64,000 nt of DNA from an uncultured Thermoanaerobaculia bacterium (lineage in GTDB: Bacteria > Acidobacteriota > Thermoanaerobaculia > Thermoanaerobaculales > Sulfomarinibacteraceae). The DNA lies in the NCBI GenBank assembly GCA_964420405.1, contig CAYQTL010000006.1, forward strand, positions 11,483-75,482. Reading direction: 5' to 3'. Position numbers and translations under genes: made by a program. The notes beneath the pieces are model-generated. The model searched no databases. It was not told the DNA's origin and worked only from the letters and a program-made list of their open reading frames with translations. This document shows positions 1-64,000 of the stretch, one piece after another. Positions within the stretch are counted from its first letter, which is position 1, and each line of letters starts with the position of its first letter.

Positions 1-83
1 CGCTTGACGGACTCCGCCGCAACCGCGCCGGCGATGGACAGGGCCACCGCCGGCGCCGCGAGCCATCGGATGCGAGTGATCAT
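1..83 (-). CDS. 5' end of a secreted-protein gene running out of the window (signal peptide only)
   Basis: Reverse-strand ATG at 83..81, 13 nt after the upstream stop, preceded by GGAGACGGG. Translates MITRIRWLAAPAVALSIAGAVAAESVK, a typical signal peptide. The frame is open to position 1. Confidence 0.4.
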   Translation of the reverse strand, partial: MITRIRWLAAPAVALSIAGAVAAESVK

Positions 84-96
84 CCGCCCGTCTCCG

Positions 97-3000
97 TCAT
101 GGCCTGCGTCCCGTGGCACGACGCGGCGCCGGCGGGACCGTCAGCCCGCGGCCGTCGCCGCCGACCGACACCTGCTGGCCCTGCAGGGTCACGGTGTTCG
201 CCCGGTACTCGACCGTCCCGGCGGACTCCCCGCGCAGGAGGAGCGCCAGCGAGAGGGTGTCCGCGAGCCCCGGCCTCGCCTCGTCGCGGCCCTGGAGGTC
301 GAGGTTCGGGAAGCTGGCGTGGAGCTGCACCGGGTCGATCACGACGGTGTAGCGACCGCGGTCGACGGACGCCGAACCGTGCTCCAGGATCCATCCGGCC
401 ATGGTGAGCGTGTACTCGACCGTGACCTGCCGAAGGTCCGCCGGGACGGGGCCCGCGACCACGATCGGGTCGACCACGCCGCCGAACGCACCGGACGGGA
501 GCACGCCGGGTCGCGGTTGCGACACCTCGAGCCGGGGCGATCCCGGTGCGACGGCATACACCCGGAACCGCCCGTCGTCGGCCCCGAGCAGGCTGCCGTG
601 CGGGAACGGAGCGATCGTCCGCCCCCCCGAGCAGAGGCCGTCGTGCCAGGCGTCGACGCCGACGGTCCAGACGCCGGGCTCGTCCACGACGAGGCCGACG
701 GTCGGGTCGTAGACGTATCCGACCCGGTTGCCCTGCAGCTCGACCGTGGTGGTGGCGCCGGACGGCGACGTCACGGCCACCGATACCGTGCTCGGGAGCG
801 TCGGCATCAGATGGCCCGCGAACCGCAGCGTGTCGCCGACCTCGAGCACCGCCCCCGGCTGGGTCCCGGTGGGGTGCACGAGCAGGTGGATGTCCTCGCC
901 GAGCACGGTCAGGATGGGTCCGCCCTCGGTCGTCCAGCCGCCGTTGCCGGGGCCGGCGAACGGCGGCATGACGCGGGTGCCGAGCACGTCGTCGTCGGGG
1001 ATGAACACCCAGCCGGTGCCCTGACCACCGTACTCGGTCCGGCCGGAGACCAGGTCGTGGAACACCGTGCCGACGTACTGGAACTTGACGTCGTTGGGCT
1101 GGTCGCCGAGCACCCCGACGCCCGGTTGGTCGTCGTACAGGGTGTCGAGGCGCCAGTAGCCCCCGGTCTCCGGGTCCTCGGCCACCACCTCGCGGACCCG
1201 GACGCCGGGCCGCTGCGAGGAGCGGTAGCTGTAGGCCACCTGGTCGACATCGCCGGGCGCGAGCAGCACCGGCGCGCCCGAGGTCGTGCTCGAGAACAGC
1301 GGGATCTCGCCGACGTCGAACCGTTCGGCGAGGGTTCCGGGCAGCGCGGGCTCGAGGTGCATCCTGTCGGCGCGGGCGCGGATGACGGGCGCGAGGTCGC
1401 CGACCGCGTCGAACACGCTCGCCGCGATGATCAGGGAGTCGCCGCCGAGCGGGCCGTCGCTCATGCGCGACCAGAGCAGGTCGCCCTCGTAGTACGGGTT
1501 CAGGACGTGGGAGACCTGGTCCGCGGGAACGTCCAGGTCGCGGCCCGCGACGAACCAGCTGGCCGGAATCTCGGCGAGGGTGTCGACCCCGCGGCGGCCT
1601 CGCGCGATCAGGCCGGCCTCCGGCTCCGGGGTCATCACGACGCCGCCCCAGGTCGCGGCGCCCATCCACAGCTCGCCGTCGTCCGACCAGTACCTCGCGA
1701 CCAGGTCGACCCGGTACTCGCCCGGTGCGTCGAACGTCACGCCGGCGGCGCCGGACGCGAGGTGGCCGAACCGGTTGGCGCGGTCGTGCAGGGAGTACAC
1801 CACGGCGGCGTCGGGGTCCGAGTCCGGGTAGTGGGTGACCGTGATCTCGATCTCCGCCGGCACGCGGGGATGCAGCCGGACGGCGGGGTTGAACGTGTCG
1901 CCGACCTCGAACGGCGTGCCGGGCAGCGCGCCCGGGTCGATGTCGAGCGGATGGGCGATCCACAGCTCGTAGGTGCCGCCGCCGGTGTAGACGTTGCCCC
2001 ACAGGTCCTCGAGCCATCCCTCCATGATCACGAAGTGGCGGCCGAACTCGCCGAAGCCGACCGTGAAGCGGTCGTCGCCGGTGGTCAGGGAGTAGACGTC
2101 GGTCAGCTGCGTGGTGCCGGCGTTGAGCTCGGCGCCGCCGTGGCTGGTCCGCGACTGGCTCAGCGACCGGAGGAACGGCGCGGGTCCGATCTCGCGCACG
2201 CCGCCGTCGGGCGCCTCGACCACGACGTGCAGCGAGCCGCCCGGCAGCTCGAACGGGATCAGCGGTCGTGACGGGATCCGCCGGTCGGCGAACGAGATCC
2301 TGGGCAGGTACGGCTCCAGCCGGTAGCGTACGGGAGTCCCGCTCCGGGGATCGGTCGGTGGCACGATCAGGGGCGCTCCCTGGGACGTGATCATCTGCGA
2401 CAGCTCGAACGCGCCGCGATCCTCGAGCGCCCCGACGCCTCGTGTGCCGAGCACGGGGTTCTCCTGGAGCAGTCGCCACACCAGGCGGGGAGTGGCCACC
2501 GTGTCGGACGCCTCCACCACCACCGGCGGCAGAGGCACGAAGTTGGCGTCGAAGTAGGCGCCGAACACCTCCGCGGCGGTCCAGTCCGCGCTCGTCGGCA
2601 CGCCCTCGATCCGCGGTACCAGCACCGGGCGGTAGGTCCCCGCCGGGAGGTCGGGGGGCAGGAAGCCGCTGCCGGTCAGGGGGGCCACGACGGATGACGG
2701 TCCCGCGGATGCGAAGGCGCCGGCGGCGACCACGATTCCGGCGGGCGTCATCGGCGGAGTCGAGCCCATGATCGGGAACCCGGTCGGCGTCAGCCGGGTG
2801 GACATGAACTTCGACGGACCGACGGGCCGGCCGTCGGCGTCGAACACCAGGTACAGCAGCAGGTCGGCGGAGAATGTGATCCCTGACGGATCGGTGGTCG
2901 GGTCGATGCCCGGCGCCACGATCGTCACCGTACCCGCGAGGTCGAAGAGGTCGCCGGGACGGAAGGTGCGGGACGGCCCGATGGTGCCTTCGCCGATCCA

Positions 3001-4032
3001 TGCCGCGCCGACTCGGTTCTCGGTCAGCGGCTCGAAGTCGATCTCATAGTCGCTCGGACCGATGACCGCGAACGGGATCCGGTCGCCGGCCGGCGTGGCG
3101 TCGAACGGAACGCGGAGGATCGTGCCGGGAAACCACGACAGGTCCATCGACACGCCGGTTCCGACGCTATGCCAGTGGGTCAGTGGCTCCGAACCGTGCT
3201 TGACGAGGATGGACGAGCCCGCGGGCGCGAACAGCCGTGCCGTGAAGCTGCCGTCCGCGGCGGACACGGCGTGCGCCTGCTGGAGTCCGTCGAGGTTGAC
3301 GAGAAGAACGTGCGCCAGGCCTTCCACCGCGCCGGCGGCGCCGGTGATCGACGCCTCGCCGAGATCGTCCGGAGGTCCGATCGTGATCCGGGCTGGGTCG
3401 GGCGGTTCGTCGGGGAACGGCGGGACAAGCTCGTCGGCGTACCCGATCTCGACGCCGGCGACGTCGCCCGCCGACGCGTCGATCGGGACGTATCGCCGGA
3501 ACAGACCCGCCGGAGGGTCGGAGAAGACCCGGTAGATCCCGAGGGGCACGACGACGGCGAAGGTGCTGTCGTCGGGATCGACGAACGCCGCGAGCCATTC
3601 CCCGTCACGGAGAGTCCAGGACACGGGGTCGAACGTCACCGAGTGCCCGCCGTGCGGGCGGCCGTCCGGCATCGACAGCGTCCCCTCGACCCGCGCACCG
3701 TGCCGCAGGGTGTGGTCCCATGTGGCCGACGCCGAGAAGCTCCCGATCCACGCGTGGTACTCGGCCCAGCGGGTAGCTGGATCGGGTCGCAGACTGACCC
3801 GGATCGCGCCCGGTGGGACGTCCACCCGGTAGCCGCCCGCGGCGCCGGTGGTGGTTGACTGCCCACCGCCGCCGGTCGACTGCACGTCGACCACCACACC
3901 GGACGCCGCCGTGCCGTCGGGGGCGCTGATGCGCCCGGAGAGGGAGATCAGCTGTGCCCGGGCCGAGCATGGCCACAGGATGGTGATCACCGTGGCACAC
4001 GCCGCCAACGACGCGAGTCGCCGAAGCTCCAT
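97..4032 (-). CDS. large secreted protein of unknown function (1311 aa) with an N-terminal carboxypeptidase-regulatory-like beta-sandwich
   Basis: Only ORF here with protein-like composition; overlapping frames are Arg/Pro/Gly runs. ATG 4032 is preceded by GGAGGA. The N-terminus MELRRLASLAACATVITILWPCSARAQ is a signal peptide. LSGRISAPDGTAASGVVVDV resembles the CarboxypepD_reg motif. I recognise nothing in the rest. Confidence 0.85.
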   Translation of the reverse strand: MELRRLASLAACATVITILWPCSARAQLISLSGRISAPDGTAASGVVVDVQSTGGGGQSTTTGAAGGYRVDVPPGAIRVSLRPDPATRWAEYHAWIGSFSASATWDHTLRHGARVEGTLSMPDGRPHGGHSVTFDPVSWTLRDGEWLAAFVDPDDSTFAVVVPLGIYRVFSDPPAGLFRRYVPIDASAGDVAGVEIGYADELVPPFPDEPPDPARITIGPPDDLGEASITGAAGAVEGLAHVLLVNLDGLQQAHAVSAADGSFTARLFAPAGSSILVKHGSEPLTHWHSVGTGVSMDLSWFPGTILRVPFDATPAGDRIPFAVIGPSDYEIDFEPLTENRVGAAWIGEGTIGPSRTFRPGDLFDLAGTVTIVAPGIDPTTDPSGITFSADLLLYLVFDADGRPVGPSKFMSTRLTPTGFPIMGSTPPMTPAGIVVAAGAFASAGPSSVVAPLTGSGFLPPDLPAGTYRPVLVPRIEGVPTSADWTAAEVFGAYFDANFVPLPPVVVEASDTVATPRLVWRLLQENPVLGTRGVGALEDRGAFELSQMITSQGAPLIVPPTDPRSGTPVRYRLEPYLPRISFADRRIPSRPLIPFELPGGSLHVVVEAPDGGVREIGPAPFLRSLSQSRTSHGGAELNAGTTQLTDVYSLTTGDDRFTVGFGEFGRHFVIMEGWLEDLWGNVYTGGGTYELWIAHPLDIDPGALPGTPFEVGDTFNPAVRLHPRVPAEIEITVTHYPDSDPDAAVVYSLHDRANRFGHLASGAAGVTFDAPGEYRVDLVARYWSDDGELWMGAATWGGVVMTPEPEAGLIARGRRGVDTLAEIPASWFVAGRDLDVPADQVSHVLNPYYEGDLLWSRMSDGPLGGDSLIIAASVFDAVGDLAPVIRARADRMHLEPALPGTLAERFDVGEIPLFSSTTSGAPVLLAPGDVDQVAYSYRSSQRPGVRVREVVAEDPETGGYWRLDTLYDDQPGVGVLGDQPNDVKFQYVGTVFHDLVSGRTEYGGQGTGWVFIPDDDVLGTRVMPPFAGPGNGGWTTEGGPILTVLGEDIHLLVHPTGTQPGAVLEVGDTLRFAGHLMPTLPSTVSVAVTSPSGATTTVELQGNRVGYVYDPTVGLVVDEPGVWTVGVDAWHDGLCSGGRTIAPFPHGSLLGADDGRFRVYAVAPGSPRLEVSQPRPGVLPSGAFGGVVDPIVVAGPVPADLRQVTVEYTLTMAGWILEHGSASVDRGRYTVVIDPVQLHASFPNLDLQGRDEARPGLADTLSLALLLRGESAGTVEYRANTVTLQGQQVSVGGDGRGLTVPPAPRRATGRRP

Positions 4033-4330
4033 CGGTTCCTCCGTGGACGTCCGCCTGTGCGGGTCATGCCGAGTGACGCAGGCTGGAGCCGGTTCCCCTC
4101 ACCAATATGGGTCGCGAGCCGGCTGTCGTCGCGATTCCGCGGAGTTCCTGGGGTACCGCGGTGGAAGGGGCGGGGAGTCGAGCTGCGGTGACCGGGCGTC
4201 CGGCTGTCGCGGCGTCTCAGCTCGTTCGACCGGACTCCCGGGCGGCTGGAGGGGCGACGCGGCCGAGCCGGACGACGCCGGCGACGGTCGGTGCGATCTG
4301 CGGCAGCCGGGGCGTCCGAGGGGGGAGGAG

Positions 4331-4358
4331 CCGGGCGCCGGCATGGGCCGGCGCCCGG
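4331..4358 (-). terminator. GC-rich hairpin downstream of the 4380..4871 gene
   Basis: Perfect 12-bp stem CCGGGCGCCGGC / GCCGGCGCCCGG with a 4-nt loop, 22 nt after the stop codon. There is no U-tract, which is common in high-GC genomes. Confidence 0.45.
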
Positions 4359-4379
4359 AGCTGGTGGGGCGCCCCGCCG

Positions 4380-4871
4380 TCAGCCGGGCAGGGTGAAGTG
4401 GTCGCCGGTGTCCATGTCGATGCCGAGCTGGTAGAGCTGGCAGCAGCTCTCGCCGCCGCAGGAGCCGACCACCGGCTCGGGGCCGTTCCACTGCTGGAAC
4501 GCGCACTGGTCGTCGGCCTTGCCCTTGCAGGCACAGGCGATGATCACCACGAAGCTGCCGTCGAACTTGCGCCAGTACTCGGCCTTGCTGACGGTCACCG
4601 TCGGCTTGTCCTCGTCGGTCTCGATCACCACCACCGACCCGTGCCCCTGGCCGGTGTAGAGCGCGAAACCGGGCCGCGCCGTGATTCTCGTGCCGGCGAC
4701 GTTAACGGCCCTGGTCGCGCCAGGGTGCGACCCGAGCGTCCGTGCCGCGGCCTCCGTCACCTCGGCGACGGGGACCCGTTGGAAGCTGCGCGCGTCGGCC
4801 GTCGTGGCGGCCGCCACCAGTGCGACCGCCGCCATCATGAACACCATCGACCTCGCCACTCTCCGTTGCAT
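4380..4871 (-). CDS. small secreted cysteine-rich protein (163 aa), unknown function
   Basis: Internal ATG at 4871 of ORF 4380..5648, preceded by AGGAGG. Signal peptide MQRRVARSMVFMMAAVALVAAATTADA. The C-terminal third holds 7 Cys (IIACACKGKADDQCAFQQWNGPEPVVGSCGGESCCQ). The upstream part of the track ORF is Arg/Pro junk. Confidence 0.75.
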   Translation of the reverse strand: MQRRVARSMVFMMAAVALVAAATTADARSFQRVPVAEVTEAAARTLGSHPGATRAVNVAGTRITARPGFALYTGQGHGSVVVIETDEDKPTVTVSKAEYWRKFDGSFVVIIACACKGKADDQCAFQQWNGPEPVVGSCGGESCCQLYQLGIDMDTGDHFTLPG

Positions 4872-5152
4872 GCTGTCCTCCTGCGATCGTCGGTTCGGGC
4901 ACTCTCGGCAGCCCGGAAGGCGGCCCGAAGCCCTCCGCGCCGGAACCACGACTGATCGCGTCGTGACGGCGGACACGGGGACAGCGACCGAGGGGGGCGT
5001 CCGCGGAGGTCGCGAGGTGACTGGGGTCCGGGGATTTGCGGTGGGCTTGGGTGCGGCGGTCGACGCGTCGTCGCCGCAGAGCGGGGGCGACGGCGGTCGG
5101 GTCGGGTGCGTCCGGTCCAGCGACGCCGGACCGGCGGGACGACGGGCTCCGG

Positions 5153-7081
5153 TCACTCGTGGTTGCCGGTCCTCCCGGCTGCGACGGGCAAGCAGGTCCT
5201 CGCCGCGACCGCGATGCCGGCGGGGCCGCGGGCGACGGCGACGCGGTCGCCGGCGAACGCCATGTCGTCGGCCGACCACCCGTCGACGCAGCCCAGGTCG
5301 ACAGGGTCGGAGGGATCGGCGATGTCGACCCGGCGGAGTGGACAGGTCGCCGTCGTGCCGCCGCCGACCCACGCCACGTCGCCGTCGAGCCACACGCGGT
5401 AGGCCGGCGCCGTGTCGCCGACGGCGAACGCGTTCCGGATCTCGGGCTCGAACGGTCGGGTCACGTCGACCATCAGCAGGCCGGCGTCGCCGGCGGCGAG
5501 CACGAGCACATCCCCCTGGACCGCGACGCCGTGGGCCTGGCTCTCCAACCCGACCGTCGCCGCGATCCCGGGGGCGTGGGGATCGTCGAGGTCGACCATC
5601 GTCAGCCTGCCCGGAGCGCCGGAGTACACGCCGACGAGCGCCGCCCATCCGTTCCCGACCGCCAGGTCACGCGCCGATCCGAGACCGTGCGGCACGCCGC
5701 CGAGACGGGTCGCCACCGCGGGAGCGGAGACGTCCACCACCGCGAGCTCGCTCCCCGTGAGCACGTATGCGGTGCGTCCGTCGAGATCGACGTCCACCGC
5801 GAGCCCGTCGGCGGGCACCCGGGCCACCACCTTCGGGCCGTCAGGGGGCGCGAGGTCCACCACGCTGACGGTGTCCAGGTGGGCGGCGACCGCAAGCCCG
5901 CCCGACAGGGCCACCTTCACGTCCTGGGCCCAGACCACCCACGGTCCTTCCTCCAGGACCATGGCGCCTTCGAGGTCGAGCCCGCCGGTGCCGGGATTCC
6001 GGGACAGGATCCCGAAGGAGCCGCCGTCGTCGCCGAGCACCACGGTGTCGCCCTCGTACGCCACCGAGCGCACCCCGCCGAAGGTGTCGAGGACGGGGGC
6101 CGACGGGTCCGACGCCGTCCACACACCGTCGGCGCCGTTGGCGACCACCGCCCCGAGCCCCACCACCGCCACCCCGTGGCTGGCGGTGAACCGTCCGCCC
6201 CGGTACACGGGGACGGGTCTGGCCGGGTCGCCCACACTCTGGATCCACAGCTCGCCGCTGACGGAGGTGGTGTACGCGAGGCGCCCGCCGGCCATGTCGA
6301 TCTGCCCCGCGACGTCCTCGAGGTGGTCGCCGACGGTCGCGCACTCCCTCGGGTCGGAGGCGTCGGTGACGTCCACCAGGAGCACGCCGTATGCCTCGAC
6401 GGCGGCGACGCCACCGTCCACGATCACGCGGCCGGACGGCGGGCTCGACAGTGGGAGCTCCGAGATCCGGACCGGCGGGCCGGGGCCGCCGACGTTCCAG
6501 ATCTCCAGCGTCCAGGTGTCGTACAGGCCCGAGTACAGCAGGTCATCCGCCAGGTCGAAGCCCGCCACGGTCAGCGCCGGAGGCCGGTCGAGAACGGCGG
6601 CCGGGACGAGGTGGGCGGGGTCCGTCGCGTCGAGGACCACGATGTCGCCGCCGACCGCGATCGCGACCCGTGCCCCGTCGGCCGCCACGAACGGCGACGA
6701 GGAAGCCAGCCGCCGGGATGCGAGGACGGTAGGGGCGGACGGATCCGCGAGATCCATAGCGGTCAGCGCCGGGGGCTCGGCCACCACCCACGCGATGTCG
6801 CCGTCGACAGCCATCCCGGTGACGAATCCGTCGACCTGGACCGAGCCGAGCGCCACCGGGGCGGGACCTGACATGTCCAGAATCTCGACCACACCACCGG
6901 TCGCCGCGGCGACCGTCGACCGGCCCTCGATGGCGACCACGGCGGTCGCCGGGCCGCGAGCGTACGGCTCGACATCCTGGAGGCAGCTGGAGCCGGCAGC
7001 AGGGGGAGTCGCTCCGGCGATTATGAGAGATGAGATGGCCGCAGCTCGCTTGATCCACGACGGTCCTCGTCGAGTGATCAT
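5153..7081 (-). CDS. LVIVD-repeat beta-propeller protein, secreted or lipoprotein (642 aa)
   Basis: ATG 7081 is preceded by AAGGAGAG. The N-terminus MITRRGPSWIKRAAAISSLIIAGATPPAAGSSC is a signal peptide with a possible lipobox. At least 9 repeats of hydrophobic-x-(V/M)-D-(L/V/I)-x-D-P-x-x-P are present (IVVLDATDPAHLVP, LLVDVTDASDPREC, LTMVDLDDPHAPGI, LRRVDIADPSDPVD and others), typical of LVIVD repeats. Confidence 0.85.
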   Translation of the reverse strand: MITRRGPSWIKRAAAISSLIIAGATPPAAGSSCLQDVEPYARGPATAVVAIEGRSTVAAATGGVVEILDMSGPAPVALGSVQVDGFVTGMAVDGDIAWVVAEPPALTAMDLADPSAPTVLASRRLASSSPFVAADGARVAIAVGGDIVVLDATDPAHLVPAAVLDRPPALTVAGFDLADDLLYSGLYDTWTLEIWNVGGPGPPVRISELPLSSPPSGRVIVDGGVAAVEAYGVLLVDVTDASDPRECATVGDHLEDVAGQIDMAGGRLAYTTSVSGELWIQSVGDPARPVPVYRGGRFTASHGVAVVGLGAVVANGADGVWTASDPSAPVLDTFGGVRSVAYEGDTVVLGDDGGSFGILSRNPGTGGLDLEGAMVLEEGPWVVWAQDVKVALSGGLAVAAHLDTVSVVDLAPPDGPKVVARVPADGLAVDVDLDGRTAYVLTGSELAVVDVSAPAVATRLGGVPHGLGSARDLAVGNGWAALVGVYSGAPGRLTMVDLDDPHAPGIAATVGLESQAHGVAVQGDVLVLAAGDAGLLMVDVTRPFEPEIRNAFAVGDTAPAYRVWLDGDVAWVGGGTTATCPLRRVDIADPSDPVDLGCVDGWSADDMAFAGDRVAVARGPAGIAVAARTCLPVAAGRTGNHE

Positions 7082-7194
7082 GGTCTCTCCTTCTTCGATC
7101 GACGCACCTTCGCCGAGTCTACGGTCCCCCGCGGCGGGGCGTTGAGACGCGGGGGCGAGGGGTGATCCTGCGGCGGTCGCAGGGGCGTCGGAGG

Positions 7195-7253
7195 GGACAG
7201 CGACAGGGACAGGGGTATGGGCAGCGGCGCCGACAGCGTCAGCGACAGTGACG
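7195..7253. repeat. CAGCGR-rich module related to the right module of the (GATCCC)n elements
   Basis: GGACAGCGACAGGGACAGGGGTATGGGCAGCGGCGCCGACAGCGTCAGCGACAGTGACGG lies in the divergent intergenic region between the LVIVD and CapA-like genes. Compare CAGCGACAGCGGCAGG..CAGCGTCAGC at 21671..21726 and CAGCGGCAGCGACAGGAGACAGCGGCAGCGTCAGCGG at 28103..28160. Confidence 0.5.
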
Positions 7254-7331
7254 GTAGGCGCGTGAGCAGCCCCGGCGGGTAGCGATGGGCAGCGCGCGGG
7301 TGGTTGGGAGATCCCGGCCCTCACCCTGTGA

Positions 7332-8417
7332 GTGGCAGCGCGTCCGGTGCGGGGCGGGACGTGGCACCATCGCGGGGTGGCTCCCATCGGCCCCTATCCG
7401 GTCGCCGTCGGGCTGGCGATGCTGCCGCGGTGGGTGCGGCCCCGGGCCGGCGGCCTCGGGCGGGTCGTGCGGGCACCTGCGGCGGCGGGAGTGGTCGGCG
7501 ACGGGCCGAGGGTGGTCATCGCCGGCGACCTGATGCCCCTGACAGGGTGGGCCGTGCCGGAGGTCGCACCGTCGATCCGGAACCTGGTCGGCGGCGCCGA
7601 CTGGTTCCTCGCCAACTGCGAAGGCCCGGTGAGCCGGTCGCCGGAGCGCACCGGTGTCCCGGGCTACCGGCGCGAGAGGGCGACCGCATCCTGGCTGACG
7701 GAGGTGCTCGATCGCCTGGGTGCGCGGCCCGGGAGCACGGTCCTCTCGGTGGCGAACAACCATGCCATGGACCGCGGCGCCACTGGGTTCCTCCGGACCC
7801 TGGAGACGTTGGAAGGTCTCGGCATCCGTCCGGCGGGCACGCTGGAGGGGGAACGTGCGGTCCCGGCCGTGATCCGGGCCGGCAGAATCCGGCTGGCGGT
7901 GCTCGCGTGGACGGAGTGGATGAACCGGCGCGGGCCGGGAGGTCCGGCGCGCTGGGAGCACGTCCGCGGGCGGCACGGTCACGAGCTGGCGGGCGAGGCC
8001 GAGGTGGTGGTGGGAATGCCGCACTGGGATCTCGAGATGAGCCACGTTCCGTGCCGGCGCACGGTGTCGCGGGCTCGGGAGCTGCGCGGCCGGGGCTTCG
8101 GCCTCGTCGCGGGCTGCCACCCCCACGTGATCCAGCCGCTCGGTGGGGACGCCCGCTCGCCGTGCGCCTTCTCGCTCGGCTCGCTGGTCGGCCCGGCGTC
8201 GTGGCTGCCGGCCACGGCCCGACTGGCCGCACTGCTGGAGGTCGGCCTCGACGACACCGCCGCCCGGGTGTGCGGTTACCGCCTCCATCTCGTGTGTCAG
8301 CTCGGTCGGGGCGCCGGGCGGCGGCTCGTGCCGATCGACGAGGACGGCGGGGGCGGCGCCGCCCTCCGGCGCCGGATCGCCAGGCTGCTGGTCGGGGGAG
8401 CGGAGGGGCCCTGGTGA
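7332..8417 (+). CDS. CapA-family (PGA-synthesis CapA-like) metallophosphatase-fold protein
   Basis: Motifs VVIAGDLM, SVANNHAMDRG and GMPHWDLEMSH match the CapA/YwtB family pattern (GD.., NNH..D, HWG.E). The start is uncertain: ATG 7332, GTG 7376 and ATG 7419 are all possible. Confidence 0.8.
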   Translation: MAARPVRGGTWHHRGVAPIGPYPVAVGLAMLPRWVRPRAGGLGRVVRAPAAAGVVGDGPRVVIAGDLMPLTGWAVPEVAPSIRNLVGGADWFLANCEGPVSRSPERTGVPGYRRERATASWLTEVLDRLGARPGSTVLSVANNHAMDRGATGFLRTLETLEGLGIRPAGTLEGERAVPAVIRAGRIRLAVLAWTEWMNRRGPGGPARWEHVRGRHGHELAGEAEVVVGMPHWDLEMSHVPCRRTVSRARELRGRGFGLVAGCHPHVIQPLGGDARSPCAFSLGSLVGPASWLPATARLAALLEVGLDDTAARVCGYRLHLVCQLGRGAGRRLVPIDEDGGGGAALRRRIARLLVGGAEGPW

Positions 8418-8494
8418 GGGGCGGGCGGAGCAGCGGCGCCCGAGTGCAGGCCTCCGGGCCTCGCGGGCTCTTCCAGGCAGCCGCCGTCGTCGGG

Positions 8495-8761
8495 CTATCT
8501 CGACCTGCGCACGCGGATCCGCCGGCCTGGATCCTGGCGCCGCACCCACCGGACGAAGCGGCGGACGTCCGGGTGGGACCGCAGCGCGTCGAGCGTGCCG
8601 AGCTCCGCGGCGATCCGCCGGTTGTCGAACAGGGCGTGGACCTGGCGGTGGCAGGCCCGGCACAGCTCCGCGGTCTCGCCCCCCGTCCCGCCGCGCTCCC
8701 GCGGGACCAGGTGGTGCACCGTCAGCTCGGGGACCTCGCGGCCGCACAGCTCGCATACCAC
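8495..8761 (-). CDS. small stand-alone HNH endonuclease-domain protein (88 aa)
   Basis: MVCELCGREVPELTVHHLVPRERGG...CRACHRQVH has the CxxC...HH..P...CxxCH zinc-finger/HNH layout. Confidence 0.8.
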   Translation of the reverse strand: MVCELCGREVPELTVHHLVPRERGGTGGETAELCRACHRQVHALFDNRRIAAELGTLDALRSHPDVRRFVRWVRRQDPGRRIRVRRSR

Positions 8762-8812
8762 GGGCAGGGCAACGCGCTGCCGGCCGGTGGTCTTTCTCCG
8801 TGCAGGCCGGTG

Positions 8813-9580
8813 TCAGCGCTGCATCAGGCGGACGATCCTGGCCGTCAGGCCGGCCGGGGCGAGCCGCCGCGAGAACGCCATGAGCTTGTTCGACCACCCG
8901 ATCACGGCCACCGTCCTGCCGGCGAGCATCGCGCGGTAGCCGGAGCGGGCGACCCGGACCGCGGGGACCGCGAGCCGGGCCAGCAGGGTGTCGTCGAGGT
9001 CGGCCGTGGCGAGGAACCCGGTGCGCGTGGGGCCTGGACACACCGCGGTCACGGTGACGCCGGTTCCCTCCAGCTCGATGGCGATCGCCCGGGAGTAGCT
9101 GAGGACGTAGGCCTTGGTGGCGTAGTAGACGGCCTGCAGCGGTCCGGGGAAGAACGCCGCCGTGGACGCCACGTTCATGATCCGGCCGGACCCCCGAGCG
9201 ACCATTTCGGGAAGGTAGGCCCGGGTCAGAGCCGTCAGCGCGCCGACGTTGAGCCCGATCATCGCCAGCTCGGTCCCCGGTGGGCGCTCGTGGTGGAGAC
9301 CCCGGCCGCCGAAGCCGGCGTTGTTGACGAGGTAGTCGACCTGCAGGCCACGGGCCGCCACCTCGTCGTGGAGGCGCTGCGGCGCGCCGTCGTCCGTCAG
9401 GTCCGCGACGACGACGTGGGCCCGCACGCCGTGCCGTCCCTCGATCTCTGAGGCCAGCGTCCTCAGCTCGTCCTCGCGGCGGGCGACGAGGACGCAGTCC
9501 CCTCCCGCCGCGGCGTGGACGAGGGCGAGCTCGCGGCCGATGCCGCTCGAGGCGCCGGTGATCAGTGCCAGCGTGCCCAT
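8813..9580 (-). CDS. short-chain dehydrogenase/reductase (SDR) family oxidoreductase (255 aa)
   Basis: Internal ATG 9580 is preceded by AAGGAGG. TGASSGIGRE cofactor motif, NNAG, and the catalytic YxxxK in YYATKAYV. Confidence 0.9.
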   Translation of the reverse strand: MGTLALITGASSGIGRELALVHAAAGGDCVLVARREDELRTLASEIEGRHGVRAHVVVADLTDDGAPQRLHDEVAARGLQVDYLVNNAGFGGRGLHHERPPGTELAMIGLNVGALTALTRAYLPEMVARGSGRIMNVASTAAFFPGPLQAVYYATKAYVLSYSRAIAIELEGTGVTVTAVCPGPTRTGFLATADLDDTLLARLAVPAVRVARSGYRAMLAGRTVAVIGWSNKLMAFSRRLAPAGLTARIVRLMQR

Positions 9581-9748
9581 CTCGGCCCTCCTTGGTGGTC
9601 TGCGGCCGAAACCGCCGGCGGCGCCGGGTTGTTCCGGGGACCTGGCACGGCGCCCCGCGGCCGCGACTTCGTGGCGTGACGCCGTGGCTCGTCCCGGGGG
9701 TTGCCGATCCACAACCGCCGGAGCAGAATCGAGGGCGAGGAGGCCGGC

Positions 9749-9943
9749 ATGAGCGAAGCCGGATGTGCCACGTGCCCCTGGCGCGCGACATACGACCAGC
9801 GCCCGCGGTCGCTGCTGGGACGGCTGTGGAGGTTCCACGCCCGCCTCTGCCCCGGGTGGCGGGCGTACGTCACGGGGCTTCCCGACGAGGAGAGACGGGC
9901 GGTGATCGAGCGGTACGCCCTGCCCGCCCGGAAGCCCGCGTGA
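9749..9943 (+). CDS. small conserved-looking 4-Cys protein (64 aa)
   Basis: ATG 9749 after GGCGAGGAGG. MSEAGCATCPWRATYDQRPRSLLGRLWRFHARLCPGWRAY carries two Cys pairs (CxxC and one CPGW). Function unknown. Confidence 0.55.
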   Translation: MSEAGCATCPWRATYDQRPRSLLGRLWRFHARLCPGWRAYVTGLPDEERRAVIERYALPARKPA

Positions 9944-9964
9944 GCCGCTGCCGCGTCGGGGTGT

Positions 9965-10558
9965 CTACTCGATCGTGAAGCTCATCAGCTCGACCGGCAC
10001 CAGGGTGGCGGTCACCGAGTAGCTGCACAGGATCGACGAGGTGCTCGTCGGCGGGGGACCGTTGGAGTCCCACAGCGACCCGAGGTGCGTCGCGAGCCCG
10101 GTCGGCGCGACCGCCGGCGAGCTCGCCTTCCAGTCGTAGGGCTCGGCTCCGGCGGGACCGTAGGCCACGATCCAGTAGCTCGCGCCGGCGGTCAGCGTGG
10201 ACCCGGACGACGTGAAGTCGTAATTGGCGATTCCGGTCGCGCCGAACGTCGGGTTGGTCAGGGTCTCGATGGCCGCGCCGGGCTGACCGCCGGCGTCGCT
10301 CCACAGCTCGACGATCGGCGACACCCCGGGCGCCGGGACGTTGAGGCGCATCGTGACGTGGTCGAGGATGTAGTCCTGCCCCGCCGGCATGGTGAACCCC
10401 ATGCCCTTGTTGCGGGTGTCGTTGATGATCCCGGTCTGGGTGCCGTCGTCCCCGTCGAGGTTGCTGATCAGGACGGTCTGCGCCGCGACCGGCTGTGCGA
10501 GCAGACAGAGCACGACCAGCGCCGCCGACCCCACTACCCCGTGTGCACTGCGGAACAT
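9965..10558 (-). CDS. secreted protein of unknown function (197 aa)
   Basis: Signal peptide MFRSAHGVVGSAALVVLCLLAQPVAAQ, beta-rich Thr/Gly/Asn composition, ends ..LVPVELMSFTIE. Confidence 0.8.
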   Translation of the reverse strand: MFRSAHGVVGSAALVVLCLLAQPVAAQTVLISNLDGDDGTQTGIINDTRNKGMGFTMPAGQDYILDHVTMRLNVPAPGVSPIVELWSDAGGQPGAAIETLTNPTFGATGIANYDFTSSGSTLTAGASYWIVAYGPAGAEPYDWKASSPAVAPTGLATHLGSLWDSNGPPPTSTSSILCSYSVTATLVPVELMSFTIE

Positions 10559-10674
10559 CTTCTCCCCCTCCTTCTCCAGCTGGCCTATCGCAGAACGACT
10601 CTACCAGAAGAGGCAGCGGGGACGCAGCCGTTTCGGGCCCGGTTCGGAGTCTCCGGCAGCTCGCACCCGGACGG

Positions 10675-11370
10675 TCAGACGGGGTCCTGGAACCGCTCGC
10701 AGAACCGTCCGAGGGCGTCGCGGACGCCGTCCCGCTTGGCGGCGACCGTGGTCCACGGCCCGCGCGCGATCTCGATCTGGATCCACGGCATCTCGCGGCC
10801 GTGCCGGCGGGTGATGTAGCCGCCCGAGAACGGTCGGTTGACGGCGGGCCGGATGCCGAAGGCCGCGCCGAAGCACGACGTCAGCTCGGCGGTCCAGGCC
10901 GGCGGACAGCTGGCGCCGTTCGCGTCACCGAGGCACACCTCCGGCCGCCGGCTTCCGGGGTCCGGAGCCACAGGGGGTGCCACCGCCGCCATGGTGTGGC
11001 AGTCGAACGCCACCGGAACGGTCCTGGCGAGCGCTGTCAGGTGCTCGTGGTACGGGGTCCAGTAGCGCTCGACGAGCAGCCGTGCCACCTCGTCCGCGAG
11101 CGGACGTCGCCAGACCGGGACGTTCCAGCAGGTGTGGGTCTTGACCACGCCGTCGCGACGCCGGTCGTCCGGCGCGCGGTTGAGGTCGACCACCGCTCGC
11201 GCCACCCCGGTGGTGATGAAGCGCGCGACGTGGCGCTCGAGGTCGTAGATCGCGGCGGCCTCCTCGTCGCCGTCCCGGGCGATCTCGTGATCGGGCGCCG
11301 CCCGCAGGGGCTCCACCTCCGGCGGGACGCCGAGCCCGGCGTGGGGCACCGACACCAGGGCGGGGATCAC
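10675..11370 (-). CDS. N-formylglutamate amidohydrolase (FGase, PF05013-like) family protein
   Basis: The GTG start at 11370 overlaps the GGT stop (GTGA). VIPALVSVPHAGLGVP carries the family PHAG motif near the N-terminus. The track ORF extends upstream as Arg/Pro junk. Confidence 0.8.
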   Translation of the reverse strand: MIPALVSVPHAGLGVPPEVEPLRAAPDHEIARDGDEEAAAIYDLERHVARFITTGVARAVVDLNRAPDDRRRDGVVKTHTCWNVPVWRRPLADEVARLLVERYWTPYHEHLTALARTVPVAFDCHTMAAVAPPVAPDPGSRRPEVCLGDANGASCPPAWTAELTSCFGAAFGIRPAVNRPFSGGYITRRHGREMPWIQIEIARGPWTTVAAKRDGVRDALGRFCERFQDPV

Positions 11371-12950
11371 GACGGTCCCCCGGAGGTGCCGTCCCGCCGT
11401 GGATCGGCCGCGCCGAGGAAGCCCTCGCCGTCCCGGCGGACCAGCTGGACCGCGCCGAAGAAGTACGAGTACGGCTCCTCCTCCACGACCGTCCAGCCGT
11501 CGTCGCGCAGGGCCGCCAGGAGCTTCCTGCCCACGCGGGGAGCCTCGATCCGGAGCTCGCCCCCCGGCGACGCGTGCAGGCGGGGAGCGGCGATCGCGTC
11601 GGACGGCGCCGCCCCTCCGTCGATCCGGAGCAGCGACTGGGCGATCGCGGACGAGATGCGGGACGAGCCGGGCGATCCGACCACCTCCACCGGCATCCTG
11701 TCCCGGTACAGAATCGTCGGCGCAACGCTCGACCACGGGCGGCCGTTGGGCCGCAGCGCGTACGGATGGGCGGGATCGTCGTGACGGAACGCCGAGATGT
11801 AGCTGTTGTAGAGCATGCCCAGCTCCCGGTTGGCGACGCAGGCGCCCCAGAACAGCTCGATCGACTGCGTCAGGCCGACGGCGTTGCCGTCCGCGTCCAT
11901 CACCGACAGGTGGGTCGTGTCGCCGCCGACGCCTCCCGCGAGCTCGCGGGCGAGGACCTCGAGGCGGCGCTCGGCGAGCATGTCGTGGACCAGCTGGGCG
12001 TGACGTTCCGGATCGCGCGGCTCGCCCTCGTGGTCCTCGAGCGCCCGCCGGATCGCGCGCGCCAGGAATCGGGCGCCGGAGGCCCGGTCGGGATCCCGCA
12101 GGTCGAGCGGGCTGCGGTCGAGGACGTGGAGGATCTGGAGCAGCACGCGGCCGGCGCCGGCCGGCGGGAAGGTCGCCACCTCGAGGCCGGCGAACTCGCC
12201 CCGGTCGGGGTCCCGCTCGACCGGCCACGGGACCTGCAGCAGGTCGTCCCTTCCGATCAGCCCGTCGTGGGCTGCCATGTCGGCGACGATGGAGCTCGCG
12301 ATCGCGCCCTGGTAGAAGTCGCTGGCGCCGTGCTCCGCGAGCCGGCGGAGGGTGGCGGCCATCGCAGGCTGGCGAAGGGTGTCGCCCTCCCGGTAGGGGT
12401 CCTTCCCGTCGGCGAGGAAGAGCTCGGCGGCGGTTCCGGCCCGCAGCAGGTCGAGCTTGCTCTCGGCCAGGTGCTGCTGGAGCGAGCTCACCGGGAATCC
12501 CTCGTCAGCGAGCCGGATGGCCGGTCGCAGCAGATCCGGCCATGGCAGGCTGCCGTACCGGTCGTGGAGGTAGGCGAGGGTGGCGGGGGTGCTCGGCACC
12601 GTCGCCGCGCGGTAGCCCACCGACCTCGCCTCGGGAGGGATCGAGCGGGACGTCGCGTGGTTCGGCGCCCTGGACGAGCCGTCGAGAGCCACGGTGCGGC
12701 CGAGGCGCGCCTCGTGGAGCAGCGCCATCGTCTGCCCGGCCAGCCCGCTCGCCGAGGGCTCGCACACGCCCAGGGCGAAGGCCGCCGCCACGGCGGCGTC
12801 GAACGCGTTGCCGCCGGCGGCGAGCATCTCGGCGCCGGCGTCGGTTCCTCCCGGGTGCTGGGTCGCGACCATCCCGGCCTCCGACCGCGCCGTGCGCTCG
12901 CCCCAGGGCGGTCGCGCCGGGTCCGGCGTGGAGGGGATGCGGAGGGTCAC
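11367..12950 (-). CDS. ggt: gamma-glutamyltransferase-family Ntn hydrolase, no signal peptide
   Basis: The GTG start at 12950 overlaps the upstream stop (GTGA). GMVATQHPGGTDAGAEMLAAGGNAFDAAVAA is a typical GGT N-terminus. The autoprocessing nucleophile motif GGDTTHLSVMDADGNAV is intact. Confidence 0.9.
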   Translation of the reverse strand: MTLRIPSTPDPARPPWGERTARSEAGMVATQHPGGTDAGAEMLAAGGNAFDAAVAAAFALGVCEPSASGLAGQTMALLHEARLGRTVALDGSSRAPNHATSRSIPPEARSVGYRAATVPSTPATLAYLHDRYGSLPWPDLLRPAIRLADEGFPVSSLQQHLAESKLDLLRAGTAAELFLADGKDPYREGDTLRQPAMAATLRRLAEHGASDFYQGAIASSIVADMAAHDGLIGRDDLLQVPWPVERDPDRGEFAGLEVATFPPAGAGRVLLQILHVLDRSPLDLRDPDRASGARFLARAIRRALEDHEGEPRDPERHAQLVHDMLAERRLEVLARELAGGVGGDTTHLSVMDADGNAVGLTQSIELFWGACVANRELGMLYNSYISAFRHDDPAHPYALRPNGRPWSSVAPTILYRDRMPVEVVGSPGSSRISSAIAQSLLRIDGGAAPSDAIAAPRLHASPGGELRIEAPRVGRKLLAALRDDGWTVVEEEPYSYFFGAVQLVRRDGEGFLGAADPRRDGTSGGPS

Positions 12951-15058
12951 GTTGCCGGCCCGTCTCCCGCCACCATCAGGGCGAGCAGCACCGCCCGCGT
13001 CGCCAGGTCGGAGCGCCGGATCACCTCGGCGGCGCCGCTGCGCTCGGCGGGCGGACCGAGGCCCGTCAGGCACGGCACGGTCTCCGGCGCGAACCCGCAC
13101 AGGCTGGGAGGCGCCACCGACACCTCCGGGAGCCCGAAGCCCAGGACGGTCGAGTGGCGCCGCAGCTCGGCCAGCATCCGTTGGGAACCGATGTCGGGGC
13201 TGCGCGCCGGCACCGTTCCGACGTCGTCGAGGTGCCACCGGAGGCCGAGGGAGTCGAGGTGACGCCGTACCTGGCCGGTCCAGCGCTCGGCGTCGGTCTC
13301 GCGCGGGAAGCCCAGCACGAGCTCGGCCTCCAGGCGGTGCGGAGGCTGGCCCGCCTCGGCCGCCGTCGCGATCCGGTGGATCCGGGGTCGCGGTCCCCGG
13401 TGGGGCGTCAGCACGCGTTCCAGGACCGGCAGCATCCGCTCCACCAGGTCGCCGCCGTCGTCGCCGGGAGGAAGCGAGACCGCCAGCGCGAGCTCGATCT
13501 CGCCGGTGGCCGCGGCCGCCGGCGCCAGCCCTGGCTCGACCCCGAGCACCCTCCGGGCGCTGGACAGCGCTCGTCGGAGCATGTCGCCGCTCCACCGGCA
13601 GCGGCGACCCCGGTCGCCGCACGCGACGACTGCCGTCGACCCGTGGTCGAGGCGGCCGTTCTCCGCCGCCACCCGCAGGGCCTCGAGCGCGATCGCCAGG
13701 GGCGCCCGGGTGGACGCGACGCCCTCTCCCGCCACGACCTCTCCGTCCCGGCGTGTCGTCATGGGTGGCGCCGACGGAGTGACCGGGACGTCGAGCGCCA
13801 GCGCCAGCACGGTCGCGGTGTCGATGCCGTCCGTCGTCCAGGTCCAGACGGTCTCGCCGTCGGTCAGCTCGGGATCCGGCGTCAGTCCGAGCTCGTCGAG
13901 CTCGCCTGTCAACCGGCGGGCGGCGGCGGACGCGGCCCCGGGCTCCGCGGTCCGGCTCGCGGTCGCGGTCCACGCCAGCAACCGGTCCTCGATCTCGCCG
14001 CGGCGGGCGGTGACCGCAGCCGCGATCTCCTCGGGCACGTTCCGAGCGGTCCGCCGCGCGGCCGGGCGGGCGGTGGCCCCGAAGCAGCGACCGGCCGCCT
14101 CCTGGACCAGCCGGTCGACCAGGGCCCGGTAGTCGAGCCCGGCGGCGGCCGCGGCCCGGGCGTAGGGTCCGGCCGGCAGCAGCCCGGGGATGCTGTTCAC
14201 CTCGAGGAGGAACAGCCGGCCGTCCTCGTCGAGCCGCAGGTCGGCGCGGCCGAGGTCGCGACATCCGAGCTCCTGGAACGCCTCGACCGCGATCCGGCGG
14301 GCCTCGTCCGCCACGCCGTCGTCGATCGGCGCCGGCACCTCGTAGCGAAGCTCGCGACCTTCGAGCTCCTTGTCCTCCTGCCGGAAGAGGTCTGGCGGCC
14401 GACCGTCGATCAGCAGCTCGACCACCGGCAGCGCACGGGGCGGGTCGTTCCCTACGAGACCGACGTACAGCTCGCGCCCCGCGACGTACCGCTCGATCAG
14501 CAGCGGCTGACGGAACCTCTCGGCGACCCGCCCGGTGACCCGGCGCAGGGCCGTGGCGTCGGAGGCCATCTCGAGGCCGAGAGAGCCCGCCTCGTGGCGG
14601 GGCTTGACGATGACCGGGAACTCGATGCCCGCGGCATCGTCGACCGCGCCGTCCGACACCCGGAACTCTGGTGTCGGCAGGTCCCGGCGCGCGAAGACCA
14701 TCTTGGCGACCACCTTGTCGAGCGCCAGCGAGTGCGCGAGGGGGCCCGAGCCGACGTACGGCAGCCCGAGCATCTCCAGGACGCTCGGCACGTGGGTGTA
14801 GCGGGCCCGGCCCTGGATGCCGTAGGCGAGGTTGAACACCAGGCCGGGCTCCTCTCCCGGGATCGTGGACGGCAGCTGCTGCGTGAGACGGTCGACGAGG
14901 TCGACGCCGTCCTCCACCGCCGCCACGTCGTGGCCGGCGGCCTCCAGCGCGTCGATCACGGCTTCGACGATCTCCGGCTCGATCACCTCGCGGTTGGGGC
15001 GGCCGCGGCGGTTGAGGACCTCGGGGTCGGGGGGGGTGAAGACGACGACGACACGCAT
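12947..15058 (-). CDS. fusion protein: D-Ala-D-Ala-ligase-like ATP-grasp domain plus degenerate M20 (ArgE/DapE/CPG2)-like domain (703 aa)
   Basis: Internal ATG 15058 (MRVVVVFTPP) after GAAGGCGG. ATP-grasp motifs PVIVKPRHEAGSLGLEM and GRADLRLDEDGRLFLLEVNSIPGL. The C-terminal ~370 aa follow the M20 peptidase order, but the expected metal and catalytic residues are substituted (see findings). Confidence 0.85.
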   Translation of the reverse strand: MRVVVVFTPPDPEVLNRRGRPNREVIEPEIVEAVIDALEAAGHDVAAVEDGVDLVDRLTQQLPSTIPGEEPGLVFNLAYGIQGRARYTHVPSVLEMLGLPYVGSGPLAHSLALDKVVAKMVFARRDLPTPEFRVSDGAVDDAAGIEFPVIVKPRHEAGSLGLEMASDATALRRVTGRVAERFRQPLLIERYVAGRELYVGLVGNDPPRALPVVELLIDGRPPDLFRQEDKELEGRELRYEVPAPIDDGVADEARRIAVEAFQELGCRDLGRADLRLDEDGRLFLLEVNSIPGLLPAGPYARAAAAAGLDYRALVDRLVQEAAGRCFGATARPAARRTARNVPEEIAAAVTARRGEIEDRLLAWTATASRTAEPGAASAAARRLTGELDELGLTPDPELTDGETVWTWTTDGIDTATVLALALDVPVTPSAPPMTTRRDGEVVAGEGVASTRAPLAIALEALRVAAENGRLDHGSTAVVACGDRGRRCRWSGDMLRRALSSARRVLGVEPGLAPAAAATGEIELALAVSLPPGDDGGDLVERMLPVLERVLTPHRGPRPRIHRIATAAEAGQPPHRLEAELVLGFPRETDAERWTGQVRRHLDSLGLRWHLDDVGTVPARSPDIGSQRMLAELRRHSTVLGFGLPEVSVAPPSLCGFAPETVPCLTGLGPPAERSGAAEVIRRSDLATRAVLLALMVAGDGPAT

Positions 15059-15309
15059 CAGACCACCGCCTTCAACGTGGCCGCCGGTCAGGGGCTTTCG
15101 CCGGCGGACAGGACGGAGCCGGTTTTCCGGGAGCCCCCGACGGCTGCGCAGGGGCACACCGGACGTACCCCGGTCAACGCGTCGGCCTGGGACGGCGGTG
15201 AGGGACCGACGGAGGCGGTCTGGCGGAGGAACCGCCGGACGGGATCGGGCCACTGCGGTGACCCCACCCCCCGTTCCCGCGGCCGCCGGGGGTGGTCGGT
15301 CCGCGGTCC

Positions 15310-15750
15310 TCAGTACACGTCGACCACGGGGCCGGACCCTCTCAGACATGCGGCGAGCGCCCCCGGGCTCGGGGCGGCCGACATGGGCCAGGCCGTGGCT
15401 GCCGGTGGGGCGGTCGAGGGAGTATGGCTGCACCGAGCGGGACCGCAGCTCGGCGGCGTCGCCGAGCCAGGCCTTCGGGTCTCGCAGGCCGGAGCTGCCC
15501 TCCTCACCGGCGGCGACGAGGGTCTGAGTTGTCGACGTCCGGCAGACCGGCGAGCGAGACCGTCGAGGATGCCGGCGAGAGTGACTCCCGCGGCGGGACG
15601 GTCGTACCGGCCCGGCGACTCCTCGGTGCCGACGCAGTCGAAGGGGCTCAGCTCGCGCCGCGGAGGCAGGAGGTCGATGCCGAGCGAGCGGCCGCGGCGG
15701 CGTGAGGCCACCGGGCCGTGCACGGCGCCGCGCTCCAGCCCGATCGTCAC
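15310..15750 (-). pseudogene. decayed radical-SAM-like ORF coupled to the MocR gene
   Basis: The GTG at 15750 overlaps the MocR stop (GTGA) and follows GGAGGTGG. VHGPVASRRRGRSLGIDLLPPRRELSPFDCVGTE resembles a radical SAM N-terminus (GPV.SRR.GRSLGI.L.P..C...C..C) but only one Cys is left. High GC3 stops near 15545 and resumes in another frame that ends at TGA 15344..15342. Confidence 0.4.
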
Positions 15751-17234
15751 GTCGCCACCTCCGCCGGCCGGAGGTCGCCGATCGCGCGACCCAGGCGTGC
15801 GATACCGTCCTCGATCGCCGGCTCGTCGAGCATCGAGATCGAGATCCGGAAGCTGGGTCGTGGCGCCGGACCGGGAAAGAAGTGCCGGCCCGGCGCGACC
15901 GCGACCCTGTGTCGCTCGCACAGTGCGTCGAGGCGGGAGGGGTCGACGGTCCCCGCCCGCAGGCTGATCCACACCAGGTAGCCCCCGGCGGGCTCCGTCC
16001 AGGACACGAGGTCCGCCGGGAGGTGCCTGCGCAGGGCGTGCTGGGCGACCTCCATCCTCCGCCGGAAGACCTTGTGCATGCGCCGGACGTGAGCGTCGTA
16101 GTGTCCCTGCCGGCAGAGCTCGGCCATCGCCGCCTGGAGGACCCCCGACGACGACAGGTCGCTGAACCGCTTGACGGCGGTCAGCCGCCGGATGCACTCG
16201 GGGTCCGCGATCACCCAGCCGACGCGCACGCCGGGGAAGAGCACCTTCGAAAAGGTGCCCAGGTAGATGACGACCTGGGAGGCGTCCATGGACTTGATCG
16301 GCAGGGTGACGCCACCGAGGTACTTCATCTCCTCCTCGAAGCCGTCCTCGACGAGGGGCAGCCCGTGGCGGCCGCACAGCTCGAGCAGCCGTTCGCGATG
16401 GCTCTGGGAGGTGGTGATGCCGGTGGGGTTGTGGAAGTTCGGGATGGTGTAGAGCAGCCGCGGGCGCTCCCGCGCGAGCAGACACTCGAGGTGGTCGAGG
16501 TCGAGACCGCCGTCACCCATGGGCACGGCAAGGGCCTCGAGACCGTGTCCCGCGACCAGCGGGATGACCGCCGAGTAGGTCGGCGCCTCGAGCGCGACGG
16601 GGGAGCCCGGCGGCGCGAGCAGCCGCAGGACCAGGTCGATCGCCTGCTGCGAGCCGTTGGTGATCAGCACCTGCTCCGGGCTCACGGCCATGCCGTGGGT
16701 CCTCGCGCGCTCGGCGATGGCGGTCCTCAGGCTGGGCTCGCCCCGGCGGTCGCCGTACCGCAGCAGGCGGTCGCCGTCCCGGGCGAGCACCCGGTTGAGG
16801 CAGCGGCGGAGCTCGTCGCGTGGAAACAGCCGCGGATCCATGTCGAGTCGGCTCAGGTTGACGAACCCGTCGGCCTCGTCCCGGTGGTCGAAGTCGACGT
16901 CGTGCTCGAGGAGGGCCGCCGCCGCCTCCGACGTCAGGCGCTCCCAGTCGATCGCCCCGGACCCGGCGCGCAGGGGCTCGGCCACCAGGCGGGGACGGGC
17001 GCGGACGCGGGTGTAGGAGCCGGCGCGGCTGTCGGCGTAGCCGAGCGCCCACAGCTCGTCGTACGCCCTGCACACGGTGCTCCGGTTCACGCCGAGCCTC
17101 TCTGCGAGAGCGCGGGTGGAGGGCAGGGCGGCATCGACCGCGAGGGTGCCGTCGTCGACGAGCGTGCGGATCTGTTCCACGATCTGTCGCCAGATCGGGA
17201 TGCCCGAGCGGCGGTCGAGATGCGGCAGGATCAT
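15747..17234 (-). CDS. MocR/GntR-family PLP-dependent transcriptional regulator (495 aa)
   Basis: Internal ATG 17234. N-terminal GntR wHTH LPSTRALAERLGVNRSTVCRAYDEL. C-terminal fold-type I aminotransferase domain with LGTFSKVLFPGVRVGW (PLP lysine) and PNFHNPTG. Confidence 0.9.
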   Translation of the reverse strand: MILPHLDRRSGIPIWRQIVEQIRTLVDDGTLAVDAALPSTRALAERLGVNRSTVCRAYDELWALGYADSRAGSYTRVRARPRLVAEPLRAGSGAIDWERLTSEAAAALLEHDVDFDHRDEADGFVNLSRLDMDPRLFPRDELRRCLNRVLARDGDRLLRYGDRRGEPSLRTAIAERARTHGMAVSPEQVLITNGSQQAIDLVLRLLAPPGSPVALEAPTYSAVIPLVAGHGLEALAVPMGDGGLDLDHLECLLARERPRLLYTIPNFHNPTGITTSQSHRERLLELCGRHGLPLVEDGFEEEMKYLGGVTLPIKSMDASQVVIYLGTFSKVLFPGVRVGWVIADPECIRRLTAVKRFSDLSSSGVLQAAMAELCRQGHYDAHVRRMHKVFRRRMEVAQHALRRHLPADLVSWTEPAGGYLVWISLRAGTVDPSRLDALCERHRVAVAPGRHFFPGPAPRPSFRISISMLDEPAIEDGIARLGRAIGDLRPAEVAT

Positions 17235-17265
17235 GGGCCCCTCCCCGTGGAGCAGGGATACCTCC

Positions 17266-17293
17266 AAATCGGTCGGTTCACAACATCCGATTT
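17266..17293. promoter_or_regulatory. inverted repeat upstream of the MocR gene (candidate operator or promoter element)
   Basis: AAATCGG-N14-CCGATTT, unusually AT-rich for this sequence, 32 nt upstream of the MocR ATG in the divergent region shared with the histidine kinase gene. Confidence 0.3.
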
Positions 17294-17670
17294 CCGGCAA
17301 CGTCTCACCATCCAGTTGGTCGGAGGACCGTCGCGTGTACGGGACCGTTGTCTCCGGGGCCGGGGCTCGTTCCGGGCGCTCCCGGCCGAGGGGCCGACGG
17401 TTCCGTCCCGGGCCCGAGATCGGGTCCACCGACCGAGTCTGCGCGCATCTGGCTCGTGCTCGAGGCCGAGACGGGACGGGAGGGGCAGCCCGGGCTCGGC
17501 GGTTGGGGGACGTGGAGGCCGCCCGCGGTGCGCGTCGAGGCGATCGTGCACCGCGGGCGGCGGCGGGATGGGTGTATCCTGAGATCACGGACGGATCCGA
17601 AGTCCAGACGGGTGAGAAAGCCTCCGCTGCTTCGCGGTTTGTCCGGCGGGCTGAACGAGGAGGTGGTGCC

Positions 17671-20600
17671 GTGAGCGCTCGGACCCCGACCTCCGCGGAT
17701 GCGTTGCGGGCGATCCGACGCCTCCACCACCTGCTCGATCGCCACGGGGACATGCAGGGGCTGATCCGGGATTCCTGCGAGACCCTCGCGGGCGGGCTCG
17801 GCTACCCGGGTGTACGGATCGCTCTGCTGGGCGACACCGCGCCCCCGGTGGTCGCTGTGGCCGGGACTGGAGCCGGCGGGCTCGGTGCGCCTACGGACGC
17901 CGGAGCCGAGGTCGGTGGGCTGCCGCCGTGTCTGGCGTGGAGCATCGCCGACGGCGCGACCGTCTCGACTCTCCCTCCCTCTCTCGAGTGCGAGACATGC
18001 TGGGTGCCGGGTGGGGCGCCCCGGGAGGCGGTCGAGTGCCGGCGGGTCATGCTCGGGGGCTCGGGGACTGCGATCCTGTCGGTGGCGCTGCCACAGGGTG
18101 CCGGTGGGGCGCCGGATGAGGAGAGTCTGCTCGGCGGACTCGCGGACGTCCTCGCGTTCGTGGTGCGGGCCGCCGGTACCCTCGAGCGAGGGCCGTGGTT
18201 GGACGAGCTGCTGCTGCGGTCAGGGGAGAGCTTCACGCTCGCGTTCCGCGCAATCCCTGACGCCATGCTGCTGACGACGGCATCAGACGGTCGGATCGTC
18301 GAGGTCAACCAGGGCTTCACAGCGATGTCGGGGTTCGCCGAGGGGGAGGCCGTGGGGCGGACGACCGCCGACCTGGGACTCTGGATGGACCCTTCGGACC
18401 GGGAGACGTACGTCGGCCGGGTGCTGCGGGACGGTTCGGTGCGCGACCTCGAGATCCGCCTCCGGAAGCGGGACGGGTCGCCGCTCCGCGGGCTCGTGTC
18501 GGGGACCACGATTCCGACCCGGGAGGGAGAGCTGGTTCTCAGCATCGTCCGAGACGTGACCGAGCAGCGACGAGCCGAGGAGGCGCTCAGGGAAAGCGAG
18601 CGGCGTCTTCGCAGCTACCTCGAGCACGCCCCTCACGGGGTCTTCCTCTGCGACCGCGAAGGGCGGTACCTGGACGTCAACGCCGCCGCGGCGCGGATGA
18701 CGGGTTACTCCGAGGAGCGGCTGCGGACGATGACCGTCGAGGACGTTGCCTGGCCAGTCGACGGAGGGGTCGGCCGCGAGCACTTCGAGCGGCTGCTCTC
18801 CACCGGCGCGTCCACAGGCGAGGTGGCGTACCGCCATGCCAGCGGTGAGAAGCGATGGTGGAGCCTGTCGGCTGTCCGCTTGGACGACGACCGCTGTCTC
18901 GGATTCGCGGAGGACGTCACCGAGCGGCGCCAGCGCGTGGAGCGGATCTCGCTGCTCGGGATGATGCTGGACCAGGCGCCTGCCGCGATCACCATCCACA
19001 CCACCGACGGGCGCTTCATCTACGCCAACCGGCAGGCGGTGCGCCTGCACGGCTACGACGACGAGTCGGAGTACCTCGCACTGAACCTGCACGAGCTCGA
19101 CGCTCCCGAGAGCGAAGCGCGGATCGCCGAGCGCATGAGGTCGATCGCCGAGACCGGCGAGGCCCGCTTCGAGGCGGTCCACTTCCGGCGCGACGGCACC
19201 ACGTTCCCACTCGAGGTTCTCGCCACGCAGATCGACTGGCACGACGAGCCGGCGATCCTCAGCATCGCGGCCGACATCTCCGGGCGCCGAGAGGCCGAGG
19301 AAGCCCTCAGCGTCGCGCTGGAGAAGTACCGCGTCCTGTTCGAGGCTTTCCCGTTGGGGATCAGCGTCACCGACGAGCAGGGCCGGATCGTCGAGGTCAA
19401 CCGGGAGTCGGAGCGGCTTCTCGGTGTCGCCGTGGGCGAGCACCTCGAGCGGACCATCGCCGATCCAGGCTGGCGGATCGTGCGGCCCGACGGCAGCGCG
19501 ATGCCGCCGGAAGAGTACGCGAGCGTACGGGCGTTGCGCGAGCGGCGCGCCGTGGGCAACGTCGAGATGGGAATCGTGCGGCCGGATGGAGCGACCACCT
19601 GGATCAACGTCACCGCGGCGCCGATCCCGTTGCCGGGGTACGGCGTGGCGATCACCTATGGCGACGTCAGCTCCCGGCGGCAGGCCGAGGAGGAGCGGGA
19701 GAACCTGCGCGAGCAGCTGCAGCAGGCGCAGAAGATGGAGTCGATCGGCCGGCTGGCGGGTGGAGTCGCTCACGACTTCAACAACATGCTCGGCGTGATC
19801 CTGGCGCGTGCCGAGCTGATGCTCCTGCAGATGCCGATGGACGCGACCTGCCGTGAGGGTCTGGAGGAGATCCGCACGGCGGCGCTCCGGTCGGCGGACC
19901 TCACCCGGCAGCTGCTCGCTTTCGCGAGGAAGCAGACGATCGCACCTCGCGTGCTGGACCTGAACGCCACCGTCGGGAGCACACTGGCGATGCTGCGGCG
20001 GCTGATCGGCGAGGACCTCGAGCTGGAGTGGCGGCCTGGGGCCGAGCTCTGGCCGGTGATGATGGACCCCGCTCAGGTGGACCAGGTGCTCGCCAACCTC
20101 TGCGTCAACGCCCGGGACGCCATCGAGGGTCCCGGGCAGGTGACGATCGAGACCGCCAACGTCGTCATCGACCAGGGCTCGTGCGGCCTCGGCGAGGGTC
20201 TTCGGCCGGGCTCGTACGTGCAGCTGACGGTCAGCGACACCGGCTGCGGCATGAGCCGGGACGTGCTCGGGCGGGTCTTCGAGCCGTTCTTCACCACCAA
20301 GGAGATGGGGCGGGGAACGGGTCTCGGTCTCGCGACGGTGTACGGCATCGCCCGGCAGAACGCAGGAGCGGTGCGGGCCTACAGCGAGCCAGGACAGGGG
20401 AGTACCTTCAAGATCTACATCCCGGCGGAGGTCGGTGGGGTGGTGAGCCCCGTCGTCGAGACGCGAGCGACGGTCCCGTCGGCGCGGGGTGAGACGATTC
20501 TGCTGGTCGAGGACGACCCAGCGATCCGCGAGGCGGTGACCGGGATGCTCGAGCAGCTGGGGTACGCGGTGCTCTCCGCCCCCGAGCCGGATCAGGCGCT

Positions 20601-20859
20601 GGAGGCCGCTCGCCGGTATCCCGGTCGGATCCACCTGCTGATCACGGACGTTGTGATGCCACGGATGAGTGGTAGGGAGCTGGCCACGGAGGTCGCCGCG
20701 GCGCGCCCGGGAACTCCGGTCCTGTTCATGTCGGGGTACACGGAGAACGTGGTCGCCCACCGGGGTGTTCTGGACGAGGACGTGAGCTTCCTGCAGAAGC
20801 CGTTCTCCCTGCAGCAGCTCGGGGCGACGCTGCGGGAGCTGCTCGATCCCGCCAGCTGA
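17671..20859 (+). CDS. hybrid sensor histidine kinase/response regulator with GAF-like domain and four PAS domains (1062 aa)
   Basis: GTG 17671 after GAGGAGG. Four PAS cores are present ([68 protein letters not shown]). H-box [17 protein letters not shown] boxes [25 protein letters not shown], and a C-terminal receiver (ILLVEDD...[13 protein letters not shown]). Confidence 0.9.
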
Positions 20860-20902
20860 GGCGCCGCGCACCTTGCCTGCGGCGCCCCTGTAGGATGTCG
20901 GG

Positions 20903-21496
20903 GTGGGGGTGACATCGAGCGCACGCAGGTCCGCCGCTCCGGCACGCGGCGTCCGCTGGCTCCGGGTGGGGGGGCTGCTCGTGCTCGCCTGGTGGACGGT
21001 GCGACTGGCGACGGGAGCTGCCGACTGGTGCTTCATGGACTTCGTCAACCTCGCCTTCCACGAGGCGGGGCACGTCTTCGCGACGCCGTTCGGCCGCACC
21101 GTCCACTACCTCGGCGGAACCCTGGGCCAGCTCGCGGTCCCGGCGATTCTCGTGGGCTACTTCCTGGTGCGACGGCACCAGCCACCCGGGGCGGCGTTCG
21201 CCTTCTGGTGGCTCGGCGAGAGCCTCGTCAACGTGGCCACCTACATGGCCGACGCCCGCACCCTGGCGCTCCCCCTGGTGGGGGGTGGCGACCACGACTG
21301 GAACGAGCTGTTCTATCGGTTCGGGGTCCTCGACGAGCCGTCGGTCGCAGCCATCTCCGGGACGACGCGAGGGGCCGGGGTGGCGGTGATGGTGCTCGGC
21401 CTGCTGTGGTGGGTCGCCCTCGCCGCTCCCGACCGGATCCGGGACCGGATCCGGCGGGGGCTGCCGGACGATCGCCTGCAGGCGCTGCTCGACTGA
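20903..21496 (+). CDS. integral membrane protein with HExxH motif (peptidase M50B-like)
   Basis: GTG start 44 nt after the kinase stop. Several hydrophobic helices. FHEAGHVF zinc-protease motif at the end of the first helix. Confidence 0.75.
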   Translation: MGVTSSARRSAAPARGVRWLRVGGLLVLAWWTVRLATGAADWCFMDFVNLAFHEAGHVFATPFGRTVHYLGGTLGQLAVPAILVGYFLVRRHQPPGAAFAFWWLGESLVNVATYMADARTLALPLVGGGDHDWNELFYRFGVLDEPSVAAISGTTRGAGVAVMVLGLLWWVALAAPDRIRDRIRRGLPDDRLQALLD

Positions 21497-21550
21497 CAGG
21501 TCCACAGCCGCGCGGCGCGATTCGGGCGGCGCCCGCACACCGTCGCGACT

Positions 21551-21726
21551 CCACGTCGCTCCTTGGGCGAGCGGCACGCCGGCAGGCGTGCCCGGAGTCG
21601 AAGAACCTCCCCCGGGCTCTGCCCGTCGTCCGCCTCCGATCCCGATCCCGATCCCGATCCCGATCCCGATGGCAGCGGTCCCGTTCAGCGACAGCGGCAG
21701 GTTCAGCGTCAGCAACAGGGTCAGCG
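21551..21726 (+). repeat. (GATCCC)n mosaic intergenic element, copy A
   Basis: Stem-loop GGCACGCC-GGCA-GGCGTGCC (21573..21592), then GAGTCGAAG, then 5.5 tandem GATCCC units (21638..21670), then a CAGCGR-rich tail. All three frames give dipeptide runs (DPDP/IPIP/RSRS) with no protein-like context. Confidence 0.8.
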
Positions 21727-21805
21727 TGCACCCCGTGGGCGACCGCGGTCGCCCCGCTCCTCACGCGTCCGTGGCCGCGTTCGTGCCCGATGCGGCGGAA
21801 GGGGC

Positions 21806-21978
21806 AGCGGCAGCGACGGCGCAGCTGGTCGGTCCTCGCGGACAGACACCGGACCCGTCGGGATCGGGATCGGGAACGGGATCGGGATCGGAGGCGAACG
21901 ACAGCCAGGGCTCGAGGGAGATCCTTCGACTCCCGCCACGCCTCTCGGCGTGCCGCTCGCTCAGGATGACGTTGTGGA
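21806..21978 (-). repeat. (GATCCC)n mosaic intergenic element, copy B (inverted relative to A)
   Basis: The reverse complement aligns with copy A: GAGCGGCACGCC..GGCGTGG..GGAGTCGAAGG...CGCCTCC plus GATCCC GATCCC GTTCCC GATCCC GATCCC (core 21860..21891). Confidence 0.8.
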
Positions 21979-22077
21979 GGCGGTCGTGACCCCCCCCGAC
22001 AACGACCGGTGCACCGAGAGGCGGGCAGGCGGTCGCCACGCAGCCGGGGAGGTATACTCGTTCCAGAGGAGAATGCG

Positions 22078-23037
22078 ATGCAGATGCGATCTCACGTACG
22101 GGTCGTGAAGACGATGGTTGCGGCGGCGGCGATGGTCTTCGGCCTGGTCGGACCGGCCGCGGCCGAGAGCATGCTCTCGTTCGTCCACGTCACGACGCCG
22201 GACACCGTCTCCGGGTTCCTCAGCAGGATCGATCACCCGTATCTGAACGACAACCCGGATGCGCGGGTGTTCGTCACCCAGGCGTGGGACTTCGCCGGCG
22301 GCCAGGGGTCCCAGAACGACCGCGCGGTGGGCGTGCGGTACGACACGGACTTCGCCGGCAACGGACGGTGGAGCATCTTCAACCAGGAGGTGCAGTACGC
22401 CATGGAGGCCGGGCTGCTGTTCCACGTCGTGGTCGCCGGGGAGGGCGCGTCGGTCTTTCCGCACCTCGCGAGCCATGACAGCATCCAGAACATCGCCTCG
22501 ACGGTGCAGTGCCCTCCCGAGTGGGACTTCGTCTGCTTCGGGGCGGCGTCGAACCTGGCGGTCGGCCACACGCTGGACGCGATGGGCCTGCGTGGCGCGA
22601 CGATGCCGGCGCCGTACTCGGTGCTGGGCGGTCCGTCGCCGGTGGTCCGCGCCGAGTCCACCGATCCGGACCACTACCCGAACCTCCGGCCCGGATCGCT
22701 GTTCTGGATCCTCGTCGGCAGCGAGGCGCTCGGCGGGGGGCGGGCCTTCACCCACACCGCGACCCCCGCCAACACCTCGTCGTGGGCGACCGTGCTCGAC
22801 GATCCGCGGCTCAACGGCCGCTCCGATGCGGTGCTGCTGGTGTCGCGCAGCGGCCCCGCCGGGCCCACCCAGAACGAGCACATCGGGCTGCTGTACGCCG
22901 ACGACGGCACGGGCGAGAAGTGGTCGGTGATCCACCAGACGACGACGCCGGTCCCGGACGGGGCGATGTTCACGGTCTTCCTGCCGCCGATCATGTCCGA
23001 CGGCTTCGAGAGCGGCGACCTGTCGTGGTGGGACTGA
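22078..23037 (+). CDS. secreted protein of unknown function with an internally duplicated domain and a C-terminal GFESGD tag (319 aa)
   Basis: ATG 22078 after GAGGAG, with a TATACT hexamer at 22053..22058. Signal peptide MQMRSHVRVVKTMVAAAAMVFGLVGPAAAES. N- and C-terminal domains align with each other (F.H..TP...S...D.P.LN..DA..V....QN...G..Y..D...WS......G..F.V). Ends IMSDGFESGDLSWWD. Confidence 0.85.
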   Translation: MQMRSHVRVVKTMVAAAAMVFGLVGPAAAESMLSFVHVTTPDTVSGFLSRIDHPYLNDNPDARVFVTQAWDFAGGQGSQNDRAVGVRYDTDFAGNGRWSIFNQEVQYAMEAGLLFHVVVAGEGASVFPHLASHDSIQNIASTVQCPPEWDFVCFGAASNLAVGHTLDAMGLRGATMPAPYSVLGGPSPVVRAESTDPDHYPNLRPGSLFWILVGSEALGGGRAFTHTATPANTSSWATVLDDPRLNGRSDAVLLVSRSGPAGPTQNEHIGLLYADDGTGEKWSVIHQTTTPVPDGAMFTVFLPPIMSDGFESGDLSWWD

Positions 23038-23077
23038 GCGTCGCTCTCCACCGCCGCACGACCACCCGCGGCAGGCC

Positions 23078-23141
23078 CGCAGCACGCCCCGAGAGGCGGG
23101 CGTCCGCCCGCTCCGATCCCGATCCCGATCCCGCTCCCGAT
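23078..23141 (+). repeat. (GATCCC)n element, copy C
   Basis: CACGCCCCGAGAGGCGGGCGTCCGCCCGCTCC followed by GATCCC x3 plus GCTCCC (core 23115..23141). Lies in the convergent intergenic region between 22078..23037 and the AbgT gene. Confidence 0.7.
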
Positions 23142-23301
23142 GGAACGAAGCGCCGACCTCTGACACGACATACCGGCACACCTGCCGACGGCCGCGCCCC
23201 GGCAGCCGGGTCCTATGCCCTCGCGGACCCGTCCGCGGCTCGCGCTCGATGCCCGAGGCGCCCGGGATCCGGATCGGACGACCCGGTCGGCAGTCCGCCC
23301 C

Positions 23302-24861
23302 CTACGGGTGCGTGTAGGTCGCCTGCAGCCCGAGCGGGATCCCGAGCGCCCAGTAACCGAGCAGGAACAGCGTCCACGCGACCAGGAACACGAGGCAGAA
23401 CGGCAGCATCAGGGCGACCACCGTGCCGATGCCGGTGGAGGTCACGTACCGCTTGCAGAACACCACCACGAGCGGGAAGTAGGGCATCAGGGGGGTGACG
23501 ATGTTGGTCGCCGAGTCGCCGACCCGGTAGGCAGCCTGGGTGAGCTCCGGCGAGATGCCGAGCTGCATCAGCATCGGCACGAAGATCGGGCTGAGCAGGG
23601 CCCACTTCGCCGAGGCCGAACCGACGAGCAGGTTGACGCCCGCCGTGAGGCCGATGACGCCGACGACGGTGGCGGCCGCGGGCAGCCCGAGCGACTGCAG
23701 GGTGCCCGCCCCCTTCACGGCGAGCAGGACGCCGACGTTGGAGCTCCCGAAGGCGTCGATGAACAGCGCCGCGAAGAACGCCATCACCAGGTAGTAGCCC
23801 ATCGACCCCATCGACTCGCTCATCCCGGCGACGATGTCGCGGTGGCTCTTCACCGTCCCGGAGGCGTAGCCGTACACGACCCCCGGGACCAGGAAGAAGA
23901 TCATGATCAGCGGCACGATCGACTGCATCAGCGGGGCCGCGAACGAGGTCAGGTCGCCGTCGGGGGCAGCCAGGGCCGTCCCGGGGAGCATCGACCATAC
24001 GGCGAACACGAGTGCGCAGGCGACGCCGCTGCCGAGCGCCAGGGACAGCGCCCTGCGGTCCCGCGCGGTCAGCTCCTCGATGTGCGGCATCTCGTCGGGG
24101 TCGCCGTCCACCGGGGTCCGGGCGAGGCGGGGCTCGATCACGCGGTCCGTGAGGTACCAGCCGAGCAGTACGATGAGGATGCTCGACACGCCGGTGAAGA
24201 GCAGGTTGCACAGAGGGTTCACGAGCCGGTCCGGGTCGACGATCTGGGCGGCCGACTGGGTGAATCCCTGCAGCAGCGGGTCGATGCCCGACGGCAGGAA
24301 GTTGGCCGCGAACCCGCCGGAGACCCCCGCGAAGGCCGCCGCGATGCCCGCGAGGGGGTGCCGTCCCGCCGCGTAGAACACCGCCCCGCCGAGGGGGATC
24401 ACCAGCACGTAGCCGGCGTCGGCCGCCGAGTGGGAGACGATCGCCACGAGGATCAGCATCGGCGTCAGCAGCAGCGCCGGCGTGAGGTTCATCAGCGCCT
24501 TGAGGCCGGCGTTCACCAGCCCCGTCTTCTCGGCGACTCCGACGCCGAGCAGCGCGACCAGCACAACGCCGAGCGGGTGGAAGCCGGTGAACGTCGGCAC
24601 CATCGTCGCGAGGAACTCTGCGAACGCCTCGCCGGACAGCAGGTTGACCACCCGGATCGGCTCGCCGGAGGCGGGATGTCGCTCGGTGAACTCGATCCCG
24701 GCGAGAAGGCTCGAGGCGACCCAGGTCAGGATGAGCATCGCGAAGAACAGGACCGCAGGGTCGGGCAGCGCGTTGCCGACGCGTTCGATCGCGTCGAGCG
24801 CCCGTCCCACCAGGGTGCGTCCGGGTCGAGGGTCCTTCTCGTCCGAGCGGGCGGCATGCAT
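23302..24861 (-). CDS. abgT: AbgT-family (p-aminobenzoyl-glutamate / MtrF-type) transporter
   Basis: 519-aa polytopic membrane protein. The N-terminal LDAIERVGNALPDPAVLFF matches the AbgT family signature. Gly/Ala/Leu-rich helices throughout. Confidence 0.85.
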   Translation of the reverse strand: MHAARSDEKDPRPGRTLVGRALDAIERVGNALPDPAVLFFAMLILTWVASSLLAGIEFTERHPASGEPIRVVNLLSGEAFAEFLATMVPTFTGFHPLGVVLVALLGVGVAEKTGLVNAGLKALMNLTPALLLTPMLILVAIVSHSAADAGYVLVIPLGGAVFYAAGRHPLAGIAAAFAGVSGGFAANFLPSGIDPLLQGFTQSAAQIVDPDRLVNPLCNLLFTGVSSILIVLLGWYLTDRVIEPRLARTPVDGDPDEMPHIEELTARDRRALSLALGSGVACALVFAVWSMLPGTALAAPDGDLTSFAAPLMQSIVPLIMIFFLVPGVVYGYASGTVKSHRDIVAGMSESMGSMGYYLVMAFFAALFIDAFGSSNVGVLLAVKGAGTLQSLGLPAAATVVGVIGLTAGVNLLVGSASAKWALLSPIFVPMLMQLGISPELTQAAYRVGDSATNIVTPLMPYFPLVVVFCKRYVTSTGIGTVVALMLPFCLVFLVAWTLFLLGYWALGIPLGLQATYTHP

Positions 24862-24912
24862 GGCGACGTCCTCGGAATGGGATCTGGTATCGGCGCGGTG
24901 GCTCGGTCAGAG

Positions 24913-24935
24913 AACACCGGAGAGCCCCCGGTGTT
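24913..24935 (-). terminator. hairpin after the hydrolase gene
   Basis: AACACCGG-N7-CCGGTGTT (8-bp stem), 66 nt downstream of the 25001 stop on the reverse strand. Confidence 0.4.
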
Positions 24936-25000
24936 TCCCGGGCGTCCGCGGGCCGGACGCGGGCAGGGCGTCGCGCGACGTCCGTCGGCCGCCTGCGCGC

Positions 25001-25858
25001 TCACGCCTCCGAGGCGGCAGACGTCCCGAGGAACGCGGACAGCTCGCGGTTGACGACGTCGGGGTGCTCGACGTGCGGGAGGTGGCCGCACCGGGGCAGG
25101 GTGACCAGCCGTGCGTGTGGCAGCCGCGCCGCGAGGGCCCGACCGCGGCGGACCGGCAGCCACGGATCCTGCTGGCCCCAGAGCACGAGGAACGGCGTGG
25201 CGATGTCCCCGAACCCGGCGCACGTCCGCTCGAACCCGGTCGAGAAGAAGTCCCGGGCGAGGCTGGCGAGGGTCGCGAAGTAGTCGGGCCGGCGTGCCGC
25301 GACCCGGTACTCGGCGAGGAGCTCCGGCGTGACGACCTTCCGGTCGGACACCAGCGACTCCAGGACCCGCCGGAGCAACCAGGAACCCGCGAGCCGCCGC
25401 GCGAGCCGGTGCAGGCCGGGAACCGCCATGGTCCGACGCCAGGGGCGGTAGGAAACGGGTGCCAGGAGGGCTGCTCGGGAGATCCTCGCCGTCGCGGAGA
25501 AGCACAGCCACAGTGCGATCGCGCCGCCCATCGAGTGACCGACGATGGCGCAGCGGTCGATCTCGAGGGCATTCAGCACGGCGAGCGTCCACGCGGCCTG
25601 GTTCTCGACGGTGAACCGGTACGTCGGCTCCGGCCGGAACGAGCGGCCGAGGCCGGGCTGATCGACGGCGACGACGCGGAGGCCGGCGGCCGTCAACGCC
25701 GGTGCCGTCCGGTGCCACGTGAAGATGGAGTCGCCGTAGCCGTGCACCAGGAGCACGGCTTCGCCGGTGCCAGCGTCGATGCAGTGGAGCGTCCGGCCGT
25801 CGATCGTGATGTCCCGGCGGTGGGGCTCCGCGAATGCCCGCCAGGCGTCGTCGACCAC
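25001..25858 (-). CDS. alpha/beta hydrolase fold protein (285 aa)
   Basis: GTG 25858 lies 2 nt after the MerR stop. LLVHGYGDS oxyanion region, nucleophile elbow GHSMGG, C-terminal CGHLPHVEHP catalytic His region. Confidence 0.85.
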   Translation of the reverse strand: MVDDAWRAFAEPHRRDITIDGRTLHCIDAGTGEAVLLVHGYGDSIFTWHRTAPALTAAGLRVVAVDQPGLGRSFRPEPTYRFTVENQAAWTLAVLNALEIDRCAIVGHSMGGAIALWLCFSATARISRAALLAPVSYRPWRRTMAVPGLHRLARRLAGSWLLRRVLESLVSDRKVVTPELLAEYRVAARRPDYFATLASLARDFFSTGFERTCAGFGDIATPFLVLWGQQDPWLPVRRGRALAARLPHARLVTLPRCGHLPHVEHPDVVNRELSAFLGTSAASEA

Positions 25859-25860
25859 GG

Positions 25861-26427
25861 CTAGATCTCGCCGGTCCAGGTCGCCCACCGCCGGATCCGA
25901 TCGATCTCGTCGTCGGGGAGGCACAGGAACTCGAGGAACTCGCGGTGGCGCTCCGGTGCATGCCGCTCGAATGCGGCGTGCCAGCGGCGCATGTCCTCGC
26001 GGGTGAAGCCCGCGGCCTCCAGCAGACCCGTCCACCGCTCGCGGTCCATGACGCCCACCCGACGGTCGCGGTGCTCGGTCCGGAGCAGTCCGACGATCAC
26101 CCGCTGCTGCTCCCGCAGCGCGGCGATCTCGTGGTTGAGCTCCTCCAGCCGCTGCTCGAGAACCGCCGCCAGCCGGTCGTCGGGGGCGTCGAGAATCGAG
26201 CGGATGTCCGCCAGCCGCACCCCGGCGGTGCGGTAGCGGCAGATCTGCTCCAGCCGCGCGATGTCGGCGGGGCCGTAGCGGCGGTAGTCGCCGTCACCCC
26301 GGCGGCACGGCGTCAGCAGACCGATCCGGTCGTAGTACAGCAGGGTGCTGCGGGACAGGCCGAACCGACGTCCGGCGCGGCCCACGGTCAGTCCCTCCGG
26401 CGGGATCTCATCGGTGGAGGTGGCCAT
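25861..26427 (-). CDS. MerR-family transcriptional regulator (188 aa)
   Basis: Internal ATG 26427. HTH GRRFGLSRSTLLYYDRIGLL, followed by a coiled-coil (LEQRLEELNHEIAALREQQ). Confidence 0.85.
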   Translation of the reverse strand: MATSTDEIPPEGLTVGRAGRRFGLSRSTLLYYDRIGLLTPCRRGDGDYRRYGPADIARLEQICRYRTAGVRLADIRSILDAPDDRLAAVLEQRLEELNHEIAALREQQRVIVGLLRTEHRDRRVGVMDRERWTGLLEAAGFTREDMRRWHAAFERHAPERHREFLEFLCLPDDEIDRIRRWATWTGEI

Positions 26428-26896
26428 GGTGCTCCCGGAGCATGGTGCCATGCTCGAGGTAGTGGTCAAGGCGCCGGTTGAGCCTTTCGATCCGGGCGTC
26501 GTACGCCGCCTGCGAGCGCGCCTCGAGCAGTCGGTCCCCGGTGGGCCGCAACGACGTCTCGACGCGCTCCCAGGTGATGCGGCTGCCGCCTTCCTCCGAA
26601 AGCTCCAGCGACACCGCCAGGCGGCCGGCGAGTCCGGCGTCGCTGAAGATCGCGAACTCGATCCGTCGCGGCGGCTCGAACCTCGTGACCATCCAGATCT
26701 CGTGGCCCTCGATGCGTGTGGTGAACAGGCAGTCCAGCTCGGCGTGGCCGCTCTCCGGGAGCAGGGTTTCGGATCGCCAGCCCTCGATCCAGTGGTGCTC
26801 GCACAGCGGGCACAGCTCGGGGAACACCCGCTCGGGCGGCGCCGCCAGCTCGCCGGTGGCGGTGAATCGGACGCGTCGGGGCCGATGGTCGTGCAT
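26408..26896 (-). CDS. SRPBCC-superfamily (START/AHSA1/cyclase-like) protein
   Basis: ATG 26896 (MHDHRP) after GGAGGT; ATG 26908 is an alternative. The 3' end overlaps the MerR start by 20 nt. Composition and length fit the SRPBCC fold; the family call is tentative. Confidence 0.7.
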   Translation of the reverse strand: MHDHRPRRVRFTATGELAAPPERVFPELCPLCEHHWIEGWRSETLLPESGHAELDCLFTTRIEGHEIWMVTRFEPPRRIEFAIFSDAGLAGRLAVSLELSEEGGSRITWERVETSLRPTGDRLLEARSQAAYDARIERLNRRLDHYLEHGTMLREHHGHLHR

Positions 26897-27029
26897 GGGG
26901 ACCTCCATGCCCCGAAGATGGACCGTGAAGCTGTAGTCGGGTCAAGGCCCTCCGGAGGACTCCTGCCGATCTCGACAGAGTTCCTCCGTGCCCGCGTCCG
27001 TGTCGGTGCCCGGCGACACGGCCCGCGAG

Positions 27030-27075
27030 GCCCGGCTTCGACCGCCCCCGCCTTCGATCCCGATCCCGATCCCGA
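27030..27075 (+). repeat. (GATCCC)n element, copy D
   Basis: GGCTTCGACCGCCCCCGCCTTC followed by GATCCC x3 (core 27056..27075), between the SRPBCC gene start and the scramblase-like gene stop. Confidence 0.7.
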
Positions 27076-27198
27076 CACGAGGAGCCCGCGCCCGCGTCCG
27101 TGCGTGCCCGACAATGCGGCGGGTGGCAGCGGCGGCGGCAACGTCGGCGTGAGCCCGCGGGCGGGTCCGGTCGTCTCCTTCCCCACTCCGCGGCGGCC

Positions 27199-27981
27199 TC
27201 AGCGGTTCTGGTTGTTCTCGAAGAAGTCGAAGTCGACCGAGATGGCGGCGGCGAAGATCACCGCCTTCTGCTCGTCGGTCCAGCCGCCCTCGCCGAAGTC
27301 GACGCCGAAGTTGTCGGCGTCGGTGAAGTACTCGCGGCCGAGGCCGGACCACTTCTTGGCGATCATCGCCCGCTCCCGTCCGTCCGCGTCGAGGACCGGG
27401 AACGTCCAGATCCGGATGTGGCGGCTCTCGATGTGCGCGAAGACCTCGCCACGGGCGTCCTCGAGGTCGTACCGGCGGTTCAGGATCGCGAAGCGGCGCC
27501 GCACCCGCCCCAGCAGGCGTCCGGTGGGCCCCTTCACGTCGAGTGACGAGAACAGCAGGAAGAACGGCCGCTCGAGCGTCAGCACCACCTCGTCGGCCTC
27601 GGAGAGGACTGCGATCTCGAACGGTCGGTGCGAGCCCGCGACGATCCGGACGAGGGCGGCGCCGATGCCGGTGCCCTGCTCGACGATCGCGCCGAGCGGT
27701 CGCCGCATGGCGTCGGAGACGGCGTACTGGTTGCGCTGCTCGAGGTTGGCCAGGATCTCCCACCAGTGGCGGTGGTACTGCTCGATGTACAGGCGGTCGG
27801 CCTCGGAGATCATCCGGCGGAAGCCGAACGAGCCGAGGTCGCCGGCCGGCGCGACCGCCCGCGGCTGCCGGACCTCGGGATCCCGCACCTTGGCGAAGAT
27901 CACGCCGCACGCCTCGCACTCGGCGCCCGGCGCGCCCTGGTGGTGCCCGCACTTCGGGCACGTGCTCTCGACCCGGCTCAT
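27199..27981 (-). CDS. phospholipid-scramblase/LURP-one (PF03803-like) family protein with N-terminal zinc ribbon (260 aa)
   Basis: ATG 27981 after GGTGAGGA. N-terminal CPKCGHHQGAPGAECEACG (two CxxC). The body matches the scramblase pattern, including IAKKWSGLGREYFTDADNFGVDFGEGGWTDEQKAVIFAAAISVDFDFFE at the C-terminus. Confidence 0.8.
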   Translation of the reverse strand: MSRVESTCPKCGHHQGAPGAECEACGVIFAKVRDPEVRQPRAVAPAGDLGSFGFRRMISEADRLYIEQYHRHWWEILANLEQRNQYAVSDAMRRPLGAIVEQGTGIGAALVRIVAGSHRPFEIAVLSEADEVVLTLERPFFLLFSSLDVKGPTGRLLGRVRRRFAILNRRYDLEDARGEVFAHIESRHIRIWTFPVLDADGRERAMIAKKWSGLGREYFTDADNFGVDFGEGGWTDEQKAVIFAAAISVDFDFFENNQNR

Positions 27982-28081
27982 CGCATCCTCACCCGCACCA
28001 TCGCCCGTCTCCAGGCTACCAGAGACGGGTTGGGGGCGTCGGCCGTGCACCGGTTCGTGGGCCGCCACACCCTCCTCTCCC

Positions 28082-28200
28082 GATTCCGATCCCGATCCCG
28101 ATGGTGACGGCCGCCTTCAGCGGCAGCGACAGGAGACAGCGGCAGCGTCAGCGGCGGGGGACGGCGTCAACGGCTGAGGCGGGGGGAGCGACGGCAGCGT
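28082..28200 (+). repeat. (GATCCC)n element, copy E
   Basis: GATTCC GATCCC GATCCC GAT (28082..28102), followed by GGTGACGGCCGCCTTCAGCGGCAGCGACAGGAGACAGCGGCAGCGTCAGCGG, a right module like that of copy A. Lies in the divergent intergenic region. Confidence 0.7.
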
Positions 28201-28270
28201 GTCCCCTTTCCCGGCGGACCGGCGCGATCGGGTCCGAACGCGATCGAACCTACGGGAGGATCTGCGACCC

Positions 28271-31200
28271 ATGACCGACACACACCGTGCGCTGCACGTT
28301 TCCTTGTGGACCATGCTCGCGATCGCCCTGGCGGCGGGTGCCGCACGCGCACGGGCGGACTGCCCGCCCGATCCGCCGCCGCCCGACTGCGACAACAACG
28401 GGATGTTCGCCGGCGGGCGGTGGGAGCTGTCGGGGCTCTCGGGCACCTACACCCTCGCCGGCGACGAGGTGTTCTACCCGGACATCTTCTTCCCGGACTG
28501 GCAGGACGACTTCCACACCAGCGGCACGCTCACGGTGACGATGGGCGGCGGCCCGACCGAGAACTGGCTCGAGGTCGGGTGCGACGGCACCGTCACCGGC
28601 CAGCTCAAGGAGACCATCTCCGGCACCGTCGAGAAGATCGCCGACATCTCGTACTACGACCCGGTGACGTGTCCGTACCAGCCGGAGGACATGCTCTGGA
28701 ACCTCACGATCGAGCGGACCGTGGCCGTCACCGGCTCGGTCACCGGGACCGGCCAGCTCGACCTGGAGCTGTCGGTGGACACGGCGACCCTGGACTTCAA
28801 CGGCTCGCTCACTTTCGGGGTCGACTGCGTCGACTTCCACGGCACGGACTCCTTCCAGGACTTCGACCTCTCCGGCGACGTGGAGGAGATCCGGATGGCG
28901 GGGGGCTACGACCCGGTCGGCTGGAGGTACGAACCGACCATCACGCCGCTCGGCGCGACCACCTGGCTCGACGAGATCCTCCACCGGGTGGCCCTCAACG
29001 GAGGCCACCAGGGAACCGACGACACGGTGTTCGTGAACCCGACGCTCGACCCGCCGAACTCGACCCAGCCGCCGATCCAGTCCCACAACCTGTACCTGAT
29101 CCAGCACTCGGTGACGGTCACGGCCGAGTACCTGGAGGCCCAGGCCGAGCCCAAGGTGCCAGCGGTGACCTCGCTGGAGCTGCAGGAGCCCGCCCAGTAC
29201 CTGGCCGACGTCAGCGTGACGACTCGGGTGGTCGCCACCGTCGACTGGCGGGGCCTGACGCCGGGAACGGTGGAGTTCACCTACGGCGGGACGACCGAGA
29301 CGGTCCCGGGCGCGGACACCGTCACCTGGGATTTCGACGCCGGCCAGCCCGGCACGACCATCCAGGCCGTCGCCGAGGCTGGTGGCGAGCGCTCGCTGCC
29401 GTACGTCGTCAACACCCCCAAGGTGCCGGTCCCGGGCTGGGCCGGCTCGGCGTCCGACTGGAGCGGCAGCCCCGGAGTGAGCTACCGGGCGACGCTGGAC
29501 TGGCCGGTGTCGCTCGAGACCACCCGGACCCTCGACACGATCTCGCTGTTCACCGGCCCGTGGGGGATCTCCGGCTCGGCCTCCTCGGAGCTCAACGCCG
29601 CCGCCAGCTCGAGCGGCTCGCCCGCCGCCGGCGACATGACGACCCAGGCCGAGTTCCGGTTCGCGGGGCGCTCCGGCGCCTTCCACATGGAGGGACCCAA
29701 CGAGACCGTGCTCGCCTGCGACGGCCTCACGACGACCGGATCCGCCTCCGCCTCGACCTCCGGCGGCTCGTGGCAGAAGACCATCAATCCGCTGACGCTG
29801 ATTCCCGGCCTGGAGCCGGCGGTGTGCGGGCTCAGCGGCTTTTTGTGCGGTGTCGTCAACAGCGCGGGCGTCAAGGGCAGCGCGTCGGCATCGGTGACGG
29901 GCACCGCCACCTACACCGGCGCCGGCCCGGAGATCCTCTGGGACGGGGGCAGCGTCGGCGGCAGCCTGTCCGGCAAGATCGCCTTCGGAGCCTCCGTGCC
30001 GCCGCCGCTGTCGTCGGTGGCGGGGTTCGAGATCTACGGGTCCGCGACGGGCTGCCTCGAGTTCATGGTCGCGCCGTCGCTGGAGCTGACCGCGGTCGGC
30101 GGACACTTCGACGTCGAGGCCAGCGCGTGGTTCTTCGGCCTGGCGGCCGGGGTGGACGAGGACTTCCCGTTCGGCGATGCGTGCGCCAAGCAGACGCCGG
30201 ACGCCGCCGCCGCGTCGTCGTCGGGCTGGGTCCCGGCGGACGGCCAGCTGGCGATGGCGGCGGAGCGGGCCGGGGGGGTGCAGACCGGCATCGCGGTGTG
30301 GACCGAGACGCCCTCCGGCCAGGTCCGTCCTTCCGGGGACATCTGGTACCGGATCGAGACCGGCGGCGTCTGGGGACCGGGCATCCGGCTCACCGACGAC
30401 GCCGACTCCGACGTCGCACCGGCGGTCGATTTCGACGCGGCCGGTCGCGCGGTGATCGTGTACCAGCGCAGCACCGTGCCGCTGCCCGTCGTCCCTGCCG
30501 ACCTGCCGGCGTTCGCCGACGGCTACGAGCTGCACTGGGCGGCGATCGACCCGTCCACCGGTCTGACGGTCGGCGGCGGCCAGCTCACCGCCAACGGGTC
30601 GAACGACTTCGGCCCCCGCCTCCGGCGGGACGCCGCCGGCGGGCTGCACGTGTTCTGGCAGCGGGCGTCGGGCGTCGAGCTCGCCGGGACGGCGGCGGAT
30701 CCCGTCAGCATCCTGGCGGCGAGCTGGGACGCGTCGAGCGGCACCTGGAGCGGCGAGAGCGTCGCCGCCAGCGGCCTCGAGTCCACCTTCGGCTGGTCGC
30801 CCGCGGCCCACTCGGCCGACGACATGCTCGTGGGTCTCGTCGTGGACGTGGACGGCGACTTCGCCACCGCGGACGACCGCGAGGTCTTCCAGATCTCGAG
30901 GTCGTCCGGCTCCTGGGCGCTGCCGGTGCAGGTCACGTCGAACCTCGTGGCGGACGACTCGGTGCTGGCGGCGTTCGAGCCGGCCGGCGAGCCGGTGCTG
31001 CTGTGGCGGCGCGACGGCCAGGCGTGGCAGCTGCGGGGCGACCTGCACGGCCCGCCCGGGGCGGCCTTCACCTCGGCCGATCCGTCGGTGGACGACGGAA
31101 TCAGTGCCGCGCTCGGCGCCGGGACGATCGCCGCCGGGACCGACGGCGTGTCGGTCCTCTGGACCGAGGGCCTCGCGGCGAGCTTGACGCGCGAGAGTGC

Positions 31201-31441
31201 CGCTCCGCAGGGCTGGGAGGCGCCCACCTCGCCGTTCGCCACCGGCGACAGCGAGTCGGTCCACTTCCTGCGTTGGCTCGACGGCCGGCTGGTGGCGGGC
31301 TATGCGGTGCGGAGCTTCCAGAACGGCGCCGATCTCGCACCCACTGTGGAGCCCCGTTTCGCCGAGCTGCTGAACCCCGAGGTCTTCCGCGACGGGTTCG
31401 AGAGCGGGGACACCGGCCTCTGGAGCGTCGCGGTCCCGTGA
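28271..31441 (+). CDS. very large secreted protein of unknown function (1056 aa) with C-terminal GFESGD tag
   Basis: ATG 28271 after GGGAGGA. Signal peptide MTDTHRALHVSLWTMLAIALAAGAARARA followed by DCPPDPPPPDC. The C-terminal third has repeated blade-like units (IWYRIETGGVWGPGIRLTDD.., AVIVYQRS, LHVFWQRAS, PVLLWRRDG), suggesting a beta-propeller. Ends VFRDGFESGDTGLWSVAVP. Confidence 0.85.
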   Translation: MTDTHRALHVSLWTMLAIALAAGAARARADCPPDPPPPDCDNNGMFAGGRWELSGLSGTYTLAGDEVFYPDIFFPDWQDDFHTSGTLTVTMGGGPTENWLEVGCDGTVTGQLKETISGTVEKIADISYYDPVTCPYQPEDMLWNLTIERTVAVTGSVTGTGQLDLELSVDTATLDFNGSLTFGVDCVDFHGTDSFQDFDLSGDVEEIRMAGGYDPVGWRYEPTITPLGATTWLDEILHRVALNGGHQGTDDTVFVNPTLDPPNSTQPPIQSHNLYLIQHSVTVTAEYLEAQAEPKVPAVTSLELQEPAQYLADVSVTTRVVATVDWRGLTPGTVEFTYGGTTETVPGADTVTWDFDAGQPGTTIQAVAEAGGERSLPYVVNTPKVPVPGWAGSASDWSGSPGVSYRATLDWPVSLETTRTLDTISLFTGPWGISGSASSELNAAASSSGSPAAGDMTTQAEFRFAGRSGAFHMEGPNETVLACDGLTTTGSASASTSGGSWQKTINPLTLIPGLEPAVCGLSGFLCGVVNSAGVKGSASASVTGTATYTGAGPEILWDGGSVGGSLSGKIAFGASVPPPLSSVAGFEIYGSATGCLEFMVAPSLELTAVGGHFDVEASAWFFGLAAGVDEDFPFGDACAKQTPDAAAASSSGWVPADGQLAMAAERAGGVQTGIAVWTETPSGQVRPSGDIWYRIETGGVWGPGIRLTDDADSDVAPAVDFDAAGRAVIVYQRSTVPLPVVPADLPAFADGYELHWAAIDPSTGLTVGGGQLTANGSNDFGPRLRRDAAGGLHVFWQRASGVELAGTAADPVSILAASWDASSGTWSGESVAASGLESTFGWSPAAHSADDMLVGLVVDVDGDFATADDREVFQISRSSGSWALPVQVTSNLVADDSVLAAFEPAGEPVLLWRRDGQAWQLRGDLHGPPGAAFTSADPSVDDGISAALGAGTIAAGTDGVSVLWTEGLAASLTRESAAPQGWEAPTSPFATGDSESVHFLRWLDGRLVAGYAVRSFQNGADLAPTVEPRFAELLNPEVFRDGFESGDTGLWSVAVP

Positions 31442-31677
31442 CGGCGGCGGGAGACGGCCGCCCCGGCCGGCGCGGATGCCGGCCGGGGCGCCGCCTCCCG
31501 GAGCAATCGTGCGCGGCGCGCGGCGCACCTCGTCGGACCGGATACCGCGGTGCGGCGTGATGGACCCGTCACGCAACGGTGAGGCGGTGTGGACGTGCAC
31601 GTCATGCCAGATCAGAGACATGGTCGCATTCTCGTGTGTAGGCGCCAGCCGGAATCGGGCGCCGAAAGGAGAATGTC

Positions 31678-32556
31678 ATGTCGTGTGTGCACCCGGACCA
31701 TCATCCCTCCCGGAGCGGACGTCGCCGGATCCTCCGAGGTCTCGCCGCCGCCGGGATCATCTGTGCCGTGGCGGGAGGCGCTGCGCCGGCCTGGTCCGAC
31801 GCCGGCCTCGAGAGGGCGCGCTACTCGGCCGATCCGATCCACGACTTCGGCACGTTCGGGGACGTCACGGAGAAGGTCTCCGGCGACAAGCTGGTGACCA
31901 ACCTCCCGCCGGCCTCCGCCATCGACCGCGACATCGGGGCCTCGGTCGACATCCGCTACGATCCGCGCGTCGCCCCGTGGTACCCGCCGGTGATCTGCGC
32001 CTCGACCAACTACGCCGACGGCCTCGTCAGGATGACCTATCAGTCGAACTCCGTCTCCAACGGTGTCCGGGTCATCTCCCTCACCGCCGACGAGCACAAG
32101 CTGAAGGACCTCTCCGAGGCCCGGACCTACGTCATCCGGTGCGACGCCAACGGCTCGGACGAGGTCGAGTGGGAGATCCGCCCCTACCAGGGCCCGAACT
32201 ACATCGCGAGCATCGGGATCCAGCCCGGCTCGCCGCGCCCCGGCGACCTGGTGGAGTTCGAGATCAGTCTGAGCGAGCCGGTGTCGGCGTCCGGCGGCCA
32301 GACCATCGCGTGGAGGCTCGTTCCCGGCGGCTCGTTCGAAGGCGTCCGCGGCGGCGCCCGCTACAGCGGCGGCGACGTCAACACCGTGACGATTCCCGCC
32401 GGGCAGCAGATCACCCGACTCACGGTGCGGGTGAGCTCGTCGGCCCGTCCTGGCACCGCGACCCTCCAGACCTGGGCGGACGACCAAGCGGACTCCTACC
32501 AGGAGCCGTACTTCCAGAGCCGGACCTTCCGGATCAGGGAGCCGAGCCGCCGTTGA
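31678..32556 (+). CDS. Tat-signal secreted protein of unknown function (292 aa)
   Basis: ATG after GAAAGGAGAA. Twin-arginine signal SRSGRRRILRGLAAAGIICAVAGGAAPAWS. The C-terminal region (TVTIPAGQQITRLTVRVSSS) is reminiscent of a Calx-beta-like sandwich. Confidence 0.8.
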   Translation: MSCVHPDHHPSRSGRRRILRGLAAAGIICAVAGGAAPAWSDAGLERARYSADPIHDFGTFGDVTEKVSGDKLVTNLPPASAIDRDIGASVDIRYDPRVAPWYPPVICASTNYADGLVRMTYQSNSVSNGVRVISLTADEHKLKDLSEARTYVIRCDANGSDEVEWEIRPYQGPNYIASIGIQPGSPRPGDLVEFEISLSEPVSASGGQTIAWRLVPGGSFEGVRGGARYSGGDVNTVTIPAGQQITRLTVRVSSSARPGTATLQTWADDQADSYQEPYFQSRTFRIREPSRR

Positions 32557-32664
32557 GACGGCCCGGGGCACGGGCGGCGGAGGCCGGGCGCTCGACGGGC
32601 GCCCGGTCTCGCGACCCGGTCGCCCTCGTCGGGATGGACCTCCCGGTGCCGTGGGCCCCGGCGG

Positions 32665-34284
32665 TCACCCTCCCTCCGCGACAGCGCGGGCGGCGAGGCG
32701 GCCGGTGAGGACGCAGCTGCCGAGGAAGGTCCCCTCGAGGGAGCCCTTGCCGTGGATGCCGCCGCCGCCGAAACCTGCGGTCTCGCCGACGGCGTACAGC
32801 CCCGGGATCGGCTCGCCGGAGGTGGCGAGCACGCGGCACCGGAGGTCGGTCTGGAGGCCGCCGAGGCTCTTGCGGCTGAGGATGAACTCGCGGATCGCGA
32901 TCAGGGGTCGCGCCTTCGGGTCATCGATCCGCTGGAAGGCGCAGGTCCGGAGGCGGTCGCCCTTGTAGGTGCGGAAGCTCGCGATCCGGCGCAGCTGGTC
33001 GTCGTTGAAGTAGCGCCTGCCGCGTTCGATCTGGGAGTCGTAGGCGCGGATGTCGGCCGCCATCCCGTCCCGGTCGAGCACCGCGCCTTCGAGCGACATG
33101 GCCTCCATTCGGTCCATCAGCTCCGGCAGGGAGTCGGCAGCGACGACATCCTCGCTCTCGTCGACGAGGCGACGCACGAGCGCGGCGTTTCCAAGCAGCA
33201 GGTGCGTGACGAGCAGCAGCTTCCTCTTGTGGCGGAAGGCGGTCATGAAGTCGCAGCCCGACACCGCGAGCTCCTTGATCGCGATCTTCCAGTTCATGAC
33301 CTGCCAGGAGTACTGCGCCGGCGTCCGGCAGATCTGCTCGACCACCCAGCGCGTGTCGGTGTACCCCATCAGCGGGACCGGGCCGAACCGGCGGCCCGTG
33401 GCGTCGAGCCAGAGCGCGGAGCGCGGCGGCACGAGGGAGACGCCCTCGGCGGGCGACGCGGCGTCGCGATGCCGGATGCCGGCGGCGTAGTGCCACTGCA
33501 GGTCGAGATGCGTCACGGCGGCGCCGTGTGCGGCCGCCGCGTCGTGAAGCAGGCCGTCGGCGAAACGGTGCGACCCGTTCAGGAGCGTCGACGGCGGAGG
33601 CCCCCACGGGGCGTACCAGTGGGCCCGGACCCGGCTGAGGTCGCCGCCGCAGATCCCGCCGGAGGCGAGCACGACGTGCCCGGCCCGGACCTCGAACTCA
33701 CGGCCGTCCTCCTCGAGGGCGCCGGCGCAGCCGACCACCCGCCCGCCCTCCACGAGCAGCCGCTCGACCCGATGCCCGAACCGCACCTCGAACCGGTCGC
33801 GGTGCCGGTGACCGTCGAGGGCTCCCCGGACGGCCTCGACGATGGCGTGCCCGGTCCCCCACGCGATGTGCCAGCGGGGTATGGAGTTGCCGGGGACGAA
33901 GAGCCCCCGCTCGGCCCAGTTGACGACCGGCAGGAACTCGACCCCGAGCCGGTCGAGCCACTCGTACACCAGCTCCGTGGAGCGCTCGACGTAGCACCGG
34001 GCCCAGCGCCGCGGCCACTCGTCGCCGTCGCCGAAGTCGGCGAAGCTCAGCCAGTCCAACCAGGCGAGCTCGGGCGTGTCCCGGATCTTCAGCTTTCGCT
34101 GGTGCGGGGTGTCGACGAACATCACGCCGCCGAAGGAGCGCGCCGCGAGCCCGCCGAAGCGTTCCTCGGCGTCGCGGTCGAGCAGCAGCACCCGGAAGCC
34201 CAGGTCGAGGAGCTCGCAGGCGGTGGCGAGGCCGGCGAGGCCGCCCCCGGCGATCACGACGTCGGCGCGGTAGGTGTCGGCCAT
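32665..34284 (-). CDS. FAD-binding dehydrogenase (fumarate reductase/succinate dehydrogenase flavoprotein-like, COG3573-type)
   Basis: N-terminal DVVIAGGGLAGLATACEL dinucleotide motif. C-terminal GLYAVGETAGFGGGGIHG. 539 aa. A possible promoter TTGACA lies at 34337..34332. Confidence 0.9.
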   Translation of the reverse strand: MADTYRADVVIAGGGLAGLATACELLDLGFRVLLLDRDAEERFGGLAARSFGGVMFVDTPHQRKLKIRDTPELAWLDWLSFADFGDGDEWPRRWARCYVERSTELVYEWLDRLGVEFLPVVNWAERGLFVPGNSIPRWHIAWGTGHAIVEAVRGALDGHRHRDRFEVRFGHRVERLLVEGGRVVGCAGALEEDGREFEVRAGHVVLASGGICGGDLSRVRAHWYAPWGPPPSTLLNGSHRFADGLLHDAAAAHGAAVTHLDLQWHYAAGIRHRDAASPAEGVSLVPPRSALWLDATGRRFGPVPLMGYTDTRWVVEQICRTPAQYSWQVMNWKIAIKELAVSGCDFMTAFRHKRKLLLVTHLLLGNAALVRRLVDESEDVVAADSLPELMDRMEAMSLEGAVLDRDGMAADIRAYDSQIERGRRYFNDDQLRRIASFRTYKGDRLRTCAFQRIDDPKARPLIAIREFILSRKSLGGLQTDLRCRVLATSGEPIPGLYAVGETAGFGGGGIHGKGSLEGTFLGSCVLTGRLAARAVAEGG

Positions 34285-34386
34285 CGGTCCTCCCGGAATG
34301 TCCCTTCATCCGTACCAACGGGTTGCGCGGCTGTCAATCGGGGCTGGGTCGCCGGCGGCCGCCGCGAGGCAGGCGCCGGGGCGCCG

Positions 34387-35610
34387 TCACCCGACCGCGT
34401 CGGACCATCCGTCGAGGGTGCCCGACTCGAACCCGTCGCGGGCCAGGGGGAAGAGGATGCCCACCACCACGCCCTCGACGACCGTCAGACCGTACGGGAT
34501 CTCGTCCGGCAGGAGGTACCAACCATCGTAGGCGCCTCCCCACCCGAAGTTGAGATGGAACCGGCCGTCGCCGGAGTCGTAGCCGTCCACGACGAGGTTG
34601 TGGCCCGACTGGCCCGCGGGATCCACCACCGCCAGGTGCGCGGGTCGGCCGTGACGAATCTCGGCCTCCAGCAGGTGGTACAGCTCCGGATCCGTGTCGT
34701 CGAGGAGGACCACGTCCGTCTCGCCGAAGCGGAGGTAGGCGTCGAGAGCCTGTCCGACCCCGAAGGTGCCGGACACCGACGAGGTGAACACCTGCCGTGA
34801 CGCGACGCCGCACGCGAAGACGAGCGCCGCCGCTCCCTCGCCGGTGGCATCGTCTCCGTCCGCCCAACCCTGCTCCAGCGCCGCGAGGCTGGCGGACAGC
34901 TCGGCAAAGGAGGGGAACCCGTGGGAGGCATGGTCGTCGTCGATCCAGTAGTTCCGACCCGCGTAGAGGTGGTGGTAGTCGTCGCCGTCTCCGAGCGCCG
35001 TCCAGTGGTGGTGGCGGTGGTGGTTGACGATCTGGGCCATGGCGACGGCCGGGCACCCGGCCACGCTGCGGGCGGATGTCACCGGGTCGAGCGGGCACTG
35101 CGCGTTGTAGGGCGCGGTCTGGCTCCATTGCGTGGCGACCCAGCCGCCGGTCGGCGTGGAGCCGGCGGGCGGCCAGACCTGGGACGATGGCGACCGGAGG
35201 GGTGCCTGCCCGGAGGCGAGGCGCCGCCAGGCGTCGCGGCGTCCGGCGAGCATGTGCGCCGGGAGGTGAACGACCTGGTCGAGCCTCGTCGCGATGTCGG
35301 CGGCGAGCAGGGCCAGCACCGCCTCGGCGCCCATGCCCTCGGCGGGCGCGAATCCGGTGAGCGAGTAGCCGATGACGGGCGGCAGGGAGTCGTCCCCCGC
35401 AACGACCACGAACCCGGCGGGCTCGAGCTCGGCGACGTGGAACGACGGGAGGGCTCCTGCCGGGAACGACCGGACCGCCGTCACCGTCCGGTTCGGGCCG
35501 GCGGTCGTCGCCGCGACCCGGGCGGCGAGGGAGCCGCAGACCGGTGCGGCGGAGACGGTCGACAACGGAGCCGTCGCAAGGATGGCAATCCACAGAGGCG
35601 CAGCTCGCAT
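34387..35610 (-). CDS. peptidase C10 (streptopain/SpeB-like) family cysteine protease with C-terminal GFESGD tag (407 aa)
   Basis: Internal ATG 35610. Signal peptide MRAAPLWIAILATAPLSTVSAAP. WSQTAPYNAQCP...AGCPAVAMAQIVNHH (catalytic Cys region) and SGHNLVVDGYDS (catalytic His region) match C10 motifs. Ends LARDGFESGTLDGWSDAVG. Confidence 0.85.
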   Translation of the reverse strand: MRAAPLWIAILATAPLSTVSAAPVCGSLAARVAATTAGPNRTVTAVRSFPAGALPSFHVAELEPAGFVVVAGDDSLPPVIGYSLTGFAPAEGMGAEAVLALLAADIATRLDQVVHLPAHMLAGRRDAWRRLASGQAPLRSPSSQVWPPAGSTPTGGWVATQWSQTAPYNAQCPLDPVTSARSVAGCPAVAMAQIVNHHRHHHWTALGDGDDYHHLYAGRNYWIDDDHASHGFPSFAELSASLAALEQGWADGDDATGEGAAALVFACGVASRQVFTSSVSGTFGVGQALDAYLRFGETDVVLLDDTDPELYHLLEAEIRHGRPAHLAVVDPAGQSGHNLVVDGYDSGDGRFHLNFGWGGAYDGWYLLPDEIPYGLTVVEGVVVGILFPLARDGFESGTLDGWSDAVG

Positions 35611-35631
35611 GAGTGGGCCCTCTCGCGCGAC

Positions 35632-35662
35632 ACTATAGCCGAGGCCATGACCCAGCGGTCGA
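35632..35662 (-). promoter_or_regulatory. candidate sigma-70-type promoter for the C10 peptidase gene
   Basis: On the reverse strand, TCGACC-N19-TATAGT with the -10 hexamer (35637..35632) 21 nt upstream of the ATG. An AT-rich hexamer is conspicuous in this GC-rich context. The spacing is not ideal. Confidence 0.3.
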
Positions 35663-35737
35663 GGGGCACCGACGGCGCCGGCGCGGTGGGACGGTGGGGA
35701 GGGGGTCGGCTTCGCGGCGCCGCGCGGCGCGCGTCCG

Positions 35738-37165
35738 TTACGGCCTCTGCCGGTACGCGGTGCGGTCGATGCCGAGGCGGTTGAGCTTGCGCAGGAGGGT
35801 CCGGCGGCTGATGCCGGCGAGCTCGGCGGTGCGCTGGACGCGGCCGCCGGTGCGGGAGAGGGCGGCTCGCAGGTAGGTCTCCTCGGCGCGATCGGCGGCC
35901 GTGCGGACCGCCTCGGGCAGGGGTCGTCCGAGGTCCGGCACGTCACCGAGGTCGCCGTTCGTGGCCGGCGACTCGAGGGGAGGGGAGACCAGGGTCTCGA
36001 ACGCGGCGGCCGTCAGGCGGTCGCGGCCGTGATGGGTCAGCAGCAGGCGCTCGGTGAGGTTCTCGAGCTCGCGGACGTTGCCCGGCCAGGGGTAGGTCTG
36101 GAACGCGTCGAGGAAGCTGTCCTCGAGGTCGGGCCGCGGCAACCCGTGGTGCTCCGACAGCCGGCGGAGGAAGTGGCCGAAAAGAAACAGGATGTCCTCC
36201 GGGCGGTCGCGCAGCGGCGGTACCACGACCCGGATGACGTCGAGCCGGTACAGCAGGTCGGCGCGGAAGTCCTCGCCCGCCACCGCCTCGTCGAGCCGCA
36301 CGCTGGTCGCGGCGATCACCCGCACGTCCACGTCCAGCTCGTGCTCGCTGCCAACCGGCCGGACGCGGCCCTCCTGGAGGACCCGCAGCAGGCGGTACTG
36401 CACCTGCAGGGGGATGCTGCCGACCTCGTCGAGGAACAGGGTGCCGCGGTCGGCGGCACGGAACAGGCCGTCCTTCTCGCCCTCGGCGCCGGTGAAGGCG
36501 CCGCGGACGTAGCCGAACAGCTCCGAGTCGATCAGGTTCTCCGGCACCGCGGAGCAGTTGATCGAGACCATCCTGCCGGGGCGCTCCGACCGGCGGTGGA
36601 ACGCCCTCGCCAGCAGCTCCTTGCCGGTCCCGGTCTCGCCGAGGATCAGCGCCGTCGCGTCGGTGGCCGCGGTCCGCACGCAGACCTCGAACACGTCGCG
36701 CATCCGCTGGCTGCGGCTGAGCATGCCCTCGAACTCCCAGCTCGAGGCGATCCTCTCCTGGTGCTCGAGCAGCCGCGGCAGGTACTGCTGCTCCTCGACG
36801 ATGTCCAGGACCCGCTGTGCGAGCGCCTCCGGGTCGTCGTCGAGCACCACGTCGCGCGCGCCCTCCAGCAGCGCCCGGCGGACCGTTCGGGCGTCGGCGT
36901 CCGGCACCCACGCGACGACGTCGAGGAACGGCGCCTGCTGGCGGAGTCGGTGGACGAACCGGTCCACCGCCGCGACCTCCGCGAGGGCGTCCGGGCAGAC
37001 CACGCAGGCCCGCGCGCGGGCCCGGCGGGCGCCGGCGAGCAGCTCCGCGGCGGTTCCGAAACGGTGCACCTCCACCCCCCGCGTGCGCAGGGCGGCGTCC
37101 AACCGGTCGCACGTTCCCACGGTCAGAAGTCGGATCGGCGCGTTGTCGGGCACGGAATCTCCCAC
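35738..37165 (-). CDS. sigma-54-dependent transcriptional activator (NtrC/Fis family EBP) with degenerate receiver domain
   Basis: GTG start 37165. AAA+ core with Walker A GETGTGKE, the sigma-54 contact loop GAFTGA, RVIAATS, and a C-terminal Fis-type HTH AELAGISRRTLLRKLNRLG. The N-terminal ~120 aa are receiver-like but lack the usual acidic pocket and lysine. Confidence 0.9.
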   Translation of the reverse strand: MGDSVPDNAPIRLLTVGTCDRLDAALRTRGVEVHRFGTAAELLAGARRARARACVVCPDALAEVAAVDRFVHRLRQQAPFLDVVAWVPDADARTVRRALLEGARDVVLDDDPEALAQRVLDIVEEQQYLPRLLEHQERIASSWEFEGMLSRSQRMRDVFEVCVRTAATDATALILGETGTGKELLARAFHRRSERPGRMVSINCSAVPENLIDSELFGYVRGAFTGAEGEKDGLFRAADRGTLFLDEVGSIPLQVQYRLLRVLQEGRVRPVGSEHELDVDVRVIAATSVRLDEAVAGEDFRADLLYRLDVIRVVVPPLRDRPEDILFLFGHFLRRLSEHHGLPRPDLEDSFLDAFQTYPWPGNVRELENLTERLLLTHHGRDRLTAAAFETLVSPPLESPATNGDLGDVPDLGRPLPEAVRTAADRAEETYLRAALSRTGGRVQRTAELAGISRRTLLRKLNRLGIDRTAYRQRP

Positions 37166-37172
37166 GATGCAC

Positions 37173-37221
37173 GGGACAACAGCGTCCCATTCTGGTGGAT
37201 TCCATGAGACAGCAATGTCCC
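37173..37221. promoter_or_regulatory. two palindromic upstream activator-like sites (candidate EBP binding sites)
   Basis: GGGACAACAGCGTCCC (37173..37188) and GAGACAGCAATGTCCC (37206..37221), each followed by ATTC. Centres are 33 bp apart, roughly 70 and 100 bp upstream of the -24 element. Confidence 0.5.
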
Positions 37222-37285
37222 ATTCATGGCAGCCGGAGGATGCGCGCCGGCCCCAGGAGGCAAGCCACCGCAGCGTTCCCCCTAT

Positions 37286-37303
37286 CTGGCACGGTCCGTG
37301 CTG
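37286..37303 (+). promoter_or_regulatory. sigma-54 (-24/-12) promoter upstream of argC
   Basis: CTGGCACGGTCCGTGCTG against the consensus YTGGCACGrNNNTTGCW: GG and GC are correctly spaced and there is one mismatch (G for T at the first T of TTGC). It lies 64 nt upstream of the argC ATG and faces the arg operon. Confidence 0.6.
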
Positions 37304-37365
37304 TCCACGGAGCAGGGCCCGACCTGCACCCAGGCAGCCTCGCGGCCCGGAGGAGTGACCACGCC

Positions 37366-38409
37366 ATGACAGTCCAGCTCTCGCATCGCCCGGCGGCCAC
37401 GGGTGTGCTCGGCGCCACCGGCAGCACCGGGGTGGAGCTCGCCCGGCTGCTGTCCGCCCACCCCGGTCTCGAGCTCGGGTTCGGGACCTCCCGGGAGCTC
37501 GCCGGCCGGTCGCTCTCCGAGGTGGATCCCGCCGCTCCCGAGCTGCGGCTCACGGCACCGGACGACGTCGACCCGTCGGCGGTCGACGTGGTCTTCCTGT
37601 GCCTGCCCCACGGTGCGTCGGCACCGGTCGCCCGGGAGATGCTCGACCGTGGGGCACGGGCGGTGGTGGACCTGTCGGGCGATCTCCGGCTCGGGGATGC
37701 CGCGACCCACGCCGAGTTCTACGGCTCGGAACGCTCCGAGGAGCTGGCCGGACGCGCCGTCTACGGGCTTCCGGAGCTGACCCGCGACGCGGTGCGCGCG
37801 GCCCGGGTGGTGTCCAACCCGGGCTGCTACGCGACGGCCGTCGCCCTCGCCCTGCTGCCGCTCGCCGAAAGCGGGAACCTGCCCGATGGTGCCTACGTGG
37901 ACGCCAAGTCGGGCGTCTCCGGAGCGGGTCGCGCGGCCACCCCGACGACCCACTTCTGCTCGGCCCACGACGACATCCGCCCGTACACGGTGGGACGGGT
38001 CCACCGCCACGTCCCGGAGATGGAGCAGACCCTGCGGACGGCCGGCGGCAAAGACAGCTGCTCGCTGGTGTTCGTCCCCCACCTCGTCCCGCTCGAGCGG
38101 GGCATTCTCGCGACCTGCGTGGTACGCGGCACCGGGCTCGGGCCGGAGGAGATCCGCCGGCTCTACGCCGAGCGGTACGCCGGCGAGCCGTTCGTCCAGC
38201 TGCTCCCCGACGGCGGGCACGCTCGGATCCGGGCGGTGGCGCACTCCAACCGCGCGGTCATCAGCCTCCACCCGGTGCCCGACGTCGACCTGCTGATCGT
38301 CGCCTGCGCCATCGACAACCTCGGCAAGGGGGCCGCCGGCCAGGCGGTCCAGAACGCCAACCTGATGCTCGGACGGCCCGAGGTCGAGGGCCTGCGCGGT
38401 TTCGCGTGA
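37366..38409 (+). CDS. argC: N-acetyl-gamma-glutamyl-phosphate reductase
   Basis: ATG after GGAGGAG. GATGSTGVELARLL NAD motif and the catalytic SNPGCYAT. 347 aa. Confidence 0.95.
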   Translation: MTVQLSHRPAATGVLGATGSTGVELARLLSAHPGLELGFGTSRELAGRSLSEVDPAAPELRLTAPDDVDPSAVDVVFLCLPHGASAPVAREMLDRGARAVVDLSGDLRLGDAATHAEFYGSERSEELAGRAVYGLPELTRDAVRAARVVSNPGCYATAVALALLPLAESGNLPDGAYVDAKSGVSGAGRAATPTTHFCSAHDDIRPYTVGRVHRHVPEMEQTLRTAGGKDSCSLVFVPHLVPLERGILATCVVRGTGLGPEEIRRLYAERYAGEPFVQLLPDGGHARIRAVAHSNRAVISLHPVPDVDLLIVACAIDNLGKGAAGQAVQNANLMLGRPEVEGLRGFA

Positions 38410-38426
38410 TCGGACCGAGTCGGAGC

Positions 38427-39224
38427 ATGGAGCCCGGGATGAGCACGACCATCGAGCACTCCATCACCGTCCTGAAGGTCGGCGGCGCGCGCCTCGCGTC
38501 GGCCGCGGACCTGGACCGGCTGGCCGACCAGGTCGAGGCCCTGCGGCGCGATGGCCAGCAGGCGGTCGTGGTCCACGGCGGCGGGCCGGAGATCAGCGAC
38601 CTGCACGACCGTCTCGGGATCCCCTTCGAGAGGGTGGACGGGCTGCGTGCGACCTCGGACGACGGCATGCACGTGACCACCATGGTGCTGTGCGGCGCCG
38701 TCAGGACGCGGATCGTCGAGCGGCTGACCGCGAGGGGCATCGACTGCCTCGGCGTCAGTGGGGTGGACCTGGGCCTGCTGCGGGCCCCGTTCGCCGACGA
38801 GACGACGCTCGGCCGGGTGGGCGGGCCGCCCGACGTGGACGTGGAAGCGTTCGGGCGGCTGCTCGCCACCGGCGCCATCCTGGTGGTGTCGCCGGTGTCG
38901 ATCGGCCCCGACGGCCGGGCGGTCAACGTCAACGCCGACGACGCCGCCCACGCGATCGCCACCGCCGCCGGCGCCCGGTCGCTGGACTTCGTCAGCGACA
39001 TCGCGGGAGTGCGCACGGGAACCGGCCGGGTCGCGCGGCATCTCGGCCCGACCGGGGTCGACGAGCTGGTCGCCAGCGGCGCGGTCCGCGGCGGCATGGT
39101 TCCGAAGCTGAGGGCCGCGGTCGCGGCGGTACGCGCCGGCGTCGACCGCGTCCGCATCGGCGACCTCGCCTCCATGGCCGCCGGCCGGGCCACCGTCATC
39201 ACCGCAGAGGAGTCCACGTCATGA
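38427..39224 (+). CDS. argB: acetylglutamate kinase
   Basis: VLKVGGA...VVVHGGGPEI...NVNADDAA motifs of the amino acid kinase family. ATG 38427 (ATG 38439 is an alternative). The stop overlaps the argD start (ATGA). Confidence 0.9.
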   Translation: MEPGMSTTIEHSITVLKVGGARLASAADLDRLADQVEALRRDGQQAVVVHGGGPEISDLHDRLGIPFERVDGLRATSDDGMHVTTMVLCGAVRTRIVERLTARGIDCLGVSGVDLGLLRAPFADETTLGRVGGPPDVDVEAFGRLLATGAILVVSPVSIGPDGRAVNVNADDAAHAIATAAGARSLDFVSDIAGVRTGTGRVARHLGPTGVDELVASGAVRGGMVPKLRAAVAAVRAGVDRVRIGDLASMAAGRATVITAEESTS

Positions 39225-40486
39225 GCACACCCACGACCACCACCACCGCCACCACGACCGGCACGGCCACGGCCGGGACCGGGCGGACCCCCGACCCCGT
39301 CCCCGCCGACGAGCTGCTGGACCTCGCCGACCGCGTGCTCGCGCCGACCTACCGCCGGCCGCGGCAGCTGTTCGTCGACGGCCGCGGCGCGAGGCTGTGG
39401 GACGCCGACGGCGCCGAGTACCTGGACATGACGAGCGGCATTGCCGTGCTCGCCCTCGGCCACCGCTCGGAGACCGTCGCCGAGGCGATCCGCGCCGGCG
39501 CCGCCGAGCCGGTGCACTACTCGAACCTGTACCACTCGGAGCCGGCCGTCCGCCTCGCCGCCCGGCTGGTCGAGCTGTCGTTCGCGGACTCGGTGTTCTT
39601 CGCCAACTCCGGCGCCGAGGCGGTGGAGGCCGCCATCAAGCTCGCGCGACTCGCCGCCGGCGAGGGACGCCACGAGATCGTCCACTTCACCGGCGCCTTC
39701 CACGGCCGGACGCTGGGCGCCCTCGCGGCCACCGACCGGCCCGACCACCAGGACCCGTTCCGTCCCCTCGCGGGGGGGTTCCGGATCGCGCCGTGGAACG
39801 ACGACGAGGCCCTCGGGAGGATCACGGAGCGCACCGCGGCGGTCATCCTGGAGCCCATCCAGGGGGAGATGGGAGTGCGCGTCGCCGATCCGGAGTGGGC
39901 GCGGCGCGTGCGCGAGCAGTGCGACCGGGTCGGCGCGCTGCTCGTCCTCGACGAGATCCAGTGCGGCGTCGGTCGCACCGGCGACCTGTGGGCACACAAT
40001 CATCTGGGAGTGACCCCGGACCTGCTGACCGTCGCCAAGCCGTTGGCGGGGGGACTACCGATCGGCGCCGTGCTGATGACCCGCTCCGTGGCCGACACGA
40101 TCTCGCCGGGAATGCACGGGACGACCTTCGGAGGCGGCCCGCTGGTGACCAGGGTCGCACTGGCGGTGCTCGACACCGTCGCCGACCCGGCCTTCCTGGC
40201 CCGGGTCCGGGAGCTCGGCCGTCACCTCGGACGCCGGCTCGAGGAGCTGGCCGGGCTGCCGGCGGTCGACGAGATCCGCGGCCGGGGCCTCATGCGAGGA
40301 GTGCGCGTCCGCCCGCCGGTCGCGGATGTCGTGCGGGCGGCCCACGAGCGGCGCCTCCTTGTGGTGCCGAGCGCCGACGCCGTGGTCCGGATCCTACCGC
40401 CGCTCGACACCACCGAGGCCGAGCTCGACCTGTGCGTCGACCGTTTGCGCGACGCGATCCTCGCCGCCGGGCGGGAGGCCGCATGA
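39221..40486 (+). CDS. argD: acetylornithine aminotransferase (class III PLP enzyme) with Thr-rich N-terminal extension
   Basis: FANSGAEAVEAAIKLAR, LVLDEIQCGVGRTG, LTVAKPLAGGLP (PLP lysine). N-terminus MSTPTTTTTATTTGTATAGTG. ATGA overlaps at both ends. Confidence 0.9.
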   Translation: MSTPTTTTTATTTGTATAGTGRTPDPVPADELLDLADRVLAPTYRRPRQLFVDGRGARLWDADGAEYLDMTSGIAVLALGHRSETVAEAIRAGAAEPVHYSNLYHSEPAVRLAARLVELSFADSVFFANSGAEAVEAAIKLARLAAGEGRHEIVHFTGAFHGRTLGALAATDRPDHQDPFRPLAGGFRIAPWNDDEALGRITERTAAVILEPIQGEMGVRVADPEWARRVREQCDRVGALLVLDEIQCGVGRTGDLWAHNHLGVTPDLLTVAKPLAGGLPIGAVLMTRSVADTISPGMHGTTFGGGPLVTRVALAVLDTVADPAFLARVRELGRHLGRRLEELAGLPAVDEIRGRGLMRGVRVRPPVADVVRAAHERRLLVVPSADAVVRILPPLDTTEAELDLCVDRLRDAILAAGREAA

Positions 40487-41007
40487 CCACCGCCACGACG
40501 ACGACGCACCGTCTGCCGGCCGTGGCGCCCGCCGGCGAGCGTGACGTCGACGAGATCGTCGCTGTGGTCCGCCAGCGGGCGCCCGAGACGATCCCGGTGA
40601 CCGCCGTGGATGTCCGTCGGAGGCTCGACCGCTTTCGCGTGATCCGCGAGGACGGCCGGGTGATCGCCACCGCGATGCTGCAGCCGGTCGCCGGCAGCCC
40701 GCGACTCGAGCTGCGCAGCGTGGCGGTGGCCGACGGCCACGGCGGCCGCGGTCTCGGCAGCCGGTTGGTGCGCGCCCTGCAGGAGGAGGCCCATCGGCAC
40801 GGCCGGCGGGTGGTGTGCGTCACCACCTCGCCCGGCTTCTTCGAGCGCCTCGGCTTCGAGCGCGCGCCGCTCGATCTCGTCCCCGTCAAGCCCGAGCGCC
40901 GCCGCTGGCCGGTCGAGGGCCGGCGCGTGGCGATGTCGTGGCGACCGCAGACCGACGACCGAAGGAGAGACGACCATGTCCACAGTGCCTTCCGCCGCAG
41001 CGCCTGA
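40483..41007 (+). CDS. GNAT acetyltransferase, candidate single-domain (short) N-acetylglutamate synthase (174 aa)
   Basis: Embedded in the arg operon. GNAT acetyl-CoA motif VAVADGHGGRGLGSRLVRAL. The start ATG overlaps the argD stop (ATGA). N-terminus MTTATTTTH. Confidence 0.75.
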   Translation: MTTATTTTHRLPAVAPAGERDVDEIVAVVRQRAPETIPVTAVDVRRRLDRFRVIREDGRVIATAMLQPVAGSPRLELRSVAVADGHGGRGLGSRLVRALQEEAHRHGRRVVCVTTSPGFFERLGFERAPLDLVPVKPERRRWPVEGRRVAMSWRPQTDDRRRDDHVHSAFRRSA

Positions 41008-42229
41008 GACCACATCGGAACGCCTCCCACGGCAGCGGCCGCTGGACGTCCCCGGCGTCCGGACGGCCGCAGTCCGGACCGGCGTGAAGCCGAGCGGCGA
41101 GCTCGACCTGGCCTTGATCGACATGGGCCGGCCGGTGACGGCCGCGGCCGTGTTCACCACCAACGAGCTGTGCGCCCCGCCGGTGACGGAGTGCCGTCGG
41201 CGGCTCGCCGCGGACCCGCGGGCCCGCGTGGTCGCAGTCAACAGCGGCAACGCCAACGCCATGACCGGGGCCCGCGGCGCCGACGACGCGCGGGCGATGC
41301 TCGACCGCGTCGAGGCGCGGTGCGGCGGGCCGGCGCTGGTGCTCTCGACCGGCGTCATCGGCGTCCCGCTGCCGCTGGACCGGGTGCTGGACGGGATCGA
41401 CCGTGCGGCGTTGGAGCTCGCCCCGGACGGGGGCGACCGCGTCGCCCGGGCGATGCTCACCACCGACACCTGCACCAAGACCTCGGCCCGGCAGGTGCTG
41501 CTCCCCGCAGAGGGGGGCGATCGGGAGCGTGCGGTCGTCGTCAGCGGTGTCGCCAAGGGCTCGGGGATGATCCACCCGGACATGGCGACGATGCTCGCGG
41601 TGATCGCCACCGAGGCGCCGCTGGAGCCGGCGGGCGCGCGGCGGATCCTCGGGGAGGCGGTGGACGCGTCGTTCCACACCATCACCGTCGACGGCGACAC
41701 CAGCACCAACGACGCCGTCGTGCTGCTCGCCGGCGGTGCCGACATGCCGACGGTGGGCGCCGACGGCGGACGCGGCCGGCGGCTCGCCGGAGCTGTCCGC
41801 GAGGTGGCGGCCGACCTCGCCCTGGCCATCGTCCGCGACGGTGAGGGCGCCTCCCGCGTGGCCCGCATCGACGTCACCGGAGCACGGACAGCCGACGAGG
41901 CCCGCCGGGTGGCGCGCTCGATCGCCTGCTCGAGCCTCGTCAAGACGGCGCTGGCCGGCGGCGACCCGAACTGGGGCCGGATCCTGTCGGCCGCCGCCAA
42001 CGCCGGGGTGGGCCTGGAGGGCGAGCGCCTCGAGCTGCGGCTCGGGGGGATCCCGGTGTTCCGGGGCGGCCTCCCGCTGGAGGTGGACCAGGGGCCGGTG
42101 GACCGGGCGTTCTCCGGCGACGAGGTCGGAATCGCGCTCGATCTCGGGCTCGGCGACGCCGGCGCGACGATGTACACCACCGACTTGACGAAGGGCTACG
42201 TGGAGATCAACTCCGAGTACACCACCTGA
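40976..42229 (+). CDS. argJ: bifunctional glutamate N-acetyltransferase / amino-acid acetyltransferase
   Basis: ATG after AAGGAGAG. KGSGMIHPDMATMLAVIATE contains the autoproteolytic ATML site. TVDGDTSTNDAV. C-terminal INSEYTT is typical of ArgJ. Confidence 0.95.
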   Translation: MSTVPSAAAPETTSERLPRQRPLDVPGVRTAAVRTGVKPSGELDLALIDMGRPVTAAAVFTTNELCAPPVTECRRRLAADPRARVVAVNSGNANAMTGARGADDARAMLDRVEARCGGPALVLSTGVIGVPLPLDRVLDGIDRAALELAPDGGDRVARAMLTTDTCTKTSARQVLLPAEGGDRERAVVVSGVAKGSGMIHPDMATMLAVIATEAPLEPAGARRILGEAVDASFHTITVDGDTSTNDAVVLLAGGADMPTVGADGGRGRRLAGAVREVAADLALAIVRDGEGASRVARIDVTGARTADEARRVARSIACSSLVKTALAGGDPNWGRILSAAANAGVGLEGERLELRLGGIPVFRGGLPLEVDQGPVDRAFSGDEVGIALDLGLGDAGATMYTTDLTKGYVEINSEYTT

Positions 42230-42511
42230 CGCTCCACCGTGCCGTGAGCGTGAAGATCGACGGCGCGCGCAGCGTCGGCTTGCAGCCGGCAGACCGTCGC
42301 CCGCAACCCGTGGCGCGGCCTGCCCCCCCCCGGAGGGTGGCGTCCCCCGGGGCGGTGTCGGCGGCCGGGTGCGAAGACCCTCACCCCGTCACCACGACGG
42401 TCCGCTCGGAAGGCCGACCTCCGAAGCGGTGCGCCCACACGAACGACAGCACTGCAGCAGGCGGCACGCCGGGGGCGCCGGGTGACCCGGAGCCCCCGCC
42501 GCTGCGGTCGG

Positions 42512-44239
42512 CTACCGGGGCGGCCGGCCCGGGATCACGTCGGACCACTCCGTCAGGTCTCCCCACTCCATGTTGTCCGCCAGCAGGGCGCGCGCGGCAC
42601 GGAGCCACAGGTTGGGGTACCGCGCGCACGGACCGCCGGTGATGCCGCCCATGGTGTCCGGGTAGCACGGCGGCTTCGCGTAGATCCCGTACGGGTCCAC
42701 GAAGTAGTACTCGTTGTCCGTCGGATCCCGTCGCGCGAAGAAGATGTGCAGGTGGGTGTTCGGGCCTCCGAGGCCCCGCTTGCCGCCCGGCCCGGTGTTG
42801 CCCGCCCACCCGAGGAAACCGCCAGCCGGCACCACGTCGCCGGCCTCGACGGGGATGCTCTGGGCGTTGGTTCCCCAGTGGTCGGTGTCGAGATTGCGGG
42901 AGCCGGGGTCCTGGGTGCAGCCGGTGGCGTTGAGATGCGCCTCGTAGTCGGTCAGATTCTGGCCCGAGAGGGTCGGGATGGTCTGGCTCCACGCCAGGGA
43001 GCAGTCGTGGTCGGCACCGTCTCGCATGTGCATGTACAGCGTGCGGAAGGCGTCCGGGACGCCGTCCACGGTGTGGCTGACGACCACCGTGTTGCCGGAC
43101 CAGTTGTCCCATCCGACGAACTCGACGGTGCCCGCCGCCGCGGCCTCGAGTGCGAACGTGTCGACGTCCGGCCGCGAGTAGTCGATGGCGTGGTGGTAGC
43201 CACCGTTGTGGTACCGCCAGGTACCGACGCGGTTCACCTCCGGGTCGCTGAACGGCAGCCGGAGGAAGGGGGTCGCGTCGAAGTGGACCGCCGACATGCG
43301 GATCCAGTCGCCGCCGGCGTCCGAGACCACCGGCCAGCGGTACCACTCGTGGCCGGTGACGAAGTAGTTGTAGGAGTCGGGCGCGACGACCTGGTTGGCA
43401 CACTCGGCCGCGCAGCCGGGATAGCGTTCCATGTCGAGCAGGTGGAGGCCGTCGCCGGCCCAGTCGTGCCAGCGGGAAAGGAAGTTCTCGGCGTCGACAC
43501 CGACCCACAGCCCGTAGCCCGCGGCCGACTCGCGCCAGACGCCGGCCCAGCGACGCTGCTGGTTCACGTGGTAGGTCTCGAGGTCGATCAGTCGCAGGCC
43601 CTGGCCGGCGAGGTCGTCCCACTGGTCGAGCAGCGACTGCCAGGTCGCACCGACCCACAGCGCGTGACCGTCGCTGCCCTGCCTCCAAACGCCGGCATAC
43701 CTGCGCACGCCCCCGTCCTCCCAGGTCTCGAGGTCGATCAGCCGCAGGCCCGCCGACGACAGCCGGCGCCACTCCTGCTCGAACTCGGACCAGGTGCCGC
43801 CCGACCAGAGAGCGTAGGCGTCGGTGCCAGCCCGCCAGACGCCGGCGTACAGCCGGGTGCCGCCGGCGACGTACGTCTCGAGGTCGATCAGCCGCAGGCC
43901 CTGGGCCGCGAGGGTGTTCCACTGGTCGACGAAACCGTCCCAGGTATCGCCCGACCAGAGGGCGTAGCCGTCGGTGCCGGCCCGCCAGACCCCGGAGTAC
44001 ACCCGCTCGCCGTCGCGGACGTCCGTCTCGAGGTCCACGAGCCGGAGATCCTGGTCCGCGAGGTCCGACCACACCGTGAGGAAATCGTCCCAGCTGCCTC
44101 CGATCCACAGCGCGTGGCCCGAGGTGGTATCCAACCACGCTCCGGCATAGGCATCCTGCGCGGCCGCCGGGGCGGCCACGCCGAGCATCATCGCCATCGC
44201 CGCCGACGCGACCATGGTCGAGATCCCGTTCCTCCTCAT
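42512..44239 (-). CDS. secreted M23-family metallopeptidase with five N-terminal tandem repeats (BTRD1/polyglycine-hydrolase-like) and a degenerate C-terminal tag (575 aa)
   Basis: Signal peptide MRRNGISTMVASAAMAMMLGVAAPAAAQ. Five ~50-aa repeats Y(A/S)GVWR.G.D.(Y/H)ALW.G.TW..F...W..L...GLRLIDLET. M23 motifs HHAIDYS (HxxxD) and HLHIFF (HxH). Ends LLADNMEWGDLTEWSDVIPGRPPR. Confidence 0.9.
   Translation of the reverse strand: MRRNGISTMVASAAMAMMLGVAAPAAAQDAYAGAWLDTTSGHALWIGGSWDDFLTVWSDLADQDLRLVDLETDVRDGERVYSGVWRAGTDGYALWSGDTWDGFVDQWNTLAAQGLRLIDLETYVAGGTRLYAGVWRAGTDAYALWSGGTWSEFEQEWRRLSSAGLRLIDLETWEDGGVRRYAGVWRQGSDGHALWVGATWQSLLDQWDDLAGQGLRLIDLETYHVNQQRRWAGVWRESAAGYGLWVGVDAENFLSRWHDWAGDGLHLLDMERYPGCAAECANQVVAPDSYNYFVTGHEWYRWPVVSDAGGDWIRMSAVHFDATPFLRLPFSDPEVNRVGTWRYHNGGYHHAIDYSRPDVDTFALEAAAAGTVEFVGWDNWSGNTVVVSHTVDGVPDAFRTLYMHMRDGADHDCSLAWSQTIPTLSGQNLTDYEAHLNATGCTQDPGSRNLDTDHWGTNAQSIPVEAGDVVPAGGFLGWAGNTGPGGKRGLGGPNTHLHIFFARRDPTDNEYYFVDPYGIYAKPPCYPDTMGGITGGPCARYPNLWLRAARALLADNMEWGDLTEWSDVIPGRPPR
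43415..44155 (-). repeat. five tandem ~150-nt coding repeats inside the M23 peptidase gene
   Basis: The repeat units are listed under the CDS. The recurring DNA strings ctcgaggtcgatcagccgcaggcc appear at about 43570, 43720 and 43870. Confidence 0.8.
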
Positions 44240-44456
44240 GACATGTGTCCTTCCTGCGGGCGGCGAGGTGCGCCCGCGGTGCGCACCGGCCGGGGAGCTC
44301 CGACCGGGGAGTGAACGATTTGGTTTTGATTCTCCTTCTCAAGTTCAGTGCCGGCGCCGACGGTGTCAAGTGAGCCGGCTCACACGCGCCTGGAGGAGGG
44401 GACGACCGGGTATGGGTTCGCGGGCGCGAGGGATCCCGGGCTGAGGATGACGTCGC

Positions 44457-45383
44457 CTACAGCTCGGCCAGCTCGCGGATCATCCGCCGCCGCTGGTCGG
44501 CGTCGGGGAGTGGGCCGTAGGCGGCGCCCATGTTGTCGGCCATGTGCGTGACCTTGGAGGTGGCCGGGATCGCGCAGGTCACCGCAGGGTGCGAGACGGC
44601 GAACGTGAGGAAGAGCTGGCCCCAGGTCGCGATGCCGAGCTCGCCGGCCCATCCCGGCAGCTGCCTGCCCCGCACCATGTCGAAGAGGGCGCCGCGCTGG
44701 AAGGGCCGGTTGACGAGCACGGCGACGCCGCGGTCGGCGGCGAGCGGCAGCAGCTCGTCCTCGACCTCGCGGTTGCCGATGTTGTAGGAGAGCTGCACGA
44801 AGTCGAAGCGGTGGCGGCGGAGCAGAGCCGCCAGCTCGCCGTGGTCCCGGCCGTGGGAGGTGGTGACTCCGATGTAGCGGACCTCGCCGTCGGCCTTCAT
44901 CCGCTCGAGCGTCGGGAGGTGGGCCTCCCAGTCCCGCAGGTTGTGGATCTGCATCAGGTCGAACCGCTCGACGCCCCACAGCCTGCGGGAGCGCTCCATC
45001 TGCTCGATGCCCGCCGTCCGGCCGTCCGTCCACACCTTGGTCGCGGCGAACAGATTCCCGCGTCCGGTCCGGTCGAGCAGCTCGCCGAGGACCTCCTCGG
45101 CGGCGCCGTACATCGGGGAGGAGTCGACCAGCTCGCCGCCGAGGTCGAAGAACGTCTGCAGCACCAACAGCAGCCCGTCGCGCCCCGCACCGGGCGGGAC
45201 GTCGAAGGTCCGCGAGGTCCCCATCCCGATCACCGGAATGCGCTCCCCGGTGGACGGGATCGGCTTGGTGATCAGCGTGGTGTCCGTCGCTCGCCCGGGT
45301 TGCGGCAGGACGGATGCGGCGGCGAGGGCGCCGAGGCCCCGCAGAACGGTCCGGCGACTGGGCCCACGGTCATGGGTGCTCAT
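44457..45383 (-). CDS. aldo/keto reductase with twin-arginine signal (308 aa)
   Basis: Internal ATG 45383. Tat signal MSTHDRGPSRRTVLRGLGALAAASVL. AKR motifs LVDSSPMYGAAEEVLG, DLMQIHN, VRYIGVTT. Confidence 0.85.
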   Translation of the reverse strand: MSTHDRGPSRRTVLRGLGALAAASVLPQPGRATDTTLITKPIPSTGERIPVIGMGTSRTFDVPPGAGRDGLLLVLQTFFDLGGELVDSSPMYGAAEEVLGELLDRTGRGNLFAATKVWTDGRTAGIEQMERSRRLWGVERFDLMQIHNLRDWEAHLPTLERMKADGEVRYIGVTTSHGRDHGELAALLRRHRFDFVQLSYNIGNREVEDELLPLAADRGVAVLVNRPFQRGALFDMVRGRQLPGWAGELGIATWGQLFLTFAVSHPAVTCAIPATSKVTHMADNMGAAYGPLPDADQRRRMIRELAEL

Positions 45384-45691
45384 CGCGTACCTCTCTTCCC
45401 CTCCCGGTGCCCTGGCGGCCGGGTACCCTCGCCCGGTCCGCCCGGGGGATGCGGCGGCTTTCCCGCGAACCGATGCGGTGCGGAGGGATCCGGCATCGAC
45501 GCCGGGCCGCTGCACCGACCGACACCTGGCCGGGGCCGCTTGCTGGGGAGCATCTCCCGTCGGAACAACACCTTCGCCCGTGGTATTCGGAACCGGTTTC
45601 GCACCGCGGCGGTGCGGGACGCCCGCCGCTGGCGTCTCCCGTTCGTCCGCGAGCGCGACCGTACGTCCGCGATGCGTAGAATGCGGCCATC

Positions 45692-48148
45692 ATGTGGGAG
45701 ATTCGTCGATCCGTGGTCTCGGGCCGGTCCGGCCGTCTCGCCGCTGTCGTGATGGTGCTGCAGGGATGGTCGGCGGTCCTTCCGGCCCAGGAGGTGACGG
45801 CCACCCCGGTCCCGTCGCCGACCGCCGTCGCGGCGATCGAGGTGGCCGACATCGCCGAGCGGGCGGCGGGTCTCCGCCGCGAGCTCGACAGGGTCGTGCC
45901 CCGGGAGCTCGACACCGGCGCGGTCGACACGGCGGCCGTCGAGATGCCGGCGATCGAGACCGAGATCGCGACGCTCCGGCTGCACCTGGCCGACGCGCTG
46001 GCGGAGCCGGCGTCGCTGCGGGTGCTCAGGGACGAGCGCGTCGCGTGGGGCCTTCTCTCCGCCCGACTCGGTGCGCTCGACGACCGGCTGACGCAGCTCG
46101 CCAGGGAGATCTCGCGCAGCCGTACGCGGGTGGAGGCTCTCCGGGACGAGTGGAGCGCGACCCTCGCGGCGGTCGTCAGCCGCGGAGACCCTCCGGTGGT
46201 CGTCCGCCAGGTCGAGGAGGCGCTCGACACCCTCAGCCGCGCCGAGGGGCTGCTGGGTCAGCGCCTCGACCCGGTGCTCGACGCTCTGGCGCAGGTCGGG
46301 ACCCTGCGCCGCGAGGTGACGACCGCGATCGACACCATCGACCGGAGGTTGAAGGCGTTCGGAACCGACCTGCTGCGACCCGACAGTCCGCCGGTGTGGC
46401 GGCTTCTGGCCGCGGAGACCTCCCATCCCTTCCGCCACGAGCCCCTGGCCGCGACGGTTCAGGGGCGGCTTGCGGAGGTCGGACGCTACGCGCTGTCGCG
46501 CGGGGGGGCGATCGCGATCCAGCTCGTGGTCTGGCTGGCCCTTGGCGTGTGGCTCGCCGCGGTCGGCCGCCGCCTCGGCGAGGCCACGGCCGGCGGTCGG
46601 GCGTTCGAGAACGTGGTCCCGGCGACGCCGTTCACCGCGTCGTTGCTGATGGCGATCGCGGTCGGCATCCCGCTGCACGCCGGCGCCCCGCGTGGTTGGC
46701 GGGAGCTGCTGTACGTGGTGGTGCTCGCGGCGCTGACCCGCCTGGCCGTGGTCGCGCTGCCGCGGCGCACCCTCGGGGCGGTCGCGGCGCTGGCCGCTCT
46801 CGGCGGGCTGCACTGGATCGCGTACGTCATCCCGGACGTCCACCCGGCGGACCGATGGTTGTGGCTGGTGGTCTCCGTTCTCGGCGCGGTGGCGGTGCCT
46901 TCGCTGGCGCGGCGAGTGCTCCCGGCGCTCGGCGGCGGGTCGGGCCGGTGGGTCGCCCTGCGATCCCGACTGCCCCGGCTCGTCTCCCTGGCGCTGGGCG
47001 CTTCGGTGGCGGCGAACCTCGCCGGGCTGGTCGACCTCGCGGTGCTCGTGACCAGCGGGCTCATGATCAGCCTCTACAACGGCGCGGTCCTGTGGATGCT
47101 GGTCCGGATCTTCGACGGCGTCGTGGGCATCGTGCTGCGCACCGGGGGCGCCGGCCGGTCCCGGGTTCTCCGGGACCACGGCGAGAAGGTTCGGGGCGTC
47201 CTGCGGCGGTCGCTGGGCCTGGTGGCCGCGGTGGTGTGGGCGGTGGGGACGCTCAACGCCTTCCTGCTCGGATCGTCCGTCCTCCGACTGGTCCGGCGGG
47301 TGCTCGACGCCGGCTTCACCGTGGGCAGCCTGACGGTCTCCCTCGGGAGCCTCCTCGCGGCCGTCGTCACTGTCTGGATCGCGGTCCTGGTGTCCCGAGT
47401 CCTCCGGTTCTTCTTCGAGGAGGAGGTGACCAGCCGCGTCGCGCTGCCGCCGGGCGTCCCGGCCACCATGTCCCGCCTGATCCACTACGTGGTCGTCGTC
47501 CTCGGGGTCGTCGTCGCCCTCGCCGCGGCGGGGATCGGCGTCGGTCAGCTCGCGATCGTGCTCGGCGCCCTCGGCGTCGGCATCGGCTTCGGCCTGCAGA
47601 ACATCGTCAACAACTTCATCTCGGGGTTGATCCTGATGTTCGAGCGGCCGATCCGCATCGGCGACGTCGTCCAGCTCGGCGCCCTCTCCGGGGTGGTCAC
47701 CTCGATCGGGATCCGCGCCAGCACCGTCCGGACCTGGGACGGCTCCGAGGTGGTCGTGCCCAACGGCACCCTGATCTCCAACGAGCTCGTCAACTGGACG
47801 CTGTCGGACACGTCACGGCGGCTCGAGCTGCCGGTCGGGGTCGCCTACGGCACCGATCCGGAGCGGGTCCTGGAGCTGCTCGTCGCGACCATGAGGGCCC
47901 ACGAAAGGGTGCTGGCCGACCCGGAGCCGTTCGCGCTGTTCGTCCGCTTCGGCGAGTCGTCCCTCGACTTCTCCGCCCGCTGCTGGTGTGCCTTCGACGA
48001 CAGCCTCCGGGTCGCCAGCGACTTGCACGTCGCGTTCCATCGGGCGCTGGCCGAGGCCGGCATCGAGATTCCGTTCCCGCAGCGTGACCTGCACCTGCGA
48101 TCCGCCGACGCCTTCCTCCGCGTGACCGGGCCCGGTCACGAGGGGTGA
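45692..48148 (+). CDS. mechanosensitive ion channel family protein (MscK/MscS-like, 818 aa)
   Basis: N-terminal signal plus coiled-coil periplasmic region, then multiple TM helices, then the MscS core GVGIGFGLQNIVNNFISGLILMFERPIRIGDVV...VPNGTLISNELVNWT. Confidence 0.9.
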   Translation: MWEIRRSVVSGRSGRLAAVVMVLQGWSAVLPAQEVTATPVPSPTAVAAIEVADIAERAAGLRRELDRVVPRELDTGAVDTAAVEMPAIETEIATLRLHLADALAEPASLRVLRDERVAWGLLSARLGALDDRLTQLAREISRSRTRVEALRDEWSATLAAVVSRGDPPVVVRQVEEALDTLSRAEGLLGQRLDPVLDALAQVGTLRREVTTAIDTIDRRLKAFGTDLLRPDSPPVWRLLAAETSHPFRHEPLAATVQGRLAEVGRYALSRGGAIAIQLVVWLALGVWLAAVGRRLGEATAGGRAFENVVPATPFTASLLMAIAVGIPLHAGAPRGWRELLYVVVLAALTRLAVVALPRRTLGAVAALAALGGLHWIAYVIPDVHPADRWLWLVVSVLGAVAVPSLARRVLPALGGGSGRWVALRSRLPRLVSLALGASVAANLAGLVDLAVLVTSGLMISLYNGAVLWMLVRIFDGVVGIVLRTGGAGRSRVLRDHGEKVRGVLRRSLGLVAAVVWAVGTLNAFLLGSSVLRLVRRVLDAGFTVGSLTVSLGSLLAAVVTVWIAVLVSRVLRFFFEEEVTSRVALPPGVPATMSRLIHYVVVVLGVVVALAAAGIGVGQLAIVLGALGVGIGFGLQNIVNNFISGLILMFERPIRIGDVVQLGALSGVVTSIGIRASTVRTWDGSEVVVPNGTLISNELVNWTLSDTSRRLELPVGVAYGTDPERVLELLVATMRAHERVLADPEPFALFVRFGESSLDFSARCWCAFDDSLRVASDLHVAFHRALAEAGIEIPFPQRDLHLRSADAFLRVTGPGHEG

Positions 48149-48220
48149 CGACGGCTCGTTCCGGAGCCTCGCGTGGCGGCGCCGAGCGCCGGACCGCGGA
48201 GGCCAGCTGGCGGGCCCCCC

Positions 48221-49033
48221 TCAGCGCAGCAGCCGTTCCACGAACTCGTGGTCCTCGGGCTCGTCCACGTCCAGCGCCAGCTCCGGCCGCTCGACGAGGA
48301 CCGGCACCACCGTCGCGGCCATCCTTCGAGACGCCAGCCGGGCCATCTGGTCAAGCGTCGTCCGGCCCAGGAGGCGGACCCCCACGAGGTAACCCAGCAG
48401 GAACATGGGGCCCAGGGCGAGTGCGGTCCGCAGCGGGCTCTTGCGGCCCTCGCGCATCCGCTGCACGAGGGCCAGGACGCGCTCCCGCCGCGGAAGCCCC
48501 GTTCCCAGCAGGAGGAGGTTGCCGGAGCAGGCGGCCACGTCGCCGAAGGCGATGGTCGGTTTGGGCGAGCCGTGGAACCTGCCGGTGAAGGCGGAGCCGG
48601 GGACCATCGCCAGGTGCACACCACCTGCGCGACCATCCCCCGCTCCTGCCGACCGCCGCAGGAACTCCGTCACGGCGCCCGGGGTGATGAGCGGGAGGTC
48701 GACCGGCGTGAAGAGCACGGCGCAGGACCCCTGGAAACGGTCGAGCCCAGCAGCCAGGCTCCCGGCGAGGTCCCCGTCGTGCCGGATGTGCTCCACGCCG
48801 ATGGACGTGGCAGCCTCCTCGAGCGAGCCGCGGTGGTCCCCGAGAACCACGATGCGCTCCACCTCGGGAGCGCGCCGCAGCGCGGACGTCACGATCTCGA
48901 GGCAGGTGTGTCCGCCATACCGCAGCAAGGCCTTGGGGCCGGCCTCGTGCGACCGGGAGAGGGTGGCAGCGGCCCGGTCCGCCGCCAGCACGACCGCCGG
49001 CAGCTGCGGCCCGGTCCGTCGAGCCGACGTCAT
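48221..49033 (-). CDS. MobA-like NTP-transferase family protein (270 aa)
   Basis: The ATG 49033 overlaps the upstream stop (ATGA). PAVVLAADRAA...LLRYGGHTCLE resembles the nucleotidyltransferase (NTP_transf_3) N-terminus. The function call is tentative. Confidence 0.65.
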   Translation of the reverse strand: MTSARRTGPQLPAVVLAADRAAATLSRSHEAGPKALLRYGGHTCLEIVTSALRRAPEVERIVVLGDHRGSLEEAATSIGVEHIRHDGDLAGSLAAGLDRFQGSCAVLFTPVDLPLITPGAVTEFLRRSAGAGDGRAGGVHLAMVPGSAFTGRFHGSPKPTIAFGDVAACSGNLLLLGTGLPRRERVLALVQRMREGRKSPLRTALALGPMFLLGYLVGVRLLGRTTLDQMARLASRRMAATVVPVLVERPELALDVDEPEDHEFVERLLR

Positions 49034-49527
49034 CCGAGCGGCGTCGACAGCACGAAGTCGGTCTCCGGGCTCGGCTCGTGGCACCCGAAGCAGGCCTCGA
49101 CCGGGTCGACCCTCTTCGGTTCCCCCTCTGCGTCGAGCATGACGAAGTGCCAGCCTCCGGTCGCGTGGGTCGTCTGCGAGCCGGCGTCCTTCTCCATCAA
49201 GGTGTACGCGACGAGGTCGCCTTCCTGGTAGCGGCCCTCGGCGGTTTCGCCGGGGGCGTACACCTTGCCGACGAACACCGTGCCGTCGGGGTACTCGTCG
49301 CTGCCGCCGTTGCGGAAGATCTCCCTCCCCCGATCGTCGACGTAGAAGTGGTGGAAGCCGTGGATCGGGCTCCCGGCGTCCGGCACGACGAGGGTGTTGA
49401 CGTGCTCGAAATCGTCGAGGTCCTCCGGGAGTGACGGCGCGTCCCCGTGGCTCATGGCGAAGAGCACACCCGACACGGCGAACACCCCGAGCACCCCGCA
49501 GAGGGTCGAGTACAAGGGACGGTTCAT
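49030..49527 (-). CDS. cytochrome P460-family haem protein, secreted (165 aa)
   Basis: ATG 49527 after AAGGAG. Signal anchor MNRPLYSTLCGVLGVFAVSGVLFAMS. C-terminal haem-binding CFGCH (CxxCH) in the position typical of the P460 family. HHFYVD...GGWHFVM. Confidence 0.75.
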   Translation of the reverse strand: MNRPLYSTLCGVLGVFAVSGVLFAMSHGDAPSLPEDLDDFEHVNTLVVPDAGSPIHGFHHFYVDDRGREIFRNGGSDEYPDGTVFVGKVYAPGETAEGRYQEGDLVAYTLMEKDAGSQTTHATGGWHFVMLDAEGEPKRVDPVEACFGCHEPSPETDFVLSTPLG

Positions 49528-49678
49528 GGTCGCAGCTCCTTTCCGTCGTCCATGATGGTGCCGCCCGTCGGCCGCGGCCTGCATCAGGCGGGTCAGGAGT
49601 CGAGGATGGGGACAGAGCCGAGGCGGAGCCTGCGCACGTTGGTACGATTTCGGTGAGTCTCACGGACGGAGAGGCGGG

Positions 49679-50158
49679 ATGGAGCCACTGGTCGCGATCG
49701 ATGCGGGTGCTCATCGGGTGCTCTTCTGGCTCCTCGTGACGGTCGGGGTCGCGCTCGGCGTGGTGGTCTACGCGGTGTTGCGATGGCCCGGGGCGCGTCG
49801 GAGCCAGTTCAGGGGATGGGGGCGGGCATCGCCGGCGGTCGCGGTCGGGGCCGCGCTCCTCGTGGCGGCGCCGGTCGTCGCCTACGCGTACCGCTCCAGC
49901 TGGTCGCACTTCTACCGGGCGGGGCTGGACGGCGCGCACCTGGTGCTCGGGTACGAGACGCCGGTGCGGACCGTCGTCGTGGCGGTGGAGCATGTGGCCG
50001 CGATCGAGGCGGAGGCACACGACAGGAAGAGCGGTCCGAGATATCGGATCGTGGTCATGACCCGCGACGGCGAGAGGTTCACGAGCCAGTTGATGGCTGG
50101 GCCGCGGGCGGAATCCAGTCTCGAGGCCCTCCGGGCGGGACTCGGTCAGCCCCGATGA
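49679..50158 (+). CDS. membrane protein, two TM helices plus small soluble (bPH-like) domain (159 aa)
   Basis: High GC3 throughout. Two hydrophobic helices (VLFWLLVTVGVALGVVVYAVL; AVAVGAALLVAAPVVAYA). ATG after GGAGAGGCGGG. Confidence 0.65.
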   Translation: MEPLVAIDAGAHRVLFWLLVTVGVALGVVVYAVLRWPGARRSQFRGWGRASPAVAVGAALLVAAPVVAYAYRSSWSHFYRAGLDGAHLVLGYETPVRTVVVAVEHVAAIEAEAHDRKSGPRYRIVVMTRDGERFTSQLMAGPRAESSLEALRAGLGQPR

Positions 50159-50287
50159 TCGTCGAGGGTCATCGGCCGTGGCCCGTGGCGGGCACCTGGG
50201 CGCAGCAGCCCGGCAGAGCGCCTGCGTCGCGCACGCGCGGCGGCGGGCCGATGCCGCGGAGTCGGAGCGGCGACCGGAAGCGCACGC

Positions 50288-51349
50288 TCACGTTCCGGAC
50301 GGACCGGGCGGGGCCGGTGTCGCCACCGACAGGGGAGAGACCGCCATCCCGTCCGGCTCGGCGCCCGCGCGCAGCAGCCCGACGACCTCCCAGCTCTCCA
50401 GGTCCACCACCGAGATCACGTCGCCGTTGGCGTGCGCCACGTAGGCCCGCTTCCCCGAGTCGTCGACCACGATGCCGATCGGCACTGAGCTCGAGCCGAA
50501 CCGGTCTCCGAAGAGCCGGTCCTCCACCACGACGTCGTCCCCGAGGTCGAAGGCGATCCGGCGCTCGAGACGGGGCGGGTCGGTCGCGAACACGGTGACG
50601 TCGTCGGAGCGGGCGCCGGTGACCAGCACGTGTTGACCGTCGGGGGTCGCGACCGCCCGGATCGGGAAGGACGGGCTGTCGATGGTGGCGACCGTCTCGA
50701 GGGTCGTGGCGTCGAGCACGGTGACGGTGTCCTCGGCCCGGTTGGTCACCCACACCTGGGCGCCGTCCGGCGTCACCGCGACCCCCTCCGCGCCCTCGCC
50801 GGTGGCGACGTGGACGGGGGCCGACCGGCCGCGGAGATCCAGGGCGGTCACGGTGCCGGATCCGATGTTGGCCACGAACGCGCGGCCGCCGTCCGGCGTC
50901 ACCGCGACCATGTGGGAGATCTCCTGGTCGGTCGGCAGCACGCGTTCGACCTTCCTTGCCTCGATGTCGACGAGGAGCAGCGAGCGGCTCGCCTCGGTGG
51001 TGACCACCAGCTTCCGCGGACCGACGAACCGCATCCCGTGGGGCCGGCGGTGCTCGCCGAGGTCCACCGTCTGCACCACCTCGCCGGCGGCTACGTCGAC
51101 CACCGTCAGCGAGCTCCCCGGGGCGTCCCGTGTGCCGTAGTCGCCGACCACGGCGAGCATGCCGTCAGGGCTCACCGCGACCTCGTGCGGGCCGTTCCCT
51201 GTCGCCACCGTGACCCGCACCTCGCCGGAGCCGAGGTCGACGAGCGACGCGGTCGCCTCGGACTTGTTCGCGACCACCAGCGTGGCGGCGGATGCGCCCG
51301 AGGCACTCAGCAGCAGGGCGAGAACCAGCGTCCTGGGGTCGACTCGCAT
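50288..51349 (-). CDS. YVTN/YncE-like beta-propeller repeat protein, secreted (353 aa)
   Basis: Signal peptide MRVDPRTLVLALLLSASGASAAT. Repeated blades with GxxPHGVAVSPDG-type motifs (GNGPHEVAVSPDG, AEGVAVTPDG, SHMVAVTPDG, AEPDGMAVSP). Confidence 0.9.
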   Translation of the reverse strand: MRVDPRTLVLALLLSASGASAATLVVANKSEATASLVDLGSGEVRVTVATGNGPHEVAVSPDGMLAVVGDYGTRDAPGSSLTVVDVAAGEVVQTVDLGEHRRPHGMRFVGPRKLVVTTEASRSLLLVDIEARKVERVLPTDQEISHMVAVTPDGGRAFVANIGSGTVTALDLRGRSAPVHVATGEGAEGVAVTPDGAQVWVTNRAEDTVTVLDATTLETVATIDSPSFPIRAVATPDGQHVLVTGARSDDVTVFATDPPRLERRIAFDLGDDVVVEDRLFGDRFGSSSVPIGIVVDDSGKRAYVAHANGDVISVVDLESWEVVGLLRAGAEPDGMAVSPLSVATPAPPGPSGT

Positions 51350-51404
51350 GGCACGTCCTCCCGGCCAGTCAACCTGCTGCCCCCGAGCCGTCTTCCCCGG
51401 CAGG

Positions 51405-51447
51405 TTGACGCCGGCCGATATTCGAGTTAATGTTATTCACATGAATA
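51405..51447 (+). promoter_or_regulatory. promoter and palindromic operator of a probably leaderless tetR gene
   Basis: TTGACG (51405..51410)-N17-TAATGT (51428..51433), which places the predicted TSS at or next to the ATG at 51441. The palindrome TATTCA-CA-TGAATA (51434..51447) straddles the start codon. A further 10-bp inverted repeat GTCAACCTGC / GCAGGTTGAC lies at 51368..51377 and 51400..51409. Confidence 0.5.
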
Positions 51448-52037
51448 CGGGTCCACGACATGCCCGCCGGTACCGCATGCGGGTCCGCGCCGAGTCCGCC
51501 GCGGCGACCGGGCGGCGCATCCTGGACGCCGCGATCCGGCATTTCGGGGGGCGACCGTACGACGACGTGACCCTCAACGACGTGGCGGAGGAGGCGGGAG
51601 TCACCGTGCAGACGGTCCTGCGGCGCTTCGGCTCCAAGGAGGGCCTGGTCGACGCCGCCGCCGAGCGCGGCGCGGAGCAGGTCCGGGCGGCGCGATGGGC
51701 GACGTCCCAGGGCGACGTCGACGCGGCGGTGCGGGGGCTCGTGGAGCACTACGAGCAGTGGGGCGACCGCAGCCTGCGCTTGCTCGCCCAGGAGGAGCGG
51801 GTCCAGGCCCTGCGGCGCGTCACCGACGCGGGCCGCCGGCTCCACCACGAGTGGGTCGAGCATGCCTTCCGGCCGCAGCTCGAGGCCGTGTCCGGGGCGC
51901 GCCTGCGGCGGCTTCGCGCTCAGCTGATCGCCGTGACGGACGTGTACGTCTGGAAGATTCTCCGCCGGGACCTGGGGCTGGGCCCCGCCGAGACCGCCCG
52001 GGCGATCCGCGAGCTGGTCGCCTCGGTCGTCGGGTGA
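51441..52037 (+). CDS. TetR/AcrR-family transcriptional regulator (198 aa)
   Basis: HTH VTLNDVAEEAGVTVQTVLRRFGSKEGL. Internal ATG of track ORF 51159..52037. Confidence 0.9.
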   Translation: MNTGPRHARRYRMRVRAESAAATGRRILDAAIRHFGGRPYDDVTLNDVAEEAGVTVQTVLRRFGSKEGLVDAAAERGAEQVRAARWATSQGDVDAAVRGLVEHYEQWGDRSLRLLAQEERVQALRRVTDAGRRLHHEWVEHAFRPQLEAVSGARLRRLRAQLIAVTDVYVWKILRRDLGLGPAETARAIRELVASVVG

Positions 52038-52047
52038 GGAGGAGCCG

Positions 52048-53289
52048 ATGGCGAAGGTCCTGGCGTACACCTCTCCCACCCGCGGGCATCTCTACCCCCT
52101 GGTCCCCACGCTCGACGAGCTGTGCCGGCGGGGGCACGAGGTGGCGGTGCGCACGATGGCTTCCGAGGCCTGGCGCCTGTCCGCGAAAGGCTGGTCGGCG
52201 CGAGCCGTCGACCCGGCTGTGGAGGCTCGCGAGATCGACGACTGGAAGGCCCGCACCCAGCCGGGGGCGCTGCTGGCGGCGGGCCGCACCTTCCTCGACC
52301 GCGGCGGTCACGAGATCGGCGATCTGCGGCGAGCCATCGGGCTCGAGCGTCCGGACCTGCTCGTGGTGGACGTCAACAGCTGGGGGGCGGCGGCCGCCGC
52401 AGAGGCGTCGGGCCTTCCATGGGCCTCGTTCGCGCCGTACTTCATGCCGGTCCGGGCTCCCGGGGTTCCGCCGTGGGGCCTCGGCCTTCCTCCGCGACAG
52501 GACCTCCTGGGACGGTGGCGGGACGCGGTGCTGTGGAAGGTCGTCGAGGGGCTCTTCGACCGTGCGCTGCCCGGGCTGAACGAGCTGCGTGCCGAGGTCG
52601 GCGTGGCGCCGTTCCGGCATGTGCCGGAGCTCGCGACCCGTGCGCCTCTGGCGCTGATGCTCACGGCCGAGCCCTTCGAGTACCCACGGTCCTGGCCGCC
52701 GAACGTCCGCCTGGTCGGTCCGGGCCTGTGGGAGCCGGAGGGGGAGGAGCCGACCCGCCCGAAGGACGACGGTCGCCCCCTGGTGCTGGTCACCTGCTCG
52801 ACCGAGTATCAGGACGACGGCAGCCTGGTCCAGGTCGCGCTCACGGCCCTGGCCGACGAGGCGGTCCGCGTCGTCGCGACCACCGGCCCGCTCGACCCGG
52901 ATGCGCTCCCCAGGCCGGCGAACGCCAGGGTGGAGCGGTTCCTGCCGCACGGCCCGCTCCTGCGGACGGCCGCGTGCGTGGTGTGCCACGGCGGCATGGG
53001 AATCACGCAGAAGGCGCTGGCAGCCGGCGTGCCGGTGTGCGTCGTCCCGTTCGGTCGCGACCAGGTCGAGGTGGCGCGGCACGTCGAGGTCGCCGGCGCC
53101 GGAACGAGGGTGTCGCCACGTCGGCTGAGCCCTGCGCGGCTTCGCAGCGCGGTCCACGGGGCGATCGCGCGGCGTCCCGCGGCAGCACGCATCGCGGAGG
53201 CGTTCCGCCGCGCAGGCGGTGCGCCCGCTGCCGCCGATGCGCTCGAGAAGCTCCTCGCGAACGGAGCGCCCGGAGGTCGGAGGGCATAG
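52048..53289 (+). CDS. GT1-family (MGT/UDP-glycosyltransferase-like) glycosyltransferase (413 aa)
   Basis: ATG after GAGGAGG, 10 nt after the tetR stop. N-terminal SPTRGHLYPLVP and C-terminal CHGGMGITQKALAAGVPVCVVP donor-binding motif. Confidence 0.9.
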   Translation: MAKVLAYTSPTRGHLYPLVPTLDELCRRGHEVAVRTMASEAWRLSAKGWSARAVDPAVEAREIDDWKARTQPGALLAAGRTFLDRGGHEIGDLRRAIGLERPDLLVVDVNSWGAAAAAEASGLPWASFAPYFMPVRAPGVPPWGLGLPPRQDLLGRWRDAVLWKVVEGLFDRALPGLNELRAEVGVAPFRHVPELATRAPLALMLTAEPFEYPRSWPPNVRLVGPGLWEPEGEEPTRPKDDGRPLVLVTCSTEYQDDGSLVQVALTALADEAVRVVATTGPLDPDALPRPANARVERFLPHGPLLRTAACVVCHGGMGITQKALAAGVPVCVVPFGRDQVEVARHVEVAGAGTRVSPRRLSPARLRSAVHGAIARRPAAARIAEAFRRAGGAPAAADALEKLLANGAPGGRRA

Positions 53290-53368
53290 ATGGTGGATGG
53301 ACTTCGGGCGCCCCACGACGCCCGCAAGGCATCGCCGATCCGCTCCGTGCGCCTACCCATGTACGCCC
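53269..53368. repeat. short (~100 nt) copy of the palindromic element found at 62432..62599
   Basis: CCCGGAGGTCGGAGGGCATAGATGGTGGATGGACTTCGG matches the left terminus of the long copy, with about 5 mismatches in 39 nt (hand count). It then joins directly to a right-arm-like segment GCGCCCCACGACGCCCGCAAGGC. The TAG stop codon of the glycosyltransferase gene lies inside it. Confidence 0.6.
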
Positions 53369-53375
53369 CGCGGGA

Positions 53376-53807
53376 TCACCTCACGACCAGCACGGGGCAG
53401 GGCGCCCGGTGGGTGAGGGCGTTGGAGACACTGCCGAGGAACAGCTCGCGCTCGGGCGACCGGCCCCTGGTGCCGGCCACCACCAGGTCGACCTTCAGGT
53501 TGGTGGCGAGCTCGACGATCTCACGGGCCGGGTTGCCGAGCAGGGTGACCTGCTCGATCCGGCCCCGATGCGCCGCGAGGGCCTCGGACGTCCGCTCCAG
53601 GATCGGCCGCGCCGCGGCGCGGACCCGCTCGTCGGCGGCGTCGGCGGGCAGCTCGACCAGGCCTTCGAGGCATTCACGGTCGTCGGGAAGAGGGAACACG
53701 TAGATCACGAAGATCTCGTCCTCGGGTCGCGGGCAGGCGTGGTCCACGAGGAAGCGTGCGGCCTTGAGGCTCGCCCGCGAGCCGTCGGTGGCGACGATGT
53801 ATCTCAT
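53376..53807 (-). CDS. universal stress protein (UspA family, 143 aa)
   Basis: MRYIVATDGS...DLVVAGTRGRS...GSVSNALTHRAPCPVLVV are classic Usp motifs. The start overlaps the upstream stop (ATGA). Confidence 0.9.
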   Translation of the reverse strand: MRYIVATDGSRASLKAARFLVDHACPRPEDEIFVIYVFPLPDDRECLEGLVELPADAADERVRAAARPILERTSEALAAHRGRIEQVTLLGNPAREIVELATNLKVDLVVAGTRGRSPERELFLGSVSNALTHRAPCPVLVVR

Positions 53808-54148
53808 GGTGGAGTCCTCCCGGGCCGTCCCACGGTCCTGGCGGCGGTGGACGCGGCGGTGAATCCACTGCGGGTGGCGTCGAGGATCTGTCCCGGCCGG
53901 AGGGCGTCGCCGACCACGTGGACCGGCACTCCGTCGCGCTCCAGCGAGTCGGAGATCGGGTCCCGCGAACGGTGGCCGACGGCCACCAGCACCGAGTCCA
54001 CGGGCTCCTCGACGATCTCTCCGGCCAGGCCGTCCTTCGCGAGGACGGCGCAGCGGCCGTCGAGGCGCACCAGGCGGGTCGAGGTGTGGATCGTCACCGG
54101 CAGACCGGAGAGTCGACCGAGGTTCATCTTCCGGGTCACGGCCTCCAT
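53804..54148 (-). pseudogene. C-terminal fragment of an FAD/NAD(P)-dependent pyridine-nucleotide-disulfide-type oxidoreductase (remnant or stand-alone domain, ~114 aa)
   Basis: VDSVLVAVGHRSRDPISDSLERDGVPVHVVGDALRPGQILDATRSGFTAA matches only the last third of such enzymes. No GxGxxG dinucleotide motifs are present. Start ATG 54148 (ATG 54127 or 54202 also possible). Confidence 0.5.
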
Positions 54149-54167
54149 GTCGCGAATGCGATGTCGC

Positions 54168-54662
54168 TCACGCGACGTCGCCCGGGCGGTGCAAGGCTCC
54201 ACTGTGCAGGGGAACCGCCTCGGCGATCGTCCGCAGCTTCTCCATCGCGGCCAGGTACCGCTTGAAGTAGGTCCTCGAGATCAGACGCTGGATCTGGAGC
54301 CCCGTGACGGGATCGGATCGCATGACCCGGTCCAGCCCCTGCGAGGTCACCTTGAGGAGGGTCGCGTCGCTCGCGCAGACGGCGGTCAGCGTGTACTCGG
54401 GAATGTCGAAGCAGACGCAGGACCCGAACAGAGCTCCCGTGTGCAGGTCCTCGATGTGCAGGAAGAAGTCGTTGGCGCGCGGCAGCTGCAGCCTGACGCT
54501 GCCGTCGAGGACGGCGTACAGCGAGTCCGACGGCTCACCTGACCGGAAGACGGTCTCACCCGCCCTGAACGAGACGACCTCGGAGACGTCGCTGAGTGCG
54601 CTGACCTCCTCGGGGTGGAGGAAGCTGAAGACCTCGTGGCTCGAGAGTGCTGCGGCGTCCAT
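54168..54662 (-). CDS. stand-alone cyclic-nucleotide-binding domain protein (164 aa, no DNA-binding domain)
   Basis: ATG 54662 after AAAGGAG. FRAGETVFRSGEPSDSLYAVLDGSVRL and the beta-roll region are typical of cNMP-binding domains. The C-terminus is a short helix with no HTH. Confidence 0.8.
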   Translation of the reverse strand: MDAAALSSHEVFSFLHPEEVSALSDVSEVVSFRAGETVFRSGEPSDSLYAVLDGSVRLQLPRANDFFLHIEDLHTGALFGSCVCFDIPEYTLTAVCASDATLLKVTSQGLDRVMRSDPVTGLQIQRLISRTYFKRYLAAMEKLRTIAEAVPLHSGALHRPGDVA

Positions 54663-54984
54663 GTCGTGACTCCTTTCGGCTCCGCCGGCGCGGATCATCC
54701 CCGCCGCCGTCGCTGGTGGTGGAGGCACGGGCCGTGCCAGGCGACGGAAGCGGGGGGCTGATCTCTGCAACTCCCTTCGGTGCCACCCTTCCGCCGCCGG
54801 AGGCGGGTTCTCGGTCGGTGCCGGTCGTCGTGGACAAACGCAGGAACGCTACGCAAGGGCGGACGAGGGTGGCGGAACCGATACCATGTCCGGAGGCGGT
54901 CGTCCCCCCGGCAGCCGTGGCGCACGACCGCCTGCCGCGACCGTCCGGCTCGAGAGCGGACGACGGGTCCCGGGCGACGCGGCG

Positions 54985-57900
54985 CTAGCGCACCGTCGGC
55001 ACCTGGAAGACCGGGTCGCCGGTGCGGCTGTCGATCACCGACAGGAAGGCGTCGACCGAGCTCCCGGCGACCGGCTCGACGACGAGCGTGCCGCCCTCGA
55101 TCACGACCGCGCCGAACAGCTCCGAGACGCGGTCGAGCTGGACGACCTCGCCGGCGGACAGCACGATCTCGTGGTCGGTTCCCACCGGGTCGCCGTCCGC
55201 GTCGAGGAGCCGCAGGGACACGGTGACCGCCGACGCGACCGGGTTGGTGAGGCCGAGGTTGGAGCGGAAGCGGTCATTCTGCGTCACGCCGACCAGAAAG
55301 CCCCGCGACCCCAGCAGGATCGAGGAGCCCCGGGGCTGCAGCGGAATGAGCTGGCCGTAGGTTCCTGTCGTCGTCTGGTTGAACGTGCGGCCGCTGATCA
55401 GGGTGCTCCTGAGCGCCCGCACGCGGACACTGATGGCGCCGGAGCCCATGCCGAACACGTCGTGCAGGACATCCCCGAGCACCCGCACCTCGAACGGCTG
55501 CAACGAGAGGGTCACCGTCTCGGGCTGGGGATTCGCCTGCCCGCGGACCAGCCGCTCGAGCACCACCGACGAGCTCGACGCAGCGGTGTTGACCAGCACG
55601 AGCTCGCTCTTCCAGTCCGTTCCCGCCGCCCCCGAGACCCGCGCCAGGCCCTGCATCACGCCCGACACGACACCACCCCGGGGCTCCTCGGCGGGCCGGT
55701 ACACCGGATCGCCGGTCGTCGCGTCGACCGTCGATCCGTACGCCATGAAGTCGCCGTCGGGGCTCGTCAGCCGGACCCACGCCGCGTCCACGGCGCCCGA
55801 GACCACGTCACGCAGGACCCGGTTGCGCTGGATGGAGCCCCGGGCGGGGACGTCGTACGTGGCGGTGCCGAGGAGCGCGCCGCCGGTGCCGAAGAACTCG
55901 GCGCGGACGGTGATCCCGTGCCCGGAGGTGTTGACCAGGCCGAGGTTCGACCGGGCGGCCGGACCTTCCACGAGCCCGGTGACGCAGGCCGTCTGGCCGG
56001 GGCCGAGTCGGGACTCCACCGCGGCTGCCGGGATCGACTGCCCGAATGTGCCGTCGGTGGTCGTGTTGTAGGTCCTGGTGGCGATGGCGAGGGGCTGGCC
56101 CGCCTCGATGAGCAGCGACGCCGCGGACCCGCTCGGGAGGCCGAACAGCCCGCCGAGGACGTCCTCGGCGAGCTCGGTCGCCATCACCGGCACCCTGAAG
56201 GTGCGCCGGGACGGGGACGGGTTGGCCTGGTCCCGCAGCCACGCCCGGACCGTGACCGTCGCCGGTGCATCGCCGAGGTTCGTGACGACGAGATCGGAGC
56301 GCCAGTCCGTGCCCGCCTGGCCGGCGAGCGTGGCGGTGGCCGGAACGAGGGCGCCGGCGATGCCGGGAACGAGGGCCTCGCCCCAGTGGAGGATGACGCC
56401 GTTGCGTCCCACCGCCCAGGCTTCGTCGGGGGACACCGTGACGACGTCGAGCAGGTCGTTGCCGGTGGGGGAGGGTACGTTCTGCCACAGGTTGTCATAC
56501 AGCCGGCGCGTGAATCCATCCTCTCCCACCATCCAGCCGGACGATCCGGAGCCGAACGGGCGGACGTCGACCGCGTTGAGCTTCGGCGTGTCGGCAGGCA
56601 GGCTCATCTCGATCCAGCTGCGCCCGTTGTACTGGAGGGCCGCCCCGCTGCCGTACTGGCCGCCGACAGCGTAGCCCCGGTCGGTGGAGACCATGCTGAC
56701 GCCGCCGAAGCTGCCGACGTCGGGGACGTCGACCGAGCTCCACGAGGACCCGTCGTAGTGGGCCATCACCTCCCCGGCGTAGCCCGCGGCCCACACGTCG
56801 TGCGGCCCCGCGGCGGCGATGGACTGGAAGGTGGTGTCGACGGGAGACTGGACCGGCGTCCACCGGGAGCCGTCCCAGTGTTGGAGGGTGTCCCACCCTG
56901 TCGCCCAGCCCTCGCCGGCACCGGTCATCACCATGTCGGTGGTGTTCTCGCTGTCCTGGAACGTGGTCCAGGCCATGCCGTCCCAGTGGAAGAAGGCCCG
57001 GGATCCCTGGGCCCAGCCGTCGTCGGGCCCGGTCATGGCGATGCTCCCGAAGGAGTACGCGCCGCCGGGGACCGGCACCCAGCGCCCGCCCGTCCAGCGG
57101 AGGATACTGTCGCCGGAGCCCACCGCCCAGAGGTCGTCGGTGGTCCCGGGCGTGAGGGCGATCCGGCTCACGGTTCGCAGCATCGGGCTGTTGAGCGGCG
57201 TCCACTCGACGCCGTCCCAGCGCAGGATGACCCCGCTGGCGCCGACGATCCATCCGAGGTCCGGTGACGCGAAGGCGACGGCCTCGAAGTCGATGCAGCC
57301 CACGGGGCTCGGCAGGACCTGCCAGGAGCTGCCGTCCCAGTGCAGCAGCGCGCCGCACTTGCCGACGGCCCACACGTCGTCGTCGGCCACCGCGGCCACG
57401 CCGAGCAGCCAGTCCGTGGTGACGGGCTGCTCGGTGGTCCAGGTCGAGCCGTTCCAGTGGTGCATGCTGCCGTAGTCGCCGACCGCCCAGCCGTCGCCGG
57501 GCCGCGACAGGCTGACGGCGGTGACCGGATGCTCGACGGTGGCGAAGACCTCCCAGGACGAACCGTCCAACCGGTACAGCACGCCGTCGCCGAGGGACGA
57601 CACCGCCGCCCATCCCGTGCCCGAGCCCTTCAGCTCGATGTCCTTCAGGACGCCGTTGTAGCGCTGGTCGGACTCGTCCCAGCCCCAGCCGGTGTACTCC
57701 AGGAAGGTCCCGAATCCCATCCAGTCCGCGCCCGCCCAGGCCTTCGGCGGGCTGGTGCCTGGCTGCACCGCAACCGCCCGGACCTGGTCGTCGGCGTCGG
57801 TGACGCCGTAGACCCCGGACCAGCCGCTGCCGTCGAACACGAGGAGCCGGCCCTCGTCACCGACCGCCCATCCCAGGCTCGGCCCCGCCATCGCGATGTC

Positions 57901-58164
57901 CACCAGCCGGGCGGAGGTCCCGGTGTCCACGGCCTCCCAGGAGGCGCCGGCGCCGCGCAGCACGGTACCCCCGCCGCCCGCCGCCCATACCGTCGCGCCG
58001 CGGCTGCCGGGCACGACCGAGAGCGCGGACAGCAGGTTCCGGCACGGGTCGGGCTGGCCGGGACCCCAGCACCGCCACTCGGGAGCGTCCGCACCTACGA
58101 GCGCCGCCGCGCCGAGTGCGGCCGTCAGGACGATCAGGTATCGGACCGATCGGGAACACGTCAT
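54985..58164 (-). CDS. large secreted protein: ~12-blade beta-propeller (Ycf48/BNR-like W..V....WAVG..G..L..DG..W repeats) plus two tandem ~215-aa C-terminal modules (1059 aa)
   Basis: Signal peptide MTCSRSVRYLIVLTAALGAAALVGADA. Many repeats such as WAVGDEGRLLVFDGSGW, WAVGKCGALLHWDGSSW, WIVGASGVILRWDGVEW. The two C-terminal modules share AGTDW(R/K)S(D/E)L, RT(Y/F)N.TT.GT(F/Y)GQ.IP, RSNLGL.N and S.(V/I)D..TGDPV(Y/F). Confidence 0.9.
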   Translation of the reverse strand: MTCSRSVRYLIVLTAALGAAALVGADAPEWRCWGPGQPDPCRNLLSALSVVPGSRGATVWAAGGGGTVLRGAGASWEAVDTGTSARLVDIAMAGPSLGWAVGDEGRLLVFDGSGWSGVYGVTDADDQVRAVAVQPGTSPPKAWAGADWMGFGTFLEYTGWGWDESDQRYNGVLKDIELKGSGTGWAAVSSLGDGVLYRLDGSSWEVFATVEHPVTAVSLSRPGDGWAVGDYGSMHHWNGSTWTTEQPVTTDWLLGVAAVADDDVWAVGKCGALLHWDGSSWQVLPSPVGCIDFEAVAFASPDLGWIVGASGVILRWDGVEWTPLNSPMLRTVSRIALTPGTTDDLWAVGSGDSILRWTGGRWVPVPGGAYSFGSIAMTGPDDGWAQGSRAFFHWDGMAWTTFQDSENTTDMVMTGAGEGWATGWDTLQHWDGSRWTPVQSPVDTTFQSIAAAGPHDVWAAGYAGEVMAHYDGSSWSSVDVPDVGSFGGVSMVSTDRGYAVGGQYGSGAALQYNGRSWIEMSLPADTPKLNAVDVRPFGSGSSGWMVGEDGFTRRLYDNLWQNVPSPTGNDLLDVVTVSPDEAWAVGRNGVILHWGEALVPGIAGALVPATATLAGQAGTDWRSDLVVTNLGDAPATVTVRAWLRDQANPSPSRRTFRVPVMATELAEDVLGGLFGLPSGSAASLLIEAGQPLAIATRTYNTTTDGTFGQSIPAAAVESRLGPGQTACVTGLVEGPAARSNLGLVNTSGHGITVRAEFFGTGGALLGTATYDVPARGSIQRNRVLRDVVSGAVDAAWVRLTSPDGDFMAYGSTVDATTGDPVYRPAEEPRGGVVSGVMQGLARVSGAAGTDWKSELVLVNTAASSSSVVLERLVRGQANPQPETVTLSLQPFEVRVLGDVLHDVFGMGSGAISVRVRALRSTLISGRTFNQTTTGTYGQLIPLQPRGSSILLGSRGFLVGVTQNDRFRSNLGLTNPVASAVTVSLRLLDADGDPVGTDHEIVLSAGEVVQLDRVSELFGAVVIEGGTLVVEPVAGSSVDAFLSVIDSRTGDPVFQVPTVR

Positions 58165-58382
58165 CGAGGTCCTCCCCGGCCGCCGGTCCGCGTGCCCCGG
58201 CGTCGCCGTTCGTCACCGCATGGTCAGCAAACGACGTGCCGGGCCCGACGCGCATCCCCGTCCCCGACGGGGGTGGAGATGCACCCGGGGGTGCATGGGC
58301 GCACCGGAAGGGACCGTCCGTTGGGCGGTCGCACGGCTCGGTCCCGCGGCTGGTCCATCGCGAGCAGCGTGGAAAACGGAAA

Positions 58383-58410
58383 CGGCCCGGGCGGTCTCCC
58401 GCTCGGGCCG
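58383..58410 (-). terminator. intrinsic terminator after katG
   Basis: 12-bp stem (one mismatch) CGGCCCGAGCGG / CCGCCCGGGCCG on the reverse strand with a 4-nt loop, followed on that strand by TTTCCGTTTTCC. It lies 23 nt downstream of the katG stop. Confidence 0.6.
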
Positions 58411-58432
58411 CTCCGATGTCGCGACGGGGGAA

Positions 58433-61148
<2,716 letters not shown>

Positions 61149-61154
61149 GAGGGT

Positions 61155-61183
61155 AGTATGAGTCGAGTTCTGGATCGTGTCAA
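61155..61183 (-). promoter_or_regulatory. sigma-70-type promoter of the fur-katG operon, probably giving a leaderless mRNA
   Basis: On the reverse strand, TTGACA (61183..61178)-N17-CATACT (61160..61155). The -10 hexamer ends 4 nt before the fur ATG, so the predicted TSS falls at the start codon. Confidence 0.55.
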
Positions 61184-61363
61184 GATACGGATACGTTCAG
61201 AGAGAGCGATCGGCGTACGTGGGACCGGCCGTCGCCCGCCCTGCGGCTCCCGCCGTCGGCCCTGCGTCGCGCGTGCTCGAACCGGCGCTTCCCGCACGGA
61301 CGACGAACAACCCGGGCGGGGGAACCGCCCGGGTCTCCTGGTCGCAGTGCCGCGTGCGGACCG

Positions 61364-61822
61364 CTACTCCATGGGTTTCAGCGTCACCTCGCGCATCATG
61401 TTGCTGCCGAGGAACTTCCTCATCTCGAAGCGGGGCATGGCCATGGCCTCGCGTTTCTCCTCGTCGGCGGTCCCGGAGTGCTTGGTGGCGAGAGCCTGCC
61501 ACTTCGCCTCCATCTCGGCGTCGTAGTCAAGGGCGGCGGCGCCGTCCTTGTAGGCCGTGCAGAACATGACGTCCCAGTCCTCCGGGGAGGCCGGCTTCTG
61601 CACGAACAGACGCTGGTCCAGCACGAGGCCGGTCGCCTCGGCCTCCGCGTACATCGACGCCAGGTTCGTCCGCAGGTACTCCATGTAGTCGTTGAACTTG
61701 CCGGGTAGGGTGCGGTACGCGTCGCACTCCCACACCGGACCCTCGGTCCAGTGCTCCTGAGCATGCACTGTCGTCGCACCGACCATCAGACACACCATGG
61801 CCGCCACCAGCATTCGTCGCAT
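61364..61822 (-). CDS. secreted protein of unknown function (152 aa)
   Basis: Second ATG (61822) follows AGGAGG-N6. Signal peptide MRRMLVAAMVCLMVGATTVHAQ. Balanced composition rich in Lys/Glu/Met/Tyr, which is unusual in this GC-rich context and so very unlikely to be spurious. Confidence 0.85.
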   Translation of the reverse strand: MRRMLVAAMVCLMVGATTVHAQEHWTEGPVWECDAYRTLPGKFNDYMEYLRTNLASMYAEAEATGLVLDQRLFVQKPASPEDWDVMFCTAYKDGAAALDYDAEMEAKWQALATKHSGTADEEKREAMAMPRFEMRKFLGSNMMREVTLKPME

Positions 61823-61867
61823 CGCGCGCCTCCTCATCTGTCGCTTTCTGGACTGGATCTGAGTCGC

Positions 61868-61897
61868 AGTCTAGATAAAAGCACGCCCATCTGTCAA
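61868..61897 (-). promoter_or_regulatory. sigma-70-type promoter for the 61364..61822 gene
   Basis: On the reverse strand, TTGACA (61897..61892)-N18-TAGACT (61873..61868), about 45 nt upstream of the start codon in a locally AT-rich stretch. Confidence 0.5.
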
Positions 61898-61931
61898 CTT
61901 CGAGCTGTGCCTCCTTCGGCCGGTCACGCCG

Positions 61932-62306
61932 TCAGGCCGGGCCGGGGCTGCGTGATGCTGCGACTGAAGCTCGCCCGCCGGAGCGACGCCCGTTCACCTC
62001 CGAACGTGGGCGCGCGTCCCCGGCGTCGACGTCAGGTGCGTCCGGGCCACGGCCCCGAACGGCGGCTTCAGGGTCGATGACAGCGGGTGCGGTGACGGCG
62101 CTGGAACGTCCGGGCGCCGGGACGGGCGAGCCGTCGGCGATGAACGAGACTCGTGCCGGCGACGTGTCGAGGACCCGGACCAGCGCGCTTCCGGCCGACC
62201 AGAGCATCGAGCCGTCGTCGTTGAGCACGATGTTGTTTCCCTGGTCGAAGAGCCCGTCGCCGGCCCCCGGGGTCGTGTCGTAGGACGGGCCGACGGGGAC
62301 GCGCAT
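61932..62306 (-). CDS. hypothetical protein (124 aa), weak call
   Basis: High GC3 and protein-like sequence for MRVPVGPSYDTTPGAGDGLFDQGNNIVLNDDGSMLWSAGSALVRVLDTSPARVSFIADG, then decay into an Arg/Gly/Ala tail. The upstream extension of the track ORF runs into the palindromic element and is rejected. Confidence 0.3.
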   Translation of the reverse strand: MRVPVGPSYDTTPGAGDGLFDQGNNIVLNDDGSMLWSAGSALVRVLDTSPARVSFIADGSPVPAPGRSSAVTAPAVIDPEAAVRGRGPDAPDVDAGDARPRSEVNGRRSGGRASVAASRSPGPA

Positions 62307-62431
62307 CACGAGCTCGTCGGCGAGGCTGCGAGGCAGGCCGCCAGGCCGATGGCTGCGAGGGTTCGCGGGAGATCGGGGAGACGCATCGTCGGTGTTCTCC
62401 GGTCTGGACTCCTGGTCGGCGGAGATCCCCG

Positions 62432-62599
62432 CTAGGAGGTCGTAGGGCATAGATGGCGGATGGATTTCGGAGCGTCGTGAGATGCCCGTTTTCGGCGGAT
62501 TCGAGGCGCAGTACTCTGAGTACGGGCCGAGAATCCGCCGGAAACGGGCGCTCACGACGCCCGAAAGGCGCCGTCAGTCTATGCCCTACGCCCTCCTAG
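62432..62599. mobile_element. 168-nt palindromic (MITE-like) non-coding element
   Basis: Terminal inverted repeats CTAGGAGGTCGTAGGGCATAGA / TCTATGCCCTACGCCCTCCTAG. The arms pair along most of their length (..TTCGG.GCGTCGTGAG.GCCCGTTT.CGGCGGATTC..). The central palindrome GTACTC-T-GAGTAC is at 62511..62523. Lower G+C than the surroundings. A shorter copy lies at 53269..53368. Confidence 0.6.
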
Positions 62600-62895
62600 A
62601 GCTCGTCTCCGCGGTCGGGGGGCGTTCGGGGAACCTGGCTGCCGATTCTACCCGGTGTCCCGAACGCGACGAAGGGCCGGGCCGGCCCGGGGGGACGGCC
62701 CGCCGTCGAGCTCCCGGTCTCGCCGCGTCGGCGAGGGTGCAGCGGCCCGCTGCTCGCGCTCGGGCGTTCGCCGCGGATCGTGGAGGTGCGGACCCGCTGA
62801 GCGCACGGTGGTGCAGGCCGCGGGGGGCGGCGCATCCGGTGGAGACTACATCGGGAGGGGAGCCGCCGGTGCCCGCTTCGGGAGCGGGACACGAC

Positions 62896-62923
62896 CCCGG
62901 CGGGGGCCGGAGCCCCCGCCGGG
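62896..62923 (-). terminator. GC-rich hairpin downstream of the FG-GAP protein gene
   Basis: Perfect 12-bp stem CCCGGCGGGGGC / GCCCCCGCCGGG with a 4-nt loop, about 70 nt after the stop at 62992. A second 6-bp hairpin CCCGCT-TCGGG-AGCGGG lies just beyond it. No U-tract. Confidence 0.45.
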
Positions 62924-62991
62924 TGTTCCGACTGGTTGGCCGTTCCCGTCCGCGCCGGGACCGGCTGCGGAGTTGTCGGATCGCGGCGCGG

Positions 62992-64000
62992 CTACTCGGT
63001 TGCCGCCGACCAGCGGTCGGTGTCGCCGGGCTCGAAGTCGCCTGCGAACAGGGTCTTCGTCACTCGCGAGGCGGCCACCGACCAGCCGAACAGGTCGCCG
63101 TCCTCGCAGTCTCCCTGGACGCCGGTGAAGCAGTGGTTGAAGTACTCGTTGTCGAGGTCGAGGCCGAGGGAGGATCCGTACACGAGGAAGATCCACCCCA
63201 TGTCGGTGAGGACGAAGTCCTCCCACGGGCTGGTCAGGACGAGATCGCCGTAGCCGTCGCCGTCGAAGTCGCCCGAGGCGAGGCGGAAGGCGAAGCGGTC
63301 CTCCGCGACCACCGACCCGATGTCGAGGTTCGCCTCGCCGATCATGGAGGACCCGCTGGTGTCGAGGCCGAGGGCGGAGCCCGGGATCACGTGGGCGACG
63401 CCGGCCTGGTCCGCACCGCTCCAGTTCTCGTACGGCGATCCCACCGCGAGGTCGTCGAAGCCGTCGCCGTCGAAGTCGCCGGTGGCGAGGGAGAACCCGA
63501 ACCGGTCGTTCGACTCGCGGTCGGTTCCGGGGACGTACTCCTGGTGGATCTGCTGGCCGCCGACGTTCGTCAGGCCCGCCGCCGAGCCGCGGATGACGTG
63601 GAGCCAGCCGCAGTCGGTGTACGCGTCCAGATCCTCGTCGGGGATGCCGACCGCGAGGTCGTCGTAGCCGTCGTTGTCGAAGTCGCCCGCGGCGAGGGCG
63701 AAGCCGTAGTGGTCGTAGGCCTCGTTGACGCCTGCGAACGTCATCCGCTCCTGGTGCCAGAAGTCCAGGGCGGGGCTCGTGACCAGGCCGGTCGGGTCTC
63801 CCCAGACGACCGCCACCAGTCCGGCGCTCTCGGTTCCGGCGCCGAAGGTCTCTCCGGTGGAGCCGATGGCGAGGTCGTCGTAGCCGTCGCCGTCGAAGTC
63901 GCCCACGGCCAGCGACGCCCCGAAGAGGTCGTTCGGCTCGGTGCCGCCGGCCTCGATGTCGTCCTGCTCCCAGTGCTCCGAGCCCGACGACGTGAGGCCC
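62992..64000 (-). CDS. FG-GAP/integrin-alpha-like repeat protein with C-terminal GFEPGD tag (3' part; gene continues beyond the window)
   Basis: Repeats FG.SLA.GDFDGDG.DDLAVG (FGFSLATGDFDGDGFDDLAVGSP, YGFALAAGDFDNDGYDDLAVGIP, FAFRLASGDFDGDGYGDLVLTSP). The frame stays open upstream of the track start (..FGASLAVGDFDGDG at 63990..63900) to position 64000. Ends LFAGDFEPGDTDRWSAATE. Confidence 0.9.
   Translation of the reverse strand, partial: GLTSSGSEHWEQDDIEAGGTEPNDLFGASLAVGDFDGDGYDDLAIGSTGETFGAGTESAGLVAVVWGDPTGLVTSPALDFWHQERMTFAGVNEAYDHYGFALAAGDFDNDGYDDLAVGIPDEDLDAYTDCGWLHVIRGSAAGLTNVGGQQIHQEYVPGTDRESNDRFGFSLATGDFDGDGFDDLAVGSPYENWSGADQAGVAHVIPGSALGLDTSGSSMIGEANLDIGSVVAEDRFAFRLASGDFDGDGYGDLVLTSPWEDFVLTDMGWIFLVYGSSLGLDLDNEYFNHCFTGVQGDCEDGDLFGWSVAASRVTKTLFAGDFEPGDTDRWSAATE

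Follow-up and report, generated by a model that had tools for sequence, protein, structure and literature searches.

We describe here a self-contained three-gene cassette at positions 10613 to 15300 of the window, the window being the whole 64,000-nucleotide stretch of uncultured Thermoanaerobaculia DNA that was analysed. The cassette varies in presence among close relatives, has an unrelated pair of native genes just upstream of it and is found in many bacterial phyla, and of these anatomical and evolutionary statements we are highly confident. It encodes a Ddl-type ATP-grasp ligase fused to an M20-like domain, a GGT homologue and an FGase-family amidohydrolase, and we propose that the triad makes and breaks a small cytoplasmic glutamate-type peptide, possibly in connection with osmotic or ionic balance. 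Taken as a blend of its anatomical and evolutionary, biochemical and osmotic or ionic parts this is the best explanation overall, although we put its chances slightly below even. We found no published description or function for the triad, and no characterised member in the searchable literature.

The cassette (4,688 bp, delimited by blastn against a contig of a close relative, L089) consists of a 242-nt leader (15059..15300), three reverse-strand enzyme genes and a tail of about 60 nt. The fusion gene (12947..15058, ATG start, 703 aa; PF07478, 117 bits) comprises an ATP-grasp ligase domain in residues 1-330 (14069..15058), assigned by Foldseek and phmmer matches to Ddl, and a degenerate M20 (carboxypeptidase-G2-like, CPG2) domain in residues 338-703 (12950..14047), assigned from an AlphaFold2 model and its fold match. 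It is followed by the gene for a cytoplasmic GGT-family Ntn-hydrolase homologue (11367..12950, GTG start, 527 aa; PF01019, 352 bits) and by that for the FGase-family amidohydrolase (10675..11370, GTG start, 231 aa; PF05013, 162 bits). The GGT start overlaps the fusion stop in a GTGA at 12947..12950, the FGase start likewise overlaps the GGT stop at 11367..11370, and third-position GC is 0.93-0.94 across the three genes in their correct frames. Spurious open frames can run very long in this window, one on the opposite strand reaching 1,522 aa. Upstream, on the same strand, lie a MocR/PdxR-like regulator (15747..17234, 495 aa, GntR and aminotransferase domains; 341 bits against NF052282 PdxR, above the cut-off of 320) and a radical-SAM remnant (15310..15750), the GTG of whose frame overlaps the MocR stop in a third GTGA (15747-15750). 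All the genes, coordinates and overlaps given in the preliminary description, and its GDTTHLSV motif, are present in the window sequence.

The boundaries of the cassette emerge from the close relative (L089/L090), whose flanks are 87-98% identical in nucleotide sequence and which has no cassette. L089 11922-12249 aligns with window 15634-15301 and L089 12303-15578 with window 10612-7338, and 53 bp stand in L089 where the window carries its 4,688-bp segment, leader included. Neither repeats flanking the segment nor mobility genes were found; its GC content is 0.748 as compared to 0.724 for the window, and its codon usage matches that of the host (RSCU r = 0.996). So variable and island-like a location might bring to mind an anti-phage defence or toxin-like system, and the triad of Desulfonema magnum does lie near Shedu-like (SduA_C), MazE/PemK and transposase genes. 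We nevertheless consider this most improbable, as every part has a metabolic enzyme fold, the contexts elsewhere are not defence islands and PADLOC returned no match for any of the proteins.

In L089 the MocR gene is followed by an intact 251-aa radical-SAM gene with the motif CPFDCVYC. Aligned to this orthologue the window copy has a 321-nt deletion that takes part of CxxxCxxC, together with several indels, all accrued within some 10% of nucleotide divergence, and its coding-like GC3 is limited to the first ~45 codons; by this alignment the gene earlier called a remnant is a true pseudogene. The MocR-radical-SAM pair, again with the radical-SAM gene intact, also occurs without the triad in L091/L092 and L093 (MocR identity at least 90%, within the same 90%-identity cluster, for L089/L090, then 79% and 57%). 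Since the two genes stay together without the triad both in the close relative and in more distant ones, we regard the regulator and remnant as native neighbours and not as members of the module. This bears on the five-gene operon originally proposed, in which MocR would sense a related metabolite and control remnant, ligase fusion, GGT and FGase. All five genes share a strand, MocR and remnant share a GTGA overlap and no obvious terminator intervenes, which would permit read-through transcription. Against this, 251 nt separate the remnant stop from the fusion start, the triad segment is absent from L089, and a search of 80 triad loci elsewhere found MocR in none (0/80), so that we hold the arrangement, with MocR as regulator of the triad, to be very unlikely. 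Neither an Rfam search of the leader (0 matches) nor a search of it for sigma-70-like promoters and terminators found anything. The earlier caution about linking the triad to the nearby CapA and AbgT genes was well placed, both holding the same relative positions in the triad-less relative.

The suggestion that the last three genes form one functional unit, by contrast, is borne out by strongly conserved linkage. Across the 80 triad loci, with 72 informative genomes in many phyla (for instance Desulfonema magnum, a Zixibacteria MAG and GCA_030426805), the GGT homologue lies directly downstream of the fusion in 67 of the 72 informative loci, and fusion, GGT and FGase are contiguous in 60. A 4-nt GGT/FGase overlap is available in 51 of these 60 contiguous triads, and an equivalent of the fusion/GGT overlap in just 11 of the 67. 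Beyond the triad no neighbour family exceeds 10 of the 80 loci. Genes for CorA (10 loci) and MgtE (7), both Mg2+ channels, and for MscS-type channels (9) recur beside it in at least six phyla, several of them abutting it on the same strand (L011, L026, L036, L009 and L058); the association covers about 17 of the 80 loci, some of them phylogenetically related, and the window cassette itself has no channel gene. In L007 and L037 (L013 being the same contig as L007) the gene immediately upstream of the fusion encodes a KamA-family aminomutase, with Arg at the position of lysine-aminomutase D293, where glutamate 2,3-aminomutase has Lys.

The fusion, a PF07478 match with some 370 extra residues, has over 800 homologues, each some 715 aa long and 35-41% identical to it, and 291 species-representative genomes encode a relative. 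Its ATP-grasp domain matches Ddl structures in Foldseek (E 1e-25, target TM ~0.8; full-length AlphaFold2 model at pLDDT 85.7) and P. aeruginosa DdlB in phmmer (3e-36), with equivalents of DdlB E15, K144, K215, R255, D257, E270 and N272 invariant across the family. The family also carries invariant basic residues R86, H89, R235 and R275, which canonical Ddl is not known to share. At 166.7 bits the domain falls below the NCBIfam Ddl cut-off of 243 and indeed below every NCBIfam Ddl cut-off.

A Pfam search of the second domain of the window protein gave no M20 match, and its M20-like label nevertheless proved correct by fold: the AlphaFold2 model of the domain (pLDDT 90.3) has CPG2 (6xj5/1cg2) as its best match (E ~1e-17, TM 0.70), with DapE-like M20 structures also among the matches, and the C-domain of another family member (P0074) matches the CPG2 sequence at 6.6e-13. 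In CPG2 numbering, the family has Ser for the bridging D141, an invariant Gly for E176 and Arg for E200, and the window copy adds H112 to Ala and, at the general base, E175 to Arg. Judged from alignment and model, this is a pseudo-peptidase domain with a CPG2 fold whose metal ligands are lost, and having lost its zinc ligands it cannot be a canonical metallopeptidase.

The window fusion is an outlier even within its family, departing at 44 of 163 family-conserved columns of the ATP-grasp domain (27%, including S298P in the second-substrate site) and at 39% of those of the C-domain, whose best non-self match, in a search of representatives of about 15 billion proteins, is 34%; the window protein may thus stand apart from the rest of the family in specificity and even in activity. 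One might go further and see in the triad a decaying or functionally drifted passenger of this genome, its frames open mainly because stops are rare at 75% GC. The many departures, the two further key residues lost from the M20-like domain, the decayed radical-SAM gene adjoining and the very long spurious frames noted above all fit such a view. We think it rather unlikely, however: 4.4 kb run without frameshift or stop relative to distant homologues, GC3 is high in the correct frames, as given above, and the ATP-grasp invariant residues, the GGT nucleophile and nearly all FGase conserved columns are kept. Selection on the triad is further indicated by alignments that span the full length of its three ORFs (40-55% identity to homologues), by the damage that the adjoining radical-SAM gene took within some 10% of nucleotide divergence, and by codon usage equal to that of the host.

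In the GGT homologue GDTTHLSV occupies residues 343-350, and the predicted autoprocessing site and nucleophile Thr345 (codon 11916..11918, reverse strand) aligns with E. coli GGT T391 and is kept in 65 of 65 orthologues. Just 26 non-hydrophobic residues precede the conserved GMVAT at the start of the mature fold (typically 31-34 in orthologues), in agreement with the earlier claims that the protein has no signal peptide and that the unit is cytoplasmic. In a public annotation of the identical contig this gene begins at an ATG 78 nt further in, but homology to solved GGT N-termini begins by residue 17 of the GTG-start protein, which favours the overlapping GTG. E. coli R114, N411, Q430 and D433, which hold the gamma-glutamyl donor by its free alpha-amino and alpha-carboxylate groups, are replaced by S92, E365, Y384 and A387, and with its donor pocket so changed the gamma-glutamyl label is uncertain. 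The loss of these binding residues is a feature of the GGT subfamily. Published GGT clades, including that of B. halodurans, also diverge at R114 and N411 (PMC4568574). The FGase homologue retains 40 of 41 family-conserved columns. In line with the earlier view that the module matches no textbook route, none of the three enzymes passes for a bona fide Ddl, a canonical GGT or a HutG, their scores all lying below the NCBIfam family cut-offs (308.5 bits against 357.85 for TIGR00066, and 79 against 278.75 for TIGR02017, HutG).

What, then, might the triad do? We tentatively suggest a biochemical cycle, and consider make-and-break chemistry plausible. The ligase would turn the alpha-carboxylate of a substrate of amino-acid type into an acyl phosphate and couple it to a second partner, an amine that itself bears a carboxylate; both partners would probably be acidic (such as Glu, D-Glu or beta-Glu). 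The dead M20 domain, rich in arginine, may contribute to the binding of a glutamate-type substrate or product, or may dock the partner enzymes. The GGT homologue would cleave a gamma-glutamyl-type amide whose alpha substituents are unlike those of glutathione, and the FGase homologue, a metal amidohydrolase translationally coupled to it, an N-acyl-glutamate-type amide; CPG2 and FGase both act on N-acyl-glutamates, and the KamA-family aminomutase upstream of some fusions would suit the same glutamate theme. Ligase and amidases would jointly control how much of a small glutamate-derived peptide or amide the cytoplasm contains. Two details sit poorly with a textbook gamma-glutamyl interpretation, namely that the M20-like domain lacks its metal ligands and that the donor-binding residues are replaced. 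If ligase and hydrolases worked on one and the same compound, the cycle would be futile without regulation. The recurrence of CorA, MgtE and MscS genes suggests that the triad plays some part in osmotic or ionic balance, which on its own we would call unlikely.

Alternatively, the triad might serve salvage or catabolism at the expense of ATP and neither store nor "make" a product, in which case the ligase would load an amino acid onto an otherwise unreactive compound and the amidases would free glutamate, or ammonia, plus the carrier, much as in urea amidolyase or the gamma-glutamylation pathways for amines. The fixed gene order and tight coupling fit a linear pathway, the variable contexts fit an accessory nutrient module, and two hydrolases would attack different bond types. 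No oxidoreductase or transporter is consistently linked, however, unlike in Puu/Ipu-type gamma-glutamylation pathways; we give this route a minor but real share of probability. Another alternative, which we think improbable, is the processing of D-glutamate-containing cell-wall stem peptides: the GGT homologue would cut gamma-D-Glu-diamino acid bonds in N-acylated D-Glu, the FGase homologue L-Ala-D-Glu, the ligase would re-form a D-amino-acid dipeptide and the DapE/CPG2-like dead domain would bind a diamino acid or glutamate. Ddl, DapE-like M20, GGT and N-acyl-Glu amidase folds all have relatives that act on stem peptides, and an N-acylated glutamyl donor would fit the lost free-alpha-amino binders. 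Analogy is the sole basis of this proposal, though, and mur, amp, mpl and peptide-transporter genes do not recur beside the triad.

Returning to the make-and-break cycle, each part resembles a known enzyme and departs from it. The N-domain shares with Ddl/VanA-family enzymes the three-subdomain ATP-grasp fold, the nucleotide, Mg and acyl-phosphate residues and the Glu that holds the amino group of the first substrate, but the loop matching DdlB 63-68 reads GIQGQARYTH, the Y216 position varies, extra invariant Arg residues are present, a 370-aa domain is joined on, and the family was never found in cell-wall gene context in the triad loci examined. The second domain has the two-lobed fold, with catalytic and lid domains, of CPG2 and other M20 enzymes (DapE, ArgE, PepT and carnosinase), and differs in the replaced residues. 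As compared to canonical bacterial GGT (E. coli, Bacillus) and GGT-like acylases, the homologue keeps full-length PF01019, the Thr nucleophile, the SS motif and the oxyanion-hole region, but is cytoplasmic and altered at the four donor-pocket positions. HutG N-formylglutamate amidohydrolase shares the PF05013 fold family and the conserved positions with the FGase homologue, which lies far under the HutG equivalog cut-off and has no hut gene context. None among glutathionylspermidine synthetase/amidase, the NAGGN (Ngg/AsnO/peptidase) cluster, LysX-LysK of the LysW pathway and the yeast Dug2-Dug3 glutathione degradosome is known to unite Ddl-type, dead M20, GGT and FGase parts. These four systems, with other ligase subfamilies and hydrolase folds and with catalytically active peptidase domains, are nevertheless precedents for the pairing of an ATP-dependent amide ligase with amidases or M20-type domains of its own, and they act on small cytoplasmic gamma-glutamyl or dipeptide compounds.

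The five minus-strand features listed in the preliminary description are all present, with Pfam and NCBIfam in agreement: an FGase-family gene at 10675-11370 (PF05013, 162 bits, full length), a GGT-family gene at 11367-12950 (PF01019, 352 bits), the gene for a 703-aa fusion at 12947-15058 with a Ddl-type ATP-grasp domain as its N-terminal third (PF07478, 117 bits), a remnant open frame at 15310-15750, and a MocR regulator at 15747-17234 that scores above the NCBIfam PdxR-type cut-off. Genes were called by codon-position GC; the window is about 72% GC and its raw ORF lists are crowded with spurious frames. All three of the GTGA start/stop overlaps described earlier were found, as was the motif GDTTHLSV, which occupies residues 343-350 of the GGT homologue. 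One public gene call starts the GGT gene at an internal ATG, and homology to solved GGTs begins upstream of that ATG. Antisense to the fusion, GGT and FGase genes (the triad) runs a 1,522-aa open frame (11399-15967, plus strand) without coding-type codon bias; it is a high-GC artefact, and an example of ORF length alone being weak evidence at such GC.

Fusion relatives were found in 291 genomes by a scan that took one genome per species, and the fusion homologues, more than 800 in number and about 715 aa long, are all only 35-41% identical to the window copy. We compared the loci of the best 80 of these 291 genomes, which come from Planctomycetota, Verrucomicrobiota, Desulfobacterota, Gammaproteobacteria, Zixibacteria, Nitrospinota and Acidobacteriota, a breadth that is itself part of the interest of the triad, and from Ignavibacteria and others. 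Among the 72 loci with sufficient downstream sequence, the GGT homologue lies directly 3' of the fusion in 67, and fusion, GGT and FGase genes are contiguous in 60; the 4-nt GGT/FGase overlap is available in 51 of these 60 contiguous triads. Annotated examples are those of Desulfonema magnum, a Zixibacteria MAG and GCA_030426805. The earlier proposal depended on the three-gene linkage being kept in other genomes, and it is. When all neighbouring ORFs were clustered, no other neighbour family occurred in more than 10 of the 80 loci; taken with the fixed linkage, this makes the triad an autonomous conserved module. In a Planctomycetales MAG (L033, 10157-13418) the fusion is followed by a tandem pair of GGT homologues and then by the FGase gene.

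An AlphaFold2 model of the fusion (pLDDT 85.7) matches DdlB/DdlA structures in its N-domain (Foldseek, E ~1e-25), which has a Ddl-type ATP-grasp fold and keeps the DdlB-equivalent residues for ATP/Mg, for the acyl phosphate and for the amino group of the first substrate. The window fusion scores below every curated Ddl cut-off (NF002378, the best, 166.7 against 243 bits; TIGR01205, 146.9 against 245.65), as does its D. magnum orthologue, and the family differs from Ddl in having its own loop, GIQGQARYTH, and additional invariant arginines. By motif-based mapping, the fusion does not reproduce the second-substrate (D-Ala2) pocket of DdlB: the position of Y216 is variable in the fusion family, that of S281 is Ser in the family and Pro in the window (S298P), and that of L282 is Tyr. 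Processing of D-Glu-containing cell-wall peptides is one rival reading of the triad. Modelled alone (AlphaFold2, pLDDT 90.3), the C-domain has the M20 catalytic and lid-domain fold and is closest to carboxypeptidase G2 (CPG2; 6xj5/1cg2, E ~1e-17, TM 0.70). The C-domain of a typical family member matches CPG2 by sequence (6.6e-13), and some members exceed the Pfam M20 threshold; an exhaustive phmmer search with the window C-domain reached family members only, the closest at 34%, and no canonical M20 enzymes. Our comparison with CPG2 takes in the di-zinc ligands H112, D141, E176 and E200 and the general base E175, the further ligand H385 lying outside the computed alignment. Across the fusion family, Ser stands in place of the bridging Asp141, Arg in place of Glu200 and an invariant Gly in place of the ligand Glu176; the window copy further has Ala for His112 and Arg for the general base Glu175. 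With these residues lost, the M20-like part is a pseudo-peptidase with a set of conserved arginines, and the fusion clearly exemplifies a peptidase fold that has become the non-catalytic partner of a ligase.

The PF01019 domain of the GGT homologue retains the autoprocessing Thr: the nucleophile T345 aligns with E. coli T391, and Thr is kept in 65/65 orthologues. In E. coli, four residues bind the free alpha-carboxylate and alpha-amino groups of the donor, and all four are replaced in the window: R114 by Ser (S92, with Arg two residues on; 56/65 in the subfamily), N411 by Glu (E365; 64/65), Q430 by Tyr (Y384; 64/65) and D433 by Ala (A387; 55/65). Divergence between GGT clades at R114 and N411, among other sites, is already published (PMC4568574), and the triad offers a GGT subfamily with a rebuilt donor pocket. 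As had been noted, the window protein has no signal peptide, 26 non-hydrophobic residues standing before the mature fold; none was found in the orthologues either, in which 31-34 residues of low hydrophobicity lie ahead of it. Against the TIGR00066 cut-off of 357.85 the window protein falls short (308.5) and the D. magnum orthologue is borderline (359.5). In the FGase homologue 40 of 41 family-conserved columns are retained, but its score lies far under the HutG equivalog cut-off (79.1 against 278.75 bits), and neither the window nor the related loci inspected contain hut genes. Given the altered GGT pocket and the sub-cut-off FGase score, neither amidase is likely to carry out the textbook reaction of its family name, and the gene labels "D-Ala-D-Ala ligase", "gamma-glutamyltransferase" and "N-formylglutamate amidohydrolase" are probably wrong for these three genes. 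A ligase and two amidases might alternatively form a linear ATP-driven salvage pathway.

The preliminary description placed the triad in a MocR-regulated operon, drawing on adjacency and start/stop overlaps, and a close relative bears on this rival reading. The 90%-identity cluster of the window MocR has a member on a 199-kb metagenome contig (L089), and over both flanks this contig and another (L090) share 87-98% nucleotide identity with the window. On both contigs the genes run AbgT, DUF7452, two small genes, MocR, a 251-aa radical-SAM (rSAM) gene, a 197-aa gene, SDR and CapA, the rSAM gene being intact and overlapping MocR by 4 nt. The triad is absent between the matching flanks, and window 10613-15300 (4,688 bp) stands where L089 has 53 bp. 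The remnant in the window is this rSAM gene after several small indels and a 321-nt deletion that removes part of the CPFDCVYC cluster motif; it has zero Pfam or NCBIfam matches, even at E = 10, and is recognisable only through comparison with the relative's intact gene. MocR-rSAM pairs without the triad also occur in different surroundings, in L091/L092, where MocR is 79% identical, and in L093, an Acidobacteria MAG, where it is 57% identical, and 0 of the 80 triad loci has a MocR match. It follows that MocR and the remnant make up a native unit of their own, that the operon reading does not hold, and that the adjacency of MocR to the triad is an accident of the cassette's position. CapA and AbgT are ordinary neighbours; the caution with which their linkage had been put was apt, both belonging to the L089/L090 gene order, which is without the triad.

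The PdxR-type MocR and rSAM genes form a conserved pair in several uncultured lineages, usually overlapping, with a 10-nt gap in L093 (window 15310-17234; L089 10001-12240; L091 2970-5209; L093 6001-8272). The paired rSAM gene encodes 251-256 aa with the N-terminus GPVASRRLGRSLGINLLPP...CPFDCVYC and belongs to a family without an NCBIfam model. In the window the rSAM partner is dead and MocR, whose nearest named relatives are in Acidobacteriota MAGs, is intact. A KamA-type rSAM gene upstream of the fusion in a Desulfarculales MAG (L007) was considered as the remnant's ancestor and rejected, the remnant being of the different, 251-aa MocR-paired family.

At the cassette borders we found no flanking direct or inverted repeats, mobility genes, tRNA-like or integrase features, and no consensus promoter or terminator; Rfam gave no match in window 9800-17800. 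Composition gave no evidence of a recent foreign origin, the codon usage of the triad being that of the host (RSCU r = 0.996). From this usage and the featureless borders, either the cassette has long been resident and was lost in the relative, or it was exchanged among similar high-GC organisms. The window fusion departs from family-conserved columns at 44/163 positions in the N-domain and 30/77 in the C-domain and is an outlier in its family, which is consistent with the rival view that the source genome holds a drifting, non-functional copy. The 4.4 kb of triad coding sequence nevertheless aligns without frameshift to distant homologues, and the decayed rSAM gene next to it illustrates the speed with which unselected genes break in this lineage; the intact triad thus argues for selection. 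This part of the genome is a hotspot for segments gained or lost between strains. Two more window segments are missing from L089, 17292-20900, which includes a four-PAS hybrid histidine kinase/receiver (18199-20859), and 28045-31317, overlapped by a 1,045-aa ORF without a Pfam match (28304-31441). A bacterial gene at 27199-27981 with a strong Pfam Scramblase match (PF03803, 139.7 bits) is kept in L089.

Some neighbours of the triad recur at low frequency in the 80 loci, namely CorA (10 loci), MgtE (7) and MscS-type channels (9), and further a small kinase-like gene, PP2C phosphatase, sigma-54 and ECF regulators and a KamA-family aminomutase. In several lineages the channel genes directly adjoin the triad and share its strand: a Phycisphaerales genome, for instance, has MgtE-triad-CorA, a Zixibacteria MAG has triad-CorA, and Verrucomicrobiales and Solibacteraceae have MscS-like-triad; judged from usual copy numbers, we estimate this adjacency to be well above chance. 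At least six phyla are represented among the loci with CorA/MgtE/MscS-type genes next to the triad, and these genes often abut it and share its strand (channel loci L011 6578-13569, L026 1231-6782, L036 7222-13898, L009 2153-8004, L058 7010-7912 and L070 12464-14972). A KamA-type gene lies immediately 5' of the fusion in L007/L013 (one contig) and in L037; it scores near-equally as glutamate and lysine 2,3-aminomutase and has Arg at the position of lysine aminomutase (LAM) Asp293. We take the D293-equivalent residue of glutamate 2,3-aminomutase to be Lys, so this Arg points to an acidic substrate.

Other arrangements were seen at single loci or a few. Six genes lie 5' of the fusion in L007 (2088-7976): an AblA-like lysine 2,3-aminomutase, two stand-alone Ddl-like ligases, a GNAT acetyltransferase, DUF4337 and another gene of the KamA family, in which Arg takes the place of LAM D293; the set may be a beta-amino-acid peptide cluster, and L037 3844-4983 is grouped with it. 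A 240-aa protein-kinase-like gene (Pkinase/Kdo) is found 3' of FGase in L005 and L021 (both 12438-13160) and L068 (12447-13160), overlapping the FGase stop in the L005 gene calls, and such a gene is 3' of the fusion in L054 (2664-3377). L036 has a PP2C phosphatase gene immediately 5' of the fusion, and L016 and L033 have one in the vicinity. In D. magnum (L002, CP061800), a 68-nt unit is repeated head to tail about 38 times just 5' of the triad (5223-6027 and 7733-9495), with a DDE transposase splitting the array; each copy is above the gathering score of the Rfam Acido-Lenti-1 RNA (RF01687), and the array is a pure tandem repeat, not a CRISPR array.

We propose that the Ddl-type ligase would join two amino-acid-like partners, probably acidic, that the dead CPG2-like domain may bind a glutamate-type moiety or dock partner enzymes, and that the GGT-type and FGase-type amidases would cut two different amide bonds of the product or a derivative. 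In this way the cell would regulate the turnover of a small, glutamate-derived compound in its cytoplasm, and that turnover may have a part in ionic or osmotic homeostasis. In its fullest form, which we advance tentatively and consider rather improbable, the triad would be an undescribed, widespread cytoplasmic cycle: the ligase makes a glutamate-derived peptide or amide (possibly of D- or beta-glutamate), the pseudo-peptidase serves as substrate-recognition module, the re-tooled GGT and the FGase-type amidase degrade the product, and the compound is a counter-ion, or an osmotic buffer, that works in connection with Mg2+ and mechanosensitive channels. A defence role would be a different account of the triad, and PADLOC models speak against it, with zero matches for the window proteins or two orthologues.

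No description of the triad combination was found in the full-text literature searched (one relevant ATP-grasp survey was outside that scope), and PMC4000134 concerns a different peptidase-like protein. The interest lies more in the family than in this divergent window copy, and the triad offers a testable link to ion and osmotic physiology, with Desulfonema magnum and Thiohalocapsa halophila as cultured hosts. It has no specific curated family model; its parts come from known superfamilies, each failing the defining tests of its named family, and as a whole we rate it as comparable to the ligase and amidase modules that handle small peptides.

Follow-up and report, generated by a model that had tools for sequence, protein, structure and literature searches.

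Five otherwise unrelated secreted proteins encoded in a 64,000-nucleotide stretch of DNA (the window) share a short motif at their extreme C-terminus. We propose, with a probability of roughly 0.55, that this tag serves Thermoanaerobaculia (Acidobacteriota) as a C-terminal signal for envelope sorting that is specific to the lineage, a reading that rests on comparative sequence evidence.

Five tags in the window

A sequence-only reading of this DNA had described a common C-terminal motif on five window proteins, and all five C-termini were confirmed as first read. The tags and the genes that carry them are as follows.

22990..23034, plus strand: tag 1, short form, IMSDGFESGDLSWWD then stop; 19.1 bits with the independent tag HMM
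22078..23037, plus strand: cargo 1, DUF7452 protein of 319 aa with a Sec signal peptide (…GPAAA|ES); PF24249, E = 1.3e-35
31382..31438, plus strand: tag 2, canonical form, VFRDGFESGDTGLWSVAVP then stop; 34.4 bits with the independent tag HMM
28271..31441, plus strand: cargo 2, secreted protein of 1056 aa without a Pfam or NCBIfam match
34390..34446, minus strand: tag 3, LARDGFESGTLDGWSDAVG then stop; 15.8 bits with the independent tag HMM
34387..35610, minus strand: cargo 3, Inhibitor_I69 plus Peptidase_C10 cysteine peptidase of 407 aa with a signal peptide
42515..42586, minus strand: tag 4, degenerate, extended and marginal, LLADNMEWGDLTEWSDVIPGRPPR then stop; 5.8 bits
42512..44239, minus strand: cargo 4, three BTRD1 repeats plus Peptidase_M23, 575 aa with a signal peptide
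62995..63051, minus strand: tag 5, LFAGDFEPGDTDRWSAATE then stop; 12.9 bits with the independent tag HMM
62992..>63999, minus strand: cargo 5, FG-GAP repeat protein whose N-terminus (5′ end) lies beyond the window; FG-GAP, E = 6.8e-35

The passengers are thus as unrelated as had been claimed: a DUF7452 protein, a protein with no Pfam match, an Inhibitor_I69 and Peptidase_C10 protein, a BTRD1 and Peptidase_M23 protein, and an FG-GAP protein. Sec-type signal peptides are present on all four complete proteins, in line with Sec export, and the other signal-peptide proteins of the window lack the tag, which bears out its selectivity.

The regular expression [FMLIVWY]E.G[DNT].{2,4}W[SDT], run on the six-frame translation of the whole window, matched the five tag sites only, all at most 10 codons from a stop. 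When the window was simulated 200 times with a first-order Markov model, matches averaged 0.065 in total and 0.03 near a stop, with a maximum of one. An independent tag HMM, trained on 140 tails from other genomes, placed the five tagged ORFs ahead of all others among 510 six-frame ORFs, with the best background ORF at 4.4 bits. Four tags are clear by the independent HMM, but the M23 tag, at 5.8 bits, lies marginally above background and cannot be confirmed alone. Synonymous codon choice differs among the five tag-coding stretches, and their DNA diverges right after the stop; the similarity is therefore one of protein, not of a copied DNA cassette.

Chance, or the base composition of a genome with 72% G+C (for instance through reading frames rich in G, D, E and S), could be invoked as the source of the pattern, given the 70–75% G+C of the window and an M23 tag that barely exceeds background. 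Against this stand the five matches where 0.065 were expected, the GC3 evidence that all five are read in the frame of genuine genes, the 1,613 proteins matched by the tag profile at E ≤ 1e-3 in a library of 1.84 billion proteins, and the presence of the tag in loci of just 54–60% G+C. Such an artefact, which we regard as having a negligible chance of being correct, is already excluded for four of the tags.

Spread, conservation and origin of the motif

The canonical form of the tag is [LI]-F-A-D-G-F-E-S-G-D-T-S-x-W-S-x-x-V-P-COOH. End positions were analyzed in 152 proteins, comprising the top profile matches and P0001–P0004, and the motif stood at the extreme C-terminus in 61. In 33 of these 61, exactly 14 residues lie between the second F and the end; 29 of the 33 end in P, V precedes it in 24, and F, D, F, E, G and W show no variation. 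Some tags carry extra residues past V-P (M23, P0004 and L055).

The source data were MAGs and metagenomes throughout. A genome scan with a strict DNA pattern, which tag 2 also fits, gave at least 120 loci, and 105 of those listed are labelled Acidobacteriota, Thermoanaerobaculia, 'Holophagae', Multivoradales or Sulfomarinibacteraceae. Among the matches listed, most Acidobacteriota-labelled loci are Thermoanaerobaculia, a pattern that indicates, rather than proves, restriction of the tag to this lineage. Motifs in Thermoanaerobaculia loci that had not been used for the choice of locus were C-terminal in 26 cases versus internal in 10, and eight of the 10 internal ones resemble chance matches.

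Elsewhere than in the window, 97 tagged proteins match 53 Pfam families of surface or secreted types, including FG-GAP (the commonest), Peptidase_S8, Beta_helix, BNR, Big_9, cadherin-like, M14 and cytochrome c7. By a heuristic, signal-peptide-like N-termini were found on 94 of 117 complete tagged ORFs versus 177 of 432 untagged neighbors. With at least 53 passenger families and mostly signal-peptide-like N-termini, the description of the tag as a modular, selective element of the extreme C-terminus holds beyond the window. FG-GAP homologues of cargo 5 among the fetched loci have canonical tags at their ends.

The tag is also conserved within families, even among orthologues of just 47–60% identity. 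All seven full-length DUF7452 orthologues (47–93% identity) have the core DGF[ED]SG[DG]xSWW. Among the closest C10 homologues, 37 of 38 carry the tag, the exception being P0195, in which the core is substituted; D, G, F, E, G and W are 95–100% conserved in the 37 tagged orthologues versus a passenger mean of 0.67. Judged from these alignments, the tag is under purifying selection at the protein level.

Outside the lineage, the motif opens a concanavalin-like jelly-roll domain of ~200 residues as its first strand; there it is internal and occurs in many copies. The tag profile recovers multi-copy proteins in which each match opens a repeat of ~190–220 residues, and these domain-start matches align to positions 1–40 of PF14099 and 3–46 of CBM_4_9. 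The motif is also frequent at domain starts in proteins of phage (IMG/VR) contigs. The first strand of these domains (PF14099 Polysacc_lyase, CBM_4_9 and Laminin_G_3; 'FxDGFESGxLSxW…') has the same pattern as the tag, F-x-D-x-F-E-x-G-x-x-x-x-W. In the domain, however, the remaining 150–200 residues follow, whereas the window tags reach a stop 1–10 codons past the W; the rest of the domain is absent in any frame after the five tags, with no Pfam match to those families. In P0019 and P0021, one more orphan strand comes after a full jelly-roll domain; many proteins have tandem stand-alone units with a period of 20–25 residues (e.g., P0021, P0030, P0031, P0039 and P0050), and internal orphan units occur occasionally (P0032 and P0033). 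By sequence comparison, the tag copies the jelly-roll first strand or hairpin in orphaned form.

Of the findings that the sequence-only reading had named as arguments against a dedicated signal, one therefore holds globally, but not within the Thermoanaerobaculia lineage. The motif is not new as a sequence, being common to the jelly-roll first strand. Searches of Pfam-A and NCBIfam (release 20.0) with whole proteins and isolated tails returned no model that covers the tag, and comparison with their C-terminal sorting models gave no match. Nothing in the PDB matched the tag, and no relevant paper on the DGFESG/GFESG motif was found in the literature. The tag is not recognized by current annotation resources.

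C-terminal junctions, known signals and phage-borne copies

In C10 peptidases of at least 50% identity to cargo 3, one of them named Thermoanaerobaculales, the tag ends the protein ~53 residues past the GWGG motif. At the same junction, homologues from Bacteroidales, Cloacimonadota and Eisenbacteria (45–53% identity) begin the type IX secretion system (T9SS) C-terminal domain (CTD) PF18962, and Thermoplasmatota homologues have a hydrophobic C-terminal anchor. In cargo 3, AF2 gives no folded domain beyond the C10 catalytic domain; the AF2 model has a pLDDT of 80–98 in the domain (86.6 for the whole protein) and of ~50 in the tag (residues 389–407), which is unpacked. This suggests that the tag is not part of the passenger fold, low AF2 confidence on a 19-residue tail being weak evidence. 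The AF2 model of cargo 1 was poor (mean pLDDT 45). Since the tag resembles no signal described so far and sits where related proteins of other phyla bear known signals for export or anchoring, it probably marks envelope-sorting cargo.

One of the closest likenesses is to the T9SS CTD (PF18962/TIGR04183) of Bacteroidota and allied phyla, which shares with the tag a position at the extreme C-terminus of Sec-exported cargo, the lack of a TM helix, diverse passengers (peptidases, FG-GAP, Ig-like and β-helix), many copies per genome and the identical junction in orthologous C10 peptidases. The CTD is, however, a folded Ig-like β-sandwich of about 70–100 residues, whereas the tag has 19–24 residues and is predicted to be unstructured alone. 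There is no sequence similarity between them, and PF18962 did not match the five window proteins or their isolated tails at E ≤ 10. None of the T9SS core genes (SprA/Sov, PorV, PorU and GldK-N) lies in the 64-kb window, and Acidobacteriota are not known to have a T9SS.

LPXTG, PEP-CTERM, GlyGly-CTERM and MYXO-CTERM are likewise short, lineage-specific C-terminal signatures that act as a modular 'choice of anchor'. Sortase, exosortase and rhombosortase signals are tripartite (motif, TM helix and basic cluster), but the tag has neither helix nor cluster; with no hydrophobic run and no match to the NCBIfam sorting models, it is as unlike these four as first proposed. Dockerin and choline-binding repeats (~20 residues) resemble the tag as short acidic or aromatic C-terminal modules of secreted enzymes; some tagged proteins also have tandem units of ~20–25 residues, and the docking in trans of dockerin on cohesin would be the analogous presumed mode. 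Those modules need two or more repeats, whereas the tag is usually a single unit. Dockerin and CW_binding models did not match the window proteins or tails, in which EF-hand-like spacing is absent, and no cohesin-like partner was identified. Three specific candidates were rejected: a type I dockerin (two Ca-binding segments of ~22 residues with helices, D-x-N-x-D-G…D, 60–70 in total), as the window proteins carry a single 19-residue unit and gave no match; a T1SS/RTX signal, which is uncleaved, follows GGxGxD repeats and goes with the lack of an N-terminal signal peptide, as Sec signal peptides are present on all four complete proteins and no RTX repeats or Pfam matches were found; and the OMP β-signal of BAM substrates, a C-terminal strand of β-barrel proteins with an aromatic end, usually F, as the last residue of the tags is P, G, E, D or R and the passengers are of soluble type.

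The strict pattern matched only three of 2.9 million viral contigs. In all three, a small tagged protein (141–156 aa) with one N-terminal hydrophobic segment and an extended or β-rich periplasmic part is encoded directly after an endolysin gene; the three cases represent only two independent protein families. Spanin genes occupy the post-endolysin position in lysis cassettes, and known o-spanins and u-spanins reach the outer membrane via an N-terminal lipoprotein anchor. The tagged proteins resemble phage spanins (Rz/Rz1 and the unimolecular gp11 of T1) in gene position, small size and hydrophobic N-terminus, an analogy of position only, and their C-terminal tag would be a candidate outer-membrane tether. 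Such a placement would fit a role of the tag in outer-membrane association within the host envelope.

Candidate sorting function and its alternatives

In our proposed mechanism, cargo would cross the inner membrane by Sec, as the N-terminal signal peptides show at the sequence level. The free, flexible unit of ~20 residues, [LI]-F-x-D-G-F-E-S-G-D-x-S-x-W-S-x-x-V-P, would then be read in trans by a putative periplasmic or outer-membrane component, which may deliver the protein to the outer membrane or across it and would probably keep the two associated. The tag would in that case be a functional analogue of the T9SS CTD and would probably mark the cargo of an envelope-sorting route. As the tag appears to be an orphaned jelly-roll strand, recognition is most likely, if speculatively, by β-strand or hairpin docking onto a receptor. 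The earlier suggestion of a sorting signal thus gains support from the precise end across the lineage, the passengers, the conservation in orthologues and the exchange with the T9SS CTD. Among the points against it, internal and tandem units are unusual for a pure export signal and fit a binding module better, and the motif is an ordinary fold element elsewhere. More tentatively, the tag may belong to an undescribed outer-membrane system with a strand-complementation receptor, possibly hundreds of cargo proteins per genome and a T9SS-like role, the tag having been copied by phages for spanin-like tethers that need no lipid.

The same tandem units lend themselves to a somewhat unlikely alternative, in which the tag is a non-covalent anchor or docking module rather than a secretion signal. 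An aromatic and acidic β-hairpin would bind to a part of the envelope, be it a glycan, an outer-membrane protein or a jelly-roll receptor without its first strand, with export across the outer membrane, if any, by a general route, much as in dockerin–cohesin pairs or choline-binding repeats. The 20–25-residue period would suggest avidity, the unit derives from an edge strand of a lectin-like fold, P0019 and P0021 add an orphan strand to a full domain, and the phage proteins encoded where spanin genes lie require tethering to the outer membrane instead of export. Most cargo, however, has a single copy with a conserved free V-P end, 19 residues make a small hairpin for a module that binds on its own, and a receptor was not found. 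The replaced T9SS domain is both export signal and anchor and so does not separate the two readings.

We consider it improbable that the tail is a maturation or quality-control signal, read by a periplasmic C-terminal-processing protease or PDZ protein and controlling zymogen latency or turnover. Several passengers are peptidases (C10, M23, S8, M14 and trypsin-like), and PDZ domains and tail-specific proteases read free C-termini such as the conserved …V-P-COOH. Yet most passengers are not enzymes (FG-GAP, Big_9, cadherin-like, β-helix and cytochromes), a terminal proline is an atypical PDZ ligand, and the M23, P0004 and L055 tags extend past V-P. The exchange of the tag with the T9SS CTD in C10 peptidases points to sorting rather than turnover. 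More improbable still is a vestige of a lost jelly-roll domain, or an intramolecular strand that completes the passenger fold, neither of which would act in trans. Elsewhere a real domain does begin with the identical motif, and in L122, a relative at 90–99% identity, window positions 28045–31317 are missing and only the last 124 nt of the cargo 2 gene, tag included, survive as a deletion remnant. Independent truncation at one residue, with a V-P end, in more than 50 families is nevertheless implausible, and the core is as conserved as catalytic residues among ~50%-identical orthologues. Nor is there room for the rest of a domain, the next gene being 80–265 bp away or on the other strand; AF2 leaves the tag unpacked on the C10 fold, and the folds of the passengers are unrelated.

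C-terminal sorting signals such as LPXTG, PEP-CTERM and the T9SS CTD each led to a dedicated envelope machine and are the main route to predicting surface proteomes from genomes. In Thermoanaerobaculia, a widespread and essentially uncultured class of Acidobacteria from soils, sediments and wastewater, the tag is borne by many and varied peptidases, adhesin-like repeat proteins and redox proteins. A model of the tag would define the surface and secreted proteome of the class at once and would offer a handle for phylogenetic profiling toward the missing machinery. The tag is also an evolutionary oddity, a single strand of a common lectin-like fold set free and probably reused as a signal, apparently by phages in lysis cassettes too.

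The HExxH membrane protein that had been noted as a possible companion of the tag did not recur near tagged genes in 120 other loci, and no receptor, translocon or processing enzyme was identified among the neighbors at these loci, which counts against the sorting reading. The neighbors that did recur were Ser/Thr kinases with TPR, ECF sigma factors, sulfatase-family proteins and ABC ATPases, each type at no more than 10 of the 120 loci.

Five tagged proteins in the window

Five genes of the window encode proteins that end in a shared unit of about 20 residues built around D-G-F-E-S-G-D-x-x-x-W-S, hereafter the tag, which sits behind a passenger, or cargo, protein:

22078..23037 (+), DUF7452 protein
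28271..31441 (+), 1056-aa protein without a family
34387..35610 (-), Inhibitor_I69 and Peptidase_C10 domains
42512..44239 (-), BTRD1 and Peptidase_M23 domains
62992..>63999 (-), FG-GAP protein

A sequence-only reading of the window had proposed that these proteins share a modular C-terminal signal. All five C-termini were read back identically as it gave them, and the domain assignments agree with its statement that the passengers are unrelated. A Sec-type signal peptide was assigned heuristically at the start of all four complete proteins, and the window also holds signal-peptide proteins that lack the tag, as expected of a selective signal. Translated in all six frames, the 64-kb window (72% G+C) matches a regex for the shared pattern at just five sites, each in the reading frame of a long, high-GC3 ORF and no more than 10 codons from a stop; simulated sequences with the same dinucleotide composition gave a mean of 0.065 matches. 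An independent HMM, trained solely on tails from other genomes, ranked the five tagged ORFs 1-5 among 510 six-frame ORFs (34.4, 19.1, 15.8, 12.9, and 5.8 bits). Based on these scores, four of the five tags are clear and that of the M23 peptidase is marginal. The M23 gene (42512-44239, -) fuses the peptidase to three BTRD1 repeats (PF17660, polyglycine-hydrolase-like structural repeats), a combination that looks unusual, and its degenerate tag is followed by five more residues (GRPPR).

Synonymous codons differ among all five tag-coding stretches and DNA similarity ends right at the stop, so the likeness is kept at the protein level; the same two observations rule out a copied DNA cassette. The motif DGF[ED]SG[DG]xSWW is kept at the end of seven out of seven full-length DUF7452 orthologs (47-93% identity). 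Across 37 tagged C10 orthologs, conservation reaches 95-100% at the tag residues D, G, F, E, G, and W, compared with a mean top-residue frequency of 0.67 in the passenger. The tag is thus under protein-level selection.

Distribution, cargo, and classification

A profile built from nine tags was run against 1.84 billion representative proteins and gave 1,613 matches at E<=1e-3. An earlier word-indexed search with the tag alignment had returned 4 matches, with few 5-mers in common, and the exhaustive profile search was used instead. End positions were analyzed in 152 proteins, namely the top profile matches together with the library proteins P0001-P0004. The motif forms the extreme C-terminus in 61 of them, and 33 of these 61 end exactly 14 residues after the second F, with the consensus [LI]-F-A-D-G-F-E-S-G-D-T-S-[RA]-W-S-A-x-V-P-COOH. 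All 33 share the same F, D, F, E, G, and W, and 29 of them close with P. Internal instances numbered 276 against 61 terminal ones among the top profile matches, a ratio that is no frequency estimate because the summed-score ranking favors multi-copy proteins.

Scanning one genome per GTDB species with a degenerate DNA pattern for DGFESGD-x3-W-x5-stop yielded at least 120 loci, all of them in MAGs; the tag sequences are metagenome-derived throughout. Labels of Acidobacteriota, Thermoanaerobaculia, 'Holophagae', Multivoradales, or Sulfomarinibacteraceae were carried by 105 of the 120 listed loci, eight were labeled 'bacterium' only, and seven had different labels, some of them doubtful (for example, a 'Crocinitomicaceae' contig at 60% G+C). 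The tag is enriched in one lineage and, among the loci listed, there is strong indication that it is restricted to it. The nearest named relative of the window C10 peptidase likewise comes from a Thermoanaerobaculales MAG.

In the window and the fetched loci combined, 167 ORFs are tagged, frequently two or three of them within 8 kb, and 97 of the 167 match 53 different Pfam families. Among these families are FG-GAP, Peptidase_S8, Beta_helix, BNR, Big_9, cadherin-like, GSDH, PA, trypsin-like, cytochrome c7, NHL, LVIVD, PMP repeats, M14, RCC1, and Calx-beta, a repertoire that in other phyla carries PEP-CTERM, LPXTG, or T9SS signals. Of 117 tagged ORFs with a complete N-terminus, 94 have a signal-peptide-like start by a simple heuristic, mostly of the SPase I type, compared with 177 of 432 untagged neighbors. 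Within the lineage, the motif is essentially restricted to the C-terminus: counting only instances that were not scan seeds, 26 were terminal and 10 internal, and eight of the 10 appear to match the loose core by chance. The tag is therefore a terminal and modular element on Sec-exported cargo.

No model in Pfam-A (Pfam 2025) or NCBIfam (June 2026) covers the tag, whether the five proteins or their isolated 28-residue tails (at E<=10) were scanned, which agrees with the sequence-only reading. A PDB search with the tag profile gave matches at chance level only, one of them to the N-terminal 'GDFETGNLSGWT' of the CBM-like chain 8xmz. Nothing relevant was found in the literature on the motif, on sorting or secretion in Thermoanaerobaculia, on T9SS in Acidobacteriota, or on choice of anchor. 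Within the scope searched, the tag is undescribed in any curated model, solved structure, or paper. We classify it among the C-terminal sorting tags, as a variant. It is closest in its working to the T9SS C-terminal domain but does not have the folded domain of about 80 residues that defines that family; it differs from sortase- and exosortase-type signals in having neither their transmembrane helix nor their basic tail, and from jelly-roll domains in having their first-strand motif without the domain itself.

Choice of anchor and origin of the unit

The strongest functional clue to what the tag may do is the choice of anchor among C10 peptidases. In 37 of the 38 closest homologs (>=50% identity), the tag closes the protein about 53 residues past a conserved GWGG motif. 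The next tier (45-53% identity), from Bacteroidales (some named PrtT), Cloacimonadota, and Eisenbacteria, carries PF18962, the T9SS C-terminal sorting domain, at the junction where the tag would stand, and Thermoplasmatota homologs run on into a hydrophobic C-terminal anchor. Because homologs carry these ends at the same junction, the tag takes the place that recognized sorting signals have on an orthologous enzyme, and in terms of position it and known sorting domains can stand in for one another. Eight archaeal-labeled C10 peptidases (P0255, P0267, P0273, P0275, P0283, P0284, P0286, and P0287; one of the group is named Thermoplasmatota archaeon), about 50% identical to the bacterial enzymes, have a hydrophobic end (…FPHAFPILRLLLNH) that looks like yet another type of C-terminal anchor on the same enzyme.

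The best-scoring library matches are multi-copy proteins in which every match opens a repeat of about 190-220 residues with the pattern …IFADGFESGDLSAWSSAxTDGGxLSVS…YFDDFxS. In weak alignments, these repeat starts match PF14099 (Polysacc_lyase) at positions 1-40 and CBM_4_9 at positions 3-46, where a concanavalin-like jelly roll has its first strand; the internal domain itself matched nothing significant in the PDB. The sequence-only reading had no named family for the motif, which has to be revised to the extent that elsewhere, on these weak alignments, the motif is the first strand of a jelly-roll domain. In the window tags, the stop follows 1-10 codons past the W, with no space downstream for the rest of such a domain. 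Since the library matches open jelly-roll-like repeats, the tag is an orphaned copy of the first strand. In some proteins, stand-alone units follow one another in twos or threes (period 20-25 residues), or an extra orphan unit lies behind a complete domain, which shows the unit to function as an independent module. Tandem C-terminal units occur in P0021, P0030, P0031, P0037, P0039, P0043, P0050, and others; mid-protein orphan units, as if two tagged modules had fused, occur in P0032 (position 102) and P0033 (position 83).

In an AF2 model of the C10 peptidase (69 sequences; mean pLDDT 86.6, catalytic domain 80-98), residues 389-407, which form the tag, had a pLDDT of about 50 and no contacts. 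The tag is thus not modeled as part of the passenger fold, and the predicted tail fits a free end read in trans. The model of the DUF7452 protein (8 sequences, pLDDT 45) was uninformative.

We read the tag as a probable sorting signal, with a probability of roughly 0.55 as judged from sequence comparisons. The cargo would leave by Sec, and its tail would then be read in trans by a putative envelope component that steers the cargo to the outer membrane or across it and would probably retain the cargo at that membrane. Given the origin of the unit in a jelly-roll strand, recognition would probably proceed by strand or hairpin docking. That the tag marks a genuinely new envelope system is a tentative suggestion.

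Tandem units and the origin of the unit in a jelly-roll strand would also suit a pure non-covalent anchor or docking module, which we consider rather unlikely. A conserved free C-terminus could be expected of a maturation or turnover signal; this is improbable. The inferred descent from a larger domain would accommodate a vestigial or intramolecular element, a reading that the conservation of the tag and its contact-free model make more improbable still. Chance, under which the simulated sequences gave so few matches, is next to negligible. The sorting signal remains our preferred reading.

Phage copies and genomic neighbors

The strict tag pattern was found in three of 2.9 million IMG/VR contigs, each time in a lysis-cassette region:

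L125, 3284-4886 (-), phage lysis-cassette region
L126, 318-1640 (-), phage lysis-cassette region
L127, 9733-11322 (+), phage lysis-cassette region

All three tagged proteins (141-156 aa) consist of an N-terminal hydrophobic segment, a Pro/Thr-rich linker or PKD domain, and the tag. In all three, an endolysin gene (Amidase_3 in two contigs, Amidase_2 in one) lies directly upstream of the tagged gene and overlaps it, and upstream of the endolysin lies a protein with one transmembrane segment and a coiled coil. The slot downstream of the endolysin is that of the spanin gene in phage lysis cassettes, and by this analogy the arrangement is consistent with the tag serving as an outer-membrane tether in phage lysis proteins. 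The passengers of L125 and L127 are unrelated to that of L126; with just two independent protein families, the arrangement is a lead and no proof. A relaxed pattern added seven viral contigs with C-terminal tags, in most of which the fetched stretch contained no amidase-like ORF; a Thr-variant pattern (DGFETGD) had no viral matches. The domain-start form of the motif is also common in proteins of lower-G+C phage contigs. In about 29 phage contigs among L129-L164 (viral, 39-57% G+C), FSDGFESGDFSAWTGT… opens a domain of 200-450 residues (…HHGTYS…), often near the protein N-terminus or behind a conserved 'YLxxFFTE(I/L)F' segment; by sequence, these proteins appear to form one family with a jelly-roll domain.

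When the 849 ORFs of all the fetched loci, for the most part the 120 genome loci, were clustered, the only recurrent neighbors were STK-TPR kinases (10 loci), sulfatase-family proteins (5), ECF sigma factors (4), MscS (4), and ABC ATPases (4). These are generic, abundant families, and we rejected them as tag machinery; no processing enzyme or transporter came out of the clustering. No secretion-system genes lie within the window. An HExxH membrane protein (20903..21496) beside the DUF7452 gene, to which the sequence-only reading had drawn attention, did not recur near tags elsewhere; it has no Pfam match, and its region is conserved in the close relative L122 only. STK-TPR kinases, often with a PF07638-type ECF sigma factor, adjoin tagged genes in L014, L017, L027, L032, L033, L045, L060, L091, L111, and L119. 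Some tagged proteins may be outputs of ECF/STK regulatory modules, an association that may be due to chance because both families are abundant in such genomes.

The order tagged repeat protein, FUR-family regulator, catalase-peroxidase (PF00141) is conserved between the window (58433-63999) and L001 (14169-19519), an unrelated ENA contig with two tags. Two window proteins, looked up exactly, had no match in the assembly collection. The nearest relative of the window is L122, a 199-kb contig from the JGI 3300017698 metagenome, with 86-99% nucleotide identity over aligned segments. Positions 28045-31317 of the window, 3.27 kb comprising nearly the entire 1056-aa tagged gene, are absent from L122 (at about 13344), which keeps the last 124 nt of the gene, tag codons included, as a remnant. 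The region of a PAS-rich hybrid histidine kinase (17291-20901) is also missing from L122. A bacterial homolog of the eukaryote-type phospholipid scramblase family (27199-28116, -; PF03803, E = 1.9e-40), with a CxxC zinc-ribbon-like N-terminus, lies in a region that aligns with L122. A small secreted protein of 197 aa without a Pfam match (9965-10558, -) ends in …LVPVELMSFTIE, unlike the tag.
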